Source: Naegleria gruberi (Eukaryota). Taken from it: a stretch of 64,000 nt of DNA. This document shows, one piece after another, positions 1-64,000 of the stretch. Each line of letters begins with the position of its first letter. Within the stretch, counting starts at the first letter, position 1. A program made the position numbers and the translations under genes. Location of the stretch: assembly GCA_000004985.1 (NCBI GenBank), contig GG738919.1; one strand, written 5' to 3'. Under the pieces are notes generated by a model. It did not search any database and had not been told where the DNA came from. It was given only the letters and a program-made list of their open reading frames with translations.

Positions 1-632
1 AAATCTCTAGTAGAGTCGATATAATTTTTAATGACAAACTCAATTTCTCCTTCTTTGGTACTGTATCCGTCCAATTCTATTGATTTCTTCCTAATATATT
101 GAATAATACCAGGAAACAGCTTTTCCAAAATAACCTGACCTCTATTGACCAAGATATGTGGCAGGTAGCCATGACGATGTTTGACCACTGACTCTCCTTC
201 ATTATATTTTGTCCTCTCTACAATAACAACTTCTTTAAAAAAAGGAGCAAGACAACTGGCAGTCAATAATCCAGAAATTGAGCCTCCAATAATGACAGCT
301 CTTTCTCCCACAACAGTGTCAATCGTTCTTTCACTGATCATTGGTAAATTCTGAACTGCTGGATACGTTTCTTCATTCACTATAAAAGGTTGAATTTGAT
401 CGGAAGCCAACTGACAATCCATACACAGTTTTTTTAGCCTAAACATTTTCGTTATTATTTTTGCTAGTCCAAATATCCAGGCTAGTACTACAATAATGGT
501 CATGATGAACATGCCACATTGATAAAAAGTAATATTGTCTTGTGAAGTGATGATGGTAGTGGTTGCAGTTGTTGTTGTTGTTGTTGTGGTGGTGATTGGT
601 TGATGATAGGAAAAATCTAGAATTTTGTCCAT
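1..632 (-). CDS. FAD-dependent oxidoreductase/monooxygenase-like protein, N-terminal part (ATG at 632; gene runs off the window start)
   Basis: Reverse-strand translation from the ATG at 632 gives a poly-Thr tract, a hydrophobic membrane anchor, then a dinucleotide-binding GxGxxG motif (VIIGGSISGLLTA). The reading frame stays open to position 1. It is absent from the ORF track only because it is cut by the window edge. Confidence 0.5.
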   Translation of the reverse strand, partial: MDKILDFSYHQPITTTTTTTTTATTTIITSQDNITFYQCGMFIMTIIVVLAWIFGLAKIITKMFRLKKLCMDCQLASDQIQPFIVNEETYPAVQNLPMISERTIDTVVGERAVIIGGSISGLLTASCLAPFFKEVVIVERTKYNEGESVVKHRHGYLPHILVNRGQVILEKLFPGIIQYIRKKSIELDGYSTKEGEIEFVIKNYIDSTRD

Positions 633-1079
633 TGCTTTCTGTTTTGCATAAATTTGTCTGTTGCCGTTGTTGATAAGAAGTGGAAGAATGGATTGCAATC
701 TATTGGGTCAGTTTTGTGTGTTGATAACAAGGAACCAAGTCAGTTGTCACTGTGCAATGGTGGAATTTTGGTTTTTTTTTGATATTTAGCGAGGGGACTC
801 TTTGAATCAATTGATCATACAACAAGACACAGTTGTGAGGCGAATTATTTACTGCATCATCATAATCGGGATAATCTGAGGGCAGAAAAAAGGAATAATA
901 GGAATGATGAATTTTTTTTAAAAAATCTTAATAATTGATGAGGGCGTTTGATCGGGTTGATGATGAAATTGAGGCAAAATTCTTGTGATAAATTTTAGAG
1001 TTTTATATATGAAGTTTTATCCATATATTGTTACATATATTGGTATTAGTACAATTTTTGAACAAGGGAATGATGATGA

Positions 1080-1481
1080 TTATTTCTTTTCATCTTTTTT
1101 CTTTTCATCCTTTTCCTTGTGTTTCTTGTCTTCATGATCGTCCTTGTGTTTGGCTTCCTTTTCCTTGAGCTTCTTTTCTTCTTTAAGCTTCTTTTCCTCG
1201 TCCTTGTGCTTTTTATCTTCTTCATCCTTATGATTCTTGTCTTCCTTAGGCTTCTTTTCTTCTTCATCCTTGTGCTTGGCTTCCTTTTCCTTTAATTTCT
1301 TTTCCTCTTTGAGCTTTTTCTCTTCATCTTTGTGTTTCTTCTCTTCTTCTTCGAGATGTTTCTTGTCTTCCTTTTCTTTCAATTTCTTTTCTTCCTTAAG
1401 CTTCTTTTCTTCATCCTTGTGTTTTTTATCATCTTCGTCCTTGTGCTTCTTCTCTTCCTTGTGTTTGATTTCTGTTGTCAT
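1080..1481 (-). CDS. Lys/Glu/Asp-rich tandem-repeat protein (low complexity)
   Basis: 133-aa ORF built from about three copies of the unit KKHKDEEKKLKEEKKLKEKE. The underlying DNA is a purine-rich tandem repeat. The coding status of such a low-complexity ORF is uncertain. Confidence 0.3.
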   Translation of the reverse strand: MTTEIKHKEEKKHKDEDDKKHKDEEKKLKEEKKLKEKEDKKHLEEEEKKHKDEEKKLKEEKKLKEKEAKHKDEEEKKPKEDKNHKDEEDKKHKDEEKKLKEEKKLKEKEAKHKDDHEDKKHKEKDEKKKDEKK

Positions 1482-2020
1482 CTTGATTTGTTTTTTTGTA
1501 TTTGTTTGATCGAGAATTGTAACCTTTGATCAACCCTTTTAAATCCCTGAATATTCAATGAACCTTTATGAACATCTTATTTGGATCGCTCCCATCTAAC
1601 TTCATAGTAAATGATCTGTAAATTTTAAGGAAGAAAAACTGCTTTTTGAAGCTTGGCAAGTGTTGATGAATCAGATACTGGTGATTGTAATGCTTAATGT
1701 TAACAGGAAAGGTTGGATTTGATTGGGTATATTCTTGGATTGAATTTGATCAAATGAGAGGTTACTATATTGAAATAATTCATATTTGGAAATATTCTTA
1801 ATTAAATTTTAACTATAATTCGACTCCATACTTTAAATGATAGTCGAAACATTCCAAACCACAAACAAGGAAATATCACATTGACAGGGTATTGCACCTC
1901 AATACTTTCTCGAAACTTCTTCTAGACTGTTCAGATATCCTGAGCCGTTTCATCGTTCACTCATCATTAAAAGCCAAAGCTCTGTCAATAAAGGTTGCAG
2001 AGTTGAGTGTGAGTTGTAGG

Positions 2021-3568
2021 TCACTTCTTTAATTTTTTGAAGGAATTTTCCATACTTTGTGATTCTGTTTGGGAACAACTTCTTTTCTTGAGCATTTTTT
2101 CGTAAGATTCGGAAGTTGTATAATAATATTTGGAGATTGGTTTCGGACCATATTGTACATATTCATTTTCTGATATTTCCAATATTTTCAAGCAATCTTC
2201 TGCTAGTGGTCTATCCTTAATGTCTTTTTGAGTCATTTTTGTAATGAGATCTATGATAATTGGATAGTTTGTCAAGGATTGTAAAGAACTAACAGTAGAA
2301 TTATGTGTGCTCAAAATCTGAATAAAAACAAGGCCCAATGAGTAAACGTCTGACTTTGGTGTTATTCCTCTGAGTGCACTTCCTTTTTCAGGTGGATTGA
2401 AGCTGCTGGTTCCTGAAGAAGATGTTAAGACTCTTCCATCATCAAAGCATTGCTCATTTGCAGTGTCATATTTGTCAAATGTTTTGGAGGCTTCAAAATC
2501 AATAAAGTATGGATAATTATCATATACAACTATATTGTCTGGTTTGATATCATTATGGATGCGACCAAGACGAACTGCTGAATGCTTGTGAAGTTTGTAA
2601 AGTTGAACAAGTAATTGGGCCATTAGGAGTTTCTTATCATGTGCATGATTTAGAATGTATTCAGGTAATGGAATACCTTTCAATGTAACATCTGATTGTG
2701 TAAATGGTGTGAGTGATCCATTTACATAAAATCCTTGGCTATTCAATGTTAATGGAGTACGGCAGTTGTTACAAGCAATGTTGTTGTAAATTTTAACAAT
2801 ACACTTATGATTGGTATCAGCAAGTGTACCCTCATACATTGGTTTGTCTCTAGTGTTATCTATCTGTTTTTCAATGATTACTGCAAAACCTTTATCTGTA
2901 GTATCGTCATTAAATATATCATTTTTACAATAGATTATATCTCCAACACTGAGGCTCTTTGTAATTTGTCCTTTTTTAGGGCTAAGGATAGTGGAATTCT
3001 CAGATTTCTTGCTTTTTTGCTCCATTAGATAGAAATATACACGTTTTGTGATTTGCAAAGCCATATAGGCGCTAGTCATTAGAAAATTACAAAGCTCAAT
3101 TCTATGCTTGGTTGAGTTTAGATTGTAAACACCTGAAAGATACAAATTATAATCTGAATATATCACATCATTATCTTTGACAGTCATTCGATATAAATTT
3201 GGTTTCATAGTTAGCGCAATAACTCTCTCCTTGCTGGTGAGAATTGCATGGCAACAAATCGAGTTGTGAAAATTGTAAATGTCCTTTACCATACTAGCCC
3301 TTGTTAGTTGGGAAAGTATGAGTCTCATTTGTGCTACTACCTTGAGAAAGTCTTGAGGTCCAGAAGATGAATCCTCTTCTGGTTTGTTTTCTTCTAGAAA
3401 TGTAAACATGAAAAATTTGGATTTTGAGATAAATGAAATAGTTTCGTCATTGTCTGTTTCGCTGTTGATGGGATACCAATGTTCCTTCCAAAATCCAGCA
3501 AAACTATCAAGTCTTGTAGATGAATGAAGCAATTCATGAAACTCTGTCCTAAATGGTTCATATGCCAT
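2021..3568 (-). CDS. protein kinase-like domain protein (C-terminal catalytic domain with variant motifs)
   Basis: 515-aa ORF. The C-terminal region carries a catalytic-loop motif HNDIKPDN (HRDLKPxN-like), DFE in place of DFG, PPE in place of APE, and DVYSLGLV (subdomain IX-like). The N-terminal ~300 aa have no recognisable domain. Confidence 0.6.
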   Translation of the reverse strand: MAYEPFRTEFHELLHSSTRLDSFAGFWKEHWYPINSETDNDETISFISKSKFFMFTFLEENKPEEDSSSGPQDFLKVVAQMRLILSQLTRASMVKDIYNFHNSICCHAILTSKERVIALTMKPNLYRMTVKDNDVIYSDYNLYLSGVYNLNSTKHRIELCNFLMTSAYMALQITKRVYFYLMEQKSKKSENSTILSPKKGQITKSLSVGDIIYCKNDIFNDDTTDKGFAVIIEKQIDNTRDKPMYEGTLADTNHKCIVKIYNNIACNNCRTPLTLNSQGFYVNGSLTPFTQSDVTLKGIPLPEYILNHAHDKKLLMAQLLVQLYKLHKHSAVRLGRIHNDIKPDNIVVYDNYPYFIDFEASKTFDKYDTANEQCFDDGRVLTSSSGTSSFNPPEKGSALRGITPKSDVYSLGLVFIQILSTHNSTVSSLQSLTNYPIIIDLITKMTQKDIKDRPLAEDCLKILEISENEYVQYGPKPISKYYYTTSESYEKMLKKRSCSQTESQSMENSFKKLKK

Positions 3569-3618
3569 ATTTATGCAGTCCTTAATTGCATTGTCTCTGT
3601 ATTATTAAGCAAATTAAA

Positions 3619-4165
3619 TTAACCTAATACGCACTTGTTCATACAGAAAAATGGAAATACTGAGAGAGATTGTAACAGAGACTTTGAATTCCTTGTTGCA
3701 AGAAATAACTCGGTCTTATTAACATCGTCCTTCGCTAAAAAAGAATGTATGGCCACAGCAACCTCAATTGGCTCTGATTCCTTTAATCCAAGAATTTTAG
3801 TTAATTCATCAATTACTGATTCCAAGACTGAAAGGTTTTTTGCATTGAGAAATTGATTCTAGTAAATATTTAAAGTTGGGTAGGAGAATATTTTCTTCCT
3901 TGAGAAGTATTTCCTCTTCTTTCCAATCAAAGAATGAATCACAAAGGAACACTCCTAACTCTGCTGTCGCACTCAATTTTGTCTTGAAAGTCTCACAGCT
4001 TGATATATTGTCCCAAAGAGTAGGATGAGGAAATACTTCTCGTGTTTGTGGATGAAGGGAATTAAAAATCATCAAAAATTTCTCATCAAATGAAGACATT
4101 TTTTTATAATTATTTGGATTTGAAAATGGCGGGCTATCCTTAATTAATTTTATAATTGAAAACAA
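3619..4165 (-). CDS. hypothetical protein; two overlapping ORFs (3809..4165 and 3619..3825) probably one gene interrupted by a frameshift
   Basis: The two minus-strand ORFs overlap by 17 nt in different frames. The second frame opens only at about 3854. A +/-1 indel in the T6 run at 3836..3841 (A6 on the coding strand) would fuse them into one ORF of about 180 aa. Confidence 0.3.
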
Positions 4166-4339
4166 TTAAGGGTGGTTCATTATCTGACGTTGTTGCACAG
4201 TTTCAACAAATGGAAATACATTATTATCTAACTTTCGAATACACATCAGAAAAGAATATGATTTTAATGGACCAAGTTTAAAAATTAATTATAGGATACA
4301 GATTTAGAGATATTGGGCTTTGTCAATTCTACGTCTTGC

Positions 4340-5350
4340 TTATATAAAACAATTCGTTGGAAGTGAACTGGCAGTTTTGGGTGTTTCATTGAGTAGCACT
4401 CTATGTGTTATATCTTTCAAATCCTTAAAGTAGGTAAATTGTAATTGAAAAAACCAAAAGGGAACAAAAACATGCTTCTTATTATCCATATCGACTTCCA
4501 CAACTAATAATTTTCCAAATTCATGAAATGCTTTCCTTACAACCTCTCTTGGATTTATCTTCTTCAATTCATAATTGGTTATTTGTCGATGAGGATGCAG
4601 ACCAATCATTATTCCCATGGTTTCCAATTTCTCCTGTTTAATCAAATGATACCAATCTCCTAATTTCTCAAAGGTACATTCGTAATTGATTCCAAATGAA
4701 AGTAGAAATGACATGTTGTGTCTTATGAGTCCTCTAATAAATGTTTCTTTGGTTTGATATCGTGGATCAAGATCAAACAGTACTTGAACTAGGCTAGATT
4801 CGTTTGAAATTGTAAATTCCTTCTTAATAGCTTCACTCTTCCAGAGACTTGTATTTTCATAATGACCAAACTGGACATGATTGAAAAATGTTGATTTTCC
4901 AATTGAATGCTCTCCAATAGGTGTATATTTAATGAGATATTCAACATTTTTCTCCTCTTTTTTACTCCAACTAAATACCGAGCGATAGAATCTCAACAAT
5001 TTCAATTGTGGTTCATCTATTATCTTTTCAAATTCAGAAATTTTCATCTTTTCTGGATTTGTATTTTCCAATTTAAATGCCAATTTCAATAAATATAAAT
5101 TAACAAAATATCGACAATTTCCCAATAGGGGAATATTTTCATCCGATAATTCATTCTTCAAATCATCACGATCAGAAAATAAAATTCTAATATTCAATGA
5201 TTCATTAAAACAATAATCGGAAATATTATCAAAAGAAACCACACATTTTTCAATCAGAGAATAAATTGTCCGATTAATAGTTAAAAGAGAGGCCAATACA
5301 TCAATCGGTTCTAGAAATTGAATAATCTCTGTCCAATTATCTTGATTCAT
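4340..5350 (-). CDS. hypothetical protein with N-terminal F-box-like motif
   Basis: 336-aa ORF. The N-terminus WTEIIQFLEPIDVLASLLTINRTIYSLIEK resembles an F-box. Confidence 0.5.
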   Translation of the reverse strand: MNQDNWTEIIQFLEPIDVLASLLTINRTIYSLIEKCVVSFDNISDYCFNESLNIRILFSDRDDLKNELSDENIPLLGNCRYFVNLYLLKLAFKLENTNPEKMKISEFEKIIDEPQLKLLRFYRSVFSWSKKEEKNVEYLIKYTPIGEHSIGKSTFFNHVQFGHYENTSLWKSEAIKKEFTISNESSLVQVLFDLDPRYQTKETFIRGLIRHNMSFLLSFGINYECTFEKLGDWYHLIKQEKLETMGIMIGLHPHRQITNYELKKINPREVVRKAFHEFGKLLVVEVDMDNKKHVFVPFWFFQLQFTYFKDLKDITHRVLLNETPKTASSLPTNCFI

Positions 5351-5777
5351 TTTTTTTAATTAGAAATAATTTATCAACTTGAAGAAATCAACACCACAGT
5401 CGCGAATGATGGAATTTATTGAAAGTCATGATTCAAAATACAGCTGAAATGGGAAATTATTCGAATGTAAATTTGTCTCCAATTTAAATTAATAAAAACT
5501 AAAATTGCGAATTGTTGCCATCAATCCAAACCAACTCATCCAATAAAGTTCTACTCTCACAGTATCTAAAGTCAACAAGGGACAACAAGATAATCAAACA
5601 GATTTCATCAGTAATTTTTGTGACATGCTCTCCAAATAATTGCATTTTCACAGAGGTAAACTCTTTTAACATCACACTTAATGATCCATCACCATTCAAC
5701 AACTCATTTGAATTAACAGTCAACCTCCAATAGCCAGTTCCGTCTAAATTGGTTCAAAAAATTCTCATTATTATTAA

Positions 5778-6518
5778 TTACTTACTTTCATTCTCTGAAG
5801 AAAAAAATGTGAATACATTAGAAGCAATATTAAATACTCCATCATATGCATAAAATCGAGGGTAGGAATCTACCTCTTCTCTTACATTCCAAGAAGTATA
5901 TTCAACTTTTTGATAAACACATTTGGAAATTATTTCACAAACTTCCTCTCCACACTGAAATAAAAAGTATTCATTCATTAATCGGCTCCACATCCTCTTA
6001 ATGCCATCAGTTTCCTTAATGGCGTTGGTTTTGAGTGTAGAGGATTTCTTTGATTGATCAATTTTTGTCTCAATTTCAACAGTTAACCATTTTTCAAATG
6101 CATATTCCCTACTTTCTTGTATAAAATTTTCTCTACCATAAGTAGAAGTCAAACGGAATGCTTTTGTAATTTGTGTAGTTGAGCATGTTTCTAATTCCTC
6201 ATTTTCACTATTTAATTCATCATTCTCACTATTTAATTCATCAAACTTCCTCTTGTATTCTTTTAAAATGTTTTGATCTTTTGGTTTTTGAAAAGATTGT
6301 TTCTTTTTTAAAGCCTTCATTCTCCTACAATTTATATTTCCTAATTTTCTAATATCGGAGGAAACCTTTAATGCTAGTACTAATGGATTTGATTCAAGTA
6401 GTTCCTCTCTTAAAACTTTACAACAGGATGAAAAACTAATAACATCTTTTGCAGAGTTTCCCATATAAAATATAATGTGATCCAAAACCTCGGTTGGCAA
6501 TTGATGAAGTTGGTTCAT
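5778..6518 (-). CDS. hypothetical protein with N-terminal F-box-like motif
   Basis: ORF 5778..6566; the likely start is the Met at 6518 (MNQLHQLPTEVLDHIIFYM...SCCKVLRE). It has the same MNQ... F-box-like N-terminal architecture as the neighbouring gene 4340..5350 and an acidic ENDELNSEN repeat. Confidence 0.5.
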   Translation of the reverse strand: MNQLHQLPTEVLDHIIFYMGNSAKDVISFSSCCKVLREELLESNPLVLALKVSSDIRKLGNINCRRMKALKKKQSFQKPKDQNILKEYKRKFDELNSENDELNSENEELETCSTTQITKAFRLTSTYGRENFIQESREYAFEKWLTVEIETKIDQSKKSSTLKTNAIKETDGIKRMWSRLMNEYFLFQCGEEVCEIISKCVYQKVEYTSWNVREEVDSYPRFYAYDGVFNIASNVFTFFSSENESK

Positions 6519-6699
6519 TTTTTTTGTTTTGATCCAGTTCACACAAGAAACCAATCGAAAACCCACACTTTGTACTGTCTATCCACATACCAGTGTGATA
6601 CGAATTCTAAATTTATTGTAATGTTTATCTAGATCAACATCTGAAGACCAGAGGCTTCAATGTTTTTCATAAGAAGACCATATTTATCGTGAATGAGAA

Positions 6700-6772
6700 G
6701 CCCGTCTAGCTCAGTCGGTAGAGCGCAAGGCTCTTAACCTTGTGGTCGTGGGTTCGACCCCCACGGTGGGCG
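6700..6772 (+). tRNA. tRNA-Lys (anticodon CTT)
   Basis: 73 nt, GCCCGTCTAGCTCAGTCGGTAGAGCGCAAGGCTCTTAACCTTGTGGTCGTGGGTTCGACCCCCACGGTGGGCG. It folds as a cloverleaf: a 7-bp acceptor stem with two G-T wobble pairs, A-box TAGCTCAGTCGG, an anticodon loop CT-CTT-AA, and B-box GGTTCGACC. It is near-identical in architecture to eukaryotic cytosolic tRNA-Lys(CTT). No intron. Confidence 0.9.
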
Positions 6773-6779
6773 ATTGATA

Positions 6780-6784
6780 TTTTT
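6780..6784 (+). terminator. Pol III oligo-T terminator downstream of tRNA-Lys
   Basis: A TTTTT run begins 8 nt after the tRNA 3' end. Confidence 0.5.
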
Positions 6785-7178
6785 AACATGGGCATGAATC
6801 AATTTTTATGGATTTTGTTGGAAGAATCAGAATTTTAGTTTATTCTTCAGCAAATGTTATTACTTTACAAGGATGGTTTAACGATTGGCTTTGTTGGCTT
6901 CTTACATGTCTTTCTCTTGATACAAATCTTCTTCTTGATTGACTTGCAAATTTTTCTTTCCACCAACTAATTTGAATTTCTTACAAATCTTCTTACCCTT
7001 TGAACGTTTCAAACACTTCTTATAATACTTCTTCTTGATACATCTTGGTGGAATAATAATTGTCTTAGCACAATACTTCTTCTTTTGATATTTGACACAT
7101 TTGGAAATAGTCTTCTTTGCTGAGCTTTTCTTTCATTTTGTTGCAAAGAAGGAAAAAGCATTTGAGACGAATTAGAAC

Positions 7179-10019
7179 TTAAACTGTATTATTGGTTTTG
7201 GCTTGTAATTTGAGGAATGCTTGTGTTATCTTAATGTACTGGTCAAATGTCATGTGATCTTGAATTTGTTTCTTGGTGTAACGTTGGTTAATGGCTGGCC
7301 AGTGACTAATAAGGGCTTGTACACATGCTTTTCGTAAGTGGTGATAAGGAGAAGAACGATCGAAAAAGAAGGATTTTTGGAATTCTAAAACATTGCTCTC
7401 TGTCAAACCTTCAATTATTATTGATTGACAACGCAAGCTAATTTGATGATTAATGTCCATTGAATAAAAGTTCCACTTGGTTAAAAAGCTGACAGCATTG
7501 CTACCATTCAACAGTACCTGATTAGTGTATAGATACTTGATAAAGGAAATATGAGCTTGAACTTCTTCCTTGTCCTCTTCTTCCGAATCGTCAGAAATGT
7601 CAAATGAATCCATATCACACATTCCTGATGTAAATTTTACTCTGAAAAAATCGCACTTGACTGCCAGTATAGCCTTGTGAGCATGGATGGTTGTACTTTT
7701 AGAAAGAACAAGTTTAACATCACCAGAATTAGTTGTCTGTGTTTTTGCGTATAAACTCTCCATATCTTCTGAGAAGGTGGACGGAGGAATTGATACATCA
7801 CTTGATCCCAAACAATGATAATTTTCACCTGCTGTCAATGCTTCTATAAGGGCCTCTTTTGAAAGATCATTATAGTCCTTAATCTCGTTAATAGTATAAG
7901 TCTTTTCAATCTTTCTAATTAGTGCAATACAGTGTCTGTAAATACTTTCAATGAGTGGATGGTTTTTGAACAGTTGTAAAGCAGAGAGTGTCTTGACAAC
8001 AGTTCCATTAGTGATACCGGATAGGGTATTTTGTAAAACAAGCTTTACATAACGTGCAATGTTGGAAATACTTGGAGGACCAGAGGAAAAGTCCTTGTTA
8101 CTCTTTTCTGCAATCCATAAAATCACGTCCAAATCTTCTTGAATAGTTGTACCAAAATCATCGAGAACGTCTGTGTAAATATATTTGAGAATCTTTAGGA
8201 CAGACTTGCTGGAAAGTGTAGAAATGGAAGAAAGGTCAATAATTCTTATGGAGGATTCACCCCTAGATTTTCTCTTCTTGCTTGGTCTTTCAAGTGATGG
8301 AACTCCACTCACATCCTTACTAAATGCTTCAAAGAATGGAAATCTTGCCATAACAAAATCATACAGGATTGGATACTGTTTATCATCACTGCAAATAATG
8401 TAAGAATCCAATAGACTCATAATATCTTCATTGTCAAAGTCTAAAAGTTTTCCGAGTGTATCTTCATGGACAGCTTCAGTATATTCCTTATTTTCAGCTT
8501 CAACCATCAAGGTATCTCTACCGCAATATACATTCATGACTCTATGTTTGAAAGTTCTGCTAAACTTTTCAATCTTTGGAGTTTCGAGACAACCTAATTG
8601 TCCACACTTGTTACTACCAGTCAAGAACATTTCTCTCTTATCAGTAATTGCAATAGAATAGTATGAATAACAATAAAGGTCCTGTACAAAATGGTGACCC
8701 AGTGATGATGCAGACAATGGAATATGAGTAAATGAAAATAGTCTTGGAACGGTTTCACCAGTAGCAAGTTGCCCATCTCCATTTCTACCACAAATGAAAA
8801 TCTTACCAGTTTTTGTAAGAAAGGCAGAGTGATGGAAGCCACAACTAATACTCTTGATTGGCTCATTGTTTGAGACTGGTATTTTGGTTGGAGAGTAGAG
8901 ATTTTGTTTACCAAGTACTACAGGATCAAGTCCAAGTTGTCCATTAACAGTTGTACCAGCTCCCCAAATTTCACCACTGGCAGTCAAAAATAATGTGTGG
9001 AATTCTCCACATTCTATTTGTACAATATCTTGTCTTATAAATAATGGGTCACGAACAACAGTAAACTTTTTGATTTGAGGCAATTCTATACCAACTCCAC
9101 ATTGGCCTCTAGAATTGTCACCACAAGCATAAATATGATCGGTAGTTTTGATAAAAGTATATTCTGATCCACAGGATGCAAAAAGAACCTTTCCTGAAAA
9201 TTGAGTAATTAAGCGTTGAGGTGATGGATAAATATTCATAGATGGAAGAGACATTTGACCTGTCTTGTTCTTACCACAAACCCATACATTATCATTAGGT
9301 TGGTTTGTAATGAACATTGTGTGGTATCTTCCACATTTAATATCGGTAATCAATTCTTTTGGCATGCCATTCAAACTTGAATCTACAAATTTGAAAATAT
9401 TTACAACTTTTGTCAAATTTCCCATTCCTAATTGGCCATAATTATTCTTTCCGCATGCATAGAGCTGATTTTCTTTTGTTAGTAAAATTGTATGATAGTG
9501 TCCACAGGCCAAGAACTTGACTTGAGAAGGATCAATTGCTGGATTATTCAGCCTTGTAAAGGATGAAATTTTAGCGGAATCTGAAACTGGATTTCCAAGT
9601 CCAAGCATCCCAAACATATTACTACCTGTAACAAAATAAGAAGATGAATTTTCGGATGATGATGAAGAGGCTGATTTGGTTTTTTCGTAATTCATTATTA
9701 ATTGGTCCAAATTTACATCTCCATACACATCATCGTCATCCTCACTGGTAGGCTCTTCAAACGACTTGATTTCTTCTAATTTTCTTTTTGATGGTGTATA
9801 CGGACTCAATGCATCATTATCACCCGAAAATGAATCATCGATAGAAAAGGCACCAGCGAATCTGCTTCTACTAGATTCTCCGTTACTACTACTCACAAGA
9901 TGACCATTCAATGTACTAAAATTATTATTATTATGAATTGAAGAAGAAGCATGTTGTTGGATTGTTGTGCTTTCATCGTCATCATCATCAACGATATCAA
10001 TTACTTGCTGTGGAAGCAT
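7179..10019 (-). CDS. RCC1-repeat and BTB/POZ domain protein (RCBTB-like)
   Basis: 946-aa ORF with an acidic poly-Asp N-terminus. It has multiple RCC1 blades with GQLG/GQCG signatures (YACGKNNYGQLGMGN, CGDNSRGQCGVG, GTTVNGQLGLD, GSNKCGQLG) and a C-terminal BTB-like segment (VKLVLSKSTTIHAHKAILAVKCDFFRVKF). Confidence 0.75.
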   Translation of the reverse strand: MLPQQVIDIVDDDDDESTTIQQHASSSIHNNNNFSTLNGHLVSSSNGESSRSRFAGAFSIDDSFSGDNDALSPYTPSKRKLEEIKSFEEPTSEDDDDVYGDVNLDQLIMNYEKTKSASSSSSENSSSYFVTGSNMFGMLGLGNPVSDSAKISSFTRLNNPAIDPSQVKFLACGHYHTILLTKENQLYACGKNNYGQLGMGNLTKVVNIFKFVDSSLNGMPKELITDIKCGRYHTMFITNQPNDNVWVCGKNKTGQMSLPSMNIYPSPQRLITQFSGKVLFASCGSEYTFIKTTDHIYACGDNSRGQCGVGIELPQIKKFTVVRDPLFIRQDIVQIECGEFHTLFLTASGEIWGAGTTVNGQLGLDPVVLGKQNLYSPTKIPVSNNEPIKSISCGFHHSAFLTKTGKIFICGRNGDGQLATGETVPRLFSFTHIPLSASSLGHHFVQDLYCYSYYSIAITDKREMFLTGSNKCGQLGCLETPKIEKFSRTFKHRVMNVYCGRDTLMVEAENKEYTEAVHEDTLGKLLDFDNEDIMSLLDSYIICSDDKQYPILYDFVMARFPFFEAFSKDVSGVPSLERPSKKRKSRGESSIRIIDLSSISTLSSKSVLKILKYIYTDVLDDFGTTIQEDLDVILWIAEKSNKDFSSGPPSISNIARYVKLVLQNTLSGITNGTVVKTLSALQLFKNHPLIESIYRHCIALIRKIEKTYTINEIKDYNDLSKEALIEALTAGENYHCLGSSDVSIPPSTFSEDMESLYAKTQTTNSGDVKLVLSKSTTIHAHKAILAVKCDFFRVKFTSGMCDMDSFDISDDSEEEDKEEVQAHISFIKYLYTNQVLLNGSNAVSFLTKWNFYSMDINHQISLRCQSIIIEGLTESNVLEFQKSFFFDRSSPYHHLRKACVQALISHWPAINQRYTKKQIQDHMTFDQYIKITQAFLKLQAKTNNTV

Positions 10020-10445
10020 TTTTTGTTTTTATGTTTTTCAAAGGCTAAAAAAGTATCGAAGGATCAACAATTTTGTTATTATTATTATTTGGGAGTTGTA
10101 TAATGTATTGTTGAGTGTTTTTAAATTTTAATACGACCAGACGTGATGAAGTGCCTTCCTGCAGTTTAAAGTAACAAATACGACGCTGCTCTTTTTGATG
10201 TGAGGACTTTTTTTTCTCGTGTTGTCTGGAAAATGAAGCTTGAACGCCTGCGAACTTTTTTGCATCAGTATCATGTTTAGAAAACAAGTAATTTTGTGCA
10301 ATAGATAATGACAAATGAAACTCTCTCTATTTATTATTATTAATTAACAAGGTATTAATCAGCAAATTGAATTTATCTGCTTGGTTATATTATTAATAAT
10401 TTTAAATCGGAATTAATTCAATCAATTTTAAATTATTTTGAAAAA

Positions 10446-12116
10446 ATGTTCGTTAATCATTTGATACGTAGAGTTTCATCGTCCTCTTCCTCTGCTGTGT
10501 TTGCTTCATCATCATGGAAACGTTTATTGGTGGGCAATAATAGTGGTGGTATGATGATGGCAGGCTTATTGAAAAATTATCAAGCACAAGCTTTCATTCA
10601 AGCACAAGAATTATCATTCCGAAATTCTGCTAATTATCATTATAATTTTAAAACATTAAATTCATCATCATCGGATAACAATAATAACAATCAAGAAGGA
10701 GAGCAAGAATTAATTCTTAGTGAAAAGGAAAAACCAATTTATGAATTATTAACCATTGTTTCTAATTCTAATAGAATTGCTCATACAATTTATGATAATG
10801 TTCATCCTTTTACTACCTTGTTGGCACAAATTGAAATGATGATCAAAATGATGGAAGAATTGGCTCAGACGCAGGATCACTTTTTGGGAGATTCAATTCA
10901 TGAAACTATTAATGCTTCCAAAGAATTGCAAATTACAGTTCTCTGCAGAAGGGCCAGTTGTGCTATGGTTTGTTGGAGAAGAGCTCAAACAGAGGAGGAA
11001 AGAAATCAGTACTATTCAATTATGGAGCAGGATTATGATAAAGCTTTCAGTTTTGGAATTGCTAGTGATGAACTTGATTTTGGTTTTGCTAGTTTTTGTA
11101 AGGTTGTTAAACAAGATTTGAGACAAGCTCTTCATTATGTCACAAGATCAATTGAATCTAATCCAAATGCACCAATCAAGTTTTTGAAACGTGCCGAATT
11201 ACAATTTGAATTATTCGAATATTTGAAAGAAACTGGTGAAAATATGAGAGTTGAGGAACGATCAAATTCTACTGGTGCATCAAATAATAATGGAGGAGCT
11301 CCAGAGAGTACTGCCATCACCTCATTCTCAGTCAATCCAGAATGGAGTGATGAAGCATTGGATACTCTCAATAATTGTCTGATAGATTGTGAGAGATATA
11401 TTGAGGATACAATTCAACAAGCTAAGGAGCATAATATTAAGGACTATTACTTGGATTATTATGTATATAATTTGAGAGGAAGAGTTTTTGTAGAGTCCTT
11501 CCTTTCTGATATGGGAAATACCGAGACATCTAAAATTTTCATTGCCAATGCCGAGAGAGATTTTACTTTATATATTGATCATTTTAAACCTGAACAAATT
11601 GATAATTTACATCCAAATTACATTTCAGAATTGTGCTCAGCTCATGCAAGGAGAGCCATGTGCCGATTGCACAACACCAATATCAATCCAGAACATGCCA
11701 AAGAGGATATTGAAAGAGCAACCCAATTATTGCAAAAGATTTCAAATGGAAATGATTACAGCGACATTACTAACTTTATTGAAGAGCTCAAGGTTCTCAC
11801 CCATGCCAAATTAATGCACAATAAGGCCACTGAATTGGGAGCTAAGGCTGCTCAATGTCAACAAACCAATCCAGAACTCGCTTTGGAATATTTGAATGAG
11901 GCCATCAAGACTTGTGAAATTTCTCCAATCGCCATGCTGTACATTCAACGTGCTTTCCTCAACTATGAAACCTTTAGAAAACAAACACAAGCTGGCATGC
12001 AAATTAATGATCCACTGAATAGAGAAATTATGGATAGAGTAGCTGAAGATTGCCAGTCGGCCATCAATAAATGTTTGTTATTTGCCAAATGTTGGAATAA
12101 GGCCTGTCGTACATAA
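10446..12116 (+). CDS. hypothetical helical protein (possible mitochondrial presequence)
   Basis: 556-aa uninterrupted ORF in AT-rich DNA. The N-terminus is Ser-rich and basic. The rest looks like alpha-helical repeats. I recognise no specific family. Confidence 0.5.
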   Translation: MFVNHLIRRVSSSSSSAVFASSSWKRLLVGNNSGGMMMAGLLKNYQAQAFIQAQELSFRNSANYHYNFKTLNSSSSDNNNNNQEGEQELILSEKEKPIYELLTIVSNSNRIAHTIYDNVHPFTTLLAQIEMMIKMMEELAQTQDHFLGDSIHETINASKELQITVLCRRASCAMVCWRRAQTEEERNQYYSIMEQDYDKAFSFGIASDELDFGFASFCKVVKQDLRQALHYVTRSIESNPNAPIKFLKRAELQFELFEYLKETGENMRVEERSNSTGASNNNGGAPESTAITSFSVNPEWSDEALDTLNNCLIDCERYIEDTIQQAKEHNIKDYYLDYYVYNLRGRVFVESFLSDMGNTETSKIFIANAERDFTLYIDHFKPEQIDNLHPNYISELCSAHARRAMCRLHNTNINPEHAKEDIERATQLLQKISNGNDYSDITNFIEELKVLTHAKLMHNKATELGAKAAQCQQTNPELALEYLNEAIKTCEISPIAMLYIQRAFLNYETFRKQTQAGMQINDPLNREIMDRVAEDCQSAINKCLLFAKCWNKACRT

Positions 12117-12147
12117 TATGTAAATAAAACTTCAGTTAAAACAATAA

Positions 12148-13197
12148 TTAACCTACCTGTTTACAATGTTCTGCACATTCGGATTCACTATGGCCATCAA
12201 ATACTCCGAACATGGCATGGAATTTAAATTGAGAAATTGGATGCTGATTAAGGGCTTCCTCGATATTCTTTACGAAAAAGTGTTCATCTTCCATTGTTGG
12301 TCTTTTTCCTTGAGCACTCGCTGATGAATATGATAATTTTCTAGTATGTGTAAATAGAGATTCAAATTGCCCATTGGACATTTGAGGTAAGGCATGAACG
12401 CTAATTGGTCTGTGGAGAGGATTTCTCATCTTGTCTATTTTCAATTCATCTAGAATTGATTTTTTACTTGGTGTAGTAGCCGAAGGTTTAGAAGGGGATG
12501 AAGATGATGAAGCAGAAACATTTCTTGTTGGAAATCTTCCTAGGGTATTATTTGCATTACTCGTTTGAATACCTCTTCTCGGTTCTATTGAGGTTGAATT
12601 ATTTCTATAGGCAGGTGATGTAGTAACATCTTTAAAAGCAGCCGTATTGGGCGAACTATTGAGTGATGTTGGAGTATTTCCACCACCCTTTGGAGGAGTT
12701 GAAGGAATCATGGAGAGAGTTTGTCCTGATCTGAAAACTTTGGGAGAACCCACATCAAGTTTCCTATTCTTATTACCAGAAGGTGTTCTCGAAACATTGA
12801 TGAGAGACATTGTGTTAGGGTAACTCGAGTTTTTAGTTGATGATTGTGGTGATGTATCATGAGAGAGAACACTTCCAAATGATGCAGTTGTACTACTACC
12901 ATTATTATTTGAAGCACTACCTCCTGAGGAAGGTGATACAATACTGTTGTTTCCACTATTGCCTCCAGAACCACCACTAGAACCAAAACCAATATTTTGA
13001 TTATAAACATTTACATGTAATGATCTTAGTGGTTTGGAATGGCTCGGACTAGCAACGAAATTCTTTGATGAGGAAGGTGAGGTTAAGTGTTGTTGAGAGG
13101 AGTGATGATGGAGTGAATGATTGGAATTATTGTTGGGAGATGTTGCTGAATTGTTGCCGCCTCCTCCATTTGGTGATATCGATAAACTCCCTCTCAT
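12148..13197 (-). CDS. Ser/Asn/Gly-rich protein ending in PP2C-phosphatase N-terminal motifs; probably the 5' exon of a PP2C gene
   Basis: 349-aa ORF. The last ~60 aa read ...QGKRPTMEDEHFFV...FHAMFGVFDGHSESECAEHCKQ, matching the PP2C signatures G.R..MED and FFGVFDGHGG..A. The ORF then ends at a consensus donor CAG|GTAGGT (GT at 12156-12155). See findings. Confidence 0.5.
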   Translation of the reverse strand: MRGSLSISPNGGGGNNSATSPNNNSNHSLHHHSSQQHLTSPSSSKNFVASPSHSKPLRSLHVNVYNQNIGFGSSGGSGGNSGNNSIVSPSSGGSASNNNGSSTTASFGSVLSHDTSPQSSTKNSSYPNTMSLINVSRTPSGNKNRKLDVGSPKVFRSGQTLSMIPSTPPKGGGNTPTSLNSSPNTAAFKDVTTSPAYRNNSTSIEPRRGIQTSNANNTLGRFPTRNVSASSSSSPSKPSATTPSKKSILDELKIDKMRNPLHRPISVHALPQMSNGQFESLFTHTRKLSYSSASAQGKRPTMEDEHFFVKNIEEALNQHPISQFKFHAMFGVFDGHSESECAEHCKQVG

Positions 13198-14371
13198 TTT
13201 TTTTTATTGAATTAATGAAATTTTTAGTGAAGTATTTCGCGCCAAATGAAAATTTACTGCTTCTATTCTTGTAAAAATGACTTGTTTGGAAATGGTGTGG
13301 CCTGTTATGGAAGTTGAGTTTTAAATTTAAATATTTTAATTTTAATTAATTTTAAATTGAAGATCAGTGACTATGAAGGTAAGTATCTTTGAAGTTTGTG
13401 GGATGAAATAAGCGGTGCAGTAATTACTAAGAGCTAGATTTACAAAGCTATCTTGAAGGTTGTGGCTATGGAATCATAATTGACTATGTATTCGTGGTAT
13501 ATTGTCAATGAAGCTTTTACTTCCCTTGTACATATGTTATATGTCGTGGTGAACTTTCATCAAATTCGAATATGAGTTTCTGATGAAATTCTGCAATGAG
13601 GACAATTATAAATATTCCAATGGATAAACATTGCCAATGATTCCAAGTCAGCATGTTTCTCGCAGTCTTATATCTAATCTTTCTATTGCAACGAATCTTT
13701 TAGTTCTTCTCTATTGAACCATTTTCTGTAACGAACTTGAACTTGGATGCATTTATATCAATTAGTGAATATAATAAGGATTATAATCCACCAATGCAAC
13801 ATCTCAATAAGTCTTTTGAGCATTTCTAAACTAAAAGGTAGAAAACAAACAGAGTTGGGAAATGTTACCAACAACGAACTCTAAGGAAACTTTAAGGATT
13901 TCAACACCTTCAACAAGACTGTCAATCAATCAGTGAATACACAATGATTAAAAAGCGAATTGCCAAGCTTGTAACTTTTTTCCCACTTCCATAAAATAAT
14001 ACTTGGACTATTTGGGAAGTGGCGTTCTTGAGTTTTCGTATCAACCTTAATCATCCAAACTTCCCGAATTGTTTAATTGTTCACACACCAATCGACGTCG
14101 CATTAATGTTTTATAATATTATCAGAAAAAAACGAAAAAAAACGATAAGGTTTGTTTTCGCTTGATGCAATATACCGTACGATCCGCCTTAATATCTTTT
14201 CACTTTGAATAGTCATCTTGAATCAGTACAGGTCCACATTATTGCACACTATCATTATCAATCAACACAAAGAATGAATAATAACAGGTCGAATATCGGT
14301 GTAAATCACACAAGATGATTCAAAAGAGACAAAGTTTAAACATCAACTGACTTGTCAATTCCTGAAAGTCC

Positions 14372-14421
14372 NNNNNNNNNNNNNNNNNNNNNNNNNNNNN
14401 NNNNNNNNNNNNNNNNNNNNN
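14372..14421. other. assembly gap (50 N)
   Basis: Run of N. Confidence 1.
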
Positions 14422-14956
14422 TTGATATTGGTGCAATCCATTCACTCCATTATGTATCATTCCGAAACTCTTATCCATATAATAGTTATTATTTAATATA
14501 TTAATAATAATTATCACAACAATGAATATTATTAAAACAGAAAATGAAACTCTGGGAAATAGTATTTGTGTCCTTGATCGTCGTAGAATCATTTTTTTGT
14601 GGTGATTCTCGTTTCTTGATTACAAAATTACATTCTTGGTGGTGTGAAAGATTTTTATGATTATTGTAAAGTTGTTAAATAAATCATCAAATTTAGTAAT
14701 TGTAAACTCAAAAACCCACATGTATCAGCTTATACTTTCAACTAAAGGAATTTTGAAATATCAAGTGCAGTCAACTGTTTCTATACCAACGCACTAATCG
14801 AATGCGCATAATAATTTGTACACCCTCATTAAGATGAAACCTAGGTGGTTCCAACTTGTATCACATATCGGCCAATTCAAAACTCTAAATCCCGACTATT
14901 CATTTCCTTTAAATTTCACACAAAAAGCCGAAATACTAAATAAATCTCATAAAAAA

Positions 14957-15676
14957 ATGTCTCAACAAGTAATTGATCTCAACAAGCAACATTTCGACAA
15001 GATGGCTCTCGATTGGGGAACCAATCCAATCTTTGCCGAGATGAGTAGAAAATTTGCAACTGGTATTATGGAAGAATTGAGAAAACACCTCACGAATCAA
15101 TCATCAATGCAAGTGATGGATTTTGGTTGCGGAACTGGAGCTCTTTCATTGTATCTATTGAATGAATATGGACAGAGTGTTGAATGTTTGGATGCAGTAG
15201 ATGTGAGTGAAGGCATGTTGAAGCAATTTGCTGAAAAGAAGGAAAAATTGGTCGGAGAAGGCATGTTGAATGGTAACTTGTTGCAAATTCATAATTTAAA
15301 TTTGACCACGGATGATCATGCACTGATTGGAAAGAAGAATAGTTATGATTTGATTGTGTCCTCCATGTGTTTCCATCACTTGCCAAATATTCCAGAAAAA
15401 CTCAAGCTTTTTGCTTCCTATTTGAAACCTTCTGGAAAACTTGTCTTTTTGGATATGGACAAGGATTTTCCACTGATTGAAACATTCCATCCAAGAAATA
15501 TGGGTGATGAATTGCAATATGAAAGCGGATTCTCTGAGGCAGAGTTGAGAGAGTGGCTCGATTTGGCTGGCTTTGAAAATCATCAATTTGCTAGAAATGT
15601 CACAATTGAAAAGAAGGGATGGGACGATGTGATGAGAAGTTACACTCTCATGACCACTACTTCATTTAAAAAGTAA
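14957..15676 (+). CDS. class I SAM-dependent methyltransferase
   Basis: Motif I VMDFGCGTGALSL and downstream LIVSSMCFHHLPN / KPSGKLVFLD motifs. ATG at 14957 sits in an A-rich context; an alternative in-frame upstream start is at 14816. Confidence 0.7.
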   Translation: MSQQVIDLNKQHFDKMALDWGTNPIFAEMSRKFATGIMEELRKHLTNQSSMQVMDFGCGTGALSLYLLNEYGQSVECLDAVDVSEGMLKQFAEKKEKLVGEGMLNGNLLQIHNLNLTTDDHALIGKKNSYDLIVSSMCFHHLPNIPEKLKLFASYLKPSGKLVFLDMDKDFPLIETFHPRNMGDELQYESGFSEAELREWLDLAGFENHQFARNVTIEKKGWDDVMRSYTLMTTTSFKK

Positions 15677-15775
15677 TATATTGTTTTCATTTGTGTAAAT
15701 ATCAAAATTTCATCCTGTTTAATGTTTTTTACTCAAATTCCAATTCAATTAATAATTCAATATGTAATAATCAAA

Positions 15776-16627
15776 TTATTCTTGAGCCTTCTTCTTTTGT
15801 TTTTGTAACCATTCACGATAATTCTTATCAGTTCCACACAAATAATCCCACCAAGTAAATGTTGAAGCATAATTTCCATTGTAAGTCTTGTGATGGAAAT
15901 CGTGATGAAGTGGACCACTATAGAATGGAATTAAATTACTCATACACCATGGGAAGTAGAAACCTGTATGTGTATCAATGGCTTCAATTTGACGAATTGT
16001 CATCCATACCCACCATCCAATAATGTGTGGAATTCCAAAAAGGAATGGTCCAATAAACGAACCAACACCCAACAAGACAAACTCTGTACAACTAGCATAT
16101 GATGAGCAGTAACCAATTGGTGTCTGATATTCGTGATGCATTTTGTGAATATGCTTATAGGCCCATTCAGTATGCAACCAACGATGAATCCAATAAAAGT
16201 AAGCATCTTCAATCACTAAGAAAATCAAGGAACGTCCAACCATATCCCACCATGGTGGAATATTCATATCATAACTCACACCAACCCATTTAAGAACAGG
16301 ATATCCAGTATAAAGCAATGGTAAAAGCAACAAGTGATTAAGTACTAATTGAAAAACACAATTCCAATCTGTTAACCTTTCTTCTTCTTTCAATTGAAGT
16401 TTGTACTTGTAGAGGAAAGAAGGCTTGAATTTCTTAATTAAAAACCATGGCAAGGACAAGATTCCATACAATACAAAGATATATGCAAGGGATACATAGG
16501 TTGTAATTTCCAACTCTGAAAAGTTTGAACGAATTAAATAATAAAATTGATGCAGGGTATCCATTTGATTTAAATCGACATTTCCAACCCAATCAGGGAG
16601 AGTAGAAGAAGGGGTGGTACTACTCAT
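15776..16627 (-). CDS. sterol desaturase / fatty-acid hydroxylase superfamily protein (ERG3/ERG25-like)
   Basis: 283 aa with several hydrophobic helices and three His boxes: HRWLH, HKMHHEY and HHDFHH. Confidence 0.75.
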   Translation of the reverse strand: MSSTTPSSTLPDWVGNVDLNQMDTLHQFYYLIRSNFSELEITTYVSLAYIFVLYGILSLPWFLIKKFKPSFLYKYKLQLKEEERLTDWNCVFQLVLNHLLLLPLLYTGYPVLKWVGVSYDMNIPPWWDMVGRSLIFLVIEDAYFYWIHRWLHTEWAYKHIHKMHHEYQTPIGYCSSYASCTEFVLLGVGSFIGPFLFGIPHIIGWWVWMTIRQIEAIDTHTGFYFPWCMSNLIPFYSGPLHHDFHHKTYNGNYASTFTWWDYLCGTDKNYREWLQKQKKKAQE

Positions 16628-17078
16628 GATGATGACGATGATATATTTTGTTTGTTGTTAAAATTGATGAAGAGGATCTTGAAATATTTAGAGTTTCGTT
16701 TTTTCTCACTCCGAAAGTAAACGGTAGACGAACTGTAGGTGGTGTTTGAAGGTGGACATTGAAGTAGTGGAGATTGAATTAACCCGATTATCTAAAGAAG
16801 AGCATTTTGATCGGTTAATCGCTTCTTTTTTTTTAATATTTAAATTAAATAGTACTACAAATTGGTATTACTCTTTCAATATATTGTAAAGCAAATTAAA
16901 TATTATTATGTATTTAATAATATTTAAACAAAATTAAATTTTTGTTCAATCTAAAAAATTAAATTCAAAAAATTGCCAAACTTGTACAATGTTGATATAT
17001 TAATTATTTTTCTATTTTCTTAAGAATTGCTTAGAGAAAAGAAAAAATTGTCGTTACGAGAAATAGTGAGGTGGTAAC
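16628..17078. promoter_or_regulatory. divergent promoter region between the sterol desaturase (-) and chromate transporter (+) genes
   Basis: 451-bp very AT-rich interval (long A/T runs) between divergently oriented start codons. Confidence 0.3.
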
Positions 17079-18830
17079 ATGATTTCTTCCTCATCTCGTC
17101 ATCACAATGATGATGAAAGTGTTAACAAACAACAATATTCGGAACGAGAAGAATTTAATGGTAATCAACAAGAGGATAATATAATTAATAATCAACAAGA
17201 GAATCAAATAATAGGAAATAATAATGATGATGATAGAGACGATGATGAACCAATTAGAATATTAACAACAACTAATAATACAAAATTGCAACAATTACGA
17301 GCCTATGTATGGAAAATAGCCAAATTATCATTTGATATGCTTCCTATTGGTTTTTTAAGCTTTGGAGGTCCAATGGCTCATACTTCACTGCTACAGGATC
17401 GATTTGTTATTAATCATCAATGGTTAACTCCAGAGGAGTTTTCAGAATTGTTTTCCATTTGTCAATCATTGCCTGGACCATTAAGTACCAAATTGGTGAT
17501 TGCTATTGGAACATTGAGAGGAGGATATGTTGGAGCTTTGGTGAGCTTTCTGATATTTTCATTACCAAGTGGATTGGTGATGGGAATTGTTGGAGTTTTG
17601 ATGAAAGATGTGGACACGGATATTCAATTTCCTTATTGGATAAAGATTGCTTTGAGTGGATTTTCGTGTGCTGCCGTGTCCATCATTATGCATGCTGGTT
17701 ATTTGATGGCCAAGAAATTGACAGTTGGTTCCAAGTTGTATCAGAGCTTAATGATTGGAGCATTTATATTATTTTTGATATATCAAACTTGGTGGATGTT
17801 ATTATCGATCATGATTTTTGGAGGACTTTCGAATTGGTTTGGGGAATATGGAGGCAAATATTTCAAAAACAAGTATGAAAATTTCACAAATTCATATGAA
17901 CAAAATGCAGTAGGAAATAAGGGAAAGTTTGAAAGCATTATCAAATTTTTGAAATTTTCCAAATATTTCATGTTGGAATTATTTACAGATTCAAAGGTGA
18001 AAATTAAAAAGATTTTCAACAAGGGAATATTCAAAAGATCTACCAATTATGAGCAAGTTGATGAGGCAACACCCTCTCCTGCTGCTGAGACACCCTCCTC
18101 CACTACTGCTAGTCAAATCATTTCCAACAGTGTTGACAAATCCAACGATAACGAAACAAGCAATACCATTGAAAAGAGCAAGGATATTTCACTTAAACCA
18201 ATCATGGGAATAATTTTTATTACCATCTTCATCATGCTACTACTAAGCTTATTCATTTCAAGACAATTTATCGAGTGGACTCCACTCTATCTTGCAGAGG
18301 GATTTTTCAGAATTAGCAGTTTGATATTTGGTGGAGGGCATGTCATTCTTCCTGTTATTTTGAATGAGTTTTCCGTAAATCCTAATAATTCCACCTTGCC
18401 AACCATTTCAGAATCGCAATTTTTGAATGGATTTGCCCTACAGAATGCCCTACCAGGTCCATTATTCAATTTATCAGCATTTGTTGGTGGAGTGATTGGA
18501 GGTCCACTCGGTGCATTCATTTCCTGGTTTTGCTCCTTCCTACCGCCATTCCTTTTCATGTGGACTGCCATTCCTCTTTGGAACAAGTACAGAGATAATA
18601 AGAGTGTAAAAATAATTCTGGCTGGAGTGAATGCCTCAAGTGTTGGATTTGTCTTTGTAGCAGGTTATGTATTGTGGTTGTCATGTGTGGAAACTCAATT
18701 CGTGCCAGCTGCCTGTACAGTCGTGTTGAGTGTTTTGTTACAATCTGTGATTGATGCACCTGCACCACTGGTTATTCTCTCGGGAGGTCTCATTCGACTA
18801 GCTCTACAACCTCTAGCACAAAATTCTTAG
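17079..18830 (+). CDS. chromate ion transporter (CHR/ChrA family), duplicated two-domain form
   Basis: 583 aa. Both halves carry CHR signatures: the N-half has SFGGPMAHTSLLQDRFV...WLTPEEFSELFSICQSLPGP and the C-half has IFGGGHVILPVILNEFS...FLNGFALQNALPGP. There are multiple TM helices and an Asn/Asp-rich N-terminal extension. Confidence 0.75.
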   Translation: MISSSSRHHNDDESVNKQQYSEREEFNGNQQEDNIINNQQENQIIGNNNDDDRDDDEPIRILTTTNNTKLQQLRAYVWKIAKLSFDMLPIGFLSFGGPMAHTSLLQDRFVINHQWLTPEEFSELFSICQSLPGPLSTKLVIAIGTLRGGYVGALVSFLIFSLPSGLVMGIVGVLMKDVDTDIQFPYWIKIALSGFSCAAVSIIMHAGYLMAKKLTVGSKLYQSLMIGAFILFLIYQTWWMLLSIMIFGGLSNWFGEYGGKYFKNKYENFTNSYEQNAVGNKGKFESIIKFLKFSKYFMLELFTDSKVKIKKIFNKGIFKRSTNYEQVDEATPSPAAETPSSTTASQIISNSVDKSNDNETSNTIEKSKDISLKPIMGIIFITIFIMLLLSLFISRQFIEWTPLYLAEGFFRISSLIFGGGHVILPVILNEFSVNPNNSTLPTISESQFLNGFALQNALPGPLFNLSAFVGGVIGGPLGAFISWFCSFLPPFLFMWTAIPLWNKYRDNKSVKIILAGVNASSVGFVFVAGYVLWLSCVETQFVPAACTVVLSVLLQSVIDAPAPLVILSGGLIRLALQPLAQNS

Positions 18831-18833
18831 AAT

Positions 18834-19841
18834 TTATTTTCGATTTTCAACCCATTCTACAATTTTAGAAACAATACTTGGAGTTGGTTTGTAATTTGGA
18901 ATGGCAAGTTGACGAATTAATTTTTCACACACCACTTGTTTTGATTCCTTTTCAAGAGCTAATCTTACACTTTCCAAAACACGTCCATTAATTTCAAATC
19001 GTTGCAAGCATTGAATTTGTTTGACTTTCATACCAGCTCCTCCTTTCCTTATTACTCCTTTCATTACATAAAGGGTTATTTCCTTATCCCAATTTGAATA
19101 ACTTTCAGTTGGAAGTTGAAATTGGGATTTTTCTCTACTTTCTTCATCTTCTTCCTCTGGTTTTGCCTCTTCTTGAACTAGTGCAGAAATGGAAGATGGT
19201 TCTTCATTTGAAATTGGTGTTGTTACTTCCTTTTGAATTGTTTCAATATTAATAATCGATTCTTTGTGTTGAGTAGGAGTTGCTGTAGCAGCAGGAGTCA
19301 CAACTGTTTCTTCCTCTTTGATAACTTGTTTAATTATTTCTTCCTTGACTTGCTTTTCTTGATGAATAATAGAACTACTTGACAAATCCCTTTTAATTGG
19401 AGTTTTTACCTTTGAGGCAGCAAACTCTACCAACTTGATTGAAAACTTGCTCAAATCAATACTTTCATCCCTCTCAATAAAAACACACTTGTTATTCACA
19501 ATTCTGTTGAATCTTTCCATAGCAGCTTGATAACTAGTTTCCGAAATTTGTACCTGTAATTCCTCCATATCACTCTCATCCAAACCTAATTGTTCAAACA
19601 AATCCAATTCCTTCCGATTCAATCCAGCACATTCCTTCAATACATTTGTTAAATAATTATTTGTTTGTTGAACAGGATTGAATGTGGTCATGTGAAAATG
19701 TTTTCCCGAACAGCTAGGATATATATAATTCTTCTTGTCATTGTAATTAATGGCTAATAATTTGATGGTCGTGGTGTGGTGTTGTTGTTGTACTTTGAGA
19801 GAGTTGGAAATGATTGATTTACTTTTTAACATTTTTTTCAA
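18834..19841 (-). CDS. hypothetical protein
   Basis: 335-aa ORF with an acidic middle region. No family recognised. Its stop codon lies 3 nt from the stop of the convergent chromate-transporter gene. Confidence 0.5.
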   Translation of the reverse strand: MKKMLKSKSIISNSLKVQQQHHTTTIKLLAINYNDKKNYIYPSCSGKHFHMTTFNPVQQTNNYLTNVLKECAGLNRKELDLFEQLGLDESDMEELQVQISETSYQAAMERFNRIVNNKCVFIERDESIDLSKFSIKLVEFAASKVKTPIKRDLSSSSIIHQEKQVKEEIIKQVIKEEETVVTPAATATPTQHKESIINIETIQKEVTTPISNEEPSSISALVQEEAKPEEEDEESREKSQFQLPTESYSNWDKEITLYVMKGVIRKGGAGMKVKQIQCLQRFEINGRVLESVRLALEKESKQVVCEKLIRQLAIPNYKPTPSIVSKIVEWVENRK

Positions 19842-20041
19842 TAAAGTTTAAAATTCTCCATTTGAGGAGATGGTGGAAATCTTTCCATTATTGGTTGCAG
19901 TAATATCTGAATATTTAACAATGTTTCTTAAATATTTAAATGTTTTGTAACATTATTAAAAATAGTATTGAACTATTTAATAATTTTTGGCGCCAAAATT
20001 CAACACTTACAATTTCCACCTTTCATAATAATCAAAAAAAA

Positions 20042-21037
20042 ATGCAAGAATCAAACTCTACAAACCAGCCATCACCCGAAACTTTTTTCACCATCGATCC
20101 ATCACGAGTGGCACTCAACGCAGGCTTGATACTCATGGAGGAAGACAAGGATTACGGAAAGGCTTTGAATTTCTTCTTACAAGCGGCCAATATGGGAAAT
20201 GCGAATGCTGAATATTATGTTGGACACATGTATCATAAAGGCTTGGGAATGGAACAAAAAGAGATTCCATTGGCTTTCATGTGGTATCAGAGGGCTGCAC
20301 AGAAGGGACATGTGCAGGCACTTTATTTGGTTGGAATTTTTTATTATTTTGGATTTGGTGTGGAGAAGAGTTTTGAAAAGAGTTTTGAATATTGTAACAA
20401 AGCAGCAGAAAGTGGACATTCACAGGCACAGTTTGATGTTGGATTGAATTATTTGGAAGGAGAAGGAGTGGAGAGAAATGTGGAATGTGCCATGACTTGG
20501 TTTACCAAATCTGCCAATCAGAATAATTTATTTGCCATGAAGAAATTGGCTCAATTGTATGATATTGGTGATGTAATTCCAAGAAATGTAAATGAAGCAT
20601 TCAAATGGTGTTTGAAGGCTGCAGAATTAGGTGATTCTGGTAGTCAATATGATGTTGCTGCCATGTATGAATTTGGAGATGGTACTGAAAGAGATTTATC
20701 CAAAGCTTTTGAATGGTATTCCAAGTCAGCTCATCAAAAGAATCCCCAAGGTGAATTCCAAGTTGGATTAATGTATTGCTTGGGTAAACATGTGGAAAAG
20801 GATCTCAGTAAAGGTTTGGAGTTTGCATTGAGAGCTGCTGAACAAGGATTGTCAAAAGCTCAATACGTTGTGGCTGACATGTATGCAAGAGGCGATGGCA
20901 CTCCAATTGATGTTATGAAATCCTACGAATGGTACTCTAAATGTTGCAATGCATGTATGAATGAAAATAATGGAGATTTACTTCAGAAATGCGTTGCTAG
21001 ATTGAACATGCTCGCCAAACAATTATCACACAAATAG
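20042..21037 (+). CDS. Sel1-like repeat (SLR) protein
   Basis: At least seven consecutive Sel1-type repeats, e.g. AEYYVGHMYHKGLGMEQKEIPLAFMWYQRAAQKGHVQALYLVGIFYYFGFGVEKSFEKSFEYCNKAAESGHSQAQFDVGLNYLEGEGV. The Met at 20042 is preferred; an alternative upstream start is at 19940. Confidence 0.7.
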   Translation: MQESNSTNQPSPETFFTIDPSRVALNAGLILMEEDKDYGKALNFFLQAANMGNANAEYYVGHMYHKGLGMEQKEIPLAFMWYQRAAQKGHVQALYLVGIFYYFGFGVEKSFEKSFEYCNKAAESGHSQAQFDVGLNYLEGEGVERNVECAMTWFTKSANQNNLFAMKKLAQLYDIGDVIPRNVNEAFKWCLKAAELGDSGSQYDVAAMYEFGDGTERDLSKAFEWYSKSAHQKNPQGEFQVGLMYCLGKHVEKDLSKGLEFALRAAEQGLSKAQYVVADMYARGDGTPIDVMKSYEWYSKCCNACMNENNGDLLQKCVARLNMLAKQLSHK

Positions 21038-21203
21038 ATTTAACCTTATTTTTGATAGAATTCCAGTAATTATCATTGACAATATCATTTTAATGAAAAA
21101 CTGAAATATTGTCAAAATTAGTTGTTTGTCACTGAAAGGAATTGGTGTTAAATAATTCCCTTAAGAATATATTATTGAGGATTTTAATATATTAAAGGGA
21201 ATA

Positions 21204-22847
21204 CTATCTCTTCTTGGATGGATTTTCAACATTTGCTGTTGAGGTTGAGGCTTGCTTTCTCTTTTTTGTTGGAGCTTGTTCTTCACCTGTTTTGATAAAG
21301 TGTTCCCAGTCAATCTTACTGTTAATGTCATTCTTGAATTTGGAAAAGTAATTCTTCCATCTCTTATCCATATTTTTACAAGTTGAAACATATTCCTTAA
21401 AGATTGCTCCATTTTGATCTAATTGCGCCAATATTTCTGGAGTTTCATGAATCCACTTGATAGTACTAATGAGTGAAGAAATCTCTAATTGAGATTTCCA
21501 ATTGAAGAATTGGTATGGATACGAATCTCCAGTAAATCCTGGTGAGGTTTCGTATGCTCTATCGAGAGCTGAAAATAGAACTGTCTGGTCATTGATATCA
21601 ACATCTAGTAATTTCATATAACCTGAGGTAACAAATTTTCTAAATACATCCAAATTCTTGCAAGATCCAACAAAGGACACTCTTGTTTTCAGATTGAATG
21701 GTAATCTGTTTCTCATAAAGAATTCATAACACTTTTCATGTTCAAGAGGATCAATAGTTACATAGTCAATATATTGTCCATTAACAATAGTCTGTGCTTG
21801 AATAAAACCATTTGTAATGCACAATATATTTACAAGTCTGTCATTACGTTTCAGTGCAACCATTTTCTTAGGGTTGTTTGGAGATAAACTTGAAAAATAC
21901 CCAAAAGTACTGGTTGATGCTGGTGTATCATCCACAAATGGCCTGGTTTTAATATTATCAATGTCGAGATACTCAAAGGATGGGATTTCAAAGTGTTCAA
22001 GCTCGCATTCATGGCTCATGTATTGATAAAGGTGGGTTGACTCGATTTCGCTAGTTATGAATTTTGGGTATAATGCATAGAATGGAGTGTCTAGAAATAC
22101 AACAGTTTTGAGATATTGAAAGTAGTTAGTTTGCTTGGTAAGCTTAACATCTTTGGAGAATTTTTGTAATTGAAGCATATAAGAATTACTAGTAACAATT
22201 TTTTCCTCAAATGGCTGGAATTCCAAAGCTATTGAGCTATGGTAATGACTATTATAAGTTCTAAATCTTGAAAGATAATCATCTACATCCACATCATTCA
22301 ATTCATTCCTCACTTCACAATTGGAAATCACAAGAGTTTCAACAGAGGTTCTTCCAATAGCTTTCAAAATCTCTGGAGTGACCATCATAAAGTGGAGAGT
22401 GACCTTTTTAACTCCCCTACAATTTGCAATAATCTTCAACAAGTCGGAATATTCCATTCGATAAGGATCGACCTCAGCTGTACGATTTTATCATTTCAAT
22501 TGATGGTCCATCATCGGAAACATGCGATCAAATTGTAAATTTTAGAAAGAATTATTAAACAATAAAAACAAACAGCATTACTTACAAAAATCCAAATGAA
22601 AAGCCGAATATTCAAAGTAATCATTCATCAGAAAATTGAAAATATCCTTCCACGATTTACAAACTCTAGACAATCTAAAATAATTGGGCAAAACTGGAAG
22701 AAAGGACAAGATTTCGGAATAAATTTCCAATGGAAGATCTTCCCACATATTTGCTAATGTTCTAGATCCTTCTTCTTGCACAGTACTAGGACTACTGGGA
22801 CTAACTGGATGAATGTCGGTGGAAGTCAAAGAGTTTGAGTTTTGCAT
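21204..22847 (-). CDS. F-box protein, two exons: join(22586..22847, 21204..22477)
   Basis: Exon 1 carries a classic F-box (LPLEIYSEILSFLPVLPNYFRLSRVCKSWKDI). The donor T|GTAAGT at 22585 and acceptor TACAG| at 22478 remove a 108-nt intron (phase 1). This joins exon 1 exactly in frame to the 417-aa downstream ORF (...HLDF-SEVDPYR-MEYSDLL...). The ORF-track start at 22886 is GTG; the first ATG is at 22847. Confidence 0.6.
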
Positions 22848-23158
22848 TTTTTTTTGATTTGAAAAAATGCTTTTACCCAGTCGCACAATTTAATAAGATT
22901 TACAGTAACAAAAATATTCGTATAGTTGCAACTATTGAAATCTTACACAAATATAAATATTGAAGATCGAGGTTGAAAGTGAAAGTAATTGTATGAGTCA
23001 AATTGGAGATGTGAAGCAAATGGCCGTTCAAAAGTGAAACTGTTGCTAAAAATGGTCACAAACATGTGACAAGTGAAAACATTCTGAAAGAAGATATGTG
23101 AAGCGAAACTAGTTATTGAAAAAAATAGAGAGATAATAGGTTGGTTGACAACTTTATC

Positions 23159-25376
23159 ATGGCCAGTTCTTCGTCTCCAAGAAAGGTTTCGTCAAGTGAT
23201 GGAATTTATTCTATTCCTCTGAGTGTAATAATAATTAATCATCAACATGATAATTTGCAAAATAATTCACTTCAGTTTCTGGGCTCATCATCATCAACCT
23301 CTGATCTAAAAGGTTTGTCATCAATATTATTATTGCTATGATCCGAAAATATGTGAAATAGCCAACTACAGTTTACTTTCGAATATTTCCACTACCAATA
23401 TTGCAGCAGAACAATCACCAACTACAAGCTCCAATCTTTCCTCTTCTCCTAACTTACAAAACTTGAAAAGCAAACGCAAGTCAAGTTCTTTCAATTCCTT
23501 TGATAGTTCATCAGAAATTACCTCATTTCACATTAATTTGCAAGGATTATCCATTTCTAACAAATCTCTCTATGATTATTCAAGTCCTCCTACCTCTCCA
23601 AAATATGGAAAATTATTCAAGAATGCCCATGAGCAAGAATCTATTGGAATATTGAGGAGGAAATTTGAATCATTTCTTATTGATAAGAAAGTCAATTATG
23701 GAGGACATAATAGGGAAACTCATATTTGGAAATTACTATTTCTTGATGATTTTTACAATGTTTTGAATGGAAAGAGTAGAAAATTTGATGATATTGAGGA
23801 GTTATTTCATAGATGTGATATTTTCTTGAGTATCTTGATTGGAGATTTGGGTCAATTCAAGTGTTTAGAAATGTTTAAGAATGAACAGTTCAGTACCTTT
23901 TCAACAACATTTAAATATCCACATTTGGAGAGTTTTGATTTGGTCATACAGGAAATATTGACGACCTATTCCAATAAGAAGAGAAACCTATCACCACCAA
24001 ATGGAATTTCTCTATTGCTTGCCCACGAATATTTACACAAGTGGCTCACAGAACTCAACTCTACATGCCACGAATATTTAAAATTGGCTTCACAAAATCA
24101 AAATCTTGAAACTCAACAATTGAAAACCCAACCTAAACATCATCACATGGTGGTGGAATCTATTTCACCCATCTTTGAGGAAATTGATCCACAAGAAATT
24201 CAAAATCCTCACTTTGATTTTGTATCAATCACTAGGAAATCCAGTTCCTCTTCCTCTAATGCATTCGACATTGCAAGTTCTTCTTCAGCGGATGAAGATA
24301 ACTGTGCACCAGCTGATTCAAAACAAAAAGAACAATTCATGAAGGAGATTATTAGCCAAAATCAAATATTTGATTTGAAAGAGAATGAAAATACCTTACT
24401 CACCTCTCTCAAATTACTCAATCAAATGTTCTATACTGAGCTTGAAGACTACTTTAACTACTTTCAAAAAACCAGCTCTAAATTTTTGAAAAAGTGGTTC
24501 GACAATAATGTAAGAAATCTTCCTCTGCATTGTATTGATGCCATTCAAAAGAGAAAGAAACGATATACGAGCTATCATGAGAGCTTTCGGTTAACAGAGG
24601 AGGATATGAACTTGAAAACCATTGTTGATGCCGACTTTGATTTTGTACATTATTTGTGTGAACATACAGAAGATTGGCAATTATTGGATCTATTCGAAAG
24701 TGATTCAAGCATTCAAGTGTACAAATCTAAAGAAAATTACTCAACAATATCAGGAATGAAATTACAAAAATATATTACACGAGTTAATCAGCCAATAGAA
24801 GTAGTGGCTCGAGCATTGTTGGCCAATGAAGCTCACGGGGATCAATATGGCTTACTAGTAACTGGAAAGTACTATGACTATAGGGAGATTGATTTGAATT
24901 CCTCGTCCAACAAGTATTCAACAGTTATCCAATCATGCACGATAGATTTTGGATCTCTTTTCAGAAAAAGATGTTTGGAAAATGTCATTTCAGCAAAAGG
25001 AACCTTTACAACAAATAATGAGCTTGTCGAAGTTACTCAACTCTACAAGACCTGCTCATATCTCAATAAGGACGAGGAAGAAGGTGCCCGTAAGGTAGTA
25101 ATGATGGGTACCAGATATTTGCAAAAAGAAGACTCTAATACTACCAGAATTGTAGATGCTCGAATGTTTCACCTAGGAGGTATCATGAATTCAAATTTAA
25201 TAGTGCACAAGCTGAGTGTTAAAAAGATGGTGCAATTCTTCTCTGATTATCTCAACAAGTGTTTGGAGAGTGCAAAAAAGAATAGCTATGCTGCGCCTGA
25301 TTTGAAGGAGCATTGTGTGTGGCGAACCTTCTCGGACTATTGTAGAATGCACTACAAAATTGATGTGAATAAATAG
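23159..25376 (+). CDS. hypothetical protein, two exons: join(23159..23312, 23407..25376)
   Basis: ATG at 23159 (MASSSSPRK...). The donor G|GTTTGT at 23313 and acceptor TTGCAG| at 23406 form a 94-nt intron (phase 1) that restores the frame of the 637-aa ORF, whose ORF-track start is a TTG. Ser-rich N-terminus. The C-terminal ~200 aa could be a lipid-binding START-like fold (weak). Confidence 0.5.
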
Positions 25377-25515
25377 TGAATTCCCAATCATGGTTATTCT
25401 AAAAATCTTGTTGTGCAATAATCATCTTATAGCATTCTTCAAATAACCATCTTGTGTATCAATAAAATTAAATTGGATTGAATGGTAGATCACAAATTAA
25501 GAATTTATAATGATC

Positions 25516-27408
25516 TTAGAATCTTCTACCACCACGATTTGAGTTACCTCCACGTCCTCTTCCACGACCTCCTCTATTATTACTACCACTATCTCTATTA
25601 TTACTACTGCTATCAATTCTTCTTTGATTATTCTTATTTTGGTTATTGTCTCTCTTTTGGACCTTATTCTTTCCTTGATTGTTATCCTTTCCATCACGGT
25701 CCTTTCTCTTGGTATTCTTAACCTTCTTTCTATAGGTAATCCAACTTGGTTTAGTGGTGAGTGTAGAGATGAAATCTGGGCGATTCTTCTTGAGAGCACG
25801 AGTAAGCTCCAAGATATTCTTGGCACAGTTCAAGATTTGGGTTTCCATTCTAACCTTTTCCTTGTTTTCTTCCTTCTTTTCAGCCTTCAAGACCTTGATT
25901 GATTCTTCAAGTCTTGGAACGTATGGAGAAACAGCGGCCTCAAGGTTACCCAATCTTTGAAGCATATCTTGTCTCAATTGCTTGAAATCGCCATAGTTAT
26001 CAGTTGGTTGACCAGTGATAATCTTAATACCACAGATTTCATTGAGGGATCCTTGTGCCTTGAAAGCAAGTTGATGGAAGATGAAGAGGAAGCATTCAAT
26101 GTTGGTAAGATTAAGTTTTGGATTAGCGGCATCCTTTTCTGGAATTTCATTCTTCAAAGTTTGATAAATGAGTGGTAAAATAGCTCTAGAGTGATTTTCA
26201 GAAGTGAAGAGAGCAATTTCAGTAATAGCCTTGAGGGTATCAACTCTCAATTTATCTTCTTCTGGAACACTGGTATTCAAATTATTGAGTGATGGGAAGA
26301 TTTGATTCATCAAATAGGAGAAGTATGGAGCATTATCCTTCAAGTGAACCATACCCTTCTTGGCAGCTCTCAAAAAGCTGATCAATTTTCTCAATTTCCA
26401 TCTATCTTCTTCATCAGCAAGATCGAGTGGCTTGGTCAAATCGACTGGAATGTGATTTCTAAGGAATTGCATAAACTTGAAAGAATCCTTTTCGTATGAC
26501 TTCAAACGAGCAACGAGGGAAAGGAAGAGTCTCATATGCTCAGCTTCCTTTTCCTTGTTTGAGAAGGATGATGAAGCGAAGAGTCTCAAAATCTTTTCAA
26601 TAACTGTAATAATTTCCTTTTCAGTGTCTTCTCCAGAAAGTTTTGCTTGAATGGCTTTACGTTTCTTGAACATGATTTCAGAGATGAATTCAACAGTCTT
26701 TTCTCTGAGAAGTTCAGTTTCCTTTGGACTATCTTGAACAGCTGGTGTAGCAACAAGATCCAAAAGTGATTTAAATGTTTCCTTTGGATCAATATCCATA
26801 AGTTCATTCAAGCTTTGTCTAACTACCTTAGCTTCAACAGGATCTTCCTCTTTGAGAAGTTGTGTAAGAATACTGGTTACTTGAGAAATATTTACAGTGT
26901 TGTTGATGCACAACTTTGGTAATCCTTTGGTAGCATTAATTCTGATCGACTTGTCCTCTTCTTCACACAAATCCAATTGCTTTGACATACTTTCTGATGA
27001 AAGGCTTGGGAAGTTAGCAGCATATTTCGGAATGAATTGGCAAGCCAATTCCTTAGCCTTCTTAGAGTGATTTGGTGAAACAATGTTGAGAATTGCTTCA
27101 TAGTGAGACTTTGCCTGTTATTATTTTAAATTATTAAATTATGATAAGGATGATAGTAATATTAAAATTATTTGTGATCATATAATTCATGTGGTAATAC
27201 ATTCACAGTTAGCTCCAACCTTTGATTGTTCAAAACATACCGAAGCCTCCAAGTTTGGTACTTGTGTACCTTGTTCTTGAATAGCAGCCTTCAAGGCATT
27301 GCTCAATTCCTCTTCGTTTTTATACAAAAAGTCAATTTCCTTGTCCGATTCAGCATTAACGTGGACATACAATGTTTCTCCTCCTTTAGTAGTAGTTGTT
27401 GCAGACAT
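25516..27408 (-). CDS. API5: apoptosis inhibitor 5 (API5) homolog, two exons: join(27241..27408, 25516..27114)
   Basis: Exon 2 begins ...AKSHYEAILNIVSPNHSKKAKELACQFIPKYAANFPSL...QLDLCEEEDKSIRINATKGLP. This matches the conserved API5 N-terminal region (…AAQFIPKFF…QLDLCEDEDVSIRRQAIKELP). The C-terminus is an RGG/RGR-rich tail as in API5. Exon 1 (56 codons from the ATG at 27408) ends at donor TCG|GTATGT and rejoins at acceptor AATAACAG|, removing a 126-nt intron (27115..27240), phase 0. Confidence 0.8.
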
Positions 27409-27910
27409 GTTGTTGTTATTATTCTTAGGCTTACTGTAAAAGTGATGATATTGTGGACAAGCTTAAAAGGCTTATTCTCTTATTAATATAATGATGATTT
27501 TGTTGTTGTATGATTGTATTCTATCAATATTACACACACTGAAAACAAGTTCTTTTTAGGTGTGTTGATGATCAACAATTTTTTTTTAAAATTTTTTAAT
27601 AAAATTGAAGATTCATTTTAAAAACAAAATGGCTTAATTGAATAGGTAGCGTTGAACCCGCCTTTTTTCTTCTTAAAATTCTCTATGAAGAATTTATAAT
27701 GATGGAAAAGGATGAGGTTAATAATTACGAAATTTAGATTATATCCTTTTGTAATCAATGTTAAATTCTTCCTAAAATGATAATTAGTCAATAATACTAC
27801 ATAACACTATTGTTAATTGACCATTTATACAACTACCGAAAATGGTATAAATCCAATAAGCAAAATTCACAAAATGTTAATGAAAAAAAACAATCAAAAC
27901 ATTATTCAAA
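27409..27910. promoter_or_regulatory. divergent (bidirectional) promoter region between API5 (-) and the NmrA-like gene (+)
   Basis: 502-bp AT-rich intergenic interval flanked by two start codons on opposite strands. No specific motif identified. Confidence 0.3.
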
Positions 27911-28666
27911 ATGGAATCAAGAAAAGTTGCTTGCTCCTCTCATCAAAACCAACCTTGTGTTTTCATTACTGGAATTTCAGGAAAACTTGGCGAAGTTTTA
28001 TGTAAGAGACTTTGTGACCAAGGATTTAAGTGTAAAGGTTTAGTTAGAGATGAAGATGCCAAGAAGGAAGTTCAAGGATTGGGTTGTACTGATGTTTTCG
28101 TTGGAGATTTGACAAAACTTCAAACAGATGACTTTGTTAAATATTTGGAAGGATGTGATTTTGTGATTGATGCAGCTGGATCAACTTCTGGAAAGGATAT
28201 TGAAAAGATTGAATTTACTTCTGGTAAATTCCTAGCCCAAGCAGCCATGAAGAGTAATGTCAAGAAGTACATTTCCATGTCAGCTGTTGGTTGTGATCAT
28301 TTCTCATCTGGAGAAAGAAAGGATGCTCTTGTATGTGATAAATGTAAGGAAAATAGAGAATATGCTGAGAATCAATACAAGCTTGATCAATTCATTCAAA
28401 ATGAAACCAAGAATTTGGATTATTTGATTGTCAGATCAGGAGATTTGACAGAGGAAAAGGCAATGAACAAGATCTTAATTGGACGTCCACATTTGAGTAC
28501 CAAGTATCGTAAGATGTGTCATACCTCAAGAGAAGATTTGGCAAACTTGTTGGTTTGTCTCTTGAAGAATGACTCCTTAAAGAACATGACCTTTGAAGTT
28601 ATTAATTGTAAGGATGAAGGAATGCCAATTGAGGAGGCTGTCAAACACTTGAACGTTGCCTTGTAG
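27911..28666 (+). CDS. NAD(P)-binding NmrA-like / atypical short-chain dehydrogenase family protein
   Basis: Rossmann motif VFITGISGKLGEVLCKRL near the N-terminus. Downstream segments DFVIDAAGST...KKYISMSAVG...DYLIVRSGDL are typical of the NAD(P)H-binding (NmrA/HSCARG-like) family. Confidence 0.65.
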   Translation: MESRKVACSSHQNQPCVFITGISGKLGEVLCKRLCDQGFKCKGLVRDEDAKKEVQGLGCTDVFVGDLTKLQTDDFVKYLEGCDFVIDAAGSTSGKDIEKIEFTSGKFLAQAAMKSNVKKYISMSAVGCDHFSSGERKDALVCDKCKENREYAENQYKLDQFIQNETKNLDYLIVRSGDLTEEKAMNKILIGRPHLSTKYRKMCHTSREDLANLLVCLLKNDSLKNMTFEVINCKDEGMPIEEAVKHLNVAL

Positions 28667-28759
28667 ATTGACTCTAATCATCAATAAAGCTTTATTGAGG
28701 TTGTGTGAAAATTATTTTGTTTATTTTGTACATTTATCAGATTCTTTTCTATTATCATT

Positions 28760-29989
28760 TTATTCAATGAATTTGTATTCTCTGAAGGTTTTCATTCCAG
28801 AAGCACTTGAATTTAACTTTTCAATAATTTCCTCCTTAATATGTGAAACATCTTTCAAATGAATTGAAACAGTCAACCCATAATAATCAATGAAATGGTT
28901 AATATTGGCAGTGATGGCACCTCTTCTGACTTGTCTCACATTTTCTCCAATAAATGTTACCGCCACAAATCTATCACGTACAACATCGTCCAATTCCAAG
29001 GCACATACCTTAACAATAGCATGAACAGCATTGTCAGGTGTCAATTGTTCAACTAGCTCTGAAAGTGATTTACCATTCTTACTAAATTTCAAATGTTTTG
29101 CATTCTTTTCATCATATTCCATCGAAACAAATGAAACAGTTGGTTGTTGTCTCATATCTTGATAAGCTTCACCAATCAACTCATCAAACTTAATTGGAGA
29201 AGTCAATGAAGATGGAATCAATGAAAAACTTCTAGAAAATCTATTAACACTTCCATTTCCAGAACTAGTAGTAGTAGCAGCAGCAGCAGGTTTTTCACCT
29301 TTGCTTTCAATAGAAGAAGCATTTGATTTAACTGGTTGGGGAGTGCTAAATGTAGAAACAGTTCTAGTTCTATTATGAGTAGGAGTTGATGGTTGACCAC
29401 TTGTTTTCTCAAGTGTTGGACTTGGCAATCTCATAAATGAAGCATTACGCGGTCTTCTTTCAATAGCCACATTTTGAGCTAACAGAGGTGCAGAACTCGT
29501 GCTAACCAATTGAGTTTTCACACAAGCATTTGGCAGATTCAATTTACCAAATTTCAAATCTCTCAAAACTTGTTCTGCCTTTAAGTTTTCAATTTCAAAG
29601 GAAGAAAACTTTTCCAAATTGTGAACAGTTTTGGAATTGACGAATTCTTGAACTTTCTTTGCTGTTTGTTCATCAACTTGATCGTTTTGAGTGTTATTCG
29701 AAACTAGGTCTTTTAATTCTTGTTTTTCTTTGATTAAATCTTCAAGTTCCTTTTGTTTAGACTGACATTCAGTTTCTAATTGTGAAACTAATTGAAGAGA
29801 ACGTGCTTTTAAACCTTCGATAAATTTCTCTGTTTCTATTTGAATTTCGTTCTTCAATTCGGCTTGTTTCTTCTGAATTAGTTCGATGGCTACGTGTAAC
29901 TGTTGATCCGAACAAGTTTGTCTATTCTCCCAGTTGGTAAAGAGGGAATCAACTTGTTGTCTGGAGATGGTGGTTGGAGAAGATGACAT
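28760..29989 (-). CDS. coiled-coil protein with C-terminal ADF-H (cofilin/coactosin)-like domain
   Basis: The N-terminal ~160 aa are heptad-rich (EKFIEGLKARSLQLVSQLETECQSKQKELEDLIKEKQELK). A Ser/Thr/Pro-rich linker follows. The C-terminal ~130 aa (…FVSMEYDEKNAKHLKFSK…VRRGAITANINHFIDYYGLTVSIHLKDVSHIKEEIIEKL) resemble an ADF-H fold. Confidence 0.45.
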   Translation of the reverse strand: MSSSPTTISRQQVDSLFTNWENRQTCSDQQLHVAIELIQKKQAELKNEIQIETEKFIEGLKARSLQLVSQLETECQSKQKELEDLIKEKQELKDLVSNNTQNDQVDEQTAKKVQEFVNSKTVHNLEKFSSFEIENLKAEQVLRDLKFGKLNLPNACVKTQLVSTSSAPLLAQNVAIERRPRNASFMRLPSPTLEKTSGQPSTPTHNRTRTVSTFSTPQPVKSNASSIESKGEKPAAAATTTSSGNGSVNRFSRSFSLIPSSLTSPIKFDELIGEAYQDMRQQPTVSFVSMEYDEKNAKHLKFSKNGKSLSELVEQLTPDNAVHAIVKVCALELDDVVRDRFVAVTFIGENVRQVRRGAITANINHFIDYYGLTVSIHLKDVSHIKEEIIEKLNSSASGMKTFREYKFIE

Positions 29990-30220
29990 TTTTTTGTTGT
30001 TGATTTGTTTCGAATATCAAACAGATGAAATTCAACACACTAAAAAGTCAATTGTCAAGTGGTTACCTTTTTTGCTCTGATTGTTTGAAAATGGTGGTTA
30101 TTGCACAAGAACGAGTTTTAAATTGTTTGATTTGTCAAAACTCGTCCAAATATTTTACTGTTCAACATCACACAACAAGAAAGGTTTACAGTAAACAAAT
30201 TTTCATTGTAAACTAAGTGT

Positions 30221-33200
30221 TTAATGTTGTGGTGAGGAATTTTGTTGGCTAATAGTTTGGAAACTTTGCTTTCTCTTTACAAAATCAGTAATGGCATCAT
30301 TGAGCTTGGTAATAATTCGAACCTTTTCGTTTGGTCTATTCATGACATCGTACTCAACTGTGAATTTACGAGCAATGGCTGAAATTTGGAATTTGCTATT
30401 GTTAGATCCGAAATCCATTGGATGAACAGTTAAATCACCCAAACTCAAAACAAATCTTGCTTCATATCGATCCTTCTTCTTTTCTTCCATTATTCCCATA
30501 ACGTCCACATTGTCAGATTTGTCAATTCCATTGGCTCCTTCTGCTGTTGCAATTTTCATAGCAGCAGCTCCACTTGGAGTACCTCCCAATTCTGAAGTGG
30601 AGGCACTCACTGATGGAGTAGGTACATTTACTGTTGAGGTAATGTTTGGTTGAGAGTTGGCCTTAACAGACAACTTTCTTCTAACTCGAGATAATTTTCC
30701 ATCCTCTTCTTGTGTATTTTCAGATTCTCTAACAGCATGAATAAATAAATCGTTGAATAAGAAAACGACACATTCCTCATTGACATGAGTGTCATAGGTA
30801 GATCTCAACTTGTCAAATTCACAAATATATCTACGTTGAGGTTGAATTAAATCTGTCAGTCCTGATAATCTATCTGCCACACTCTTCATACGATAGAAAT
30901 ATTGACGTTCACGAATCTTATTATTCAAGAAGGTGGCAACTTCTTCAGTGATGGAAATTGCATTCACCAAATTACCGAAATCTGGATGTTCAGGATTCTT
31001 GGTGTGTTTCAACAAACCCTTCAATAGGAGAATATATCTTGGAATACGTTGGATAGGCTTGATCAAGAAACCTTGAAGTTGTTCACCCTTTGAGAATGGA
31101 TCCTTTCTTCTAATGTAGAGATAATTTCTAAATCTTGGATTATCCTTATGTTTAGAATAAGTTTCAATAGCCATTTCATATTTTGTTGAGAAGGTGGTAT
31201 ACAATTTGAAAGTTTGATGGAGTTTGATGAAAATATCGGCAATCTTTTGATCCTTGTGCCATTCATTAACACGTTCTTCTAAATCTGTTACGAGAATCTT
31301 GTGCAATTTGTAAATTCCCAATAAACCACCAAAGATCTTAGACTTGTCATCTTCTGAAATGAGATTAGGCAAATATTTCAATAGTGGATAATAGTACAAT
31401 TCTATAATCTTGGCCATAGAAGTGACGTAGGCTCTTTCAGTGTCGAGAATTTCCTTTGCCAAATTTTCTCTTTCCAAAATATCCTTTTCATTTTCCAATT
31501 GTTTGACATCTTCTTGTTTTTCGGTAGATGTCTTGGTTTCAGTTGCGCTATTATCAGAGGTCTTGTTGGATTCAATATTTGGACTTGTCTCTGTTGTGAC
31601 AGTTTCAAGATCTTCCAATACATCTACAGGAGATCCCTTGTGGCTCTTCTTTCCAATCATGAAACTACCAAAACCAATATTTGACAACTCTTCATCACTG
31701 TCATAGTCACTATCACTATCACTATCAGCATGTTGCATTTGGTCAATGACAGATTTGATTAAAAGACCACACTTGCCAGAGGATGCTGAACTTGCTCCAC
31801 TAATTCTCATATTTTCATTCAATCTAATCTTGTTATGTTCCAAGTGAGTGAGCAATAAATCTTGTAGCATGTGACAAATTACCAATCTTTGCATGAGGGC
31901 AGGTTCCTTTCCACTCTTCTTTTTGATGATTTCCTTTTCCTCTTCAGTGAGTTTGTTATTCACATTCACAGAAACAAAAGTGGAATCAACAATAGTTGAA
32001 AGACCCTTACATTTCAACAAGATTTGATTCAATGTCGATTCATTTCCTTCACTTCCCATCTTGATAATGGAAATGTATGGCTCTGGTTCAGATGCAGAAC
32101 CGGTGGAGTTGGCACTAATACCATTTGATTCGTACCATTCGACAATATCATCTAATTTGGTTTGTTCCTTCTTTTTCTTTCTTTGGAGTGAAAGACTTTC
32201 CAATTTGCCCAAACTGTGCCAAACAGGTGTACCAGTTGAGGAGGATGCTGTCTTTCCGAAATTAGGAGCTGAGAACTTGGATTCGATTTGATTGGCTGTG
32301 ACGAGGTAAATCTTTGGTCTCATATTTCTATTGATTGGATCCTTTGATTGTTTTGGATCGTGCTTTGCTAATAAATCAACTAAAAGTGTAAAAACTTCCT
32401 CATATCCTCCATCATTATCTGGTTTCTTAATCTTATTGGTGATGAGATCAATAACTGAATAGTAATATTCCAAATCTTCATTATCAATAATAATTTCAAC
32501 AGATTTCTTTGTAAAGATACCAACAGTCATCCTATCTGCTGGACGTAACTTGAAGAGAATATGTAAATATCTGAGCACAATTTCAATGGCAGAACCCAAT
32601 CTATTATCATATGCTGTGAATTGAGAATAATCTTCACCCTTTTCACTTTGTTTCAAACTCTTGCCTGCTGGTTTAAAAACAGGAAGAGAAGGAATCATAT
32701 CTTGTGAAGACATATTTCTCGAAACATCCACAAAGATATAGTGGTGAATGCCAGTATTTGGAGTGGCTTTAAACAAGTGACCACTTGGAGAGAAGATGAA
32801 ACCATTTTCTTTGGCTGGGAATCTTTCAGCTAGTAATGAAACTTCCTCCAAATAATCCAATGCACTACAATCCAAAACTTGGTGAGAGACGTGTCTCTTA
32901 CAATATTCGAGTGGTGTATTGGAAGTAGAGTTTTGGTCCAATTTTTGAACTCTACACAAGTTGAATTGACGCATTTCCTCATTGGACATGCAGGCCTTCT
33001 TACATGGATCAACAAATCCACACAAGGACCAGAATTTTTCATGTTTCAATTCATCCATTGGTTCACATTTCATAGTAGAGTGCTTACGACCTGTTGCCAT
33101 CAAACTCAATTCACCATTATATGGACAATCTTCCTCACCATTATCAGATAAAGAATCATCGAAATTATCGGTAATAATCATGGAATCTTCTCTTCCATAT

Positions 33201-35281
33201 CTTGGAGATACAGGAACACCCCTTGGAGAAACAATTATCTGGGAGCCACCTCCAACAGTGAGAGAAGTTCCAAATCCAATACTACTGCCCATAGTTGATG
33301 GATTAGTGTTATGTGTTGATGGAGAAGTTGACTTGCCCTTTAAATCTGAAACACTACCAGAAGAAGATGTTTTAGGAACACCTCCACCATGAATGAGTCC
33401 TGTTGGTGTGTCATTGACATTTGTACTTGATGTTGATCTTTTTGGAACGCCTCCAATTCCACTAGAAATGATAAAACTTCCGTCCAAAGGACCACTACCG
33501 GCAATGTTAGTGTTGGAAGGAGAACGTCTTGGCACTCCACCAATTCCACCCGAAATAATTCCTCCACTACTGTTGAGTGTAGTGTTGCTACCTGTTGATG
33601 TGGTGCTAGTATTACTACTGTTGGTGTTAGATGATGTTTCCAATCCAGGAGTTGGCTCAATGGTCAAGCTTGGTAATTCAGGAGGATGAGCCATGTCAGA
33701 AAGGGAAGAACCAACAGATCTCGATCTAGGAACATTTTCAGTGGCTGGCTTTGTGTTAAATGTTGGAGTAAAGGTAGTGAATTGAATTCTATTAGCAGTT
33801 GACCATTCACTGTTTTTAGGAGTGAGTGAGGACATTTCACTTTGACTAGGTGATTTTGGAATAAGGGATTGTGATCTCTGCTTTTCAGAAGATGATTCCA
33901 TTGTTGCTTTCAAATCTGATGATGAACTATTGAGAGAATTAGCGGTTGATGTCTTTTTACCATGTTTGTGGGAACATACAGTCAAATAGGTATGACCACG
34001 ACCCAAAACTCTACAATATGATTCACAAGTGAATTTGGCACCATTTTGACCTGGGAAGAATCTCAATAGACGTTCTTGATTTTGATGAATATATGGAATT
34101 TCAATTGCATTATTCTTGAGTAATTTAGAATCAGTCACAAATACAGTATTGATCATGAAGGCATGTTCAGTATCATGGAGTAGTAAATTCTCCTTCTCCT
34201 TTACAGAAAGAGTTTCAAAATTAATATTTTTCATTTTAGGATCAACTGATTTTTTGGCAATCCAGAATGAATTCTTATCGTGACCATATTCTTTTCTACA
34301 TATGGACAAACAGGCAGGACATTTCTTTGCACAAAAATGTTTACGTGGTGCTGTTTTAGTGTCTTCATCATTGTAACAAAGACATTTACCAGAGTGGCTA
34401 AATTTGAATGGTTCCAACATTTTGGAACAGTTATGCTTCAAGCCAACATCTGTATATTTGGCCTCTGCTTTAATTTCACAAAATCCACGATGAGAACAAA
34501 ATTGTTGACAAGGATGTGAATTGGAACACATGTGAAAATCGAGACCTCCATTCTCTGCTTCAATAAAGTCCTTATATTCCTGTGAAGAGTGATCAAATGC
34601 ACAATAGCATACACAATTTGGAATTTGACACTTGTGTTTACAAATTCCAGGTTTCAAATTCTTCAAATTTGGATTAACAACAATAGGTTCTGCAGTAATT
34701 GTGATTGGTGGAGATTTGTTCAATCTTTCCACTGATGAAGAGCTAGTATTTTGTTGTGGTAATTTGATAGCTGGTGGAATAACCTTGACAGTTTCCATTG
34801 GTTTCTTATTTTCCACAATATTTTCCAAACTCTTACTACTTGTTAATGAATTATTGTTAGCATTCACTGTTGTGTTTTGATTTGTTGAAGTTGAAGGCAA
34901 GACAGGTGGTAAAATCTCTGCAACTGAATTCAAGGCAAATAATTCTTCCTTTCCAGGAGTTTTTGTTGGAGTACTGTATGGATTTACAACATTACCACTT
35001 GGCATTAAATGTTTGTTTTGAATTGGAGCTTGAGTTGAATGTCCAATGTTAACAATTGGAATTTCTACAACGGGATTAGTAGTAAAGTTGGCAATATTGA
35101 CCACTTGTGGAGGAGGAACTGTGGCTGAGGAAGGTTGCTGTGTCTTGGTAGCTGTTGGTTGAACAATCATTGGAGGAACAATAACTGGGACTGTATTTGT
35201 CTTGGATACAGGCTGATTGGACATCACATTGTTAACACTTGGTCTATTCATATTCACTTGTTGTTGTTGCTGTTGTTGCAT
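30221..35281 (-). CDS. multidomain Rho guanine-nucleotide exchange factor (DH domain, probable PH-like region), with Cys/His-rich and vWA-like regions
   Basis: 1686-aa single ORF. The DH domain near the C-terminus includes ERAYVTSMAKIIELYYYPLLKYL...LIKPIQRIPRYILLLKGLLKHT, with the hallmark QRIPRY.LLL. Upstream there is a poly-Q/N-rich N-terminus. A Cys/His-rich segment follows (CKHKCQIPNCVCYCAFDH...CSHRGFCE...). A vWA-like segment is also present (HHYIFVDVSRNMSS...DRMTVGIFTKKS). Confidence 0.7.
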   Translation of the reverse strand: MQQQQQQQVNMNRPSVNNVMSNQPVSKTNTVPVIVPPMIVQPTATKTQQPSSATVPPPQVVNIANFTTNPVVEIPIVNIGHSTQAPIQNKHLMPSGNVVNPYSTPTKTPGKEELFALNSVAEILPPVLPSTSTNQNTTVNANNNSLTSSKSLENIVENKKPMETVKVIPPAIKLPQQNTSSSSVERLNKSPPITITAEPIVVNPNLKNLKPGICKHKCQIPNCVCYCAFDHSSQEYKDFIEAENGGLDFHMCSNSHPCQQFCSHRGFCEIKAEAKYTDVGLKHNCSKMLEPFKFSHSGKCLCYNDEDTKTAPRKHFCAKKCPACLSICRKEYGHDKNSFWIAKKSVDPKMKNINFETLSVKEKENLLLHDTEHAFMINTVFVTDSKLLKNNAIEIPYIHQNQERLLRFFPGQNGAKFTCESYCRVLGRGHTYLTVCSHKHGKKTSTANSLNSSSSDLKATMESSSEKQRSQSLIPKSPSQSEMSSLTPKNSEWSTANRIQFTTFTPTFNTKPATENVPRSRSVGSSLSDMAHPPELPSLTIEPTPGLETSSNTNSSNTSTTSTGSNTTLNSSGGIISGGIGGVPRRSPSNTNIAGSGPLDGSFIISSGIGGVPKRSTSSTNVNDTPTGLIHGGGVPKTSSSGSVSDLKGKSTSPSTHNTNPSTMGSSIGFGTSLTVGGGSQIIVSPRGVPVSPRYGREDSMIITDNFDDSLSDNGEEDCPYNGELSLMATGRKHSTMKCEPMDELKHEKFWSLCGFVDPCKKACMSNEEMRQFNLCRVQKLDQNSTSNTPLEYCKRHVSHQVLDCSALDYLEEVSLLAERFPAKENGFIFSPSGHLFKATPNTGIHHYIFVDVSRNMSSQDMIPSLPVFKPAGKSLKQSEKGEDYSQFTAYDNRLGSAIEIVLRYLHILFKLRPADRMTVGIFTKKSVEIIIDNEDLEYYYSVIDLITNKIKKPDNDGGYEEVFTLLVDLLAKHDPKQSKDPINRNMRPKIYLVTANQIESKFSAPNFGKTASSSTGTPVWHSLGKLESLSLQRKKKKEQTKLDDIVEWYESNGISANSTGSASEPEPYISIIKMGSEGNESTLNQILLKCKGLSTIVDSTFVSVNVNNKLTEEEKEIIKKKSGKEPALMQRLVICHMLQDLLLTHLEHNKIRLNENMRISGASSASSGKCGLLIKSVIDQMQHADSDSDSDYDSDEELSNIGFGSFMIGKKSHKGSPVDVLEDLETVTTETSPNIESNKTSDNSATETKTSTEKQEDVKQLENEKDILERENLAKEILDTERAYVTSMAKIIELYYYPLLKYLPNLISEDDKSKIFGGLLGIYKLHKILVTDLEERVNEWHKDQKIADIFIKLHQTFKLYTTFSTKYEMAIETYSKHKDNPRFRNYLYIRRKDPFSKGEQLQGFLIKPIQRIPRYILLLKGLLKHTKNPEHPDFGNLVNAISITEEVATFLNNKIRERQYFYRMKSVADRLSGLTDLIQPQRRYICEFDKLRSTYDTHVNEECVVFLFNDLFIHAVRESENTQEEDGKLSRVRRKLSVKANSQPNITSTVNVPTPSVSASTSELGGTPSGAAAMKIATAEGANGIDKSDNVDVMGIMEEKKKDRYEARFVLSLGDLTVHPMDFGSNNSKFQISAIARKFTVEYDVMNRPNEKVRIITKLNDAITDFVKRKQSFQTISQQNSSPQH

Positions 35282-35999
35282 TGGTTGCTTGTGTTGTTTT
35301 TGGAGGAATTACTTGTGCAAAGTTAGCATCATCCCATGAAGCATCAAACGAATCATCAAACTTGTTGGTACCAGGTTGGGTATTGTTTGTAATAATATTT
35401 GCTCCAATATTTACATTATTTGCAAGATTATTGTTACTTCCACTGTTAGAGATGGATCTTGCTCTAGGATTGAAACCACCACCAACGCTCAGACTTCCAC
35501 TAGAATTTGTTGATGATAGAGTTGGAGTTGGAGTAGTGGAATTGCTGTGGAGAGATGTTGTTGATGAAGAGGAGGGAATTAATAAATTATTTGAATGACT
35601 ATTATTTAGCTTTAAATTGTTATTATTATGAATTGGAGCAAAACCACCACCAATAGTTGTTGTATTAAAATTTAAATTTAAATTATTATTATTAATATTA
35701 TTATTAAAATTATTAAAATTATTTGATGGTGCGGTAAATGTAGAAGGAGTTGATGAAGTTGAAGATGTTATTTGTTGTTGTGATGATGGTTGTACAACGG
35801 GATCTCCCGATAGGAAAAAATCTAACAAATCGCCATGACTCATCGATGACATATTTGTTGTTGTAGTTTGTTGTTTCTGTTGTTGTGGTTGTTGAGGATT
35901 TCTCATCGTGGTGTTATTGCTGCTATTACTCTTGTTCATTGTACCCGTGGATGGGTTTGTTCTTTGATTGTTGTTGGATTGTGCATTTGCTCCTCTCAT
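35244..35999 (-). CDS. Asn/Gln/Ser/Thr-rich low-complexity ORF; probably the 5' coding part of the RhoGEF gene
   Basis: 251-aa ORF on the same strand. It overlaps the start of ORF 30221..35281 by 38 nt in another frame. A GTAATT...AACAG segment (35270..35312, 43 nt) would splice the two in frame. See findings. Confidence 0.4.
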   Translation of the reverse strand: MRGANAQSNNNQRTNPSTGTMNKSNSSNNTTMRNPQQPQQQKQQTTTTNMSSMSHGDLLDFFLSGDPVVQPSSQQQITSSTSSTPSTFTAPSNNFNNFNNNINNNNLNLNFNTTTIGGGFAPIHNNNNLKLNNSHSNNLLIPSSSSTTSLHSNSTTPTPTLSSTNSSGSLSVGGGFNPRARSISNSGSNNNLANNVNIGANIITNNTQPGTNKFDDSFDASWDDANFAQVIPPKTTQATNATTATTTSEYE

Positions 36000-36270
36000 A
36001 TTGTTGTTGCTTTTTGTCTTTTGTTTGAGAATAAGAGAGCAAATGACAATGTCGTGGTTGAGTAGTTGACGATGTTGTGTAGTTTATTATGGAGTAATGA
36101 TTTGTGCGATTTTCTTTCTAATTGGCTTTGTTTGCATGTCCTTTTTCTTATCGCTATTGTGCTTGATTGAAAGTTGATGGGAAATTGCTGTTCGTATTTA
36201 ACGATTCGCAAATGGAGTAGACGAATTGAAGTTGTAAAGTCTCAGTGAATCATAAGGGCATGGGATGAAA

Positions 36271-37926
36271 TTAGTCAGCTTCATTTATTAGGGATGGAGA
36301 TTCAATGGTCTTCTTAATTCTTGACATTGTTTTAGATAAGAGTGCCAGCAAGTTGGCTTCTCCCTCTCCTCTCACCTTTTCTTCACTCACAATTCTGTCT
36401 TGCAACTTGTTAAGGGAGGAATTAACGAGCTCCTGTTGCTTTTCAATATCTGCTCTCAAATCAAATAAATTCTTCTTACTCTGTTTATCATTCTGTATAA
36501 TGAGTCTCTCCAATTTATCACTTGTTGGTTGAATAAATTCAGAGAGGATTTCCATTTTCTGAGCATTCATTAATTGCTGTACATTATTGAATTGGTGAGC
36601 AGTGTTAATCTTTTGAGATTCCAGTGTATTTTGAATTTGTTCCAATTTGCTCCATATTGGGTCTGTGCTTTGCCTAGTTTGAGTTCCAATCTCTGTAAAT
36701 AACTTTTCCAATTGTGTTGTTATTTCATTTATATGTGCATTGGAGAGGTTTGAAAGGGTGGATATTTGTTTCTGAACGTCAAGCTCCATATTATTAATCT
36801 TTTGTTTGACGTCTGTGAATTTGATTTGAGTCTCTTTCGATTCGGATATGATTGAGTCTGCCAATTGCTTTCTCTCTGTCTTGTATTGGTTGAGGAAGGA
36901 ATTGAAATTAGTACTGAGGAGATGCAGCTGATTTGATTGAGAGGATAATTCCTGTGAGAGTGATTCTATATTGAGGTGAACAGTGGAAACTTGCTCCTCC
37001 AGATTTTTCAGTCGTTTTTTGACGCTTTCATTTTCTTGAATTCGTGCATTCTTTTCCTGTTCGATTCGGGAGGACAGCTGGTTGAACTTTTCTTCAATGA
37101 GATTGGTAATATTCTTCTCACCTCTTTCTCTATTGCCTCTCTCATGGAATAGTTGAGTTTCCAATTTTTCGAGAGCTCCATTAGTAGAATCCACTCGGCT
37201 ATTAACCTTATTTGTAAATGTATTAACATTATCAATCTTTGACTCTATGGATTCAATTTGCATTTGTCTCTTTTTTCTGACCTTTTCTTGTTGGGCGACT
37301 TGAGCATCAATGGCTGAAATCTTTGAGCCTAAATCGGCAAATTTAATCTTTGACCCAGCTCCTTCAACACTATTTGAGGTACCATTGAGAAACTCATCTT
37401 CAGTTATTTCATCACTGTCATTACTTCGAGAGTCATAATTAGTAATTGAATTGAGAGCAGATCGAGAGAATTGCTTCCCAGGACTATCAGAATTGTTGGA
37501 ATGCGATGAGAGAATATTATAATTATTATTGTTGGGAGATTTCTTAATATTATTGCTAACATTTGAGGAGCTCAAGGTTGAGAATGAGGGTAAATTAATA
37601 TACTTTCCAAAAGTTTGAGGAACAGTAGAAGAAGACGATGCAGGACTCAAAGGTTCTAGATATCCATTTGTGCTCCCACTACTGCTATTGTGATGAGCAT
37701 TGTACGATCGTGAACTGCTCTGCGAGGATGGAATACCTGTTCTCAAGGGAGATGAAGCCGATGAAGTTGTAGATGATGAAGTTGTGGTATTAAACTTGAA
37801 ATAATCGATTTGTGGTTGTTGTTGTTGAGGTACTTTAGGACTCCTCAATACAGGAATCATTGAATTATTACTATTTGATGAAGAATTGGTAGCCATCAAA
37901 CTAGTTCCCCTCCCATTATGAATCAT
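36271..37926 (-). CDS. coiled-coil protein with Ser/Asn-rich N-terminus
   Basis: 551 aa. The N-terminal ~170 aa are low complexity (S/N/P-rich). The remainder is heptad-rich (SMC/myosin-tail-like composition) without a specific family signature. Confidence 0.5.
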   Translation of the reverse strand: MIHNGRGTSLMATNSSSNSNNSMIPVLRSPKVPQQQQPQIDYFKFNTTTSSSTTSSASSPLRTGIPSSQSSSRSYNAHHNSSSGSTNGYLEPLSPASSSSTVPQTFGKYINLPSFSTLSSSNVSNNIKKSPNNNNYNILSSHSNNSDSPGKQFSRSALNSITNYDSRSNDSDEITEDEFLNGTSNSVEGAGSKIKFADLGSKISAIDAQVAQQEKVRKKRQMQIESIESKIDNVNTFTNKVNSRVDSTNGALEKLETQLFHERGNRERGEKNITNLIEEKFNQLSSRIEQEKNARIQENESVKKRLKNLEEQVSTVHLNIESLSQELSSQSNQLHLLSTNFNSFLNQYKTERKQLADSIISESKETQIKFTDVKQKINNMELDVQKQISTLSNLSNAHINEITTQLEKLFTEIGTQTRQSTDPIWSKLEQIQNTLESQKINTAHQFNNVQQLMNAQKMEILSEFIQPTSDKLERLIIQNDKQSKKNLFDLRADIEKQQELVNSSLNKLQDRIVSEEKVRGEGEANLLALLSKTMSRIKKTIESPSLINEAD

Positions 37927-38668
37927 ATTCTCTCAATAAAGTTGTTGTTTATGGCAGTATTTTTTAAAATCTGAAGGTAGATATTATTCCGCCAAATTAC
38001 TGTAAATAACAAACAAGTCTATGGAGAGTGGTTAAGGTAAAAAAAACTTTGTGATGTTTGGTGATGGAGATTTTTAGTTAATGTGTATCTGTGGACCATT
38101 TTTCATGTCAATGCTCTATTCGTTTGTAACACATCTGTTTGACCAAGGTTTTAGTTGGTTCCAAATACACATCCTTCCTAAGATTTCTTTCTGCTAATCC
38201 ATTCTAACATCATATTTGAAGACTTCAAATAAGAGAGCATGCAAATTTATTAAAATATATTTCATAAACAAGAACATAAAAGTGGTACTTAATCAAACCT
38301 TCAAACTCTGTGTGTTTGCAACAATAAATGGCCGATTTAAGTCGTGTTATGAAGAAGGTGCGACAACCAGTGGTGTTTTGTAAAAAAGTCAGAGCCGGAC
38401 CTACCTTAAATCATTAGAGCCATTTGAATGCCTTTTTGAAAAAAACAGCACAAACATTATTGATATCTTTCCACTAGATTATACATTCTGTTGTTTTTCT
38501 TCTAGTGCAAAACAACAATATTGGATCACACTTATGTGGGAAACCAATTATTTTTGAACATGATACCCAACAATAACCACTTTCTAAAGAACGTCCTCAA
38601 TCTCCTTAATACAAGATTCTTCCCATCAACAAGTTCACCATCAATTATCTATTGCAAGCATTCTAAGC

Positions 38669-40564
38669 ATGAGCAATTTTACCAACCACTCACAAAATAA
38701 TAACTCGTCCGCTTCCTGTACTGCTGTTGGAGGTTCGAACAATAACAACAACAATAGCTCTCAATTTAACAACAACAATAATACAACCGTGAGTGTGATT
38801 GAGGAGAATATTAGTCAATCTACTAGTAATAATCACCCTTCTCAAACAAAAGGACAGCCTCCCCCACGTATGTTGGCTCATTCTAACAGCAATACACAAC
38901 GACATTCCGTCGATTCCTATACACCTCAAGTTATTAGTAATAACATGTCTGATATTTATCAAAGGAGAGTTGGCTCATCAATAACAGGATCAGATTCAAG
39001 CCTCTCCTCAACATCTACATCATCCACTTCTATCATCAAATCACTACAACAATCCTTTACAACCTATTCAATAGTTCTTCAAGATCGCGAAAAGCTTAAA
39101 GGATGGAAGAATGTACTTTTATTTGCCTTTCTTAATATTTATGTATTGTGGGCATCCGTGGCGATACCTAGTCAAGGAAATTATAATTATGGGGATATTG
39201 GATCATGGATTTGGAAGGCAATTAATTTTCCAGTGACCCTTTCACTTGATTTGATCCCTTACGAGGTAGGGATAGCTCTCTCTTCAATATGTATTGCCTT
39301 TTCAATTCTGGGAATTTTAATGTTCCTTATTTCTTCTAGGGCAGTGTACAATTCGAGCAAGTACACAAACATTCTCAAAAAACTGTTTAGAATCTATGGA
39401 ATTATATTTCAGTTCATTGTCTATACAATGATCTTTATAATGAGTGGATTTTTCAATTGTGATGAATCAAAGACTGTAGTTTTGGAGGGTTATGATGAGC
39501 CACAAACAGTGCTGAGGAGATATCCTACCACTCCATGTTCTTCAACAGCTAATATTATTTTGGTGATCATTAATGCTTTGGGAATTTTAGTGCTCTTCAT
39601 TGATGCAGGTATTGTTGGATTGACTGTGACGAATGCTCATCCAAAGAGCTCAACACTCTTCATTACAGATACTTCATACTTTTCTGTAATTTTCAATTGG
39701 GTCTCAATGTTTCAAATCTTGGTTGTATATGTAATACCTCAACAATATTTTTATATTGTTGCCGTTCTGCACATTATTTCATCCATTATTACCATTCCAT
39801 TTCTATTTTATCTTCTTCCATTCTTTAGAAGAATGGAGAATTCTATATATTGTGGAATAATTTGCTCCAAGATTGGCATTAGTATTGGATGCATTGTTTC
39901 CTACTTTGTAAATTCCCAATATTTAACAGATCTAGGTCTTGGTATGTCTGGAATAATCGTGGGTCTTGGTCTGGTGGGTTGTATTATTGGCTTGACCGTT
40001 ATGGAAATTTATACAAGAGTATCATATAATGAAGTGAGAAAGGAGGTTGTGAGAATTCTTTCAGAGTGCGCCTCACAAGCTATTGAACTGTCCAATGATG
40101 AATCTGAATATGTTCACAAACAACATGGAGAAAACTTTTTCAATTTGAAATCGTTATTTGAGAGAGAATCTGTTTCATTGTTGAGATCATTTGAGGAAAG
40201 AAAGAAACTGAGAAACCTTAATTTATTCCTAAAATTCTCCATGAGATCTGGAAATAAGCCCGCCAAGGAGACTTTCTTAATGTCTGACTTGGATTTAGTC
40301 GTTGCATTTATTAGAGGTGTTGGGAATCAAAAGAGTTTCAGTAGTCCAATTCTATTGGTAAATTGTAGTTTGGTGGCATGCCACTTTGTGGTTGGAGAGA
40401 CAAATAATTTGACTCTTGCCTTCTCCTTATTGAAAAAAGCACAAAAACAGAGACCTTCTTTATTAGAAAACTTTATAATCGTAGAGAGAATGAAAGAAAT
40501 TGAATCATCAACTGAAAATTTAGGTAGAGCCAAAAGTAGTAAGTTTCTTTATTCAGATCTGTAA
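38669..40564 (+). CDS. polytopic membrane domain protein; probable N-terminal part of the PAS-adenylate/guanylate cyclase gene
   Basis: 631 aa. The N-terminus has an Asn-rich tract. At least 8 hydrophobic TM helices follow, then a cytosolic tail. The ORF ends 18 nt before the next same-strand ORF. Confidence 0.55.
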   Translation: MSNFTNHSQNNNSSASCTAVGGSNNNNNNSSQFNNNNNTTVSVIEENISQSTSNNHPSQTKGQPPPRMLAHSNSNTQRHSVDSYTPQVISNNMSDIYQRRVGSSITGSDSSLSSTSTSSTSIIKSLQQSFTTYSIVLQDREKLKGWKNVLLFAFLNIYVLWASVAIPSQGNYNYGDIGSWIWKAINFPVTLSLDLIPYEVGIALSSICIAFSILGILMFLISSRAVYNSSKYTNILKKLFRIYGIIFQFIVYTMIFIMSGFFNCDESKTVVLEGYDEPQTVLRRYPTTPCSSTANIILVIINALGILVLFIDAGIVGLTVTNAHPKSSTLFITDTSYFSVIFNWVSMFQILVVYVIPQQYFYIVAVLHIISSIITIPFLFYLLPFFRRMENSIYCGIICSKIGISIGCIVSYFVNSQYLTDLGLGMSGIIVGLGLVGCIIGLTVMEIYTRVSYNEVRKEVVRILSECASQAIELSNDESEYVHKQHGENFFNLKSLFERESVSLLRSFEERKKLRNLNLFLKFSMRSGNKPAKETFLMSDLDLVVAFIRGVGNQKSFSSPILLVNCSLVACHFVVGETNNLTLAFSLLKKAQKQRPSLLENFIIVERMKEIESSTENLGRAKSSKFLYSDL

Positions 40565-40581
40565 AACAAATCTTTTAAGTT

Positions 40582-42177
40582 ATGGAAATTAAACATATTC
40601 TACAAAGGTTGGAGAAGAACAAGGCAGAGATTTTGGCACTCCACAGACAGTTTTGGAAAGAACTAATGTCTGACATGGTCAATATCAACAAACTCATTTT
40701 GGTCACAGAGCGAATCACAAAGTTAACAACTGGGTGCCATACTATTCTCGAAAATTTAGCTCATGAATTCAGCAATGACAAGACGGTACTGAGATTCTAT
40801 GCTGGTTTTGTTGAAGACGTTTTATTCAATGCTGAGTTCGCTCAAGAAATGTACACTGACGCTTCAGTTCTCGAAGAGGAAGATAGTAAGAGAGTTGAGA
40901 TGGTCATTACAAAGAGTAATAGAAGAATTGTTCCTTTATCAGAGTCTGTTGATAATGGCTCTCTAAGTTATGAGAAATCCTTTAATGAGAAGCTTGAAAA
41001 GGCAAAAGATGCATTCCAAGAAAACAGAAAACGGTCTCTAGAAATTTTGAGTGTGAACATGAATGATGATAAGGAATCTGACTTGGGAACTGATGCATTT
41101 GAGAATCCACTTGTGAAGAAAGAGTCCATGTTCAAGCTAGCACTGAACACGCCAACAGTTGATTTAGCACAAAAGATTCTTTTTTATTGTTTGATTGGCC
41201 TAATGTTTAGTTTGTTAATTGCAGGATTTGTAATGTCTGTTCAATTTTCCATTTCTGCATTACAAGAAGTTCCAAGAGTCAAGACCACTTGTAAAACATT
41301 GATATCTCCCATCTCTACAATATCTGATTTAAGAATGAAACAATTATTGATAACTGCTTTCAATGATTCAAGAATCAATCCACCAACAAGCACCCTTAAA
41401 CAACAAAAGATTAACACGATTCAAGACTTTGAGAAATTATTTACAGAAAGAATTTTATCACATAACAAGGCCCTTGATGATCTTTCACATTTGGCTAATT
41501 ATGGTGAACTTTCAGACGAAATGTTGACGGATTATAAACAGAATAGATTTATCCTTAAACTTCCAGAAATTCCACATGGTAGCCCATTAGAAAGGTATGA
41601 TGGTTATTTTGAAACCAACACATCAGTGACTGAAATTTCACAAGCAATTAGGAGATATGCCGACACATTTTTGTACACCAATTTAACAGCTATTGAGACA
41701 ACTACTGATTATTCCTTCATGTTTTTCTGGTATAACAAGTACATTCTTCAAGATTCATTGGAGGGATTTTGCTATGAGTTTATCCAAAGAAGTCAAGAAC
41801 AAATCAGCAAAATTCAATTCTCGTTCATGATTTTTTTGATAGTTAGCTCTGCAACAATAAGTGTAATTTCTACACTAGTTATTTCCTTCCTCGTTTACAA
41901 AACATACTTCATTGATGGAAGTATTAAGCTATTCTCCAAAACATTAGCAAAGGATGCAATCGGAAAAGTTTACCACAGATTGGGTAAGATTGTTAATGAA
42001 AGAGCATCTACTCATGTATCCAAGCATTCGCTCTTCAGACCTAGAAATTTGATTGTTCTTTTTGGACTGGCTTTAACCTTAATACTAATTGCTTCAAACG
42101 GATTATTCTTTGTTCAAGTGATTTTGAACTGTACTGATGGAACTGATGTTATGGATGATGTAAAGTATGTATTTTGA
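40582..42177 (+). CDS. middle segment of the cyclase gene (helical region plus 2-3 TM helices)
   Basis: 531-aa ORF. It has TM-like segments (ILFYCLIGLMFSLLIAGFVMSV; MIFLIVSSATISVISTLVISFLVY; LIVLFGLALTLILIASNGLFFVQVIL). It overlaps the next ORF by 11 nt in a different frame. Confidence 0.5.
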   Translation: MEIKHILQRLEKNKAEILALHRQFWKELMSDMVNINKLILVTERITKLTTGCHTILENLAHEFSNDKTVLRFYAGFVEDVLFNAEFAQEMYTDASVLEEEDSKRVEMVITKSNRRIVPLSESVDNGSLSYEKSFNEKLEKAKDAFQENRKRSLEILSVNMNDDKESDLGTDAFENPLVKKESMFKLALNTPTVDLAQKILFYCLIGLMFSLLIAGFVMSVQFSISALQEVPRVKTTCKTLISPISTISDLRMKQLLITAFNDSRINPPTSTLKQQKINTIQDFEKLFTERILSHNKALDDLSHLANYGELSDEMLTDYKQNRFILKLPEIPHGSPLERYDGYFETNTSVTEISQAIRRYADTFLYTNLTAIETTTDYSFMFFWYNKYILQDSLEGFCYEFIQRSQEQISKIQFSFMIFLIVSSATISVISTLVISFLVYKTYFIDGSIKLFSKTLAKDAIGKVYHRLGKIVNERASTHVSKHSLFRPRNLIVLFGLALTLILIASNGLFFVQVILNCTDGTDVMDDVKYVF

Positions 42178-44131
42178 ACTAATAATGCTTAATTTCAATA
42201 GAAATACTGTGTTGACAATGCACGATATTCAGAATGTTCAGCTGTTCATTGGTGAAATTTATATATTTGGAATTTATCCTAATAATTCACATGTAAATCC
42301 GAAGGAATTAATGGAATCCGAAGAGTTACTAGAGTTACACGAAAATTTGATTAATGTTTCTTCTGAATTGTTGGATTTGTGGAATCTTCTTATATTTGGT
42401 GACTACACCAAAGGGCAAACACCTATCCTATTAAGATATGGAAAAGTTGATGACATGATTCAAGGACACGGTTGCTCGCAATTGACCAATTCAACTCTAA
42501 AAACATGTTACGGATTAGATGAATTGGTTAAAGCCTTTGTGCTTAGTTCACATGAGATCAACGAAAGGGTCAATAATAAGGGACCTAATAACTATATTCA
42601 AACATTTGATGATTTGATAGATTTTTATTTCAGGACCAATATTCTCACTTCTAACTTGTTTACATTCTTGGACATTTTTGTTTCCAGCTCATCAGCTAAT
42701 CTTGTGATTTCTATTCTTGTGTTTGTTGCTGCAAGTATTATGATGATGGTGTTGACATTTTTAATACACAACTCAATTGAAAAGACTGAACAGGAAGTCA
42801 ATCAAGTGAGATCATTACTGAATTATGTTCCTGTTGATAATTTGGATGCTAAGGAAGAGCTCCGAACCTATGTTTTGCACAATTCCTTACCAAGCTTGAT
42901 TCATAGAAATCATACGGATTCAAATGATGACAATGTTAGAAATATGTTAAATGCAGCAGTCGATGGAGCTGTAATGTGTAATGATAAGGGAGATATTGAA
43001 ATATTCAACCCAGCTGCTTCTAGAATTCATGGAAGACAAGCAGACGAAGTATTAGGAAGACCTTTCTGGATCCTATTCGACACCAAATATCATGATGAAA
43101 TCAAATCTGTAATGTCACTTATGATTAAAGGCAACCATTTGAATCATGCAGGAGAGACGAAAGAAGTTGAAGGCCTCAGAAAGAACGGCACCAAATTCCC
43201 AGCCATCATTACAATTTCAGGAACAACTTATGATTCCAAGGTGATTTACATTTGCTTTATCAAAGATATCAGCTCTGAAAAGAAGCAAAATGCTCTCCTT
43301 GCAGAAGAGAAGAAGAATAGTGAAAATCTCTTGAAGAATATTCTTCCAAGTGCTGTAGCTCAAAAGCTCAAAGCCGGTGAAACATTCATAGCTGAAAAAT
43401 TCTCTGATGTAACATGCTTCTTCTCTGATATGGTTGGTTTTACCTCTATCAGTAGTAAGATGGGTGCCAATGAATTAGTGGGAATGTTGAACGCAATTGT
43501 GAACGGATTTGATGCCCTCACAGAAAAGTATGATTTGGAAAAGATTAAAACAATTGGTGATGCTTATTTTGCTACAGGTGGTTTGTGGCAAACAAGTGAT
43601 CACCCTGAGAGAGTTCTCATGTTTGCATTGGATACATTCTATGTGATTAGAACGTACAATACAAGTAACATTGCTCAACAATTGAGAAAGATTGACAATT
43701 TAGATGCTCCAGATATTCACAAGGTTATTCCTCAAATAGACATTAGAATTGGTATCAATACTGGTGAGTGTGTTGCAGGTGTTATTGGAACTAAAAAGTT
43801 TGCCTATGATTTATGGGGAGACACCATTAACGTGGCCTCTAGAATGGAATCTACAAGTAAACCAGGCCAAGTGCAAATTTCCAGAAGTACCTTTGAAAGA
43901 GTTCACGATTTACCAAAACTGAAATTTGAAGAAAGATTTGTTGAAGTTAAAGGAAAAGGTAAAATGCAAAGTTATCTTGTGGATCCATCCTGCCATGATT
44001 GTGCAAAACTTAATGAAGAAACCATTAAGGTTTTGATTGATGAAGAAAAGTCCCTACGAAATGAACTCAATCCAAGAGAATCTTTTGATTTAACAGGTGG
44101 AAATGTTGCAGAACCACCAACAACCTTGTAA
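42167..44131 (+). CDS. PAS domain + class III adenylate/guanylate cyclase catalytic domain
   Basis: TM helix, then a PAS-like segment (NAAVDGAVMCNDKGDIEIFNPAASRIHGRQADEVLGRPFWILFD...). The cyclase homology domain follows: FSDMVGFTSISS, KIKTIGDAYFATGG and GINTGECVAGVIGTKKFAYDLWGDTINVASRMES. Nucleotide specificity cannot be called by eye. Confidence 0.85.
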   Translation: MYFELIMLNFNRNTVLTMHDIQNVQLFIGEIYIFGIYPNNSHVNPKELMESEELLELHENLINVSSELLDLWNLLIFGDYTKGQTPILLRYGKVDDMIQGHGCSQLTNSTLKTCYGLDELVKAFVLSSHEINERVNNKGPNNYIQTFDDLIDFYFRTNILTSNLFTFLDIFVSSSSANLVISILVFVAASIMMMVLTFLIHNSIEKTEQEVNQVRSLLNYVPVDNLDAKEELRTYVLHNSLPSLIHRNHTDSNDDNVRNMLNAAVDGAVMCNDKGDIEIFNPAASRIHGRQADEVLGRPFWILFDTKYHDEIKSVMSLMIKGNHLNHAGETKEVEGLRKNGTKFPAIITISGTTYDSKVIYICFIKDISSEKKQNALLAEEKKNSENLLKNILPSAVAQKLKAGETFIAEKFSDVTCFFSDMVGFTSISSKMGANELVGMLNAIVNGFDALTEKYDLEKIKTIGDAYFATGGLWQTSDHPERVLMFALDTFYVIRTYNTSNIAQQLRKIDNLDAPDIHKVIPQIDIRIGINTGECVAGVIGTKKFAYDLWGDTINVASRMESTSKPGQVQISRSTFERVHDLPKLKFEERFVEVKGKGKMQSYLVDPSCHDCAKLNEETIKVLIDEEKSLRNELNPRESFDLTGGNVAEPPTTL

Positions 44132-44336
44132 ATATACTCTTAATTTTGGATTTGTCAATAGGAATTCGTTATATTCTAGTTAGTTGGAACGCTATCACCA
44201 TGTTAAATAACAAAGAAGTAGTATTGGCAGCTGTCAAATAAACTGCCTTTACCTTTCATTTTATTGATGAATCATTGCTAATTCAGAATTTGCATCACTC
44301 AAAGGTAACTGAAATCAATTACAAACAAAGTACAAC

Positions 44337-45464
44337 TCACAATGGTTCAAACACAATTCGTTTGGCAAGTGATGTTGCTGTAACCTTAAACGTTACTGAA
44401 CCATCTGGAACTCCCTCTTCCTGAACTGTCAATTTAAACACATACTCTCCCTCTGTAGGAATATACGTATAATCATTACTCAACACTAATAAATCTCCCT
44501 TCTGAATAATATCCAATTTAGCAGGTCCACTTTCTAGAGTATATGTAAATTTGAGTTTATCCATCTTGGCAGAACCCTTATAATCTTTTGGAAATGAAAT
44601 GATTGGTGAGATAATGTACAAATTTCCAATGATGAATTTGAGATCTTTCTGATTTTGAATGGAAACTATTGGAGCAGCACCGTCGATTATTTCGAACGAG
44701 GTGGTGGCTGAGGCAGATTCAGATTTGGAATTTCTGACGGATACTTGGACTGTGTAGACACCAATATCAAGATTTGAAACTCTCATTGTTATTGAACTAT
44801 CTGTAATGGTTGAAAGAGAAGCTTTTAAAGTTTCGAATGCGCTATTCGAAGGAGCCTTGATAACTTTCCACGACACTTCTGAACTACTAGCTGGAACTAC
44901 ACTAGATACAAATGCTTCCAAATGCAACAGAGAGGACCTTGCCTTATCTTTTAAAATATGCGATCTGTCCGCTGTCAAACTAACTGTCAATTCATTCTTT
45001 CGTTTTCCCCACTTGACAGTTACAATTTCTACAATTGAACTTGAAAAGTGTTTTCTAACAGATAATCCACCCATCTTGAGGATTGAAGCATCACTCCCCA
45101 ATTCAATTATCAATCGATTCGTTTCTCCATTCAATAAACATTTTGCTCCCTTTCCTAAAACACTTTCGTTTAGAATTAATTCTGAACATTCGAATATTTT
45201 GGAAGAAAGATTAGTTTTGATGAGAGCAGTGATTGATTTTGCATTATCTGTGAATTTGAATGAAGAAGTATCAATAAAGAGTTCTTCTTCTGATTTTGTT
45301 AGAGTTGTTGATGTTAGATTGCAAGGTAAATCATTTTCACATGATTGACGTGTGTCGTTTTCAAGTAGAATAACTTGTTTAGATATTTTGACAAGATAGA
45401 TTGTTGTGCAAACTGCAATTATTCCACACACTAACAAGATTGCCAATGAATGTGTTTTCAACAT
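44337..45464 (-). CDS. signal-anchored protein with beta-rich Ig/PKD-like repeats (hypothetical)
   Basis: N-terminal hydrophobic signal/anchor (MLKTHSLAILLVCGIIAVCTTIYLV). The rest is Ser/Thr/Val-rich with alternating patterns typical of extracellular beta-sandwich repeats. Confidence 0.45.
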   Translation of the reverse strand: MLKTHSLAILLVCGIIAVCTTIYLVKISKQVILLENDTRQSCENDLPCNLTSTTLTKSEEELFIDTSSFKFTDNAKSITALIKTNLSSKIFECSELILNESVLGKGAKCLLNGETNRLIIELGSDASILKMGGLSVRKHFSSSIVEIVTVKWGKRKNELTVSLTADRSHILKDKARSSLLHLEAFVSSVVPASSSEVSWKVIKAPSNSAFETLKASLSTITDSSITMRVSNLDIGVYTVQVSVRNSKSESASATTSFEIIDGAAPIVSIQNQKDLKFIIGNLYIISPIISFPKDYKGSAKMDKLKFTYTLESGPAKLDIIQKGDLLVLSNDYTYIPTEGEYVFKLTVQEEGVPDGSVTFKVTATSLAKRIVFEPL

Positions 45465-47483
45465 GTTGTTTTTTTTTTGATTGTAGCGTTTGACAGTTCG
45501 CTGTCGTTATTCTCTCAAAAGGGATAATTCGTAGCGTACAAATAACTTGACCCTTCGTGCTTCCCTCCATTACAACATGCCAAATCTCATTTTCACAAAA
45601 CCTTTCCTTTTTCAATAAAGTAAAAGGCCTTGGCCAATCTTTCTGTTTACAACATCAAGGTTCACAAATTTACAGTAAAATTTATTGAGTTTTGAATTAA
45701 ATAAAAACAACAGTAGATTATGTAGATTATGATTGTATTGGTGGTTGAAGGAAAATGAAAATTGTAATCCAAAGGATTTTTTGGTTCATGAAAATCATTG
45801 TTGTGCATAGTCCTTAACAAGATATTACACATCATTTGGTGATGGTGAAAGGGTTATTCAAAGAATCTATTGTATTTTAGACAATATTCAAAGGATTGCA
45901 ATGTGGTGGTGTTAAAACAATAATTGAAGGAGAACCAAATAATAGTAATGCGCTTTTGTTTGAATAGATGTGGTTTTATAGAGTAAAAAGACTACAGCAC
46001 CACAGGTTCCCAAGTTGTCTCCAACCTCAGTACTGATGTGGCTCGACGATGCTTAACTTCTCAAATCGGACGGGATGAGGTGCATTCATCGTGATATGGC
46101 CGTAGCCATTCATTAATTGAAAATTTGGGAAATAAACAAAGTTATAAGGGATTCTGGGGAAGGAAATTAGAACGAAAAGGAATGTTGGAAGGCTTGTTGA
46201 ATATCTTGGCCAACTTTTGAAGTAAAAGTACAAGATGAATGTTATTGTTAGATTACATTATAGAGATGTATTTATTCATGTATTGATGAAGAATGATAAA
46301 GTAGATGATGAATAATTAATGTTAGGAAGCATGTAATTCTAACTTTTCAAACTCTGGACAAAAGTTGAAAAACATTGCAAGAACATCCTTACTGATGTGG
46401 TACAATAATAAATCTTTGCCCTCCTCTTGAAATTGAACAGGTTTTCCAAGGTGTTTTAGCTTGTGGAAAATAATTACCTATTCTTCTCCAACTCTTCATA
46501 CACTTGATGGAAAGTTTTGAAACTTTCTGGAGTGATGCTAGTGAACATTTAGAGCATACCTATGATGTTTTTGTTGCTATAGATGGTGTTCTTGATGATG
46601 AAAATATTAAAATTAATAAATTGATGAAAATATTCTGGCAGTAACAGAATCGCATCTATTTGATTGTTATATTCATGTTGATTACTAATAGATGATGTGA
46701 GTTTTAATTGTCCACTTTAACAAAATTTTCCATCAATTTAATCATTACCTTTTAAAATTTGTATTTCATTGTAAAATCCAATAAAATCTATTCATATACA
46801 CTCTATATGATCCAATCATGTTGTGTTGAAAATGGTTTTCCCAGTCATGAAGAATTGACTTTGAAAATCATCAATGATGTAAATTGTTGATGAAATATTT
46901 TCTTTAATTTTTTCATCATCAAAACCCTTTTCAATCAAAAAACTCGTCAATAATTTTTTCATCACAATCGCAACAAAAGAATTGTCTTGATAGAAATTAT
47001 TTATTATTTCTATGGATACTCAATAAGAAGTTAAATTTGCATTGTTTGGATAATTATTCTTCACATTCATAGATACAAGATGAGACTTTCCACAATGATA
47101 CTATCGATAATTAACAACATTTTGATATCTGTTGATGAATTTAAATTATGTTGCAACATGATGAAGAAAATGAGAAATTATAATTTTGATGAAAATCTTG
47201 TTGCAAGAAAATCCTTGGATACGCTTGAATATCATCTATTAATCCTATTCTATCATAGAAGATGTTATCATGCCATCAAACAATTATTACAATTTTTAAT
47301 AATTAAAAATTGCTTTCAATCTCCTCAATTCCATTTACAACACAATTATCCTTCATCACCATCTCCTCTCCACCGTCCACTCCCTCCACTCACAAAATTA
47401 TTCTTCATAACTCCATCAATTGCTTCCACAATTCATCTCATCCTATTTTCTCTAAAATTTTAATTTAAAAAAATCAAAGAAAA

Positions 47484-50400
47484 ATGTATCAAAAACTTCC
47501 ACCATGGACAGGCAAAGTAATCTTACGAACCATGATACAAGAAGATCCAACTCAACAGGAGAGGATGGGTGTTGTGGGACCCAATTCAAATCCCTTCTCG
47601 ATGGGCATGATGATGGATGATTTTCTTCCCGAGGTTGTGGACAAGGTTGATTTATCTTTTTATAATTATTCAGCTGATGAACGACAACAAGGGAATAATC
47701 AACAAGTAACCTCCACAGCTGCCGAGTTGGAAGAGAGAAAATTATTGGAAAATGGAATTAAATTATTACGAATGATTAAAAGTAGTTTTCAAGATATTCC
47801 AAATCAAATATTGGAAGCAGAACAAGAAATTGAATCTTTCATTCAGAATGTATATACAAAGAATGGATTTGATAGGAATGATGAATGGATTTCAAAGGCT
47901 TTTATGAGTGATGTATTGATTGATAAATTCTTTGATTGGATGATGGAACTTTTAGTTGATACGACCACTTCGAAACTAATGTACTTGTTGCATGTGATTA
48001 CTGTGAATAGGACTTTTAAAGAGAATGTGAAGAGAAGACACTTGGTTCGTTTGTGTAATTATGTGCTACCTTATGAAAGGTTTGAAATACCTTTCAATTT
48101 GTACTTTGGACCATTCTTGAATGAGTTGTTGCACTTATCTTGGAATGTATTGGAAACTGTTTTAATAGATGAATTGAAAACCGCTAAAAACCCTCTCCCA
48201 CCAAAGGAAAGAAACAAGAGAGGAGCTCAAGTATTATACGAGTCAAGATGCATTGATTGTTTGACATTAATTGCAACTTCCAATGAAATCTATCGACCAA
48301 AATTATTGGAAATATTTGAGGAAATTCTCAGCTCATGTGAAGATCCTTATATCACCTCTATAATTGTTGCTGATATGAAGGCCTTGAAACTAATTAATAA
48401 GAAATCATTTAGACTTATTGAGAGAGCATACATGAGTAAGGATGTGTTTGAAGATATTACTGGAACTTTTTTCGAATTTTCTCAGCAAGTTGATATGGTC
48501 GATAAAGTGAGTTTGACTGCTTCATCACTACTAAATAAGAAATTATCAGTAGAGGAATCTAAGGCAAAGAAGAGGGTCAGAAAAATTAGGGATATTGCCA
48601 TTGCATCAATAGTAGAGTCAGGATTCAAATTGGCAACCTCTACACAATTTTCGGACATGAAAGGAGAATTTGATATTGACCCTAATATTTATTCAGTCGA
48701 AAAAATGTTTGAACATTTAAAGGAATTGAACTTATTGCCAATATCATCTATTGAGAGGTTAAGACCAGAAACAGAGGCTGACAAGGCAGATTTTACAAAG
48801 GTTTCTCTAATGTTATTGAGAGTAAGTTTTATTTAGTACATTCCCATTTATTTGAATGCAAACTCTGTAAAGTTTGAGTATTATTTGAGAAAAAAAGTTG
48901 TCAAGAAGGGAAATCAATTGTTAAGAGTGGATGACATTAGAGAATCGACAATTAATATCATTGATTCGTGCATGATGAGAGGGTTGACCTATTTCACACA
49001 ACATGATTATCAACCACTACTCGATTATGTATTCAAAGAGAGTAGTCACAATAGATACAGATTAGATGATGTTTTATACTTTTTATCCATGGCAATTAAT
49101 AGTAATTTCATGATCATCGAACGTAATTTCAGTAATTCCTTCTCTTTGAAGCCATTATACACCTACTTGATAGATATTGGAATGGCAGAGAGATTGGAAC
49201 AAATAATTTTGGAAAATATGAAGATTTCTGAAAGTGAAGATGAATATTCCAAATCAATCAAAATATCCACCATTCGTGAGGCTGTTGGATTAATAGGTGA
49301 ATTAGTCAATAGTAAGTAATATTAATTATTTCAAAAACTAAAATATATCCTACTATTATCTCAGACTCTTCACATGATGATATAGGAAGAGCTAGTTATC
49401 TGTTAAATAGAACAAATGTGTTGGATATTATAGTAGCTGTTTGGGTTGAATTTTCAAAGGTCCCATCTATTATGGAGGTTTGTGCTGTTGCAATGAATGG
49501 AGCTTTAAGGATGGAAAAATTGGTCCTTTCATTTATATTCGAAAAGCATTTTCTAGCCTGTATGGTTCATTCATTCGAGTTTTTAAAGCAATATCAATTG
49601 GAAAATAGCGAAGAATCTCTAGTAATACTCGATAGCATGTTCCATTTGATTCAGAAAGCTGGTTTGCCTGGTATTGTAAAGTCTTCTAAAGGTGTCTTCC
49701 CAAAAACACAAAGAAAAATAATTCAAGCCATGGAACAAGCTGGTATAATCAAGAGAGTGTTTGAATTCTTATTGGAAAGAGATTTTTCCAAATTAGCCAC
49801 TGGTACAGAACCAAAAGATATTAGGGCATCAGGATGGTCTGATTCACTGGCAACCTTTTTGGCTTATCTTTCCAGAAATCCACCAACCAGAGAACATTAC
49901 TATGATAATGATTTCAAGGTGTTGAGATTTTTAGTCAAGGAAGTTCTCTTTACAATTCATGATCAATTAGCCAAATATTCTGTGAATAATTTACCAGAAG
50001 CTCGCAGTTCATTATGTGCATCCTTTATTAATTATCTCTCTGTTGTTAATCATATTCTGTGGGATATTAAGGCTTGTAAATTCCTATTCGAAGATGTTAA
50101 CAATAGATCTTCCAAATCTGGATTGGCATTGGAAAACATGTGCTTCTTTTGGCTTTCTAAAATGTTGGAACATGTAAAGAGAATCAAAAGACTCAATCAA
50201 GTTCAAACCTTAGTTTTTTCAAGGACACTATTTTGCACTTCATGCTTGATGGGAGATGAATCTTTTTGCAATACCTTATTATCAGATGATCAATTCCTAC
50301 CTAAAATTATGGAAGTACTGAAATTTTTAACCAACAATCAACTCATGATTCCTGATATTAATTTATCCTCAGTCAAAATTATAACAGTTGCATTGAGACA

Positions 50401-50743
50401 TGAAAGCTCAAAAGGAAAGATCAATGTTGATACACTTTTGGGATTTATTGTGAATCAGATGGATGATATGGCACCTGTGGAAACATTATTTTATGATCTC
50501 ATAGGAAGTCAATTTGGAGCAGAGGCAGAGAAATTAATCAATACAAAATATACAAGTCTCAAAAAGTCATTGAATAACACTAAGAAACAAGTGGATAAAT
50601 GCGCAACTTGTAAAAATCTTTGTGGTGAGAAGGGAGAGCCACTTAAAAGTTGCTCCAGATGTGGAAAAGTCAAGTATTGTTGTAGAGATTGCCAAGTTAA
50701 AGATTGGCAAAACCACAAACCGGAATGCACTAAAAAGGCTTAG
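47484..50743 (+). CDS. large MYND zinc-finger protein encoded by three consecutive ORF segments (47484..48836, 48837/48852..49319, 49365/49418..50743)
   Basis: C-terminal zf-MYND (CATCKNLCGEKGEPLKSCSRCGKVKYCCRDCQVKDWQNHKPEC). Segments 1 and 2 are in the same frame, separated by a single TAG at 48834..48836. Segments 2 and 3 are joined in frame by donor A|GTAAGT at 49312 and acceptor TCTCAG| at 49364, a 53-nt intron (phase 1). Confidence 0.55.
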
Positions 50744-50993
50744 GATGCCTTTATTCTTGATGAGTTTCAGCTTGTGATGAAGATATTCACCATTTATCAG
50801 CAATTTCATCATGAAATACATAGATAATGTTTAATAGTAGCAATTTCAAATGAACGTTGTTCTTGTGGAGAGTGGAATTGTTTGTTAAAAACCTTAAAAA
50901 AATACCTCAACAAGTATTAAGGCTCTTCTGTTGAAAAAATTTGACAAAATCGGTTTGAAGAAGAGTTTCATTTATCGGAAAGTTTGTTAAGGG

Positions 50994-52325
50994 ATGGAAA
51001 GAACAATAATTATATTGGATGATTCTTTGGGAAGTGAGGCTCTTAAAGAACGTTATCTTGATGAACGTTTTGAATGGAAGTGTGATAGGTGTTTATTGAA
51101 TTCTTTGGATTTTTCTAACGTTTATTATTCAATGGATGAGTTTCTTAGATTAATAGACAATTTGAAAGATAATCGATTCTTTTCGGAAATCATCTTGAAG
51201 GCTGTCTCTTATGTTCCTTATGTTGTTTCTAAATGCTCTCCAAACATGATGAAACCATACTATGTAAGAGAGTTGATCAGTAGAAATGTTTCATGTTACA
51301 ACTTTTTGGAATTGCCTTATTATTCCAATGACAGGGAATGCCTTTTGAAAATAATAGCCAATACTAATTATTGTCAGATATTGGGTCAAGCTAGTGAAGA
51401 GTTGCAAAACGACAAGGCTTTCATTATGGAAGCCATTGAATGGAATTACAAGTGTTACTATTATTTGAAGGAAAGAATGAGAAAGGATAGAGATATTGCC
51501 TTGTTAGTAGTCTCAAAGGAAGGATACATGTTGGAAGATTCTGATATCAAGCACTGCTTTAGTGCAGATAAGGAGGTTGTTAAAGCTGCTGTCATGAGTT
51601 CACATTCGGCAATCATGTTTGCCAGTTCAAAATTGAAGGAAGATCGTGAATTTTTCAAGAATGATATTCTGCCTTTTGATCCTTCACTATTTAGATATGC
51701 TCACTTACAATTGAGAAGTGATATTACTTATATTTCAGAATTAATTGTTAACTTTCCGCAATGTATTCAGTATGCTATTAGTAATATTCAAGGAGATATT
51801 GAATATGTTTTGGAACTCATCAAAATTAATCCACTAGTTGTATTGTATGCAAATTGGAAGGAATTATCGACAGAATATGCTATCAAGAAGATTACACAAC
51901 ACGACCTTCCTGATTCAGTAATTAGCTCAATCTATGAAGAACTAGATGACGATTATGCTCTTGATAGTTTTGTAATGAGGAGCATACAAAGAGATCCAAA
52001 AACATTGCAATTGTTCCATCTACACAAAGGTTGTTTGCAAGTTGTTTCACATGCCGTCCAAATTGATGGTCTCACTTTGGAATATGCCGAGCGTCGTATT
52101 AGAATGGAGAAGGATATTGTAAGGAAGGCTTGCAAACAAAATCCAAACTCCTTCAAGTTTGCTGATCCAACTCTAAGGCAAGATTTGGAGTTTGTCTCTG
52201 AATTGATTGAAAAGGTACATCCAACTATAGTTTTTCATGCTTCCTTGCTTCCAAAAATTCAAAGAGATGTGATTAAAAAAACATTACTCAATAACCCAAA
52301 ACTCCTTAAGGAAGTCAACTGGTGA
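50994..52325 (+). CDS. repeat protein resembling DUF4116-type tandem helical repeats
   Basis: 443 aa. It has recurring ~35-aa units with D.(E/D)(F/Y)(V/I)LE.I..NP..(L/F)(Q/K)(Y/F)A...L(R/K).D.(E/D)...A-like periodicity (e.g. DKAFIMEAIEWNYKCYYYLKERMRKDRDIALLVV; DKEVVKAAVMSSHSAIMFASSKLKEDREFF). The family assignment is by pattern only. Confidence 0.5.
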   Translation: MERTIIILDDSLGSEALKERYLDERFEWKCDRCLLNSLDFSNVYYSMDEFLRLIDNLKDNRFFSEIILKAVSYVPYVVSKCSPNMMKPYYVRELISRNVSCYNFLELPYYSNDRECLLKIIANTNYCQILGQASEELQNDKAFIMEAIEWNYKCYYYLKERMRKDRDIALLVVSKEGYMLEDSDIKHCFSADKEVVKAAVMSSHSAIMFASSKLKEDREFFKNDILPFDPSLFRYAHLQLRSDITYISELIVNFPQCIQYAISNIQGDIEYVLELIKINPLVVLYANWKELSTEYAIKKITQHDLPDSVISSIYEELDDDYALDSFVMRSIQRDPKTLQLFHLHKGCLQVVSHAVQIDGLTLEYAERRIRMEKDIVRKACKQNPNSFKFADPTLRQDLEFVSELIEKVHPTIVFHASLLPKIQRDVIKKTLLNNPKLLKEVNW

Positions 52326-52330
52326 GAAAA

Positions 52331-53482
52331 CTAGAGTTTGGAAACTCTTTGAGAATTAGGATATTTAAGCAGAGTGGTATCTTTCCTGACAATGGTTCCA
52401 TTAATAATAAATTCATAAACCTGCTCCCATAAAAATGTAGAATCTCTTACGTATTTTTTGAATAGGCCTACATGACCGACTGAAATACTCTTTCTTGGAT
52501 TTGTTTCTGTACTTTTTGTCACTGGTAAAGGTGTTTTGAATAACTCGTAGTGATATTCCTTACACTTTCCATAAAATTTCTCATTGAACTTTTCAATAGA
52601 ATATTCATTACCATAAATGTCATCATCAAATAACCAAGTCAGTATTTTAACATGTGAAATAGCAACGGGGACAACAGGGTCATTGAATCCAATTGGTTTG
52701 TTTGGGTCTTGTACGCAGTGAGAAAGAAAATCATTTCCACAATGAACCATATACTCCTTTTGATGTTGAAAATAGTTCCACTGTTTTGCTACTTCAGTTG
52801 GCAGATCTTCCATTATTTTCCAAAATGTTCCTGAAGGGAAATAATTATACAAATACGAAAGAATTGGAATACTATAGAAGAATAATCTAACATTAATGTA
52901 ATTCCACAATGATTCCCAATTTCTGAATGGACTACTATAACCAAAGTAAGCATGATAGCTTGAGGCCAAGAATGCTCGATTGACAAGCTTTCCCAAATGT
53001 GGAGGGCAAGTCATAAGCAAGTAGGCTCCAATAGAGTGACCTACGACTGTCAATTCCATCTCACACGTTGATGCGTGTTGTGAGTGATATTCCTTAACAT
53101 GTTCCAACATTCCCCAGAAATCTTTAGCAAAATCCAAATATGAAACATCCTTCTGAATTGGTTTTTCAGTATTCCTAGATTTTCCCATTCCTCTATAATC
53201 ATACGTAAATACAATCACATTCTCCGATTGACCAGCAAGAAATTTAGCAAAGGACAAGTAAAAAGTCTGATGAATACCTGTAGCACAATTAATAATTACA
53301 TAATTAATTTTTCTTTTCATTCCCAAAGACAAGTTTTTTGAATCTTTCTCTTGTTGTTCATCTTTCTTATCTAATTTATTTAGTGGTGATGATGATGGCT
53401 TTGATGAAGAAGAAGAAAACAAATGGCCAACCAACGGATAATGATCAATTGCTGATTTAAATTCGAATACAATCGGGTGCAT
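52331..53482 (-). CDS. alpha/beta-hydrolase fold protein
   Basis: 383 aa with nucleophile elbow VVGHSIGAYLL (GxSxG). The surrounding strand/helix pattern is typical of ABHD-type hydrolases. Its stop is 5 nt from the stop of the convergent gene 50994..52325. Confidence 0.7.
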   Translation of the reverse strand: MHPIVFEFKSAIDHYPLVGHLFSSSSSKPSSSPLNKLDKKDEQQEKDSKNLSLGMKRKINYVIINCATGIHQTFYLSFAKFLAGQSENVIVFTYDYRGMGKSRNTEKPIQKDVSYLDFAKDFWGMLEHVKEYHSQHASTCEMELTVVGHSIGAYLLMTCPPHLGKLVNRAFLASSYHAYFGYSSPFRNWESLWNYINVRLFFYSIPILSYLYNYFPSGTFWKIMEDLPTEVAKQWNYFQHQKEYMVHCGNDFLSHCVQDPNKPIGFNDPVVPVAISHVKILTWLFDDDIYGNEYSIEKFNEKFYGKCKEYHYELFKTPLPVTKSTETNPRKSISVGHVGLFKKYVRDSTFLWEQVYEFIINGTIVRKDTTLLKYPNSQRVSKL

Positions 53483-53741
53483 TTTTTTCCTTGTTATGAC
53501 GAAAATAAATTATCGGAATTTTTCCTTGTTTGATCGATTTGATGAAAATTATTATTTGATGGTGTGAATATTTTCCCTCCAAAGAAAACCATTTTAATAA
53601 AATGTTATTTTGTTTGTTAATTTTAAATAAAAAATCAAAACCCACCCAATATTTCGCGCTAAACAAATATTTAGCACATCTCCCGTCATGTTTCTCAAGA
53701 TTCATCATCATTAAAAAAATTATCATCACCATCACAACAAC

Positions 53742-54820
53742 ATGAAGGTATTGCTCCTATCGCTTGTTGTATTGTGTGTATTATGTAGCAGTTATAACTT
53801 GATGATCGGTGGTGCTTTGGGAGAAACAAATGCGCTCTCGTATCCACTTCCAAAACTCTCGATCGTTCCTGGTACTTTGACTGTGAGTGGGTTATCATCG
53901 GGAGCCTATATGGCTACACAATTTCATGTTGCTTTCAGTAAGACTGTTAGAGGAGCTGGAGTATTTGCTGGAGGACCATATTATTGTGCTCAGAATGATT
54001 TTGCAAAGGCTAATGCTGGATGTATGAAGGTGGCAAGTATGATTGATTTGGATTCTATTCAAGCCAATGTTAAAGAGTTTGAAAGACAAGGGTTAATTGA
54101 TCCAATTGAAAATTTGAAAGGTCAATCCGTTTACTTGTTTAGTGGACTTAAGGATTATGTTGTATTTCAGGCTGTAATGAACAAATTGAAAGATCAATAT
54201 TCGAAATATTTCGGAATTACTAGAATAGTTGCTCATTTTGGTTCAATTGCATCTCATGCTATGATTACCAATAATTATGGTGGAAAATGTGATTTCTTTG
54301 GTGTAGGTTTTATTATTGATTCAATTGTGAGATGTTAATAATTTTTTTACTGAGCTAGTCACCTTTCATTAATAATTGTGATTATGATGCAGCATCAGAG
54401 GTATTCAGCACACTTTTAAAGGAATATAATGGAACTTCAATTCCACATGTTGAGGAGAACTTTTACATGTTTCCACAAAAGGATAAATATTTAGCTAGTT
54501 CATTCGATGAATATGGATACATTTACATTCCAAAAGCCTGCAGAACTACTCAATGTAGAATTCACGTCGTTTTCCATGGTTGCCTACAAGGAAGAAGTTC
54601 TATTGGTGATGTTTATGCTAAAAATGCTGGCTATTTACAACATGCAGAGCTCAATAATTTAATCATTCTCTTCCCACAAGTAACTACTCTTGCCAAAGTC
54701 AACCCTAACGGATGTATGGATTGGTGGGGTTATACCAATGAAAAGTATGCAACCAAAGAAGGAGAACAATTGGTAGCTGTTAGGAACATGTTATTGGATT
54801 TGGGAGTTACTGATTTTTAA
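53742..54820 (+). CDS. secreted esterase of the PHB-depolymerase family; two ORFs probably joined by a 32-nt intron: join(53742..54326, 54359..54820)
   Basis: N-terminal signal peptide (MKVLLLSLVVLCVLCSS). Lipase box GLSSGAYMATQ in ORF 1. HGC oxyanion-type motif CRIHVVFHGCLQGRSS and a WWGY motif in ORF 2. The ORF-2 frame is open upstream of its first ATG and reads plausibly (…SPFINNCDYDAASEVFSTLLKEYNGTSIPHVEENFYMFPQ…). Donor ATT|GTGAGA at 54327 and acceptor GCTAG| at 54358 join the ORFs in phase 0. Confidence 0.55.
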
Positions 54821-54846
54821 AATAAAATTATCCAAAAGAAATCAGT

Positions 54847-55677
54847 TTATTCTTGTGACATGATCTTAATGAGCTCGTATACTGTAATGGAAAGAGCTGA
54901 AGTACTAGACATGAAAATAGTATTTGGAAGAATTCCCTTAGTGAAACCTTTCCATCCCTCTTGTTTCCTCAAGTCACGTATCAATTTCCAAACTGATGTT
55001 TTCTCTCCGTCTGTCTGGAGCCTAGTTTTAATAACATCCATAGGATTGAATAAAACTGCACATGATAAACCTGCAGCAAATCCACCCAATGACGATGATA
55101 AAATCTGATGTTTGAAGAGGTGGTTTTTCTTCTCTTCTTCACCTAGTTGTTTAAAATAGAAATTTCTAATGAGGCCATACTGAGTCCACCAAACAGCACT
55201 CTCTGGGGCATACTTTGCCATGGTCATTCCATAGCCTCTGAATAGTCCTTTAAATCCTTCTTTGTGTACGATATCCTTGACAATGTGAGTGACGGATTGG
55301 TCGTGTGAAATCATTCTCCTCTGTGAAATGACTTCAAACGGAACCACCAACACATTGGCAACAACATCAGCACTAAATCCAGCCAATAGATATCTGGTTG
55401 TTAAATTCATTCGATCCACTAGTTGTTGATTTGATAATTCATAAGTGCTCATATACAAATTTTCCGATGTTAAACCTCCAGCCCAACTCACTAGAAAACC
55501 TCTATAAAGAGCTCTGAATGATGATTGTTTCACAAGATTTCTTAAAATTGATAATTGAGTCAAATGACCATCTCTGTGAACTTGTTGATGTGTTTTAATT
55601 AAATCAAAAGGATAGAAAACTACTTGTGTTGCTGTTGATGCTATAAATCCATAGGCATAATATTTGAACTTGTTCAT
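54847..55677 (-). CDS. mitochondrial carrier family (SLC25) protein
   Basis: 276 aa with three carrier repeats and the Px[D/E]xx[K/R] signatures PFDLIKTHQQ, PFEVISQRRM and PMDVIKTRLQ. Confidence 0.8.
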   Translation of the reverse strand: MNKFKYYAYGFIASTATQVVFYPFDLIKTHQQVHRDGHLTQLSILRNLVKQSSFRALYRGFLVSWAGGLTSENLYMSTYELSNQQLVDRMNLTTRYLLAGFSADVVANVLVVPFEVISQRRMISHDQSVTHIVKDIVHKEGFKGLFRGYGMTMAKYAPESAVWWTQYGLIRNFYFKQLGEEEKKNHLFKHQILSSSLGGFAAGLSCAVLFNPMDVIKTRLQTDGEKTSVWKLIRDLRKQEGWKGFTKGILPNTIFMSSTSALSITVYELIKIMSQE

Positions 55678-55981
55678 ATCATTCCAAGTGACTTCGTAAC
55701 GAGGTTTTCCACCAACTACATCCTCCGATGATGCATTATTATTTAAATCAGTAGTAGTAAGTATCCTTGTTATTTTCTATTCCTATTGTTCCATCAATAT
55801 TATCCTTATTATCCATAGTCATGTTGATTTAATTTTTTAAATTGATTGTATTGAGAAATTAAGTGTTGATAAAAATTGGTTCGTCCGAGCACAGTTTCAT
55901 CCAATCAATTTCATTTGTGTGAGATTGGATGCTGTAGTGATGATGTGAAGGCTTTTTTTCGCTCCTCTATTTTTTTCAGTG

Positions 55982-56746
55982 ATGACGATTGATGAAGACA
56001 TGATTACTAAAGATTTGATGAAATTTACAATAAAAATGAATACACAAGTGCTCTCCAAATACATTGAATCAAAGGATGAAGATGAACAATTGTTGATTTT
56101 GTATCAGGTGTTTAAAAATTATGATTTGGACGGAAATAATGCGATTGATAAGAGGGAATTGATTCCATTCTTTATGGATTTTTTGAAGGGTTTGTACTTG
56201 TGATGAATTTAATTATAGTTGATCATCATGTGATTAATATTAATTGATAATATATGGAAAATGTGGAATATATTGTGATGATGAATAATCATACTAGTAT
56301 TGGGAATGGATCCATCTTCGATTACTCCGGATGATGTCAAGAAATTTATGAGTGGAATTGATTCGGATGGAAATGGTACAATATCATTTGTAGAATTTAC
56401 TAATTGGTTTAAAGATGCAGTGTTAGGATTGATTCCTCCATCAAAGAAAAAGAAGAAGAAGAGAACTCTTCTCGATTCATATCTTGCTGAAAAGAATACC
56501 ACCAAACAAGTTGAAGTTTTACAATCAATTTTCAGAAAGTACGATACTAATGTGGATGGTAAAATAGATAGAGATGAATTTGATCAATTCTTAACAGATT
56601 TATTCAAACAATTTGAATTGGGAATACCAAGTGGAGATCATGTAACATACTTCTTCGATGTAATTGATACTGACAAATCTGGTGGAATAACCATTAACGA
56701 AATAGATGTTTGGTTACGAGAGAATATTGAAAAGTTCACTCATTAA
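55982..56746 (+). CDS. EF-hand calcium-binding protein, two exons: join(55982..56189, 56298..56746)
   Basis: Four EF-hand loops (DLDGNNAIDKREL; DSDGNGTISFVEF; DTNVDGKIDRDEF; DTDKSGGITINEI). Donor G|GTTTGT at 56190 and acceptor ATACTAG| at 56297 give a 108-nt intron (phase 1) that joins the 74-aa and 148-aa ORFs in frame (...FFMDFLK-V-LGMDPSS...). The first ATG is at 55982. Confidence 0.7.
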
Positions 56747-57401
56747 TTTATTGTAATTTTATTGTAAATTGTACAACAAAAAATTAATTTGTTATAATAA
56801 TTTATATTGATTTTGTTTTGAGTTGAGCCTAATTAAATAATGTATTTGCTGAAGAGAAATTAACTCAATTCTGATTTAGATCAGTTTCAACCAATATTTA
56901 TATAATCATAAATTTTCAAACACCCTGATCCAATTACAAAGGGAGCTGTCTTTGTTGTCTTTGTGAAGGCGAGCAAGTTCAGTAGCATTTACAGAATGAG
57001 AGATTAAAGGTATTAGACCAGGATTGAATTTGGCTTGTAAATTTCCTCCATTTTTCCATTCTTTCTGATCTTTCAGATAGATTTGCAATGATGGATTTCG
57101 AGTGAATTCAAAAGCTTCTCTTTAGGATTTTTCAATTGTGAACAATAAATCTCTCGGAAAAACAACTTGTTTCGGAATAATGACAACTGGCATTTGCTCA
57201 CTAGATGATTGACCACCAGAATTTTGTCCAAGAATTTTGATGATCAAAATTATTTTCTCTATTTAAATGTTCTTTTGCAATAATCGACACGACTTCTTGT
57301 GGCAATACAAACAGAGAGGAATCATTTTTTTTAATTAATAATTGTAATAATTATTCGAAATGTTTAGTTTATAATTGTTAAAAGTGGAATCTAAGAATAA
57401 A

Positions 57402-57932
57402 CTACATTTTGGAAAGGTCTCTTTCGAATACTCTTTCGCATAACATTCTTCCATTAAATCTGCTCACTCTATTAGTTTGATAGGTGAGATAATTTCTCGA
57501 ATCTCTCAATTCGAAACCATTATTTCCCAACAATTCCCACAAGGCATGAGTACTATCAGTCATGGCATATGGAACTGCATACGAATCATCAGTTTGACTC
57601 ATATCCCTCGCCCAAATCAAATTTAATTCGAAATCTTCAAAGACAACTTGAGCAATTTGTTGACCTTCCAAATATTCTGAATTATTTGGATAAGAAACTC
57701 CAAATAATTCCTTAAAAACTGATGGAGCAATTCTCAATGCTTGGAAAACATCTTTTGGTCCAATAATTTCTCTCACATTAATGTACTGTTTCGTTGACTT
57801 TTTTGCGTGAACCTTATTGACCTCTCCTCCAATCACTGGAATGGAACTGTTTATTCCAGGAGGTGGTGGTGGAGTAAATCCTTGAGAAGTACTAATAATG
57901 CTGTTATTGCTTGGTGGAGGTGGTGGAGGCAT
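57402..57932 (-). CDS. hypothetical protein with Pro-rich N-terminus
   Basis: 176-aa ORF (MPPPPPPSNN...TPPPPPG...) followed by a globular-looking segment. No family recognised. It may continue into the small ORF 56906..57088 via splicing (not established). Confidence 0.4.
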   Translation of the reverse strand: MPPPPPPSNNSIISTSQGFTPPPPPGINSSIPVIGGEVNKVHAKKSTKQYINVREIIGPKDVFQALRIAPSVFKELFGVSYPNNSEYLEGQQIAQVVFEDFELNLIWARDMSQTDDSYAVPYAMTDSTHALWELLGNNGFELRDSRNYLTYQTNRVSRFNGRMLCERVFERDLSKM

Positions 57933-59783
57933 TTGTTGGTTGACTTGTTTTTTTGAAGTTGGTTTTGGGTTGTGTCATGTTATTGGACTCGTATTTATAG
58001 AGTTTAGTTTATCATGATAACATGGTACAGTTGGTAAAATGGAATCAGAAATCACGGTTAAATGAACCCCAAGGTTCTTTTGTTACTTTGAGTTGAACTG
58101 GAAAGAAGAAGAAAAGAGGTGCAACACGGCAATCTATCCTACTATTGCAATGAATCCTGTTACTATAAAAGGTGCACTACTTTTATTTCTATTGTTTTTC
58201 ACAATATCTTGTTTTTGTACATGTAGTACATCTGTATTCAACATGAATGAGTTCCCGCCAAAAAACAATTAAAATGTTATATTGCAAATTAATAAAAACA
58301 AGATTGAGAACAAGTAATTATACTAATGGGTATTAAAGCTCAGGGACTGTGTTATAGGCGATAAAAACTCGCATGAAGACCCAGGCAGTTAAATTCGTTG
58401 GTATGAACCTTCCAGGCGAAAAATACTTCTAGGATAGATTCCATTAAAAATATCCATCCCTAAAAGTCTGCTATATTAGGGATGGAATTAGACCTTGCAC
58501 AAATAGAATCCAATTAGACAAAACTTATCTGTTAAGGTAGGAATTATCATTAAAATGATAAGTCTCATTAAACAAGCTATATTAGCATGAATTTAGAGCC
58601 ATTATGTGTAATATCTTGTTTTATGAACCTATTCAATATCTACTAGGATTTTATGAATTATCAAGTATTAAAGAAGTATATTTAATTGGTAAATAATCAC
58701 AGATTAGTTTTTAAAAAATTAAAATCTCCAATTCAATGAATTTTACACAATAAATTAATGTGTGATACAAAAGTACAATGAAATTTATTATTTTGATGTT
58801 TTGACTTGGTGAACATCTGGTTAGGCTGAGAACTTGCATGTTTTGAGAGAAATTTAAGATCTTTATGATCTCATCGAAATAAAACGAAATATTTGATATG
58901 GTACCATCTACAATAATACTAATAACAGTTTATTAATGTTTCAAGAAGTTTGGCTATATACTTTTGGCATGAATCATGATTTGTAAGCATGAATATTCCG
59001 AAGTTGGTAAAACAACAAAATGATGAAAAACTGATAATAAATATATTGTTTATTATGTATTTGAATAGTAGTTATGAAAGACATTTTCCAAGTTGGTGAA
59101 GTACATGTTGAGTTATGGTCCATGTACATGTTGAAAATATACATGAACCTATCATGATGATAACCAATAGGAAAATGTTCGGAAGTGATTTTACCTGATG
59201 GAATCGACCATGCTGAACAATACTAGATTGAAAGTTTTCCAAATTACCATATGAATCTGGCAGTGATGATGATTTTAGTGAAAATATTGAATTTCACTAA
59301 AATATTACTATTATCAGATTTATTTCCACAAATATTACTATTATAATGATGATAAATAACAATGATGATGGTTGGAAGTTGTTCCGATGATGGTTTACCA
59401 ACTTGAATTTTTCCCAAGTGAAAATTAAATTCCAAATTTATAATCACAATCCAATAATAAAAACTACTACCAGTAATACTATTAGGATGATGTTGAGATG
59501 ATGATGTGAAAGTTTGGTGGATTCATGGGGTGAAATCACTCTGAAAATCACCAAAGTGTTCCCAATGTGTGTTTGGGCTGAAATATTTTTTCTTAATGGT
59601 GGAAAATAATGGAACGTGTATTTGTTCGGTGTTATTAATACATACAAGGCAACACCAAGAACTTTTGTCCATCAAATAAGCACCCTACTATTTTCGCCTA
59701 GACATTTTAGGCTATTTTTTTTGGCCTAAATATTTTTTGCCTGTTTTTCAGGCGAAAAAAGTAGCCTAGAACACACAGTAAAG

Positions 59784-60572
59784 ATGCTTCTATCAAATGT
59801 TGCTGAGTTGGCCAATGCTGTTGGCTCGGATTCGTCCGTTGGTTTATTCGGATATCCAATAATGATTGTTTCACTTATTGGAATGTTGGGTTCTTTCGTC
59901 TTGTGGTATGCAAGAATGATTTTTGGCAGTTTATTGTTTAGATGGATGTTTTATCAATTAAATTTGTCTGATACTTGCATTGAATATGCTTGGTTTAGTT
60001 TGTGGTTTTCACACCATCCTTATACCAAAAATGGAAGTACTCATGTTAAACCATTCCAAAAAACAACCAAACTTAGAGTTAATAGAACAAATGAACCAAA
60101 GGAAGAAGACTCAATTGCCACTTCCAATATTTCAGAAATGATTTCCAATTTGAAAGTCAACTTTGTTCCAAGTTATGGAATTCACATCTTGTACAGAAAT
60201 TCTGAACCACTCATAGTTTCCATTTCCATTAATACCAATCAAAATAATAATGCCTACAACACAGAGGAGAAAACTCGTGAAGATATTGTCATTTGGAAAC
60301 CAAGACATTTCCTCACTGATTACCTTATCAAATTTTTATTTCCATGTCAAGATGGAGTGAACAATTGTAATTCAGTAATTGATATGTTGGAAAAGGCAGG
60401 AGTTGCCAAAGAGTTCCTCTCCTTTAATCCAACCTATCCTCAATCTATTGAGAATGCCTACTCTGTATTTCGTGAATTATTGTGTGACTGTTTCTATGTC
60501 CATACTCTCATGACCAGAGAAAAGACCACAATTTACACACCTTATTTCTCCCAATGGTTTTGGCATCTTTCA
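59784..60572 (+). CDS. hypothetical membrane protein, 5' part (truncated by assembly gap)
   Basis: ATG at 59784. Two N-terminal hydrophobic helices. The ORF stays open for 263 codons until the N-run begins at 60573. The long ORFs reported across 60508..62914 are artefacts of translating N. Confidence 0.4.
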
Positions 60573-62856
60573 NNNNNNNNNNNNNNNNNNNNNNNNNNNN
60601 NNNNNNNNNNNNNNNNNNNNNNNNNNNNNNNNNNNNNNNNNNNNNNNNNNNNNNNNNNNNNNNNNNNNNNNNNNNNNNNNNNNNNNNNNNNNNNNNNNNN
60701 NNNNNNNNNNNNNNNNNNNNNNNNNNNNNNNNNNNNNNNNNNNNNNNNNNNNNNNNNNNNNNNNNNNNNNNNNNNNNNNNNNNNNNNNNNNNNNNNNNNN
60801 NNNNNNNNNNNNNNNNNNNNNNNNNNNNNNNNNNNNNNNNNNNNNNNNNNNNNNNNNNNNNNNNNNNNNNNNNNNNNNNNNNNNNNNNNNNNNNNNNNNN
60901 NNNNNNNNNNNNNNNNNNNNNNNNNNNNNNNNNNNNNNNNNNNNNNNNNNNNNNNNNNNNNNNNNNNNNNNNNNNNNNNNNNNNNNNNNNNNNNNNNNNN
61001 NNNNNNNNNNNNNNNNNNNNNNNNNNNNNNNNNNNNNNNNNNNNNNNNNNNNNNNNNNNNNNNNNNNNNNNNNNNNNNNNNNNNNNNNNNNNNNNNNNNN
61101 NNNNNNNNNNNNNNNNNNNNNNNNNNNNNNNNNNNNNNNNNNNNNNNNNNNNNNNNNNNNNNNNNNNNNNNNNNNNNNNNNNNNNNNNNNNNNNNNNNNN
61201 NNNNNNNNNNNNNNNNNNNNNNNNNNNNNNNNNNNNNNNNNNNNNNNNNNNNNNNNNNNNNNNNNNNNNNNNNNNNNNNNNNNNNNNNNNNNNNNNNNNN
61301 NNNNNNNNNNNNNNNNNNNNNNNNNNNNNNNNNNNNNNNNNNNNNNNNNNNNNNNNNNNNNNNNNNNNNNNNNNNNNNNNNNNNNNNNNNNNNNNNNNNN
61401 NNNNNNNNNNNNNNNNNNNNNNNNNNNNNNNNNNNNNNNNNNNNNNNNNNNNNNNNNNNNNNNNNNNNNNNNNNNNNNNNNNNNNNNNNNNNNNNNNNNN
61501 NNNNNNNNNNNNNNNNNNNNNNNNNNNNNNNNNNNNNNNNNNNNNNNNNNNNNNNNNNNNNNNNNNNNNNNNNNNNNNNNNNNNNNNNNNNNNNNNNNNN
61601 NNNNNNNNNNNNNNNNNNNNNNNNNNNNNNNNNNNNNNNNNNNNNNNNNNNNNNNNNNNNNNNNNNNNNNNNNNNNNNNNNNNNNNNNNNNNNNNNNNNN
61701 NNNNNNNNNNNNNNNNNNNNNNNNNNNNNNNNNNNNNNNNNNNNNNNNNNNNNNNNNNNNNNNNNNNNNNNNNNNNNNNNNNNNNNNNNNNNNNNNNNNN
61801 NNNNNNNNNNNNNNNNNNNNNNNNNNNNNNNNNNNNNNNNNNNNNNNNNNNNNNNNNNNNNNNNNNNNNNNNNNNNNNNNNNNNNNNNNNNNNNNNNNNN
61901 NNNNNNNNNNNNNNNNNNNNNNNNNNNNNNNNNNNNNNNNNNNNNNNNNNNNNNNNNNNNNNNNNNNNNNNNNNNNNNNNNNNNNNNNNNNNNNNNNNNN
62001 NNNNNNNNNNNNNNNNNNNNNNNNNNNNNNNNNNNNNNNNNNNNNNNNNNNNNNNNNNNNNNNNNNNNNNNNNNNNNNNNNNNNNNNNNNNNNNNNNNNN
62101 NNNNNNNNNNNNNNNNNNNNNNNNNNNNNNNNNNNNNNNNNNNNNNNNNNNNNNNNNNNNNNNNNNNNNNNNNNNNNNNNNNNNNNNNNNNNNNNNNNNN
62201 NNNNNNNNNNNNNNNNNNNNNNNNNNNNNNNNNNNNNNNNNNNNNNNNNNNNNNNNNNNNNNNNNNNNNNNNNNNNNNNNNNNNNNNNNNNNNNNNNNNN
62301 NNNNNNNNNNNNNNNNNNNNNNNNNNNNNNNNNNNNNNNNNNNNNNNNNNNNNNNNNNNNNNNNNNNNNNNNNNNNNNNNNNNNNNNNNNNNNNNNNNNN
62401 NNNNNNNNNNNNNNNNNNNNNNNNNNNNNNNNNNNNNNNNNNNNNNNNNNNNNNNNNNNNNNNNNNNNNNNNNNNNNNNNNNNNNNNNNNNNNNNNNNNN
62501 NNNNNNNNNNNNNNNNNNNNNNNNNNNNNNNNNNNNNNNNNNNNNNNNNNNNNNNNNNNNNNNNNNNNNNNNNNNNNNNNNNNNNNNNNNNNNNNNNNNN
62601 NNNNNNNNNNNNNNNNNNNNNNNNNNNNNNNNNNNNNNNNNNNNNNNNNNNNNNNNNNNNNNNNNNNNNNNNNNNNNNNNNNNNNNNNNNNNNNNNNNNN
62701 NNNNNNNNNNNNNNNNNNNNNNNNNNNNNNNNNNNNNNNNNNNNNNNNNNNNNNNNNNNNNNNNNNNNNNNNNNNNNNNNNNNNNNNNNNNNNNNNNNNN
62801 NNNNNNNNNNNNNNNNNNNNNNNNNNNNNNNNNNNNNNNNNNNNNNNNNNNNNNNN
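60573..62856. other. assembly gap (2,284 N)
   Basis: Run of N. Confidence 1.
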
Positions 62857-63340
62857 CAATGTTAGTATAGGTCAGTTGACAAGTTGAACAGCAAATATCC
62901 TGAAATGATACCAAAGTATTTGAAATTGATATACATTGTTATTAACATGATTTATAAGGTGATATATTGATTTGAAATGAATTAGAAATGTTTTCATTGA
63001 TATTCTAATTGTTTAATGGGTTGGGTTTGGAAACGTGTGTTTTCAAGCTATTCGAAAGTAGTAACGATTTCGATATTCCGTTAGTTTGCGTCACTTTGCG
63101 GACGGACTTATATTCAATCAATTTGGTTGTCATTCATATTGATGCGTAGAATTTTTGAGAGTATTTTTGAATGTACGTTATTTTTATCTACGCATGAATG
63201 AAAAGTACAACAATGATCAAGAGGAATTGAGTCATGAGTATGATACTTTCTCAGATTGTTCTACGCATCAAGAGTATTCGATTCAGGATTCTATTCATAT
63301 ATGATATTTGTTATAAATATATTGAATTGGATGAGATGGA

Positions 63341-63358
63341 GTTGGGTTTGGGTTTGGG
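63341..63358 (+). repeat. interstitial telomere-like repeat (GGGTTT x3) in the subtelomeric region
   Basis: GTTGGGTTTGGGTTTGGGAG, 250 nt proximal to the main array. Another partial copy GGGTTGGGTTTGG lies at about 63020..63033. Confidence 0.5.
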
Positions 63359-63609
63359 AGACTGCGGGCTAATTACATTACCCAGATTTGTTGTTTAAAT
63401 ATTGGGATATTGAATTTTTCAGATATCGTAATAGACTTCAATTACTACATTATCGTACAGAAATTCAGTTCTAATTCACTGAACTCATTGAATGGGAGCT
63501 TTTCAAAAACAGGTCATTTTTCAGTAAGGTAAAAAAAATGACATTATTGACATTTTTACCTGTCTACATCAATATTTGAATAAATTGAATGCTGTTTGCC
63601 AATTTTAGG

Positions 63610-64000
63610 TTGGGTTTGGGTTTTGGGTTTGGGTTTGGGTTTGGGTTTGGGTTTGGGTTTGGGTTTGGGTTTGGGTTTGGGTTTGGGTTTGGGTTTGGGT
63701 TTGGGTTTGGGTTTGGGTTTGGGTTTGGGTTTGGGTTTGGGTTTGGGTTTGGGTTTGGGTTTGGGTTTGGGTTTGGGTTTGGGTTTGGGTTTGGGTTTGG
63801 GTTTGGGTTTGGGTTTGGGTTTGGGTTTGGGTTTGGGTTTGGGTTTGGGTTTGGGTTTGGGTTTGGGTTTGGGTTTGGGTTTGGGTTTGGGTTTGGGTTT
63901 GGGTTTGGGTTTGGGTTTGGGTTTGGGTTTGGGTTTGGGTTTGGGTTTGGGTTTGGGTTTGGGTTTGGGTTTGGGTTTGGGTTTGGGTTTGGGTTTGAGT
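63610..64000 (+). repeat. telomere-like tandem hexamer array (GGGTTT)n, about 65 copies, running to the window end
   Basis: Perfect GGGTTT repeats from about 63610 to 64000. There is one GGGTTTT variant near the proximal end and a GAGT variant in the last unit. The G-rich strand is the + strand, oriented 5' to 3' toward the window edge, as expected for a right-hand chromosome terminus. Confidence 0.85.

Follow-up and report, generated by a model that had tools for sequence, protein, structure and literature searches.

In the 64-kb stretch of Naegleria gruberi DNA analysed here (the window), a single junction at positions 12064/12065 joins two genes tail-to-tail, each of them truncated at its 3' end. 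Homology to a PP2C (PPM) phosphatase on the minus strand and homology to a weakly TPR-like gene on the plus strand both stop at this point, so one junction truncates the 3' ends of both genes. The feature was left either by a rearrangement or by faulty assembly and does not represent a hidden or nested gene; ordinary under either origin, it reveals no new gene architecture or mechanism. The reading that we favour, with confidence a little better than even, is that the N. gruberi strain sequenced underwent a genuine, recent and local rearrangement, possibly in one haplotype only.

In the minus-strand gene, exon 1 encodes an N-terminal region of low complexity, rich in Ser and Asn, and then the first PP2C motifs, RPTMEDEH and FGVFDGH. 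The initial annotation had drawn attention to a 349-aa ORF (12148..13197, minus strand) whose C-terminal end, ...GKRPTMEDEHFF...FGVFDGHSESECAEHCKQ followed by VG and a stop, carries these motifs and runs into a splice donor, CAG/GTAGGT. Coordinates and motifs are borne out, as is the phase 0 donor, with its G at 12156 and the in-frame TAA at 12150..12148; this donor is real and conserved in the orthologues. The resemblance to PP2C is not a product of chance. An exhaustive phmmer search with the exon 1 ORF returned orthologues down to E=5.6e-63 (P0001), with P0007 at 5.5e-45, the N. lovaniensis PPM phosphatase P0008 at 8.2e-42 and P0009 from Willaertia at 3.4e-23. Against the Pfam profile PF00481 (curated cut-off 20.3 bits), the unspliced ORF scores weakly (14 bits, E=0.04, residues 290-347, profile positions 3-54 of 255). 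Adding the 13 codons of exon 2 raises the score to 22.1 bits, but over profile positions 3-67 of 255 only. The acceptor suspected at about 12107 is also real, with its AG at 12105-12104 and exon 2 running from 12103. Feature coordinates are collected in Table 1.

Table 1. Features around the junction, in window coordinates.
Feature	Position	Strand	Details
RCC1-BTB gene	7179..10019	-	Pfam; tblastx to L007 and L012; synteny anchor
Weakly TPR-like gene, 5' 540 codons	10446..12065	+	100% identity to P0002; orthologues P0003, P0004 and N. fowleri
Plus-strand ORF read-through tail, non-homologous	12066..12116	+	NKCLLFAKCWNKACRT, then stop; antisense of PP2C exon 2 and intron 1
PP2C exon 2 read-through, non-homologous	11963..12063	-	antisense TPR-like DNA; 33 codons and stop
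Breakpoint junction	12064..12065	.	PP2C homology (-) ends at 12064; TPR-like homology (+) ends at 12065
PP2C exon 2, first 40 of 68 nt	12064..12103	-	encodes ALFQHLANNKHLL; L001 nucleotide and protein alignments, Pfam
PP2C intron 1	12104..12156	-	53 nt, GTAGGT...ACAG, phase 0; position as in L001, L003, L005 and spliced P0008
PP2C (PPM) exon 1	12157..13197	-	347 codons; ORF and phmmer matches to P0001, P0007, P0008 and P0009
Assembly gap, 50 N	14372..14421	.	2.3 kb from the junction

The gene is built alike in its orthologues from N. lovaniensis, N. fowleri and two metagenomic Naegleria: a long exon 1, intron 1 at the donor found in the window, a 68-nt exon 2, intron 2, and a single last exon encoding the remaining ~195 aa. 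Both introns are short, about 40-130 nt. Orthology with N. lovaniensis C9374_012331 (P0008, 603 aa; 77% identity to the last 106 residues of the window's exon 1) and N. fowleri FDP41_010249 (P0136, 560 aa) is indicated by the four strongest matches of the exhaustive search, which are that group, by the same intron 1 position and exon 2 start, and by the same RCC1-BTB chromosomal neighbourhood. The two proteins also possess a long low-complexity N-terminal region, like the window copy. Orthologues have the full domain, however (for P0008, 241 bits against PF00481 over positions 3-255 of 255), whereas the window copy ends at position 67, and no truncated form of this kind occurs in any relative examined. 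The exon 2 peptide ALFQHLANNKHLL aligns with VLFQHLANNKHFL, SLFKTLATNRHFM, TLFQILAKNRCFL and NLYKLIGKNKHFL of the orthologues. In the metagenomic relative L001 (~96% identical; 97% protein identity), exon 2 is intact and goes on as ...SDIERAFVEG, like the orthologues. The nucleotide alignment of the window with L001 covers exon 1, intron 1 (53 nt in the window, 43 nt in L001) and the exon 2 bases as far as 12064, beyond which it is random.

This structure bears on the proposal of a nested or overlapping arrangement, in which an intact PP2C gene would reach its remaining exons by way of a long intron spanning or overlapping the convergent gene. In its favour there is no more than a good donor and too little room for the rest of the domain. 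Exon 2 begins 53 nt past the donor and is itself interrupted, in the orthologues one last exon follows two short introns, a tblastn search using four close orthologues detects no further PP2C segment in 64 kb, and the convergent gene is truncated at the same nucleotide. A long intron spanning that gene is refuted, and the chance that the gene is intact by any such route is negligible. Also proposed were 3' exons embedded antisense in the neighbour, which holds in part: exon 2 does begin inside the neighbour's ORF, with 13 codons at 12103..12064. The exon is cut at 40 of its 68 nt, however, with no further exon present, and the last 16 plus-strand codons that it overlaps are not genuine coding sequence but read-through into antisense PP2C DNA.

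The remaining PP2C domain, described initially as not visible downstream, is missing from the whole 64-kb window. The suggested tblastn search with a PP2C core was run over this full length with human PPM1A and recovered the known N-terminal piece only, all other matches having E>=1. The C-terminal ~200 aa of P0008, P0009, P0018 and P0019 likewise gave no PP2C match anywhere in the window. Given these negative searches with PPM1A and the four orthologue C-terminal parts, hidden PP2C exons in the window were rejected. What the window holds falls short of a complete ~250-aa catalytic domain with the C-terminal metal-binding Asp motifs (DGxWD, DN).

The plus-strand partner, an ORF of 556 aa at 10446..12116, does end 31 nt from the 349-aa ORF, as first described, and is identical to the N. 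gruberi 'predicted protein' P0002. Its homology to the N. lovaniensis and JGI-metagenome orthologues ends at 12065 (...DCQSAI), and the final 16 codons read PP2C exon 2 and intron 1 in the antisense direction. Orthologues P0003, P0004 and that of N. fowleri go on as EIDPSSKTTEARVVLAEYY... within one exon. The conserved C-terminal tail of ~64 aa, EIDPSSKTTEARVVLAEYYKNVTGEKDKAVEQYEIVLKNYL, is contiguous and intron-free in three species; P0003, P0004 and P0005 carry it as EIDPSSKT..ARVVLAEYY..., and the window ORF lacks it. Nor does the tail occur elsewhere in the window: a profile of three tail sequences reached a chance-level 5.7-6.9 bits there, compared with a null best of 6.8±1.6 (60 Markov-simulated windows, best score of each). 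One tblastn match at 5509-5640 on the plus strand (E=0.35) starts exactly at the first missing residue; it was rejected as chance, being intergenic, with no PP2C sequence adjoining and 5.7 bits against the tail HMM. An intron of the TPR-like gene at the break, suggested by an odd N. fowleri C-terminus, was likewise rejected: the N. fowleri assembly contains a frameshift there, and reading on in another frame gives an uninterrupted tail.

Because the neighbouring gene is cut at the same nucleotide, the site is a breakpoint, produced by rearrangement or misjoin, and not an odd gene architecture. At the junction, the first 540 codons of the TPR-like gene on the plus strand meet the promoter-proximal part of the PP2C gene on the minus strand, which retains exon 1, intron 1 and the first 40 nt of the 68-nt exon 2. 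Each ORF continues into the antisense of the other gene up to a chance stop, and this mutual read-through accounts for both the 556-aa ORF and the apparent embedded exon. On the PP2C side, the read-through peptide MADWQSS...FLKVS takes its first base from 12064. If transcribed and spliced, the PP2C product would have 393 aa and ~26% of the catalytic domain (profile positions 3-67 of 255). PP2C enzymes carry metal-binding Asp motifs in their C-terminal part (ACDGLWD and DN in an orthologue); the predicted 393-aa product lacks them and would thus be an inactive remnant. Among the explanations first offered, a truncated, catalytically dead PP2C remnant comes closest, although the cut in the neighbour at the same nucleotide was not foreseen. 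Intact copies, if any, would lie outside the window.

Synteny indicates that the join is local. In other Naegleria, an RCC1-BTB gene lies near both the TPR-like and the PP2C gene. On N. lovaniensis contig PYSW02000058.1 (locus tags C9374_012320 and C9374_012331), the TPR-like gene occupies 22441-24279 (minus strand), the RCC1-BTB gene 36801-40070 (minus strand) and the PP2C gene 44372-46356 (plus strand), so that ~20 kb separates the TPR-like from the PP2C gene. N. fowleri records put the PP2C gene FDP41_010249, and likewise a TPR-like fragment, FDP41_010240, on a contig of 25.9 kb. With a genome of ~41 Mb, a random chimera would rarely take so near a partner. The path from these layouts to the window order, RCC1-BTB (minus), TPR-like (plus) and PP2C (minus), is not simple. 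A deletion between convergent neighbours was rejected, since the gene downstream of the TPR-like gene is HSP70-like in N. lovaniensis, N. fowleri and L007 and the N. lovaniensis PP2C gene lies on the other side of RCC1-BTB. A single inversion or tandem duplication does not give the window order from these three layouts either. Beyond the RCC1-BTB, TPR-like and PP2C genes, the window contains no N. lovaniensis neighbours, and no reciprocal junction was found in it.

This difficulty, in that no single inversion or deletion yields the window order, counts against the rearrangement and in favour of an assembly or cloning artefact, which we regard as less probable but a substantial possibility. The PP2C and TPR-like genes would then be intact in the real genome, the junction having arisen in a clone that was chimeric or had rearranged locally, or from a misjoin where coverage of the draft Sanger assembly was low, and the missing 3' parts would reside in unplaced contigs or gaps. 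The 50-N gap 2.3 kb from the junction hints at poor coverage, the two truncated ORFs are fully open apart from the cut, and exon 2 is intact in the close relative L001. The junction, known from one 2010-era draft N. gruberi assembly, is backed by no second data set: neither of the chimeric ORFs, nor the JGI model P0002, matched independent N. gruberi sequence in exact look-ups, and scans of JGI metagenomes with a 31-nt pattern and by protein guidance returned no close relative. Searches for the PP2C 5' fragment as an annotated N. gruberi protein found none. Against an artefact, the junction lies in unique coding sequence with neither a repeat nor an N run to mislead an assembler, and reading the sequence there suggests an overlap of about 2 nt at the most. 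The partner also comes from the same ancestral neighbourhood and not from a random locus, which excludes a random ligation chimera and leaves a rearrangement internal to a clone. A weak further point against the artefact is the lack of any N. gruberi protein with the missing PP2C C-terminus in an index that also missed the source protein of the query.

The state of the PP2C fragment points in two directions. The motif DGHxG reads DGH-SE (DGHSE) in the window copy and DGH-CG in L001 and all Naegleria orthologues, C9374_012331 and FDP41_010249 included; the second residue after DGH is Gly in 128 of 128 homologues retrieved and Glu in the window, which is unexpected in a functional gene and suggests real decay. 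On the other hand, exon 1 is fully open over 347 codons, the fragment has accumulated no frameshifts or stops, and 24 of 184 codons differ from L001, 19 synonymously and five non-synonymously. This pattern resembles strong purifying selection, as for an intact functional gene, and it fits an artefact readily; any real truncation would consequently be very recent or heterozygous. The open ORF and few non-synonymous changes might instead mean that the truncated product was kept for a new non-catalytic function, with the Ser/Asn-rich region and PP2C stub acting as a scaffold or decoy. We consider this very unlikely, as recency explains the low dN/dS equally well, the 33 residues newly gained at the C-terminus are arbitrary, antisense-derived sequence, and no relative examined shows the truncated form.

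Two known classes offer close parallels. Like a unitary or truncated pseudogene at a rearrangement breakpoint, the window shows two unrelated genes cut within coding sequence and abutted with at most about 2 nt of overlap, each ORF reading foreign sequence to the first stop; it differs in having no inactivating lesions, a working-gene selection signature and a junction known from the draft alone. Like a chimeric join in a draft whole-genome shotgun assembly, it displays an abrupt two-sided homology break at one nucleotide, a gap nearby and absent continuations. It departs from that class in lacking a repeat, in having a partner from an ancestral ~20-kb neighbourhood and in carrying a mutated invariant residue in a catalytic motif.

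The main value of these observations lies in annotation hygiene. In the public N. gruberi 556/520-aa "predicted protein" model, the last 16 residues are antisense PP2C sequence, and comparative work should treat neither this model nor the PP2C fragment as a full-length member of its family. A real junction would mean that, in one haplotype of the reference strain at least, a conserved PPM phosphatase and the tail of a conserved TPR-like protein were lost through a recent structural change. A bolder version, which we hold to be rather doubtful, is that a real and recent junction in NEG-M, perhaps in one haplotype of a polyploid laboratory strain, created two expressed chimeric genes at once. 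For each gene, the new C-terminus would then come from translation of the other's antisense strand, a natural and datable case of de novo C-terminal sequence birth. A PPM phosphatase would also have been lost within a species complex in which the ~96% identical L001 keeps an intact exon.

The minus-strand ORF 12148..13197 (349 aa) ends in ...SAQGKRPTMEDEHFFVKNIEEAL...FHAMFGVFDGHSESECAEHCKQ and at a CAG|GTAGGT donor, with an in-frame TAA two codons further on. The stop of the plus-strand ORF 10446..12116 (556 aa) lies 31 nt from its end. ORF reading of the window bears out the coordinates of both ORFs and of the donor in the initial annotation. In Pfam the unspliced minus-strand ORF matches PP2C below threshold (14 bits, E=0.04, profile 3-54/255). 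An exhaustive phmmer search with the fragment over 1.8 billion representatives returned four strong orthologue matches, namely P0001 (E=5.6e-63, 97% identity), P0007 (E=5.5e-45), P0008, the 603-aa PPM phosphatase C9374_012331 of N. lovaniensis (E=8.2e-42), and P0009 of Willaertia magna (E=3.4e-23). The PP2C signature claimed earlier is therefore genuine, and the fragment is an orthologue of the Naegleria PPM gene C9374_012331/FDP41_010249.

A single exon-intron structure is common to the four PP2C sequences compared: L001, the 833-bp metagenomic contig of a close relative that encodes P0001 (24/184 codons differ); the JGI contig L003; the N. fowleri-like contig L005; and the spliced N. lovaniensis model. 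A long exon 1 is followed by intron 1 (about 43-130 nt) directly after ...HCK(Q/E/K), a 68-nt exon 2 coding xLFxxLAxNxxF(L/M)xDIxRxF(V/I)E, intron 2, and one final exon for the remaining ~195 residues. The window retains intron 1 and the start of exon 2 (table). With its 13 exon-2 codons appended, the Pfam score is 22.1 bits and the match reaches profile position 67, so that the acceptor suspected at first reading, and the weak PP2C resemblance past it, proved correct. L001 has a coverage of about 1x, and its distal 3' sequence, from intron 2 on, should be treated as unreliable. Its positions 1-18 (ENA ERZ12289978) read GATGTGTATAAGAGACAG, which we take to be untrimmed Nextera transposase adapter.

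Nucleotide alignment with L001 is near-perfect to 12064 (...CATTT[A/T]TTGA) and random beyond. Past this point L001 codes SDIERAFVEG, as do all orthologues; on the minus strand of the window MADWQSSATLS... follows, up to a stop codon at 11963-11965. On the opposite strand, the alignment of the TPR-like protein with its orthologues ends at ...VAEDCQSAI, the last codon being 12063-12065. The ~64 further residues of the orthologues (EIDPSSKTTEARVVLAEYYKNVTGEKDKAVEQYEIVLKNYL...) are missing from the 556-aa ORF, whose last 16 codons (NKCLLFAKCWNKACRT) lie antisense to exon 2 and intron 1 of the PP2C gene. Since PP2C homology ends at 12064 and TPR-like homology at 12065, both genes lose homology at one point, with a possible overlap of at most 2 nt as read from the sequence.

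The plus-strand ORF matches the N. gruberi "predicted protein" P0002 (520 aa) at 100% identity and shares its C-terminus; the window is part of the draft assembly of this species. Orthologues of the ORF come from N. lovaniensis, N. fowleri, and a JGI metagenome. P0002 begins at an internal Met (MMAGLL...). In the N. lovaniensis and JGI orthologues the N-terminus (MF...) lines up with the start of the longer ORF, MFVNHL... at 10446, so the P0002 model probably lacks its first 36 codons (10446-10553). The tail is contiguous and intron-free in N. lovaniensis and the JGI species. The same continuity holds for N. fowleri: its annotated protein FDP41_010225 (contig L013, VFQX01000080.1, about 11250-11620) ends ...DCKKPSKLIHLLGQ... 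only through a 1-nt frameshift in that assembly, and the conserved tail AIEIDPSPRTTEARVVLAEYY... lies in the adjacent reading frame. A second fragment of this gene, FDP41_010240, lies on another contig.

The missing halves were not found in the window. Queried with human PPM1A and the C-terminal parts of proteins P0008, P0009, P0018, and P0019, tblastn gave nothing better than E≈1 across the 64 kb, which refutes the proposal of a long intron or nested gene holding further PP2C segments. For the TPR-like tail, the window gave chance-level matches only. One candidate, 5509-5640 (+), has its first aligned residue precisely where the missing tail begins, yet it is intergenic and lacks flanking PP2C sequence. 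A tail HMM built from three sequences gives it 5.7 bits, where the top match in each of 60 simulated windows scores 6.8±1.6; it was rejected.

Gene order in other Naegleria species bears on how the two fragments came together.

Features of the window and of the corresponding N. lovaniensis region
Feature	Sequence	Position	Strand	Remark
RCC1-BTB	window	7179..10019	-
PP2C exon 2 start	window	12103	-	reads ALFQHLANNKHLL
PP2C intron 1	window	donor G 12156, acceptor AG 12105-12104	-	53 nt
N run	window	14372-14421		50 nt
Class I SAM methyltransferase	window	14816..15676	+
Fatty-acid hydroxylase	window	15776..16627	-
Chromate-transporter family protein	window	17079..18830	+
N run	window	60573-62856		2284 nt
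HSP70-like	PYSW02000058.1	20896-22338	+
TPR-like	PYSW02000058.1	22441-24279	-	intervening genes next, up to RCC1-BTB
RCC1-BTB	PYSW02000058.1	36801-40070	-
492-aa gene, then abhydrolase	PYSW02000058.1	between RCC1-BTB and PP2C	both +
PP2C	PYSW02000058.1	44372-46356	+

N. fowleri has the same order (RCC1-BTB ... TPR-like → ← HSP70-like), its PP2C gene FDP41_010249 and TPR-like fragment FDP41_010240 each being recorded on a 25.9-kb contig; in the JGI species, the RCC1-BTB, TPR-like, and HSP70-like genes are immediate neighbours. The window runs from RCC1-BTB through the TPR-like 5' part to the PP2C 5' part and holds no other N. lovaniensis neighbour of these genes. These layouts support an origin of the genes joined at 12064/12065 in one ancestral neighbourhood of ~20 kb, a join hardly ever to be expected of a chimera formed by random ligation. 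No single simple inversion, deletion, or tandem duplication derives the N. gruberi order from the layouts of the other species, and the window holds no reciprocal junction.

The reading we lean towards is a genuine rearrangement that is very recent or confined to one haplotype. The junction lies in unique sequence without a repeat, the partner gene is local, and two neighbouring derived substitutions (Cys-Gly to Ser-Glu, minus-strand codons AGT GAA, 12184-12189) give DGH-SE in the catalytic DGHxG motif, against DGH-CG in L001 and every orthologue; the final Gly is kept in 128/128 retrieved homologues. An assembly or clone artefact is possible, if not what we expect. An assembly gap lies 2.3 kb from the junction, the exon is intact in the close relative L001, and the 347-codon exon 1 is open throughout, its differences from L001 comprising 19 synonymous but only 5 non-synonymous changes. 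Independent support for the junction was likewise not found: exact look-ups of both ORFs and the JGI model gave no match, and two metagenome scans gave no close relative. Against an artefact, a word-indexed protein search found no N. gruberi protein that carries the PP2C portion absent here. Negatives from that index are weak evidence, because it missed P0008, though present in the collection, both for the window fragment and with P0008 itself as query. N. gruberi has also been re-assembled from nanopore reads (PMC12695648).

Transcription and splicing of the PP2C fragment, should they occur, would give a 393-aa product: a Ser/Asn-rich N-terminal region, then some 70 residues of PP2C fold bearing the first acidic motif and DGH, and 33 arbitrary residues. 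In the PP2Cα structure, Asp residues of C-terminal motifs complete the binuclear metal site; their counterparts (ACDGLWD and DN in P0008) would be absent. Replacement of the Gly in DGHxG would not be expected in a working phosphatase, and, judged by its sequence, the fragment would not function as one. With its domain incomplete and the invariant Gly replaced, it falls outside the PP2C domain proteins. In the window the conserved tail of the TPR-like gene is lost and 16 arbitrary residues are gained. As a phenomenon the case is familiar: either a gene cut off at a breakpoint, or a misjoin in a draft assembly.

RCC1-BTB and TPR-like are divergent in the window across a 426-bp spacer (10020-10445). 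On JGI contig L007 they stand in tandem on the same strand, as they do in N. lovaniensis and N. fowleri, where other genes separate them, so a second orientation change falls within this spacer. At the left end, 69-215 (-), part of a gene that runs off the window, matches L003 8836-8982 over 49 aa (73% identity). The L003 segment is the N-terminus of a gene of 581 aa, without a Pfam domain, about 4 kb beyond PP2C. This match may be a further trace of the shared neighbourhood or only a paralogue. None of the genes at 14816-18830 shows synteny with the PP2C or TPR-like loci of other Naegleria. The very low GC of 60-64 kb in the composition profile coincides with the larger N run and is not real sequence.

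Follow-up and report, generated by a model that had tools for sequence, protein, structure and literature searches.

Short GT-AG introns of ordinary type probably join split open reading frames near a chromosome end of the Naegleria gruberi genome

Introduction

Very short introns characterize several groups of unicellular eukaryotes, measuring ~20-34 nt in Paramecium, 15-16 nt in Stentor and 18-21 nt in the nucleomorph of Bigelowiella natans. In these ciliates and nucleomorphs intron lengths cluster in a very narrow peak and splice signals are often weak; the introns considered here, although also including very short examples, span 37 nt to at least 126 nt within a single stretch and carry a strong donor consensus. 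The spliceosome of Naegleria is canonical, and the N. gruberi proteome is widely used to infer which genes the last eukaryotic common ancestor possessed. Species from the ciliate and nucleomorph group are mentioned in PMC3488318, and short introns have already been described for heteroloboseans (PMC11589745, PMC8296547); in Acrasis kona the predicted intron size range is 9-95 bp (PMC11589745). Sparse, very short introns are common to this heterolobosean and the N. gruberi sequence studied here, a likeness drawn from description, the Acrasis figures being annotation summaries.

Here we analyze a window of 64,000 nucleotides in which an earlier note proposed that six short GT...AG segments, labeled A to F below, join neighboring ORFs and represent a minimal-intron class of 32-53 nt. 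We consider it probable (roughly 0.8) that segments B, C, D and F, together with a corrected version of E, are ordinary U2-type GT-AG introns, and that A is not a credible intron, a frameshift being the favored explanation there. In length the five would lie towards the lower limit of the Naegleria range, and their GTANGT consensus would pair with U1 and U6 snRNA in the manner of GT-AG introns generally, as expected from established knowledge of splicing.

Results

The window belongs to a subtelomeric region in the nuclear genome of N. gruberi NEG-M (contig GG738919.1). Exact protein comparison equated ORFs within it with XP_002670141.1, XP_002670142.1, XP_002670143.1 and XP_002670095.1, and a telomere, (TTGGGT)64, closes it at the chromosome end, in agreement with the repeat TTTGGG reported for N. 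gruberi telomeres (PMC3622300). The TTGGGT telomere had pointed to Paramecium, but a ciliate origin was rejected because the long ORFs of the window use the standard genetic code. Features discussed below are collected in Table 1.

Table 1. Putative and annotated introns, flanking exons and ORFs of the window.
Feature	Position	Strand	Length (nt)	Phase	Ends	GC	Remarks
Candidate short intron	5744..5785	-	42		GTAAGT...CAATTTAG	0.19	
F-box gene intron	22478..22585	-	108				Annotated; spliced model identical to XP_002670138.1
API5-family gene intron	27115..27240	-	126				Annotated; spliced model identical to XP_002670139.1
RhoGEF ORF	30221..35281	-					Exactly XP_002670141.1
N/Q-rich upstream ORF	35244..35999	-					Predicted RhoGEF N-terminus; motifs DLLDFF, GFNPRA, FDDSFDxxW
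Segment A	35270..35312	-	43		GTAATT...AACAG	0.40	Between N/Q-rich and RhoGEF ORFs
Cyclase exon	38669..40538	+					Membrane region, upstream of B
Putative intron B	40539..40579	+	41	1	GTAAGT...TTTTAAG	0.24	
Cyclase exon	40580..42164	+					TPR_TmcB/middle region, between B and C
Putative intron C	42165..42201	+	37	2	GTATGT...CAATAG	0.22	CTAAT branch-like motif
PAS-cyclase exon	42202..44131	+					Downstream of C
MYND-gene exon	47484..48821	+					Upstream of F
Putative intron F	48822..48872	+	51	0	GTAAGT...GTAAAG		Multiple of 3
MYND-gene exon	48873..49311	+					Between F and D
Putative intron D	49312..49364	+	53	1	GTAAGT...TCTCAG	0.19	
MYND-gene exon	49365..50743	+					Downstream of D
Esterase exon	53742..54302	+					
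Intron E (E56), corrected	54303..54358	+	56	0	GTAGGT...CTGAGCTAG		
Esterase exon	54359..54820	+					

Direct inspection bore out the coordinates, lengths and GT and AG ends given earlier for all six segments, and excision of each fuses the flanking ORFs without a stop; corrected intron E likewise begins with GT and ends with AG. The strong donor hexamers claimed for the set proved real at B, C, D and F, all placed within the top 0.3% of the window's 5916 GT sites, but not at A, which falls at the 83rd percentile, or at the 32-nt version of E. Donor scores are 8.7-11.3 bits for B, C, D, F and corrected E, 1.7 bits for the 32-nt version of E, and -0.3 bits for A. Our reference set comprised 12 introns, each recovered exactly from annotated Naegleria proteins, and the annotated F-box and API5-family introns served as positive controls. 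Every reference intron has a GTANGT donor, with G at +5 (12/12), and a GC content of 23-34%. B, C, D, F and corrected E conform to this lineage consensus; A (GTAATT) and the 32-nt version of E (GTGAGA) do not. Annotated Naegleria introns share with B, C, D and F the GTANGT donor, the AG acceptor, a GC content of 19-34% and the occurrence of a stop if retained; they, like B and C, restore upon excision a frame collinear with homologues.

These donors are sparse and distinctively placed. Summed over both strands, GTAAGT occurs 12 and GTATGT 17 times in the window, 3-4-fold below the ~47 and ~51 predicted by base composition. Wherever a sense-strand GTAAGT ends a long open frame a stop follows within 8 codons, and the window scan found none within a continuing long frame. 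Of the 56 open frames that reach 100 codons or more, eight carry GTANGT no further than 33 nt from the stop, against ~0.6 expected. Read-through reaches a stop 2-8 codons past the donor in B, C, D and F (2-11 with corrected E), and these five segments are AT/T-rich, with GC of 0.19-0.27 between flanks of ~0.33. The pattern at B, C, D and F is far beyond chance. Candidate branch-point motifs occur in C (CTAAT or TTAAT), D (CTAAA) and E (TACTGAG); B and F show none that is clear.

It is very improbable that nothing is spliced and that single-base frameshifts from sequencing or assembly, or real pseudogene lesions, account for the ORF breaks. Both relevant frames are closed over 17 nt at B, 3 nt at F and 23 nt at E, so that one indel could not fuse the ORFs at these sites; the stretch open in both frames is 1 nt at D, 11 nt at C and 62 nt at A, and none exists at B, F or E. 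The 11-nt zone at C would permit a single indel, and A, coding-like and CAA-rich, accommodates one readily; however, GTANGT stands exactly at the upstream frame end at all five of the other sites, their composition is that of known introns, and E is both annotated and conserved in position. The frameshift alternative allowed for in the earlier note is thus excluded at B, F and E and nearly so at D and C, but at A a 1-nt frameshift appears at least as likely as an intron.

Joined through B and C, the cyclase gene would encode a 1794-aa multi-pass membrane/TPR_TmcB/PAS/adenylate-guanylate cyclase, aligned by one HSP over residues 104-1779 with a cyclase of N. lovaniensis (P0128, 1799 aa) having the same order of TM, TPR_TmcB, PAS and cyclase domains. 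A homologue search with the joined protein, its candidate list crowded by N-rich low-complexity words, returned a single match. The alignment shows only a 3-aa gap at the B junction and none across C (TDVMDDV/KNTVLT versus SMVLTNV/RQTILT). The N. lovaniensis protein, the sole homologue for B and C, is only 33% identical and its gene has introns at other positions, so the match speaks for collinearity and not for conservation of the two introns. Longer acceptors for either intron were rejected, as they would remove aligned residues, 78 of them in the case of the next in-frame acceptor for C; retention of C would bring a stop 4 codons past its donor. Donor strength, closed frames and collinearity at B, and the gapless alignment at C, support B and C as genuine GT-AG introns of very small size, joining the membrane domain to the middle segment and the latter to the PAS-cyclase, as had been proposed. 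The full cyclase with both introns spliced had no exact match among deposited proteins, nor did versions with B alone spliced or beginning at ATG 40582 with C spliced.

A reading of neighboring ORFs as independent genes, which public annotation adopts for the first cyclase ORF and the RhoGEF, is scarcely credible. XP_002670091.1 does correspond to the unspliced first cyclase ORF alone (38669..40564, 631 aa), as XP_002670141.1 does to the RhoGEF ORF read from ATG 35281. Against this, the N. lovaniensis homologue extends as a single chain over the three cyclase ORFs, bearing out the continuity sought in related species; RhoGEF proteins of relatives contain motifs of the upstream ORF; the ORFs overlap or are parted by gaps of 0-17 nt, leaving no room for promoters or terminators; and the v1 models of N. 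gruberi are known to require correction by RNA-seq (bioRxiv 10.64898/2026.08.18.745565).

In the MYND gene, intron F had been described as optional. Its flanking ORFs share a frame and are parted only by a stop, the in-frame TAG at 48834, which splicing of F is required to remove. The frame would likewise be preserved by an acceptor at 48878, giving 57 nt, or at 48836, giving 15 nt, and F could instead measure 57 nt. For D, proposed as the join between MYND segments 2 and 3, the assignment appears sound: the upstream frame ends 2 codons past the GTAAGT donor, the acceptor is the first AG downstream, and the low GC and near absence of doubly open sequence fit an intron. Splicing of both would yield a product of 1051 aa with a MYND finger at the C-terminus. 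A homologue search apparently blind to the window's own proteins returned nothing for this product, and a JGI metagenome scan found no close relatives; the exact acceptors of D and F thus depend on splice signals, and acceptor-side scores are low (0.1 and 0.8 bits for D and F, respectively). Splice signals and frame closure nevertheless support both as real, very short GT-AG introns. The model with a 51-nt F and a 53-nt D had no exact match among deposited proteins, nor did variants with F of 57 nt, D of 74 nt or F alone spliced. The ORF at 47080..47463 was considered as a 5' exon of this gene and rejected, a donor being absent.

For the esterase gene, the segment proposed earlier (54327..54358) has the correct acceptor but the wrong donor: by all indications the true intron is 56 nt and not 32 nt long. 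Spliced at the upstream donor, the gene encodes 340 aa identical to XP_002670096.1, annotated as a PHB-depolymerase-like esterase, whereas the 32-nt version had no exact match in the protein collection and keeps eight residues, VGFIIDSI, that are absent from all homologues compared. Ten homologues back the 56-nt junction. Comparison with relatives upholds the presence of an intron and contradicts the 32-nt boundary: the position is conserved in three further Naegleria lineages, with introns of 142 nt in N. lovaniensis and 124 nt in N. fowleri at the same FG/SPF site, and with a close metagenomic relative that retains GTAGGT as donor along with the acceptor, lacks the GTGAGA donor and has TACTGAC in place of TACTGAG.

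Segment A presents a different case. The N/Q-rich ORF, missing from XP_002670141.1, evidently encodes the true N-terminus of the RhoGEF, as had been suggested, the two ORFs forming one gene: a relative (P0136) carries the same N-terminal motifs in one continuous ORF leading into the Cys-rich region, and in another (P0133) just an LLDFFF motif occurs, close to the N-terminus and upstream of the Cys-rich region. A JGI metagenome scan for close relatives of this N-terminus found none. Since relatives encode both parts in one protein, the ORFs must be joined somehow, and A might be a genuine 43-nt intron with a non-consensus donor; its excision restores the frame, and introns are presumably far commoner than assembly frameshifts in the N. 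gruberi genome. We nevertheless regard this as unlikely. Its donor lacks the G at +5; its GC content of 0.40 and T content of 0.12 set it apart from the other nine introns and candidates of the window (0.19-0.28 and at least 0.37, respectively) and from every other intron examined; and many rival GT..AG pairs restore the frame equally well, the same donor yielding lengths that include 25, 100 and 112 nt, and another donor lengths of 67-106 nt. The annotated RhoGEF start ATG falls within the segment, and the junction lies in a low-complexity insertion that cannot be aligned with relatives. As an intron, A appears indistinguishable from chance and is probably not real. Removal of one A from the run at 35297..35301 opens a single frame of 1925 aa, and the 1-nt offset would accordingly represent a frameshift in this CAA/A-rich tract, arising by assembly error or as a strain-specific change; an intron with different boundaries is possible. 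In the RhoGEF gene of a relative, a 46-nt GTAAGT intron (L005:1323..1368) is validated by the uninterrupted LSICRKEYGHDK of N. gruberi.

One further short intron is likely at 5744..5785, outside the range of the earlier note. There, 264 open codons precede the donor, read-through meets a stop 2 codons beyond it, and both frames are closed over 27 nt; the model with this segment removed had no exact match among annotated proteins. B, C and this 42-nt candidate lie 10-15 nt below the shortest of the 12 reference introns.

The likely introns of the window thus measure 37, 41, 42, 51, 53, 56, 108 and 126 nt. Those with lengths divisible by 3 (42, 51, 108 and 126 nt) all hold in-frame stops, so that their retention would yield premature termination. 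The gap between 56 and 108 nt might suggest a discrete, length-selected minimal class of 37-56 nt apart from one of ~100-130 nt, and annotation divides in a similar way: the three longest (56, 108 and 126 nt) are all annotated, the 41-nt B was definitely missed, and none of the models carrying the other four introns of at most 53 nt matched a deposited protein in exact look-up. Such a class is doubtful. The sample is only some eight introns; the orthologous esterase intron spans 56, 70, 124 and 142 nt across four Naegleria lineages; and introns of the annotated N. lovaniensis cyclase (C9374_010749) occupy 52-72 nt. These spreads indicate that length is a continuous, labile trait, and with the intron boundaries corrected, the window lends no support to the distinct class of 32-53 nt proposed earlier.

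Discussion

The main practical outcome is correction of gene models, the underlying biology being routine. In RefSeq a fragment of 631 aa represents, at least in part, the 1794-aa cyclase; the model for the RhoGEF is without ~230 N-terminal aa that are conserved in relatives, and the MYND gene model needs two short introns. The relevant deposited exon structures are presumably those of UniProt D2W0U3, D2W0U4 and D2W0U6. The failure of models with introns of 37-53 nt to match deposited proteins means that these introns have no endorsement by an independent annotator. It also raises the tentative possibility that the 2010 N. gruberi models systematically miss introns shorter than ~55 nt. Were this true genome-wide, intron lengths would have a mode of ~40-55 nt and a floor near 37 nt, the reference proteome would contain many large signaling genes in split or truncated form, and statistics of domain architecture and gene count would be affected, including the much-cited cyclase expansion. 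Public N. gruberi RNA-seq includes PRJEB23822 (PMC6142364) and the data of Kennard et al. 2025, cited in the bioRxiv article noted above.

Splice signals and frame closure at the proposed junctions

The earlier note had proposed that six ultra-short introns of 32-53 nt (A-F; see table) fuse neighbouring ORFs. All six segments occur at the positions and lengths tabulated, begin with GT and end with AG, and with each one excised the ORFs on its two sides form a single stop-free frame. Four of them (B, C, D and F) are predicted to be ordinary short spliceosomal introns, well supported by donor rank and frame closure and, for B and C, by homology; E, with its donor corrected, is a real intron that is already annotated, and A is probably not an intron.

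Donors were scored with a matrix built from 12 reference Naegleria introns, obtained by threading annotated proteins onto genomic loci. The cyclase of N. lovaniensis supplied seven of them (52-72 nt), the esterase orthologues of N. lovaniensis and N. fowleri one each (142 and 124 nt, respectively), and the window three, each of which, when spliced out, gives an exact RefSeq protein. All 12 start with GTANGT and have GC contents of 23-34%. Among the 5916 GT sites in the window, the donors of B, C, D and F fall within the highest-scoring 0.3%, that of A at the 83rd percentile and that of the 32-nt version of E (E32) at the 90th.

Over the whole window, on both strands, GTAAGT (12 observed, ~47 expected from base composition) and GTATGT (17, ~51 expected) are 3-4-fold under-represented, and the non-consensus hexamers GTAATT (74, ~90 expected) and GTGAGA (28, ~24 expected) are at expectation; such a depletion would be expected if cryptic 5' splice sites were selected against in coding sequence. 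Wherever a sense-strand GTAAGT terminates a long open frame, a stop follows within 8 codons, and none in the window lies inside a long frame that continues. Of the 56 open frames with 100 codons or more, 8 have GTANGT within 33 nt of the stop (~0.6 expected), namely those of B, C, F, D, corrected E, two other minus-strand introns and the candidate at 12156.

The alternative of frameshifts was addressed by searching each junction for sequence that is open in the upstream and the downstream frame alike. B, F and E have no such sequence, both frames being closed over 17, 3 and 23 nt respectively, so that one indel cannot fuse the ORFs; the zone open in both spans 1 nt at D, 11 nt at C and 62 nt at A. 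Composition also sets A apart: its GC is 0.40 and its T 0.12, resembling the adjoining CAA-rich coding sequence, against GC of 0.19-0.28 and T of at least 0.37 in the nine further introns and candidates of the window that this test covered.

Introns, genes and other features (window positions unless an L-handle names a relative's locus)
Feature	Position	Strand	Details
A, RhoGEF junction	35270..35312	-	43 nt
B, cyclase	40539..40579	+	41 nt
C, cyclase	42165..42201	+	37 nt
D, MYND gene	49312..49364		53 nt
E32, esterase	54327..54358	+	32 nt
Corrected E, esterase	54303..54358	+	56 nt, GTAGGT; reference intron, spliced product identical to XP_002670096.1
F, MYND gene	48822..48872		51 nt
Reference intron			108 nt; spliced product identical to XP_002670138.1
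Reference intron			126 nt; spliced product identical to XP_002670139.1
Likely intron, F-box-like gene	5744..5785	-	42 nt, GTAAGT...CAATTTAG, 19% GC; 27 nt closed in both frames
Candidate short intron	12104..12156	-	GTAGGT just before stop of 349-aa ORF 12148..13197
Esterase intron, N. lovaniensis	L003:6559..6700		142 nt
Esterase intron, N. fowleri	L004:6520..6643		124 nt
RhoGEF orthologue intron, relative	L005:1323..1368		46 nt, GTAAGT...GAATAG, at LSICR|KEYGHDK; JGI metagenome 3300002220 contig
RhoGEF ORF, XP_002670141.1	30221..35281	-	exact identity
Cyclase gene	38669..44131	+	1794 aa
Alpha/beta-hydrolase gene	52331..53482	-	
Esterase gene	53742..54820	+	
Mitochondrial-carrier gene	54847..55677	-	
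Assembly gap (N)	60574..62857		2.3 kb, just inside telomere repeats
Short interstitial TTGGGT copies	about 63020..63040 and 63340..63360		few hundred bases inside terminal array
TTGGGT (=TTTGGG) tandem array	63610..63997		64.5 copies, window end; G-rich strand running 3'-ward

Cyclase and MYND gene models

Excision of B and C yields a three-exon product that aligns as one HSP (residues 104-1779) with P0128, a 1799-aa cyclase of N. lovaniensis (C9374_010749), the alignment being gapless at junction C and interrupted by 3 aa at junction B; common to both proteins is the domain order TM region, TPR_TmcB, PAS, cyclase. Longer acceptors for B or C were rejected, as they would remove residues aligned to P0128. 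The introns of P0128 sit at positions other than B and C, and this protein therefore backs collinearity, not intron conservation. XP_002670091.1, a 631-aa "predicted protein", is exactly the first cyclase ORF, with the donor of B read through to a stop; the public annotation thus splits the gene, and the record is evidently the membrane-region ORF only of a TmcB-like PAS adenylate/guanylate cyclase.

In the MYND gene, F had been termed optional and proves to be required, since the two ORFs on either side of it share a frame that a TAG at 48834 interrupts. The product with F and D spliced is 1051 aa long and carries a zf-MYND domain at its C-terminal end. Neither a homologue search nor a JGI metagenome scan for close relatives detected a homologue of it, so that support for F and D comes from splice signals, from frame closure and from the succession of three long ORFs. 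The acceptor of D is the first AG downstream of its donor. At F, acceptors for 15, 51 and 57 nt all keep the frame; a length of 51 nt is most likely, and 57 nt is possible.

The esterase intron

The acceptor proposed for the esterase intron was correct and the donor was 24 nt off. The 56-nt splice reproduces a deposited protein; an exact look-up found the 32-nt model absent from the protein collection, and the eight residues that this model keeps, VGFIIDSI, are missing from 10 homologues. N. lovaniensis and N. fowleri have an intron at the same FG|SPF phase-0 site, as has a close metagenomic relative (L002; protein 87% identical), in which it retains the GTAGGT donor, the TACTGA(C/G) motif and the acceptor, without the GTGAGA donor of E32. 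One and the same intron thus measures 56 nt in N. gruberi, 70 nt in the metagenomic relative, 142 nt in N. lovaniensis and 124 nt in N. fowleri. The exons of N. gruberi and its close relative can be aligned with no indels, and 14 nt of gaps set their introns apart.

Beyond Naegleria and Willaertia, the proteins closest to this PHB-depolymerase-like esterase are for the most part extracellular PHA depolymerases of bacteria, with scattered eukaryotic matches too (frogs, Monosiga), a patchy distribution that could reflect horizontal transfer.

The RhoGEF junction

At A, the fusion of the upstream ORF with the RhoGEF was upheld and the 43-nt intron said to join them was not. Relatives were recovered by a full HMMER search in which the N-terminal region of the RhoGEF served as query. 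P0136, an uninterrupted ORF of 441 aa from a JGI metagenome contig, has the upstream-ORF motifs MSHGDLLDFFLS, GFNPRA and FEDSFDSDW and continues without a break into the Cys-rich part of the RhoGEF ORF; P0133 has the LLDFFF motif only, near its N-terminus and upstream of its Cys-rich region. The upstream ORF is therefore the real RhoGEF N-terminus, and XP_002670141.1 is truncated. The junction itself falls within an unalignable low-complexity insertion. Removing one A from the run 35297..35301 creates a single open frame of 1925 aa, which favours a frameshift, of assembly or strain origin (probability about 0.5-0.55). Many GT..AG pairs restore the frame here, including a 100-nt pair; the 43-nt segment is an unlikely intron, some other pair is slightly less likely still, and true gene fission takes the remainder.

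Elsewhere in this gene, the orthologue of a Naegleria relative (L005) contains what is, from its sequence, a clean, homology-validated predicted intron of less than 50 nt, at a site where the N. gruberi RhoGEF is uninterrupted, pointing to intron presence/absence variation within the genus.

Intron lengths and annotation

Likely introns of the window measure 37, 41, 42, 51, 53, 56, 108 and 126 nt, and those of the N. lovaniensis cyclase cover the 52-72-nt range. For annotated introns, published mean lengths are 203 bp (N. gruberi) and 126-144 bp (N. fowleri), reads having been mapped with a minimum intron length of 30 bp (PMC8296547), and the range predicted for Acrasis kona is 9-95 bp (PMC11589745). 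Taken together, these lengths indicate that short introns are the known regime in the group and that length is labile. The separate minimal-intron class envisaged earlier is not demonstrated, given window introns of 37-126 nt and an esterase intron of 56-142 nt across four lineages; what is new consists only of further instances of a known short-intron kind and of gene-model corrections.

All three window introns of at least 56 nt are annotated, whereas B was definitely missed and none of the spliced models that carry an intron of 53 nt or less was matched by exact look-up among deposited proteins, a pattern that is suggestive. The N. gruberi v1 models need RNA-seq correction for missing or extraneous introns (bioRxiv 10.64898/2026.08.18.745565). 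The likely intron in the F-box-like gene lies outside the range covered by the earlier note, and its spliced model is not among deposited proteins by exact look-up. The candidate at 12104..12156 may be another unrecognised short intron: a 53-nt or 142-nt GT..AG segment would carry its ORF into a downstream open frame.

Annotated ORFs and chromosome end

Four window ORFs are identical by exact look-up to N. gruberi NEG-M RefSeq proteins, the RhoGEF ORF and those of XP_002670142.1, XP_002670143.1 and XP_002670095.1. No deposited protein is identical to the plain ORF of either the mitochondrial-carrier or the alpha/beta-hydrolase gene. The public models of both genes therefore depart from these ORFs, perhaps by having additional exons or alternative starts; in the carrier, ~30 N-terminal residues seem to be missing from the ORF.

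The window is AT-rich (GC ~34%). Its terminal array matches TTTGGG, the candidate N. gruberi telomere repeat (Fulneckova et al. 2013; PMC3622300), which makes the window one end of a chromosome, in a heterolobosean amoeba that uses the standard genetic code and has a canonical spliceosome.

Follow-up and report, generated by a model that had tools for sequence, protein, structure and literature searches.

Genes and gap at the scaffold end

The window, by which is meant the whole 64,000-nt stretch of DNA that was analysed, has a GC content of about 34%, and long open reading frames (ORFs) in the standard genetic code span about 76% of its first 55.7 kb. The protein encoded at 50994-52325 is identical across 443 of 443 amino acids to Naegleria gruberi EFC37351.1 / XP_002670095.1 (NAEGRDRAFT_74986), and the DNA is that of the nuclear genome of N. 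gruberi NEG-M. Two further ORFs have no exact match, probably due to differing gene models. A preliminary sequence-only reading of the window had rightly concluded from the standard code that the organism is not a ciliate, in agreement with the long standard-code ORFs and with a protein identical to that of a heterolobosean, the amoeboflagellate N. gruberi.

Several features lie far from the scaffold end. A single, dispersed 5S rRNA gene (45989-46107, minus strand; Rfam, 105 bits) is surrounded by protein-coding genes, with the putative telomere about 18 kb away; the large rRNA genes of Naegleria are carried on a circular plasmid (PMC13182076). A tRNA-Lys (CTT) gene is found at 6700-6772 on the plus strand, and another assembly gap, of just 50 N, at 14372-14421. 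Between 38669 and 44131 (plus strand) three ORFs, with lengths of 631, 531 and 654 amino acids, abut or overlap one another, the second with TmcB-type TPR repeats and the third with PAS and adenylate/guanylate cyclase domains. All three probably belong to a single large gene for a membrane cyclase, interrupted by short introns or changes of frame.

The features of the last part of the window are arranged as follows.

About 55979-56746: EF-hand gene (Pfam EF-hand_7, E = 1e-18)
57402-57932, minus strand: proline-rich ORF of 176 amino acids (from the ORF list)
59784-60572, plus strand: BCS1_N-domain gene (BCS1-like AAA ATPase), N-terminal 263 amino acids, the most distal recognisable gene (ORF, Pfam)
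60573-62856, no strand: scaffolding gap of 2,284 N (read from the sequence)
62857-63607, no strand: unique AT-rich non-coding subtelomeric sequence of 751 nt, 30.7% GC
63018-63030, plus strand: interstitial telomeric sequence 2, degenerate, GGGTTGGGTTTGG, proximal to the array and in the same orientation
63341-63358, plus strand: interstitial telomeric sequence 1, GTTGGGTTTGGGTTTGGG, proximal to the array and in the same orientation
63608-63997, plus strand: terminal telomere-type array (Tandem Repeats Finder, unit census, 12-mer enrichment)
63994-64000, plus strand: TTTGAGT, an imperfect last unit of 7 bases (read from the sequence)

The last 6 kb had been described as gene-poor, a description that does not hold for a region occupied by the EF-hand gene, the 176-amino-acid ORF and the BCS1_N gene. 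The BCS1_N domain (PF08740) is recognised in the ORF starting at 59784 with E = 2.1e-8 and a score of 34.8 bits (cutoff, 28.1 bits). The 2.3-kb assembly gap is present as had been noted. It had been thought consistent with subtelomeric repeats collapsing in assembly; nothing shows such a collapse, and, because the gap opens inside the BCS1-like gene, a collapsed repeat is not required to account for it. The gap probably conceals the AAA-ATPase half of this gene and not repeats alone.

The non-coding stretch that separates the array from the gap (62857-63607) contains no ORF longer than 54 amino acids, no Rfam match and, the telomere-like tracts apart, no internal repeats. When a larger subtelomeric repeat was sought in the last 8 kb, only these tracts were found to recur, the other families being short chance matches. 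Scanning 55600-64000 with Rfam at a permissive threshold likewise gave just two sub-threshold chance matches.

The TTTGGG array and the tracts in front of it

The array at the edge of the window is nearly perfect. Tandem Repeats Finder recognises a single array at 63610-63997 with a period of 6, 64.5 copies, 99% matches and no indels (score 767), confirming the earlier count of about 65 GGGTTT hexamers in the last ~390 nt. A census of the units gives the order GG, TTGGG, TTTGGG and TTTTGGG, followed by 62 perfect TTTGGG units at 63622-63993; no TTGGGG unit occurs in the array. Upon searching the window with the 12-mer TTTGGGTTTGGG and allowing at most one mismatch, 67 matches were found, compared with 0.46 in dinucleotide shuffles (shuffle maximum 4).

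The plus strand is the G-rich strand of the array, and its 5'-to-3' direction points to the 3' edge of the window, which the array abuts; the outward direction of the G strand had been read correctly. The array ends 3 nt short of the 64,000-nt edge. As the window has a fixed size, such a coincidence is best explained if the edge of the window is also the end of the record. The bases TTTGAGT at 63994-64000 are most simply regarded as low-quality read-end bases at the end of the scaffold.

The degenerate copies that had been noticed 250 and 580 nt further in are the two interstitial tracts, GTTGGGTTTGGGTTTGGG lying 250 nt and GGGTTGGGTTTGG 578 nt proximal to the array. Both share a start with it. 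The 11-mer GTTGGGTTTGG, in which TTTGG follows a short TTGGG unit, opens all three telomere-like tracts. It occurs at exactly three sites in the 64 kb (63020-63030, 63341-63351 and, at the array start, 63609-63619), all on the plus strand and all inside the last 1 kb, whereas 0.03 sites would be expected by chance. The sequences upstream of the three starts are unrelated. The segments between the tracts show no mutual similarity and thus give no evidence for a tandem family of telomere-associated repeats.

In being short, degenerate, in the same orientation as the terminal array and less than 1 kb away from it, the two tracts resemble subtelomeric interstitial telomeric sequences in general, from which they differ in measuring just 13 and 18 nt. 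They would be interstitial relics of a telomere, with earlier events of end healing or recombination as their probable source. The common start may reflect a preferred register in which telomerase initiates, or chance. A more specific proposal, that the three GTTGGGTTTGG starts record successive rounds of chromosome healing in which telomerase began in one fixed register with TTGGG as a short first unit, we consider doubtful. If it were true, the junctions would show the alignment and the template boundaries of the Naegleria telomerase RNA; to our knowledge, no heterolobosean telomerase RNA has yet been identified. Combined with work at the bench, such a fixed register would, for the first time, prove experimentally that a member of Discoba has a telomere unit other than TTAGGG. 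The GTTGGGTTTGG start is also seen at some unrelated TTTGGG ends in metagenomes (L076, L082 and L083 of the scan described below).

The claim that the scaffold ends at a chromosome terminus carrying a telomere-type TTTGGG repeat is supported by the near-perfect array at the edge, the outward G strand and the flanking tracts in the same orientation. The array is very probably the sequenced proximal part of the telomere of an N. gruberi nuclear chromosome.

The published N. gruberi motif and TTTGGG arrays in metagenomes

The sequence-only reading had allowed that the telomere of this lineage might be undescribed. That is not the case: TTTGGG was given for N. gruberi in 2013, from the same assembly (PMC3622300). 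In that survey, TnAmGo-type repeats were sought in 143 genome assemblies and candidates were judged on their position and orientation (Fulneckova et al. 2013, Genome Biol Evol 5:468; PMC3622300). There, TTTGGG is the candidate telomere of N. gruberi, which is counted among the species with a convincing terminal pattern; TTAGGG is the commonest type, the Naegleria motif is called unexpected, and the terminal position is said still to need confirmation by experiments. The recurrence of TTTGGG at other N. gruberi ends is taken here from the same survey (PMC3622300). A search of the literature yielded no Bal31, terminal-restriction-fragment or TRAP data for Naegleria and no reports of its telomerase, TERT or telomerase RNA. 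The word telomere does not occur in the N. fowleri nanopore genome paper or in the 2023 Naegleria pangenome paper.

The array was thus correctly observed, but its motif is already known, having been published as an in-silico candidate. With the motif in the literature since 2013, the observation has little discovery value. What the window adds to the 2013 report is the anatomy of one end, with its 62 perfect units, the proximal variants and the two putative relics that share GTTGGGTTTGG. In practice, the end of the scaffold can be marked as a probable chromosome terminus, and one well-resolved junction between subtelomere and telomere becomes available for N. gruberi.

The 1.14-kb terminal contig is tied to the gene-bearing scaffold solely by the gap of 2,284 N, and it contains no gene that would link it to Naegleria. 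It might accordingly be misplaced or foreign, derived from a chimeric clone or from a contaminant such as the macronuclear end of a ciliate, TTTGGG units being present in the telomeres of Paramecium. The array itself speaks against such a source: Paramecium mixes TTGGGG with TTTGGG, whereas TTGGGG is missing here. In addition, the GC content of the unique part of the contig, 30.7%, is close to the 30.9% of non-ORF DNA elsewhere in the window, and a unique flank with the composition of Naegleria non-coding DNA counts toward the telomere interpretation. The motif was, moreover, found to be the dominant terminal repeat of the N. gruberi assembly in an independent study (PMC3622300). A misplaced or foreign contig is extremely unlikely.

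Whether the motif by itself indicates a telomere can be judged from other DNA. Upon scanning public metagenome contigs for (TTTGGG)6, at least 120 loci (L001-L120) were found. Among the matches listed, 91 of 125 arrays of (TTTGGG)6 or longer are internal, mostly in GC-rich contigs; many of the internal ones come from marine samples, in contigs whose GC content is 55-70%. Internal arrays being so common, a telomere cannot be diagnosed from the motif alone. In one marine contig of 62% GC (L050, Ga0163111_10301227), arrays of the TTAGGG type pass directly into a TTTGGG array near the contig end, so that two telomere-type units are mixed in one subterminal region. Where the listed arrays are terminal, the G strand points outward in 26 and inward in 8 (binomial p = 0.0015). 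This bias depends largely on 13 contigs of a single assembly, JAESGV01; when these are set aside, the listed matches no longer show a significant bias (13 against 8). Among the matches listed there were no environmental Naegleria ends, and comparison with blastn and tblastx revealed no likeness of these to the window except a 5S rRNA match to L022.

The commonness of internal arrays, together with the eight terminal but inward ones and the frequency with which contigs terminate in repeats, would suit a different explanation of the window, in which an assembly break, and not a physical chromosome end, happens to lie at an internal TTTGGG microsatellite or at a large block of interstitial telomeric sequence. 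At 388 nt, however, the N. gruberi array has about three times the length of the longest among the matches listed (133 nt). It is also essentially perfect, with its G strand outward, and is preceded by short tracts in the same orientation, as in a subtelomere; the N. gruberi pattern was furthermore judged terminal in the published survey (PMC3622300). An internal array is very unlikely, and a chromosome end remains the preferred interpretation.

The JAESGV01 assembly (IMG 3300037860) contains at least 13 contigs that end in outward (TTTGGG)n joined directly to unrelated unique sequences. A literature search turned up no publication that refers to its accession.

JAESGV01 contigs with outward (TTTGGG)n: L006, L028, L030, L041, L053, L076, L077, L081, L082, L083 (the same as L121), L101, L114, L119

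These contigs carry ORFs in the standard code (the longest of 1,254 amino acids), a pair of DYW-type PPR genes, a Ty3/gypsy pol and a P4-ATPase gene with apparent introns of about 33 nt. Their source is a eukaryote that appears to use the TTTGGG telomere unit. The DYW-PPR protein has no close relative in 5.8 billion proteins, its best named matches being plant PPRs at 20-25% identity. With named relatives only among plants and at so low an identity, a heterolobosean origin of these contigs is unsupported, and they were left out of the evidence on Naegleria.

Two of these contigs can be aligned with each other (L101, 1-894; L119, 278-1201). The repeat of L101, at 1-108, starts where its copy of an ORF, 76% identical to that of L119, stops. 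This copy breaks off at amino acid 263 of 307, while the ORF is intact in L119. A repeat that starts at the point of truncation indicates that the telomere was added inside coding sequence. The junction suggests chromosome breakage and healing, or else a subtelomeric gene family.

Proposed synthesis of the array and comparison with known telomeres

The structure of the array can be accommodated in a simple model. A telomerase RNA template of about 1.5 copies of CCCAAA, for example CAAACCCAAAC, would specify TTTGGG. Telomerase would then lengthen the G-rich strand at its 3' end, giving rise to a homogeneous array, and end-binding proteins would cap it. The TTGGG and TTTTGGG variants at the inner border would represent an older part of the tract that has escaped resynthesis. 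The 388 nt seen would be a lower bound for the length of the telomere, limited by the Sanger read length and by the assembly. No template candidate of the CCCAAACCC type is present in the 64-kb window, the minus strand having just a mismatched 12-mer at 30438.

The array shares with TnAmGo-type telomeric minisatellites a homogeneous T/G-rich sequence of short tandem units with a block of G, and a G strand that runs 5' to 3' toward the edge. Its closest counterpart is the N. gruberi candidate in PMC3622300. The species, the assembly, the hexamer and the type of evidence, namely position and orientation, are the same, and nothing substantive differs.

The array shares with the TTAGGG telomeres of trypanosomatids, which are likewise Discoba, and of most eukaryotes the length of the unit, the block of three G, the orientation and, presumably, the mode of synthesis. 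TTTGGG differs from TTAGGG by a single substitution, A to T.

In Paramecium, the two units of the telomere, TTGGGG and TTTGGG, are mixed through misreading of the template. This TTGGG(T/G) repeat thus includes the Naegleria unit, and the Paramecium telomeres and the present array have in common hexamers with a G3 block of the kind made by telomerase. The array nevertheless does not belong with ciliate macronuclear telomeres of the Paramecium type: TTGGGG is absent from it, and N. gruberi, a heterolobosean, uses the standard code and has ordinary chromosomes that are dense in genes.
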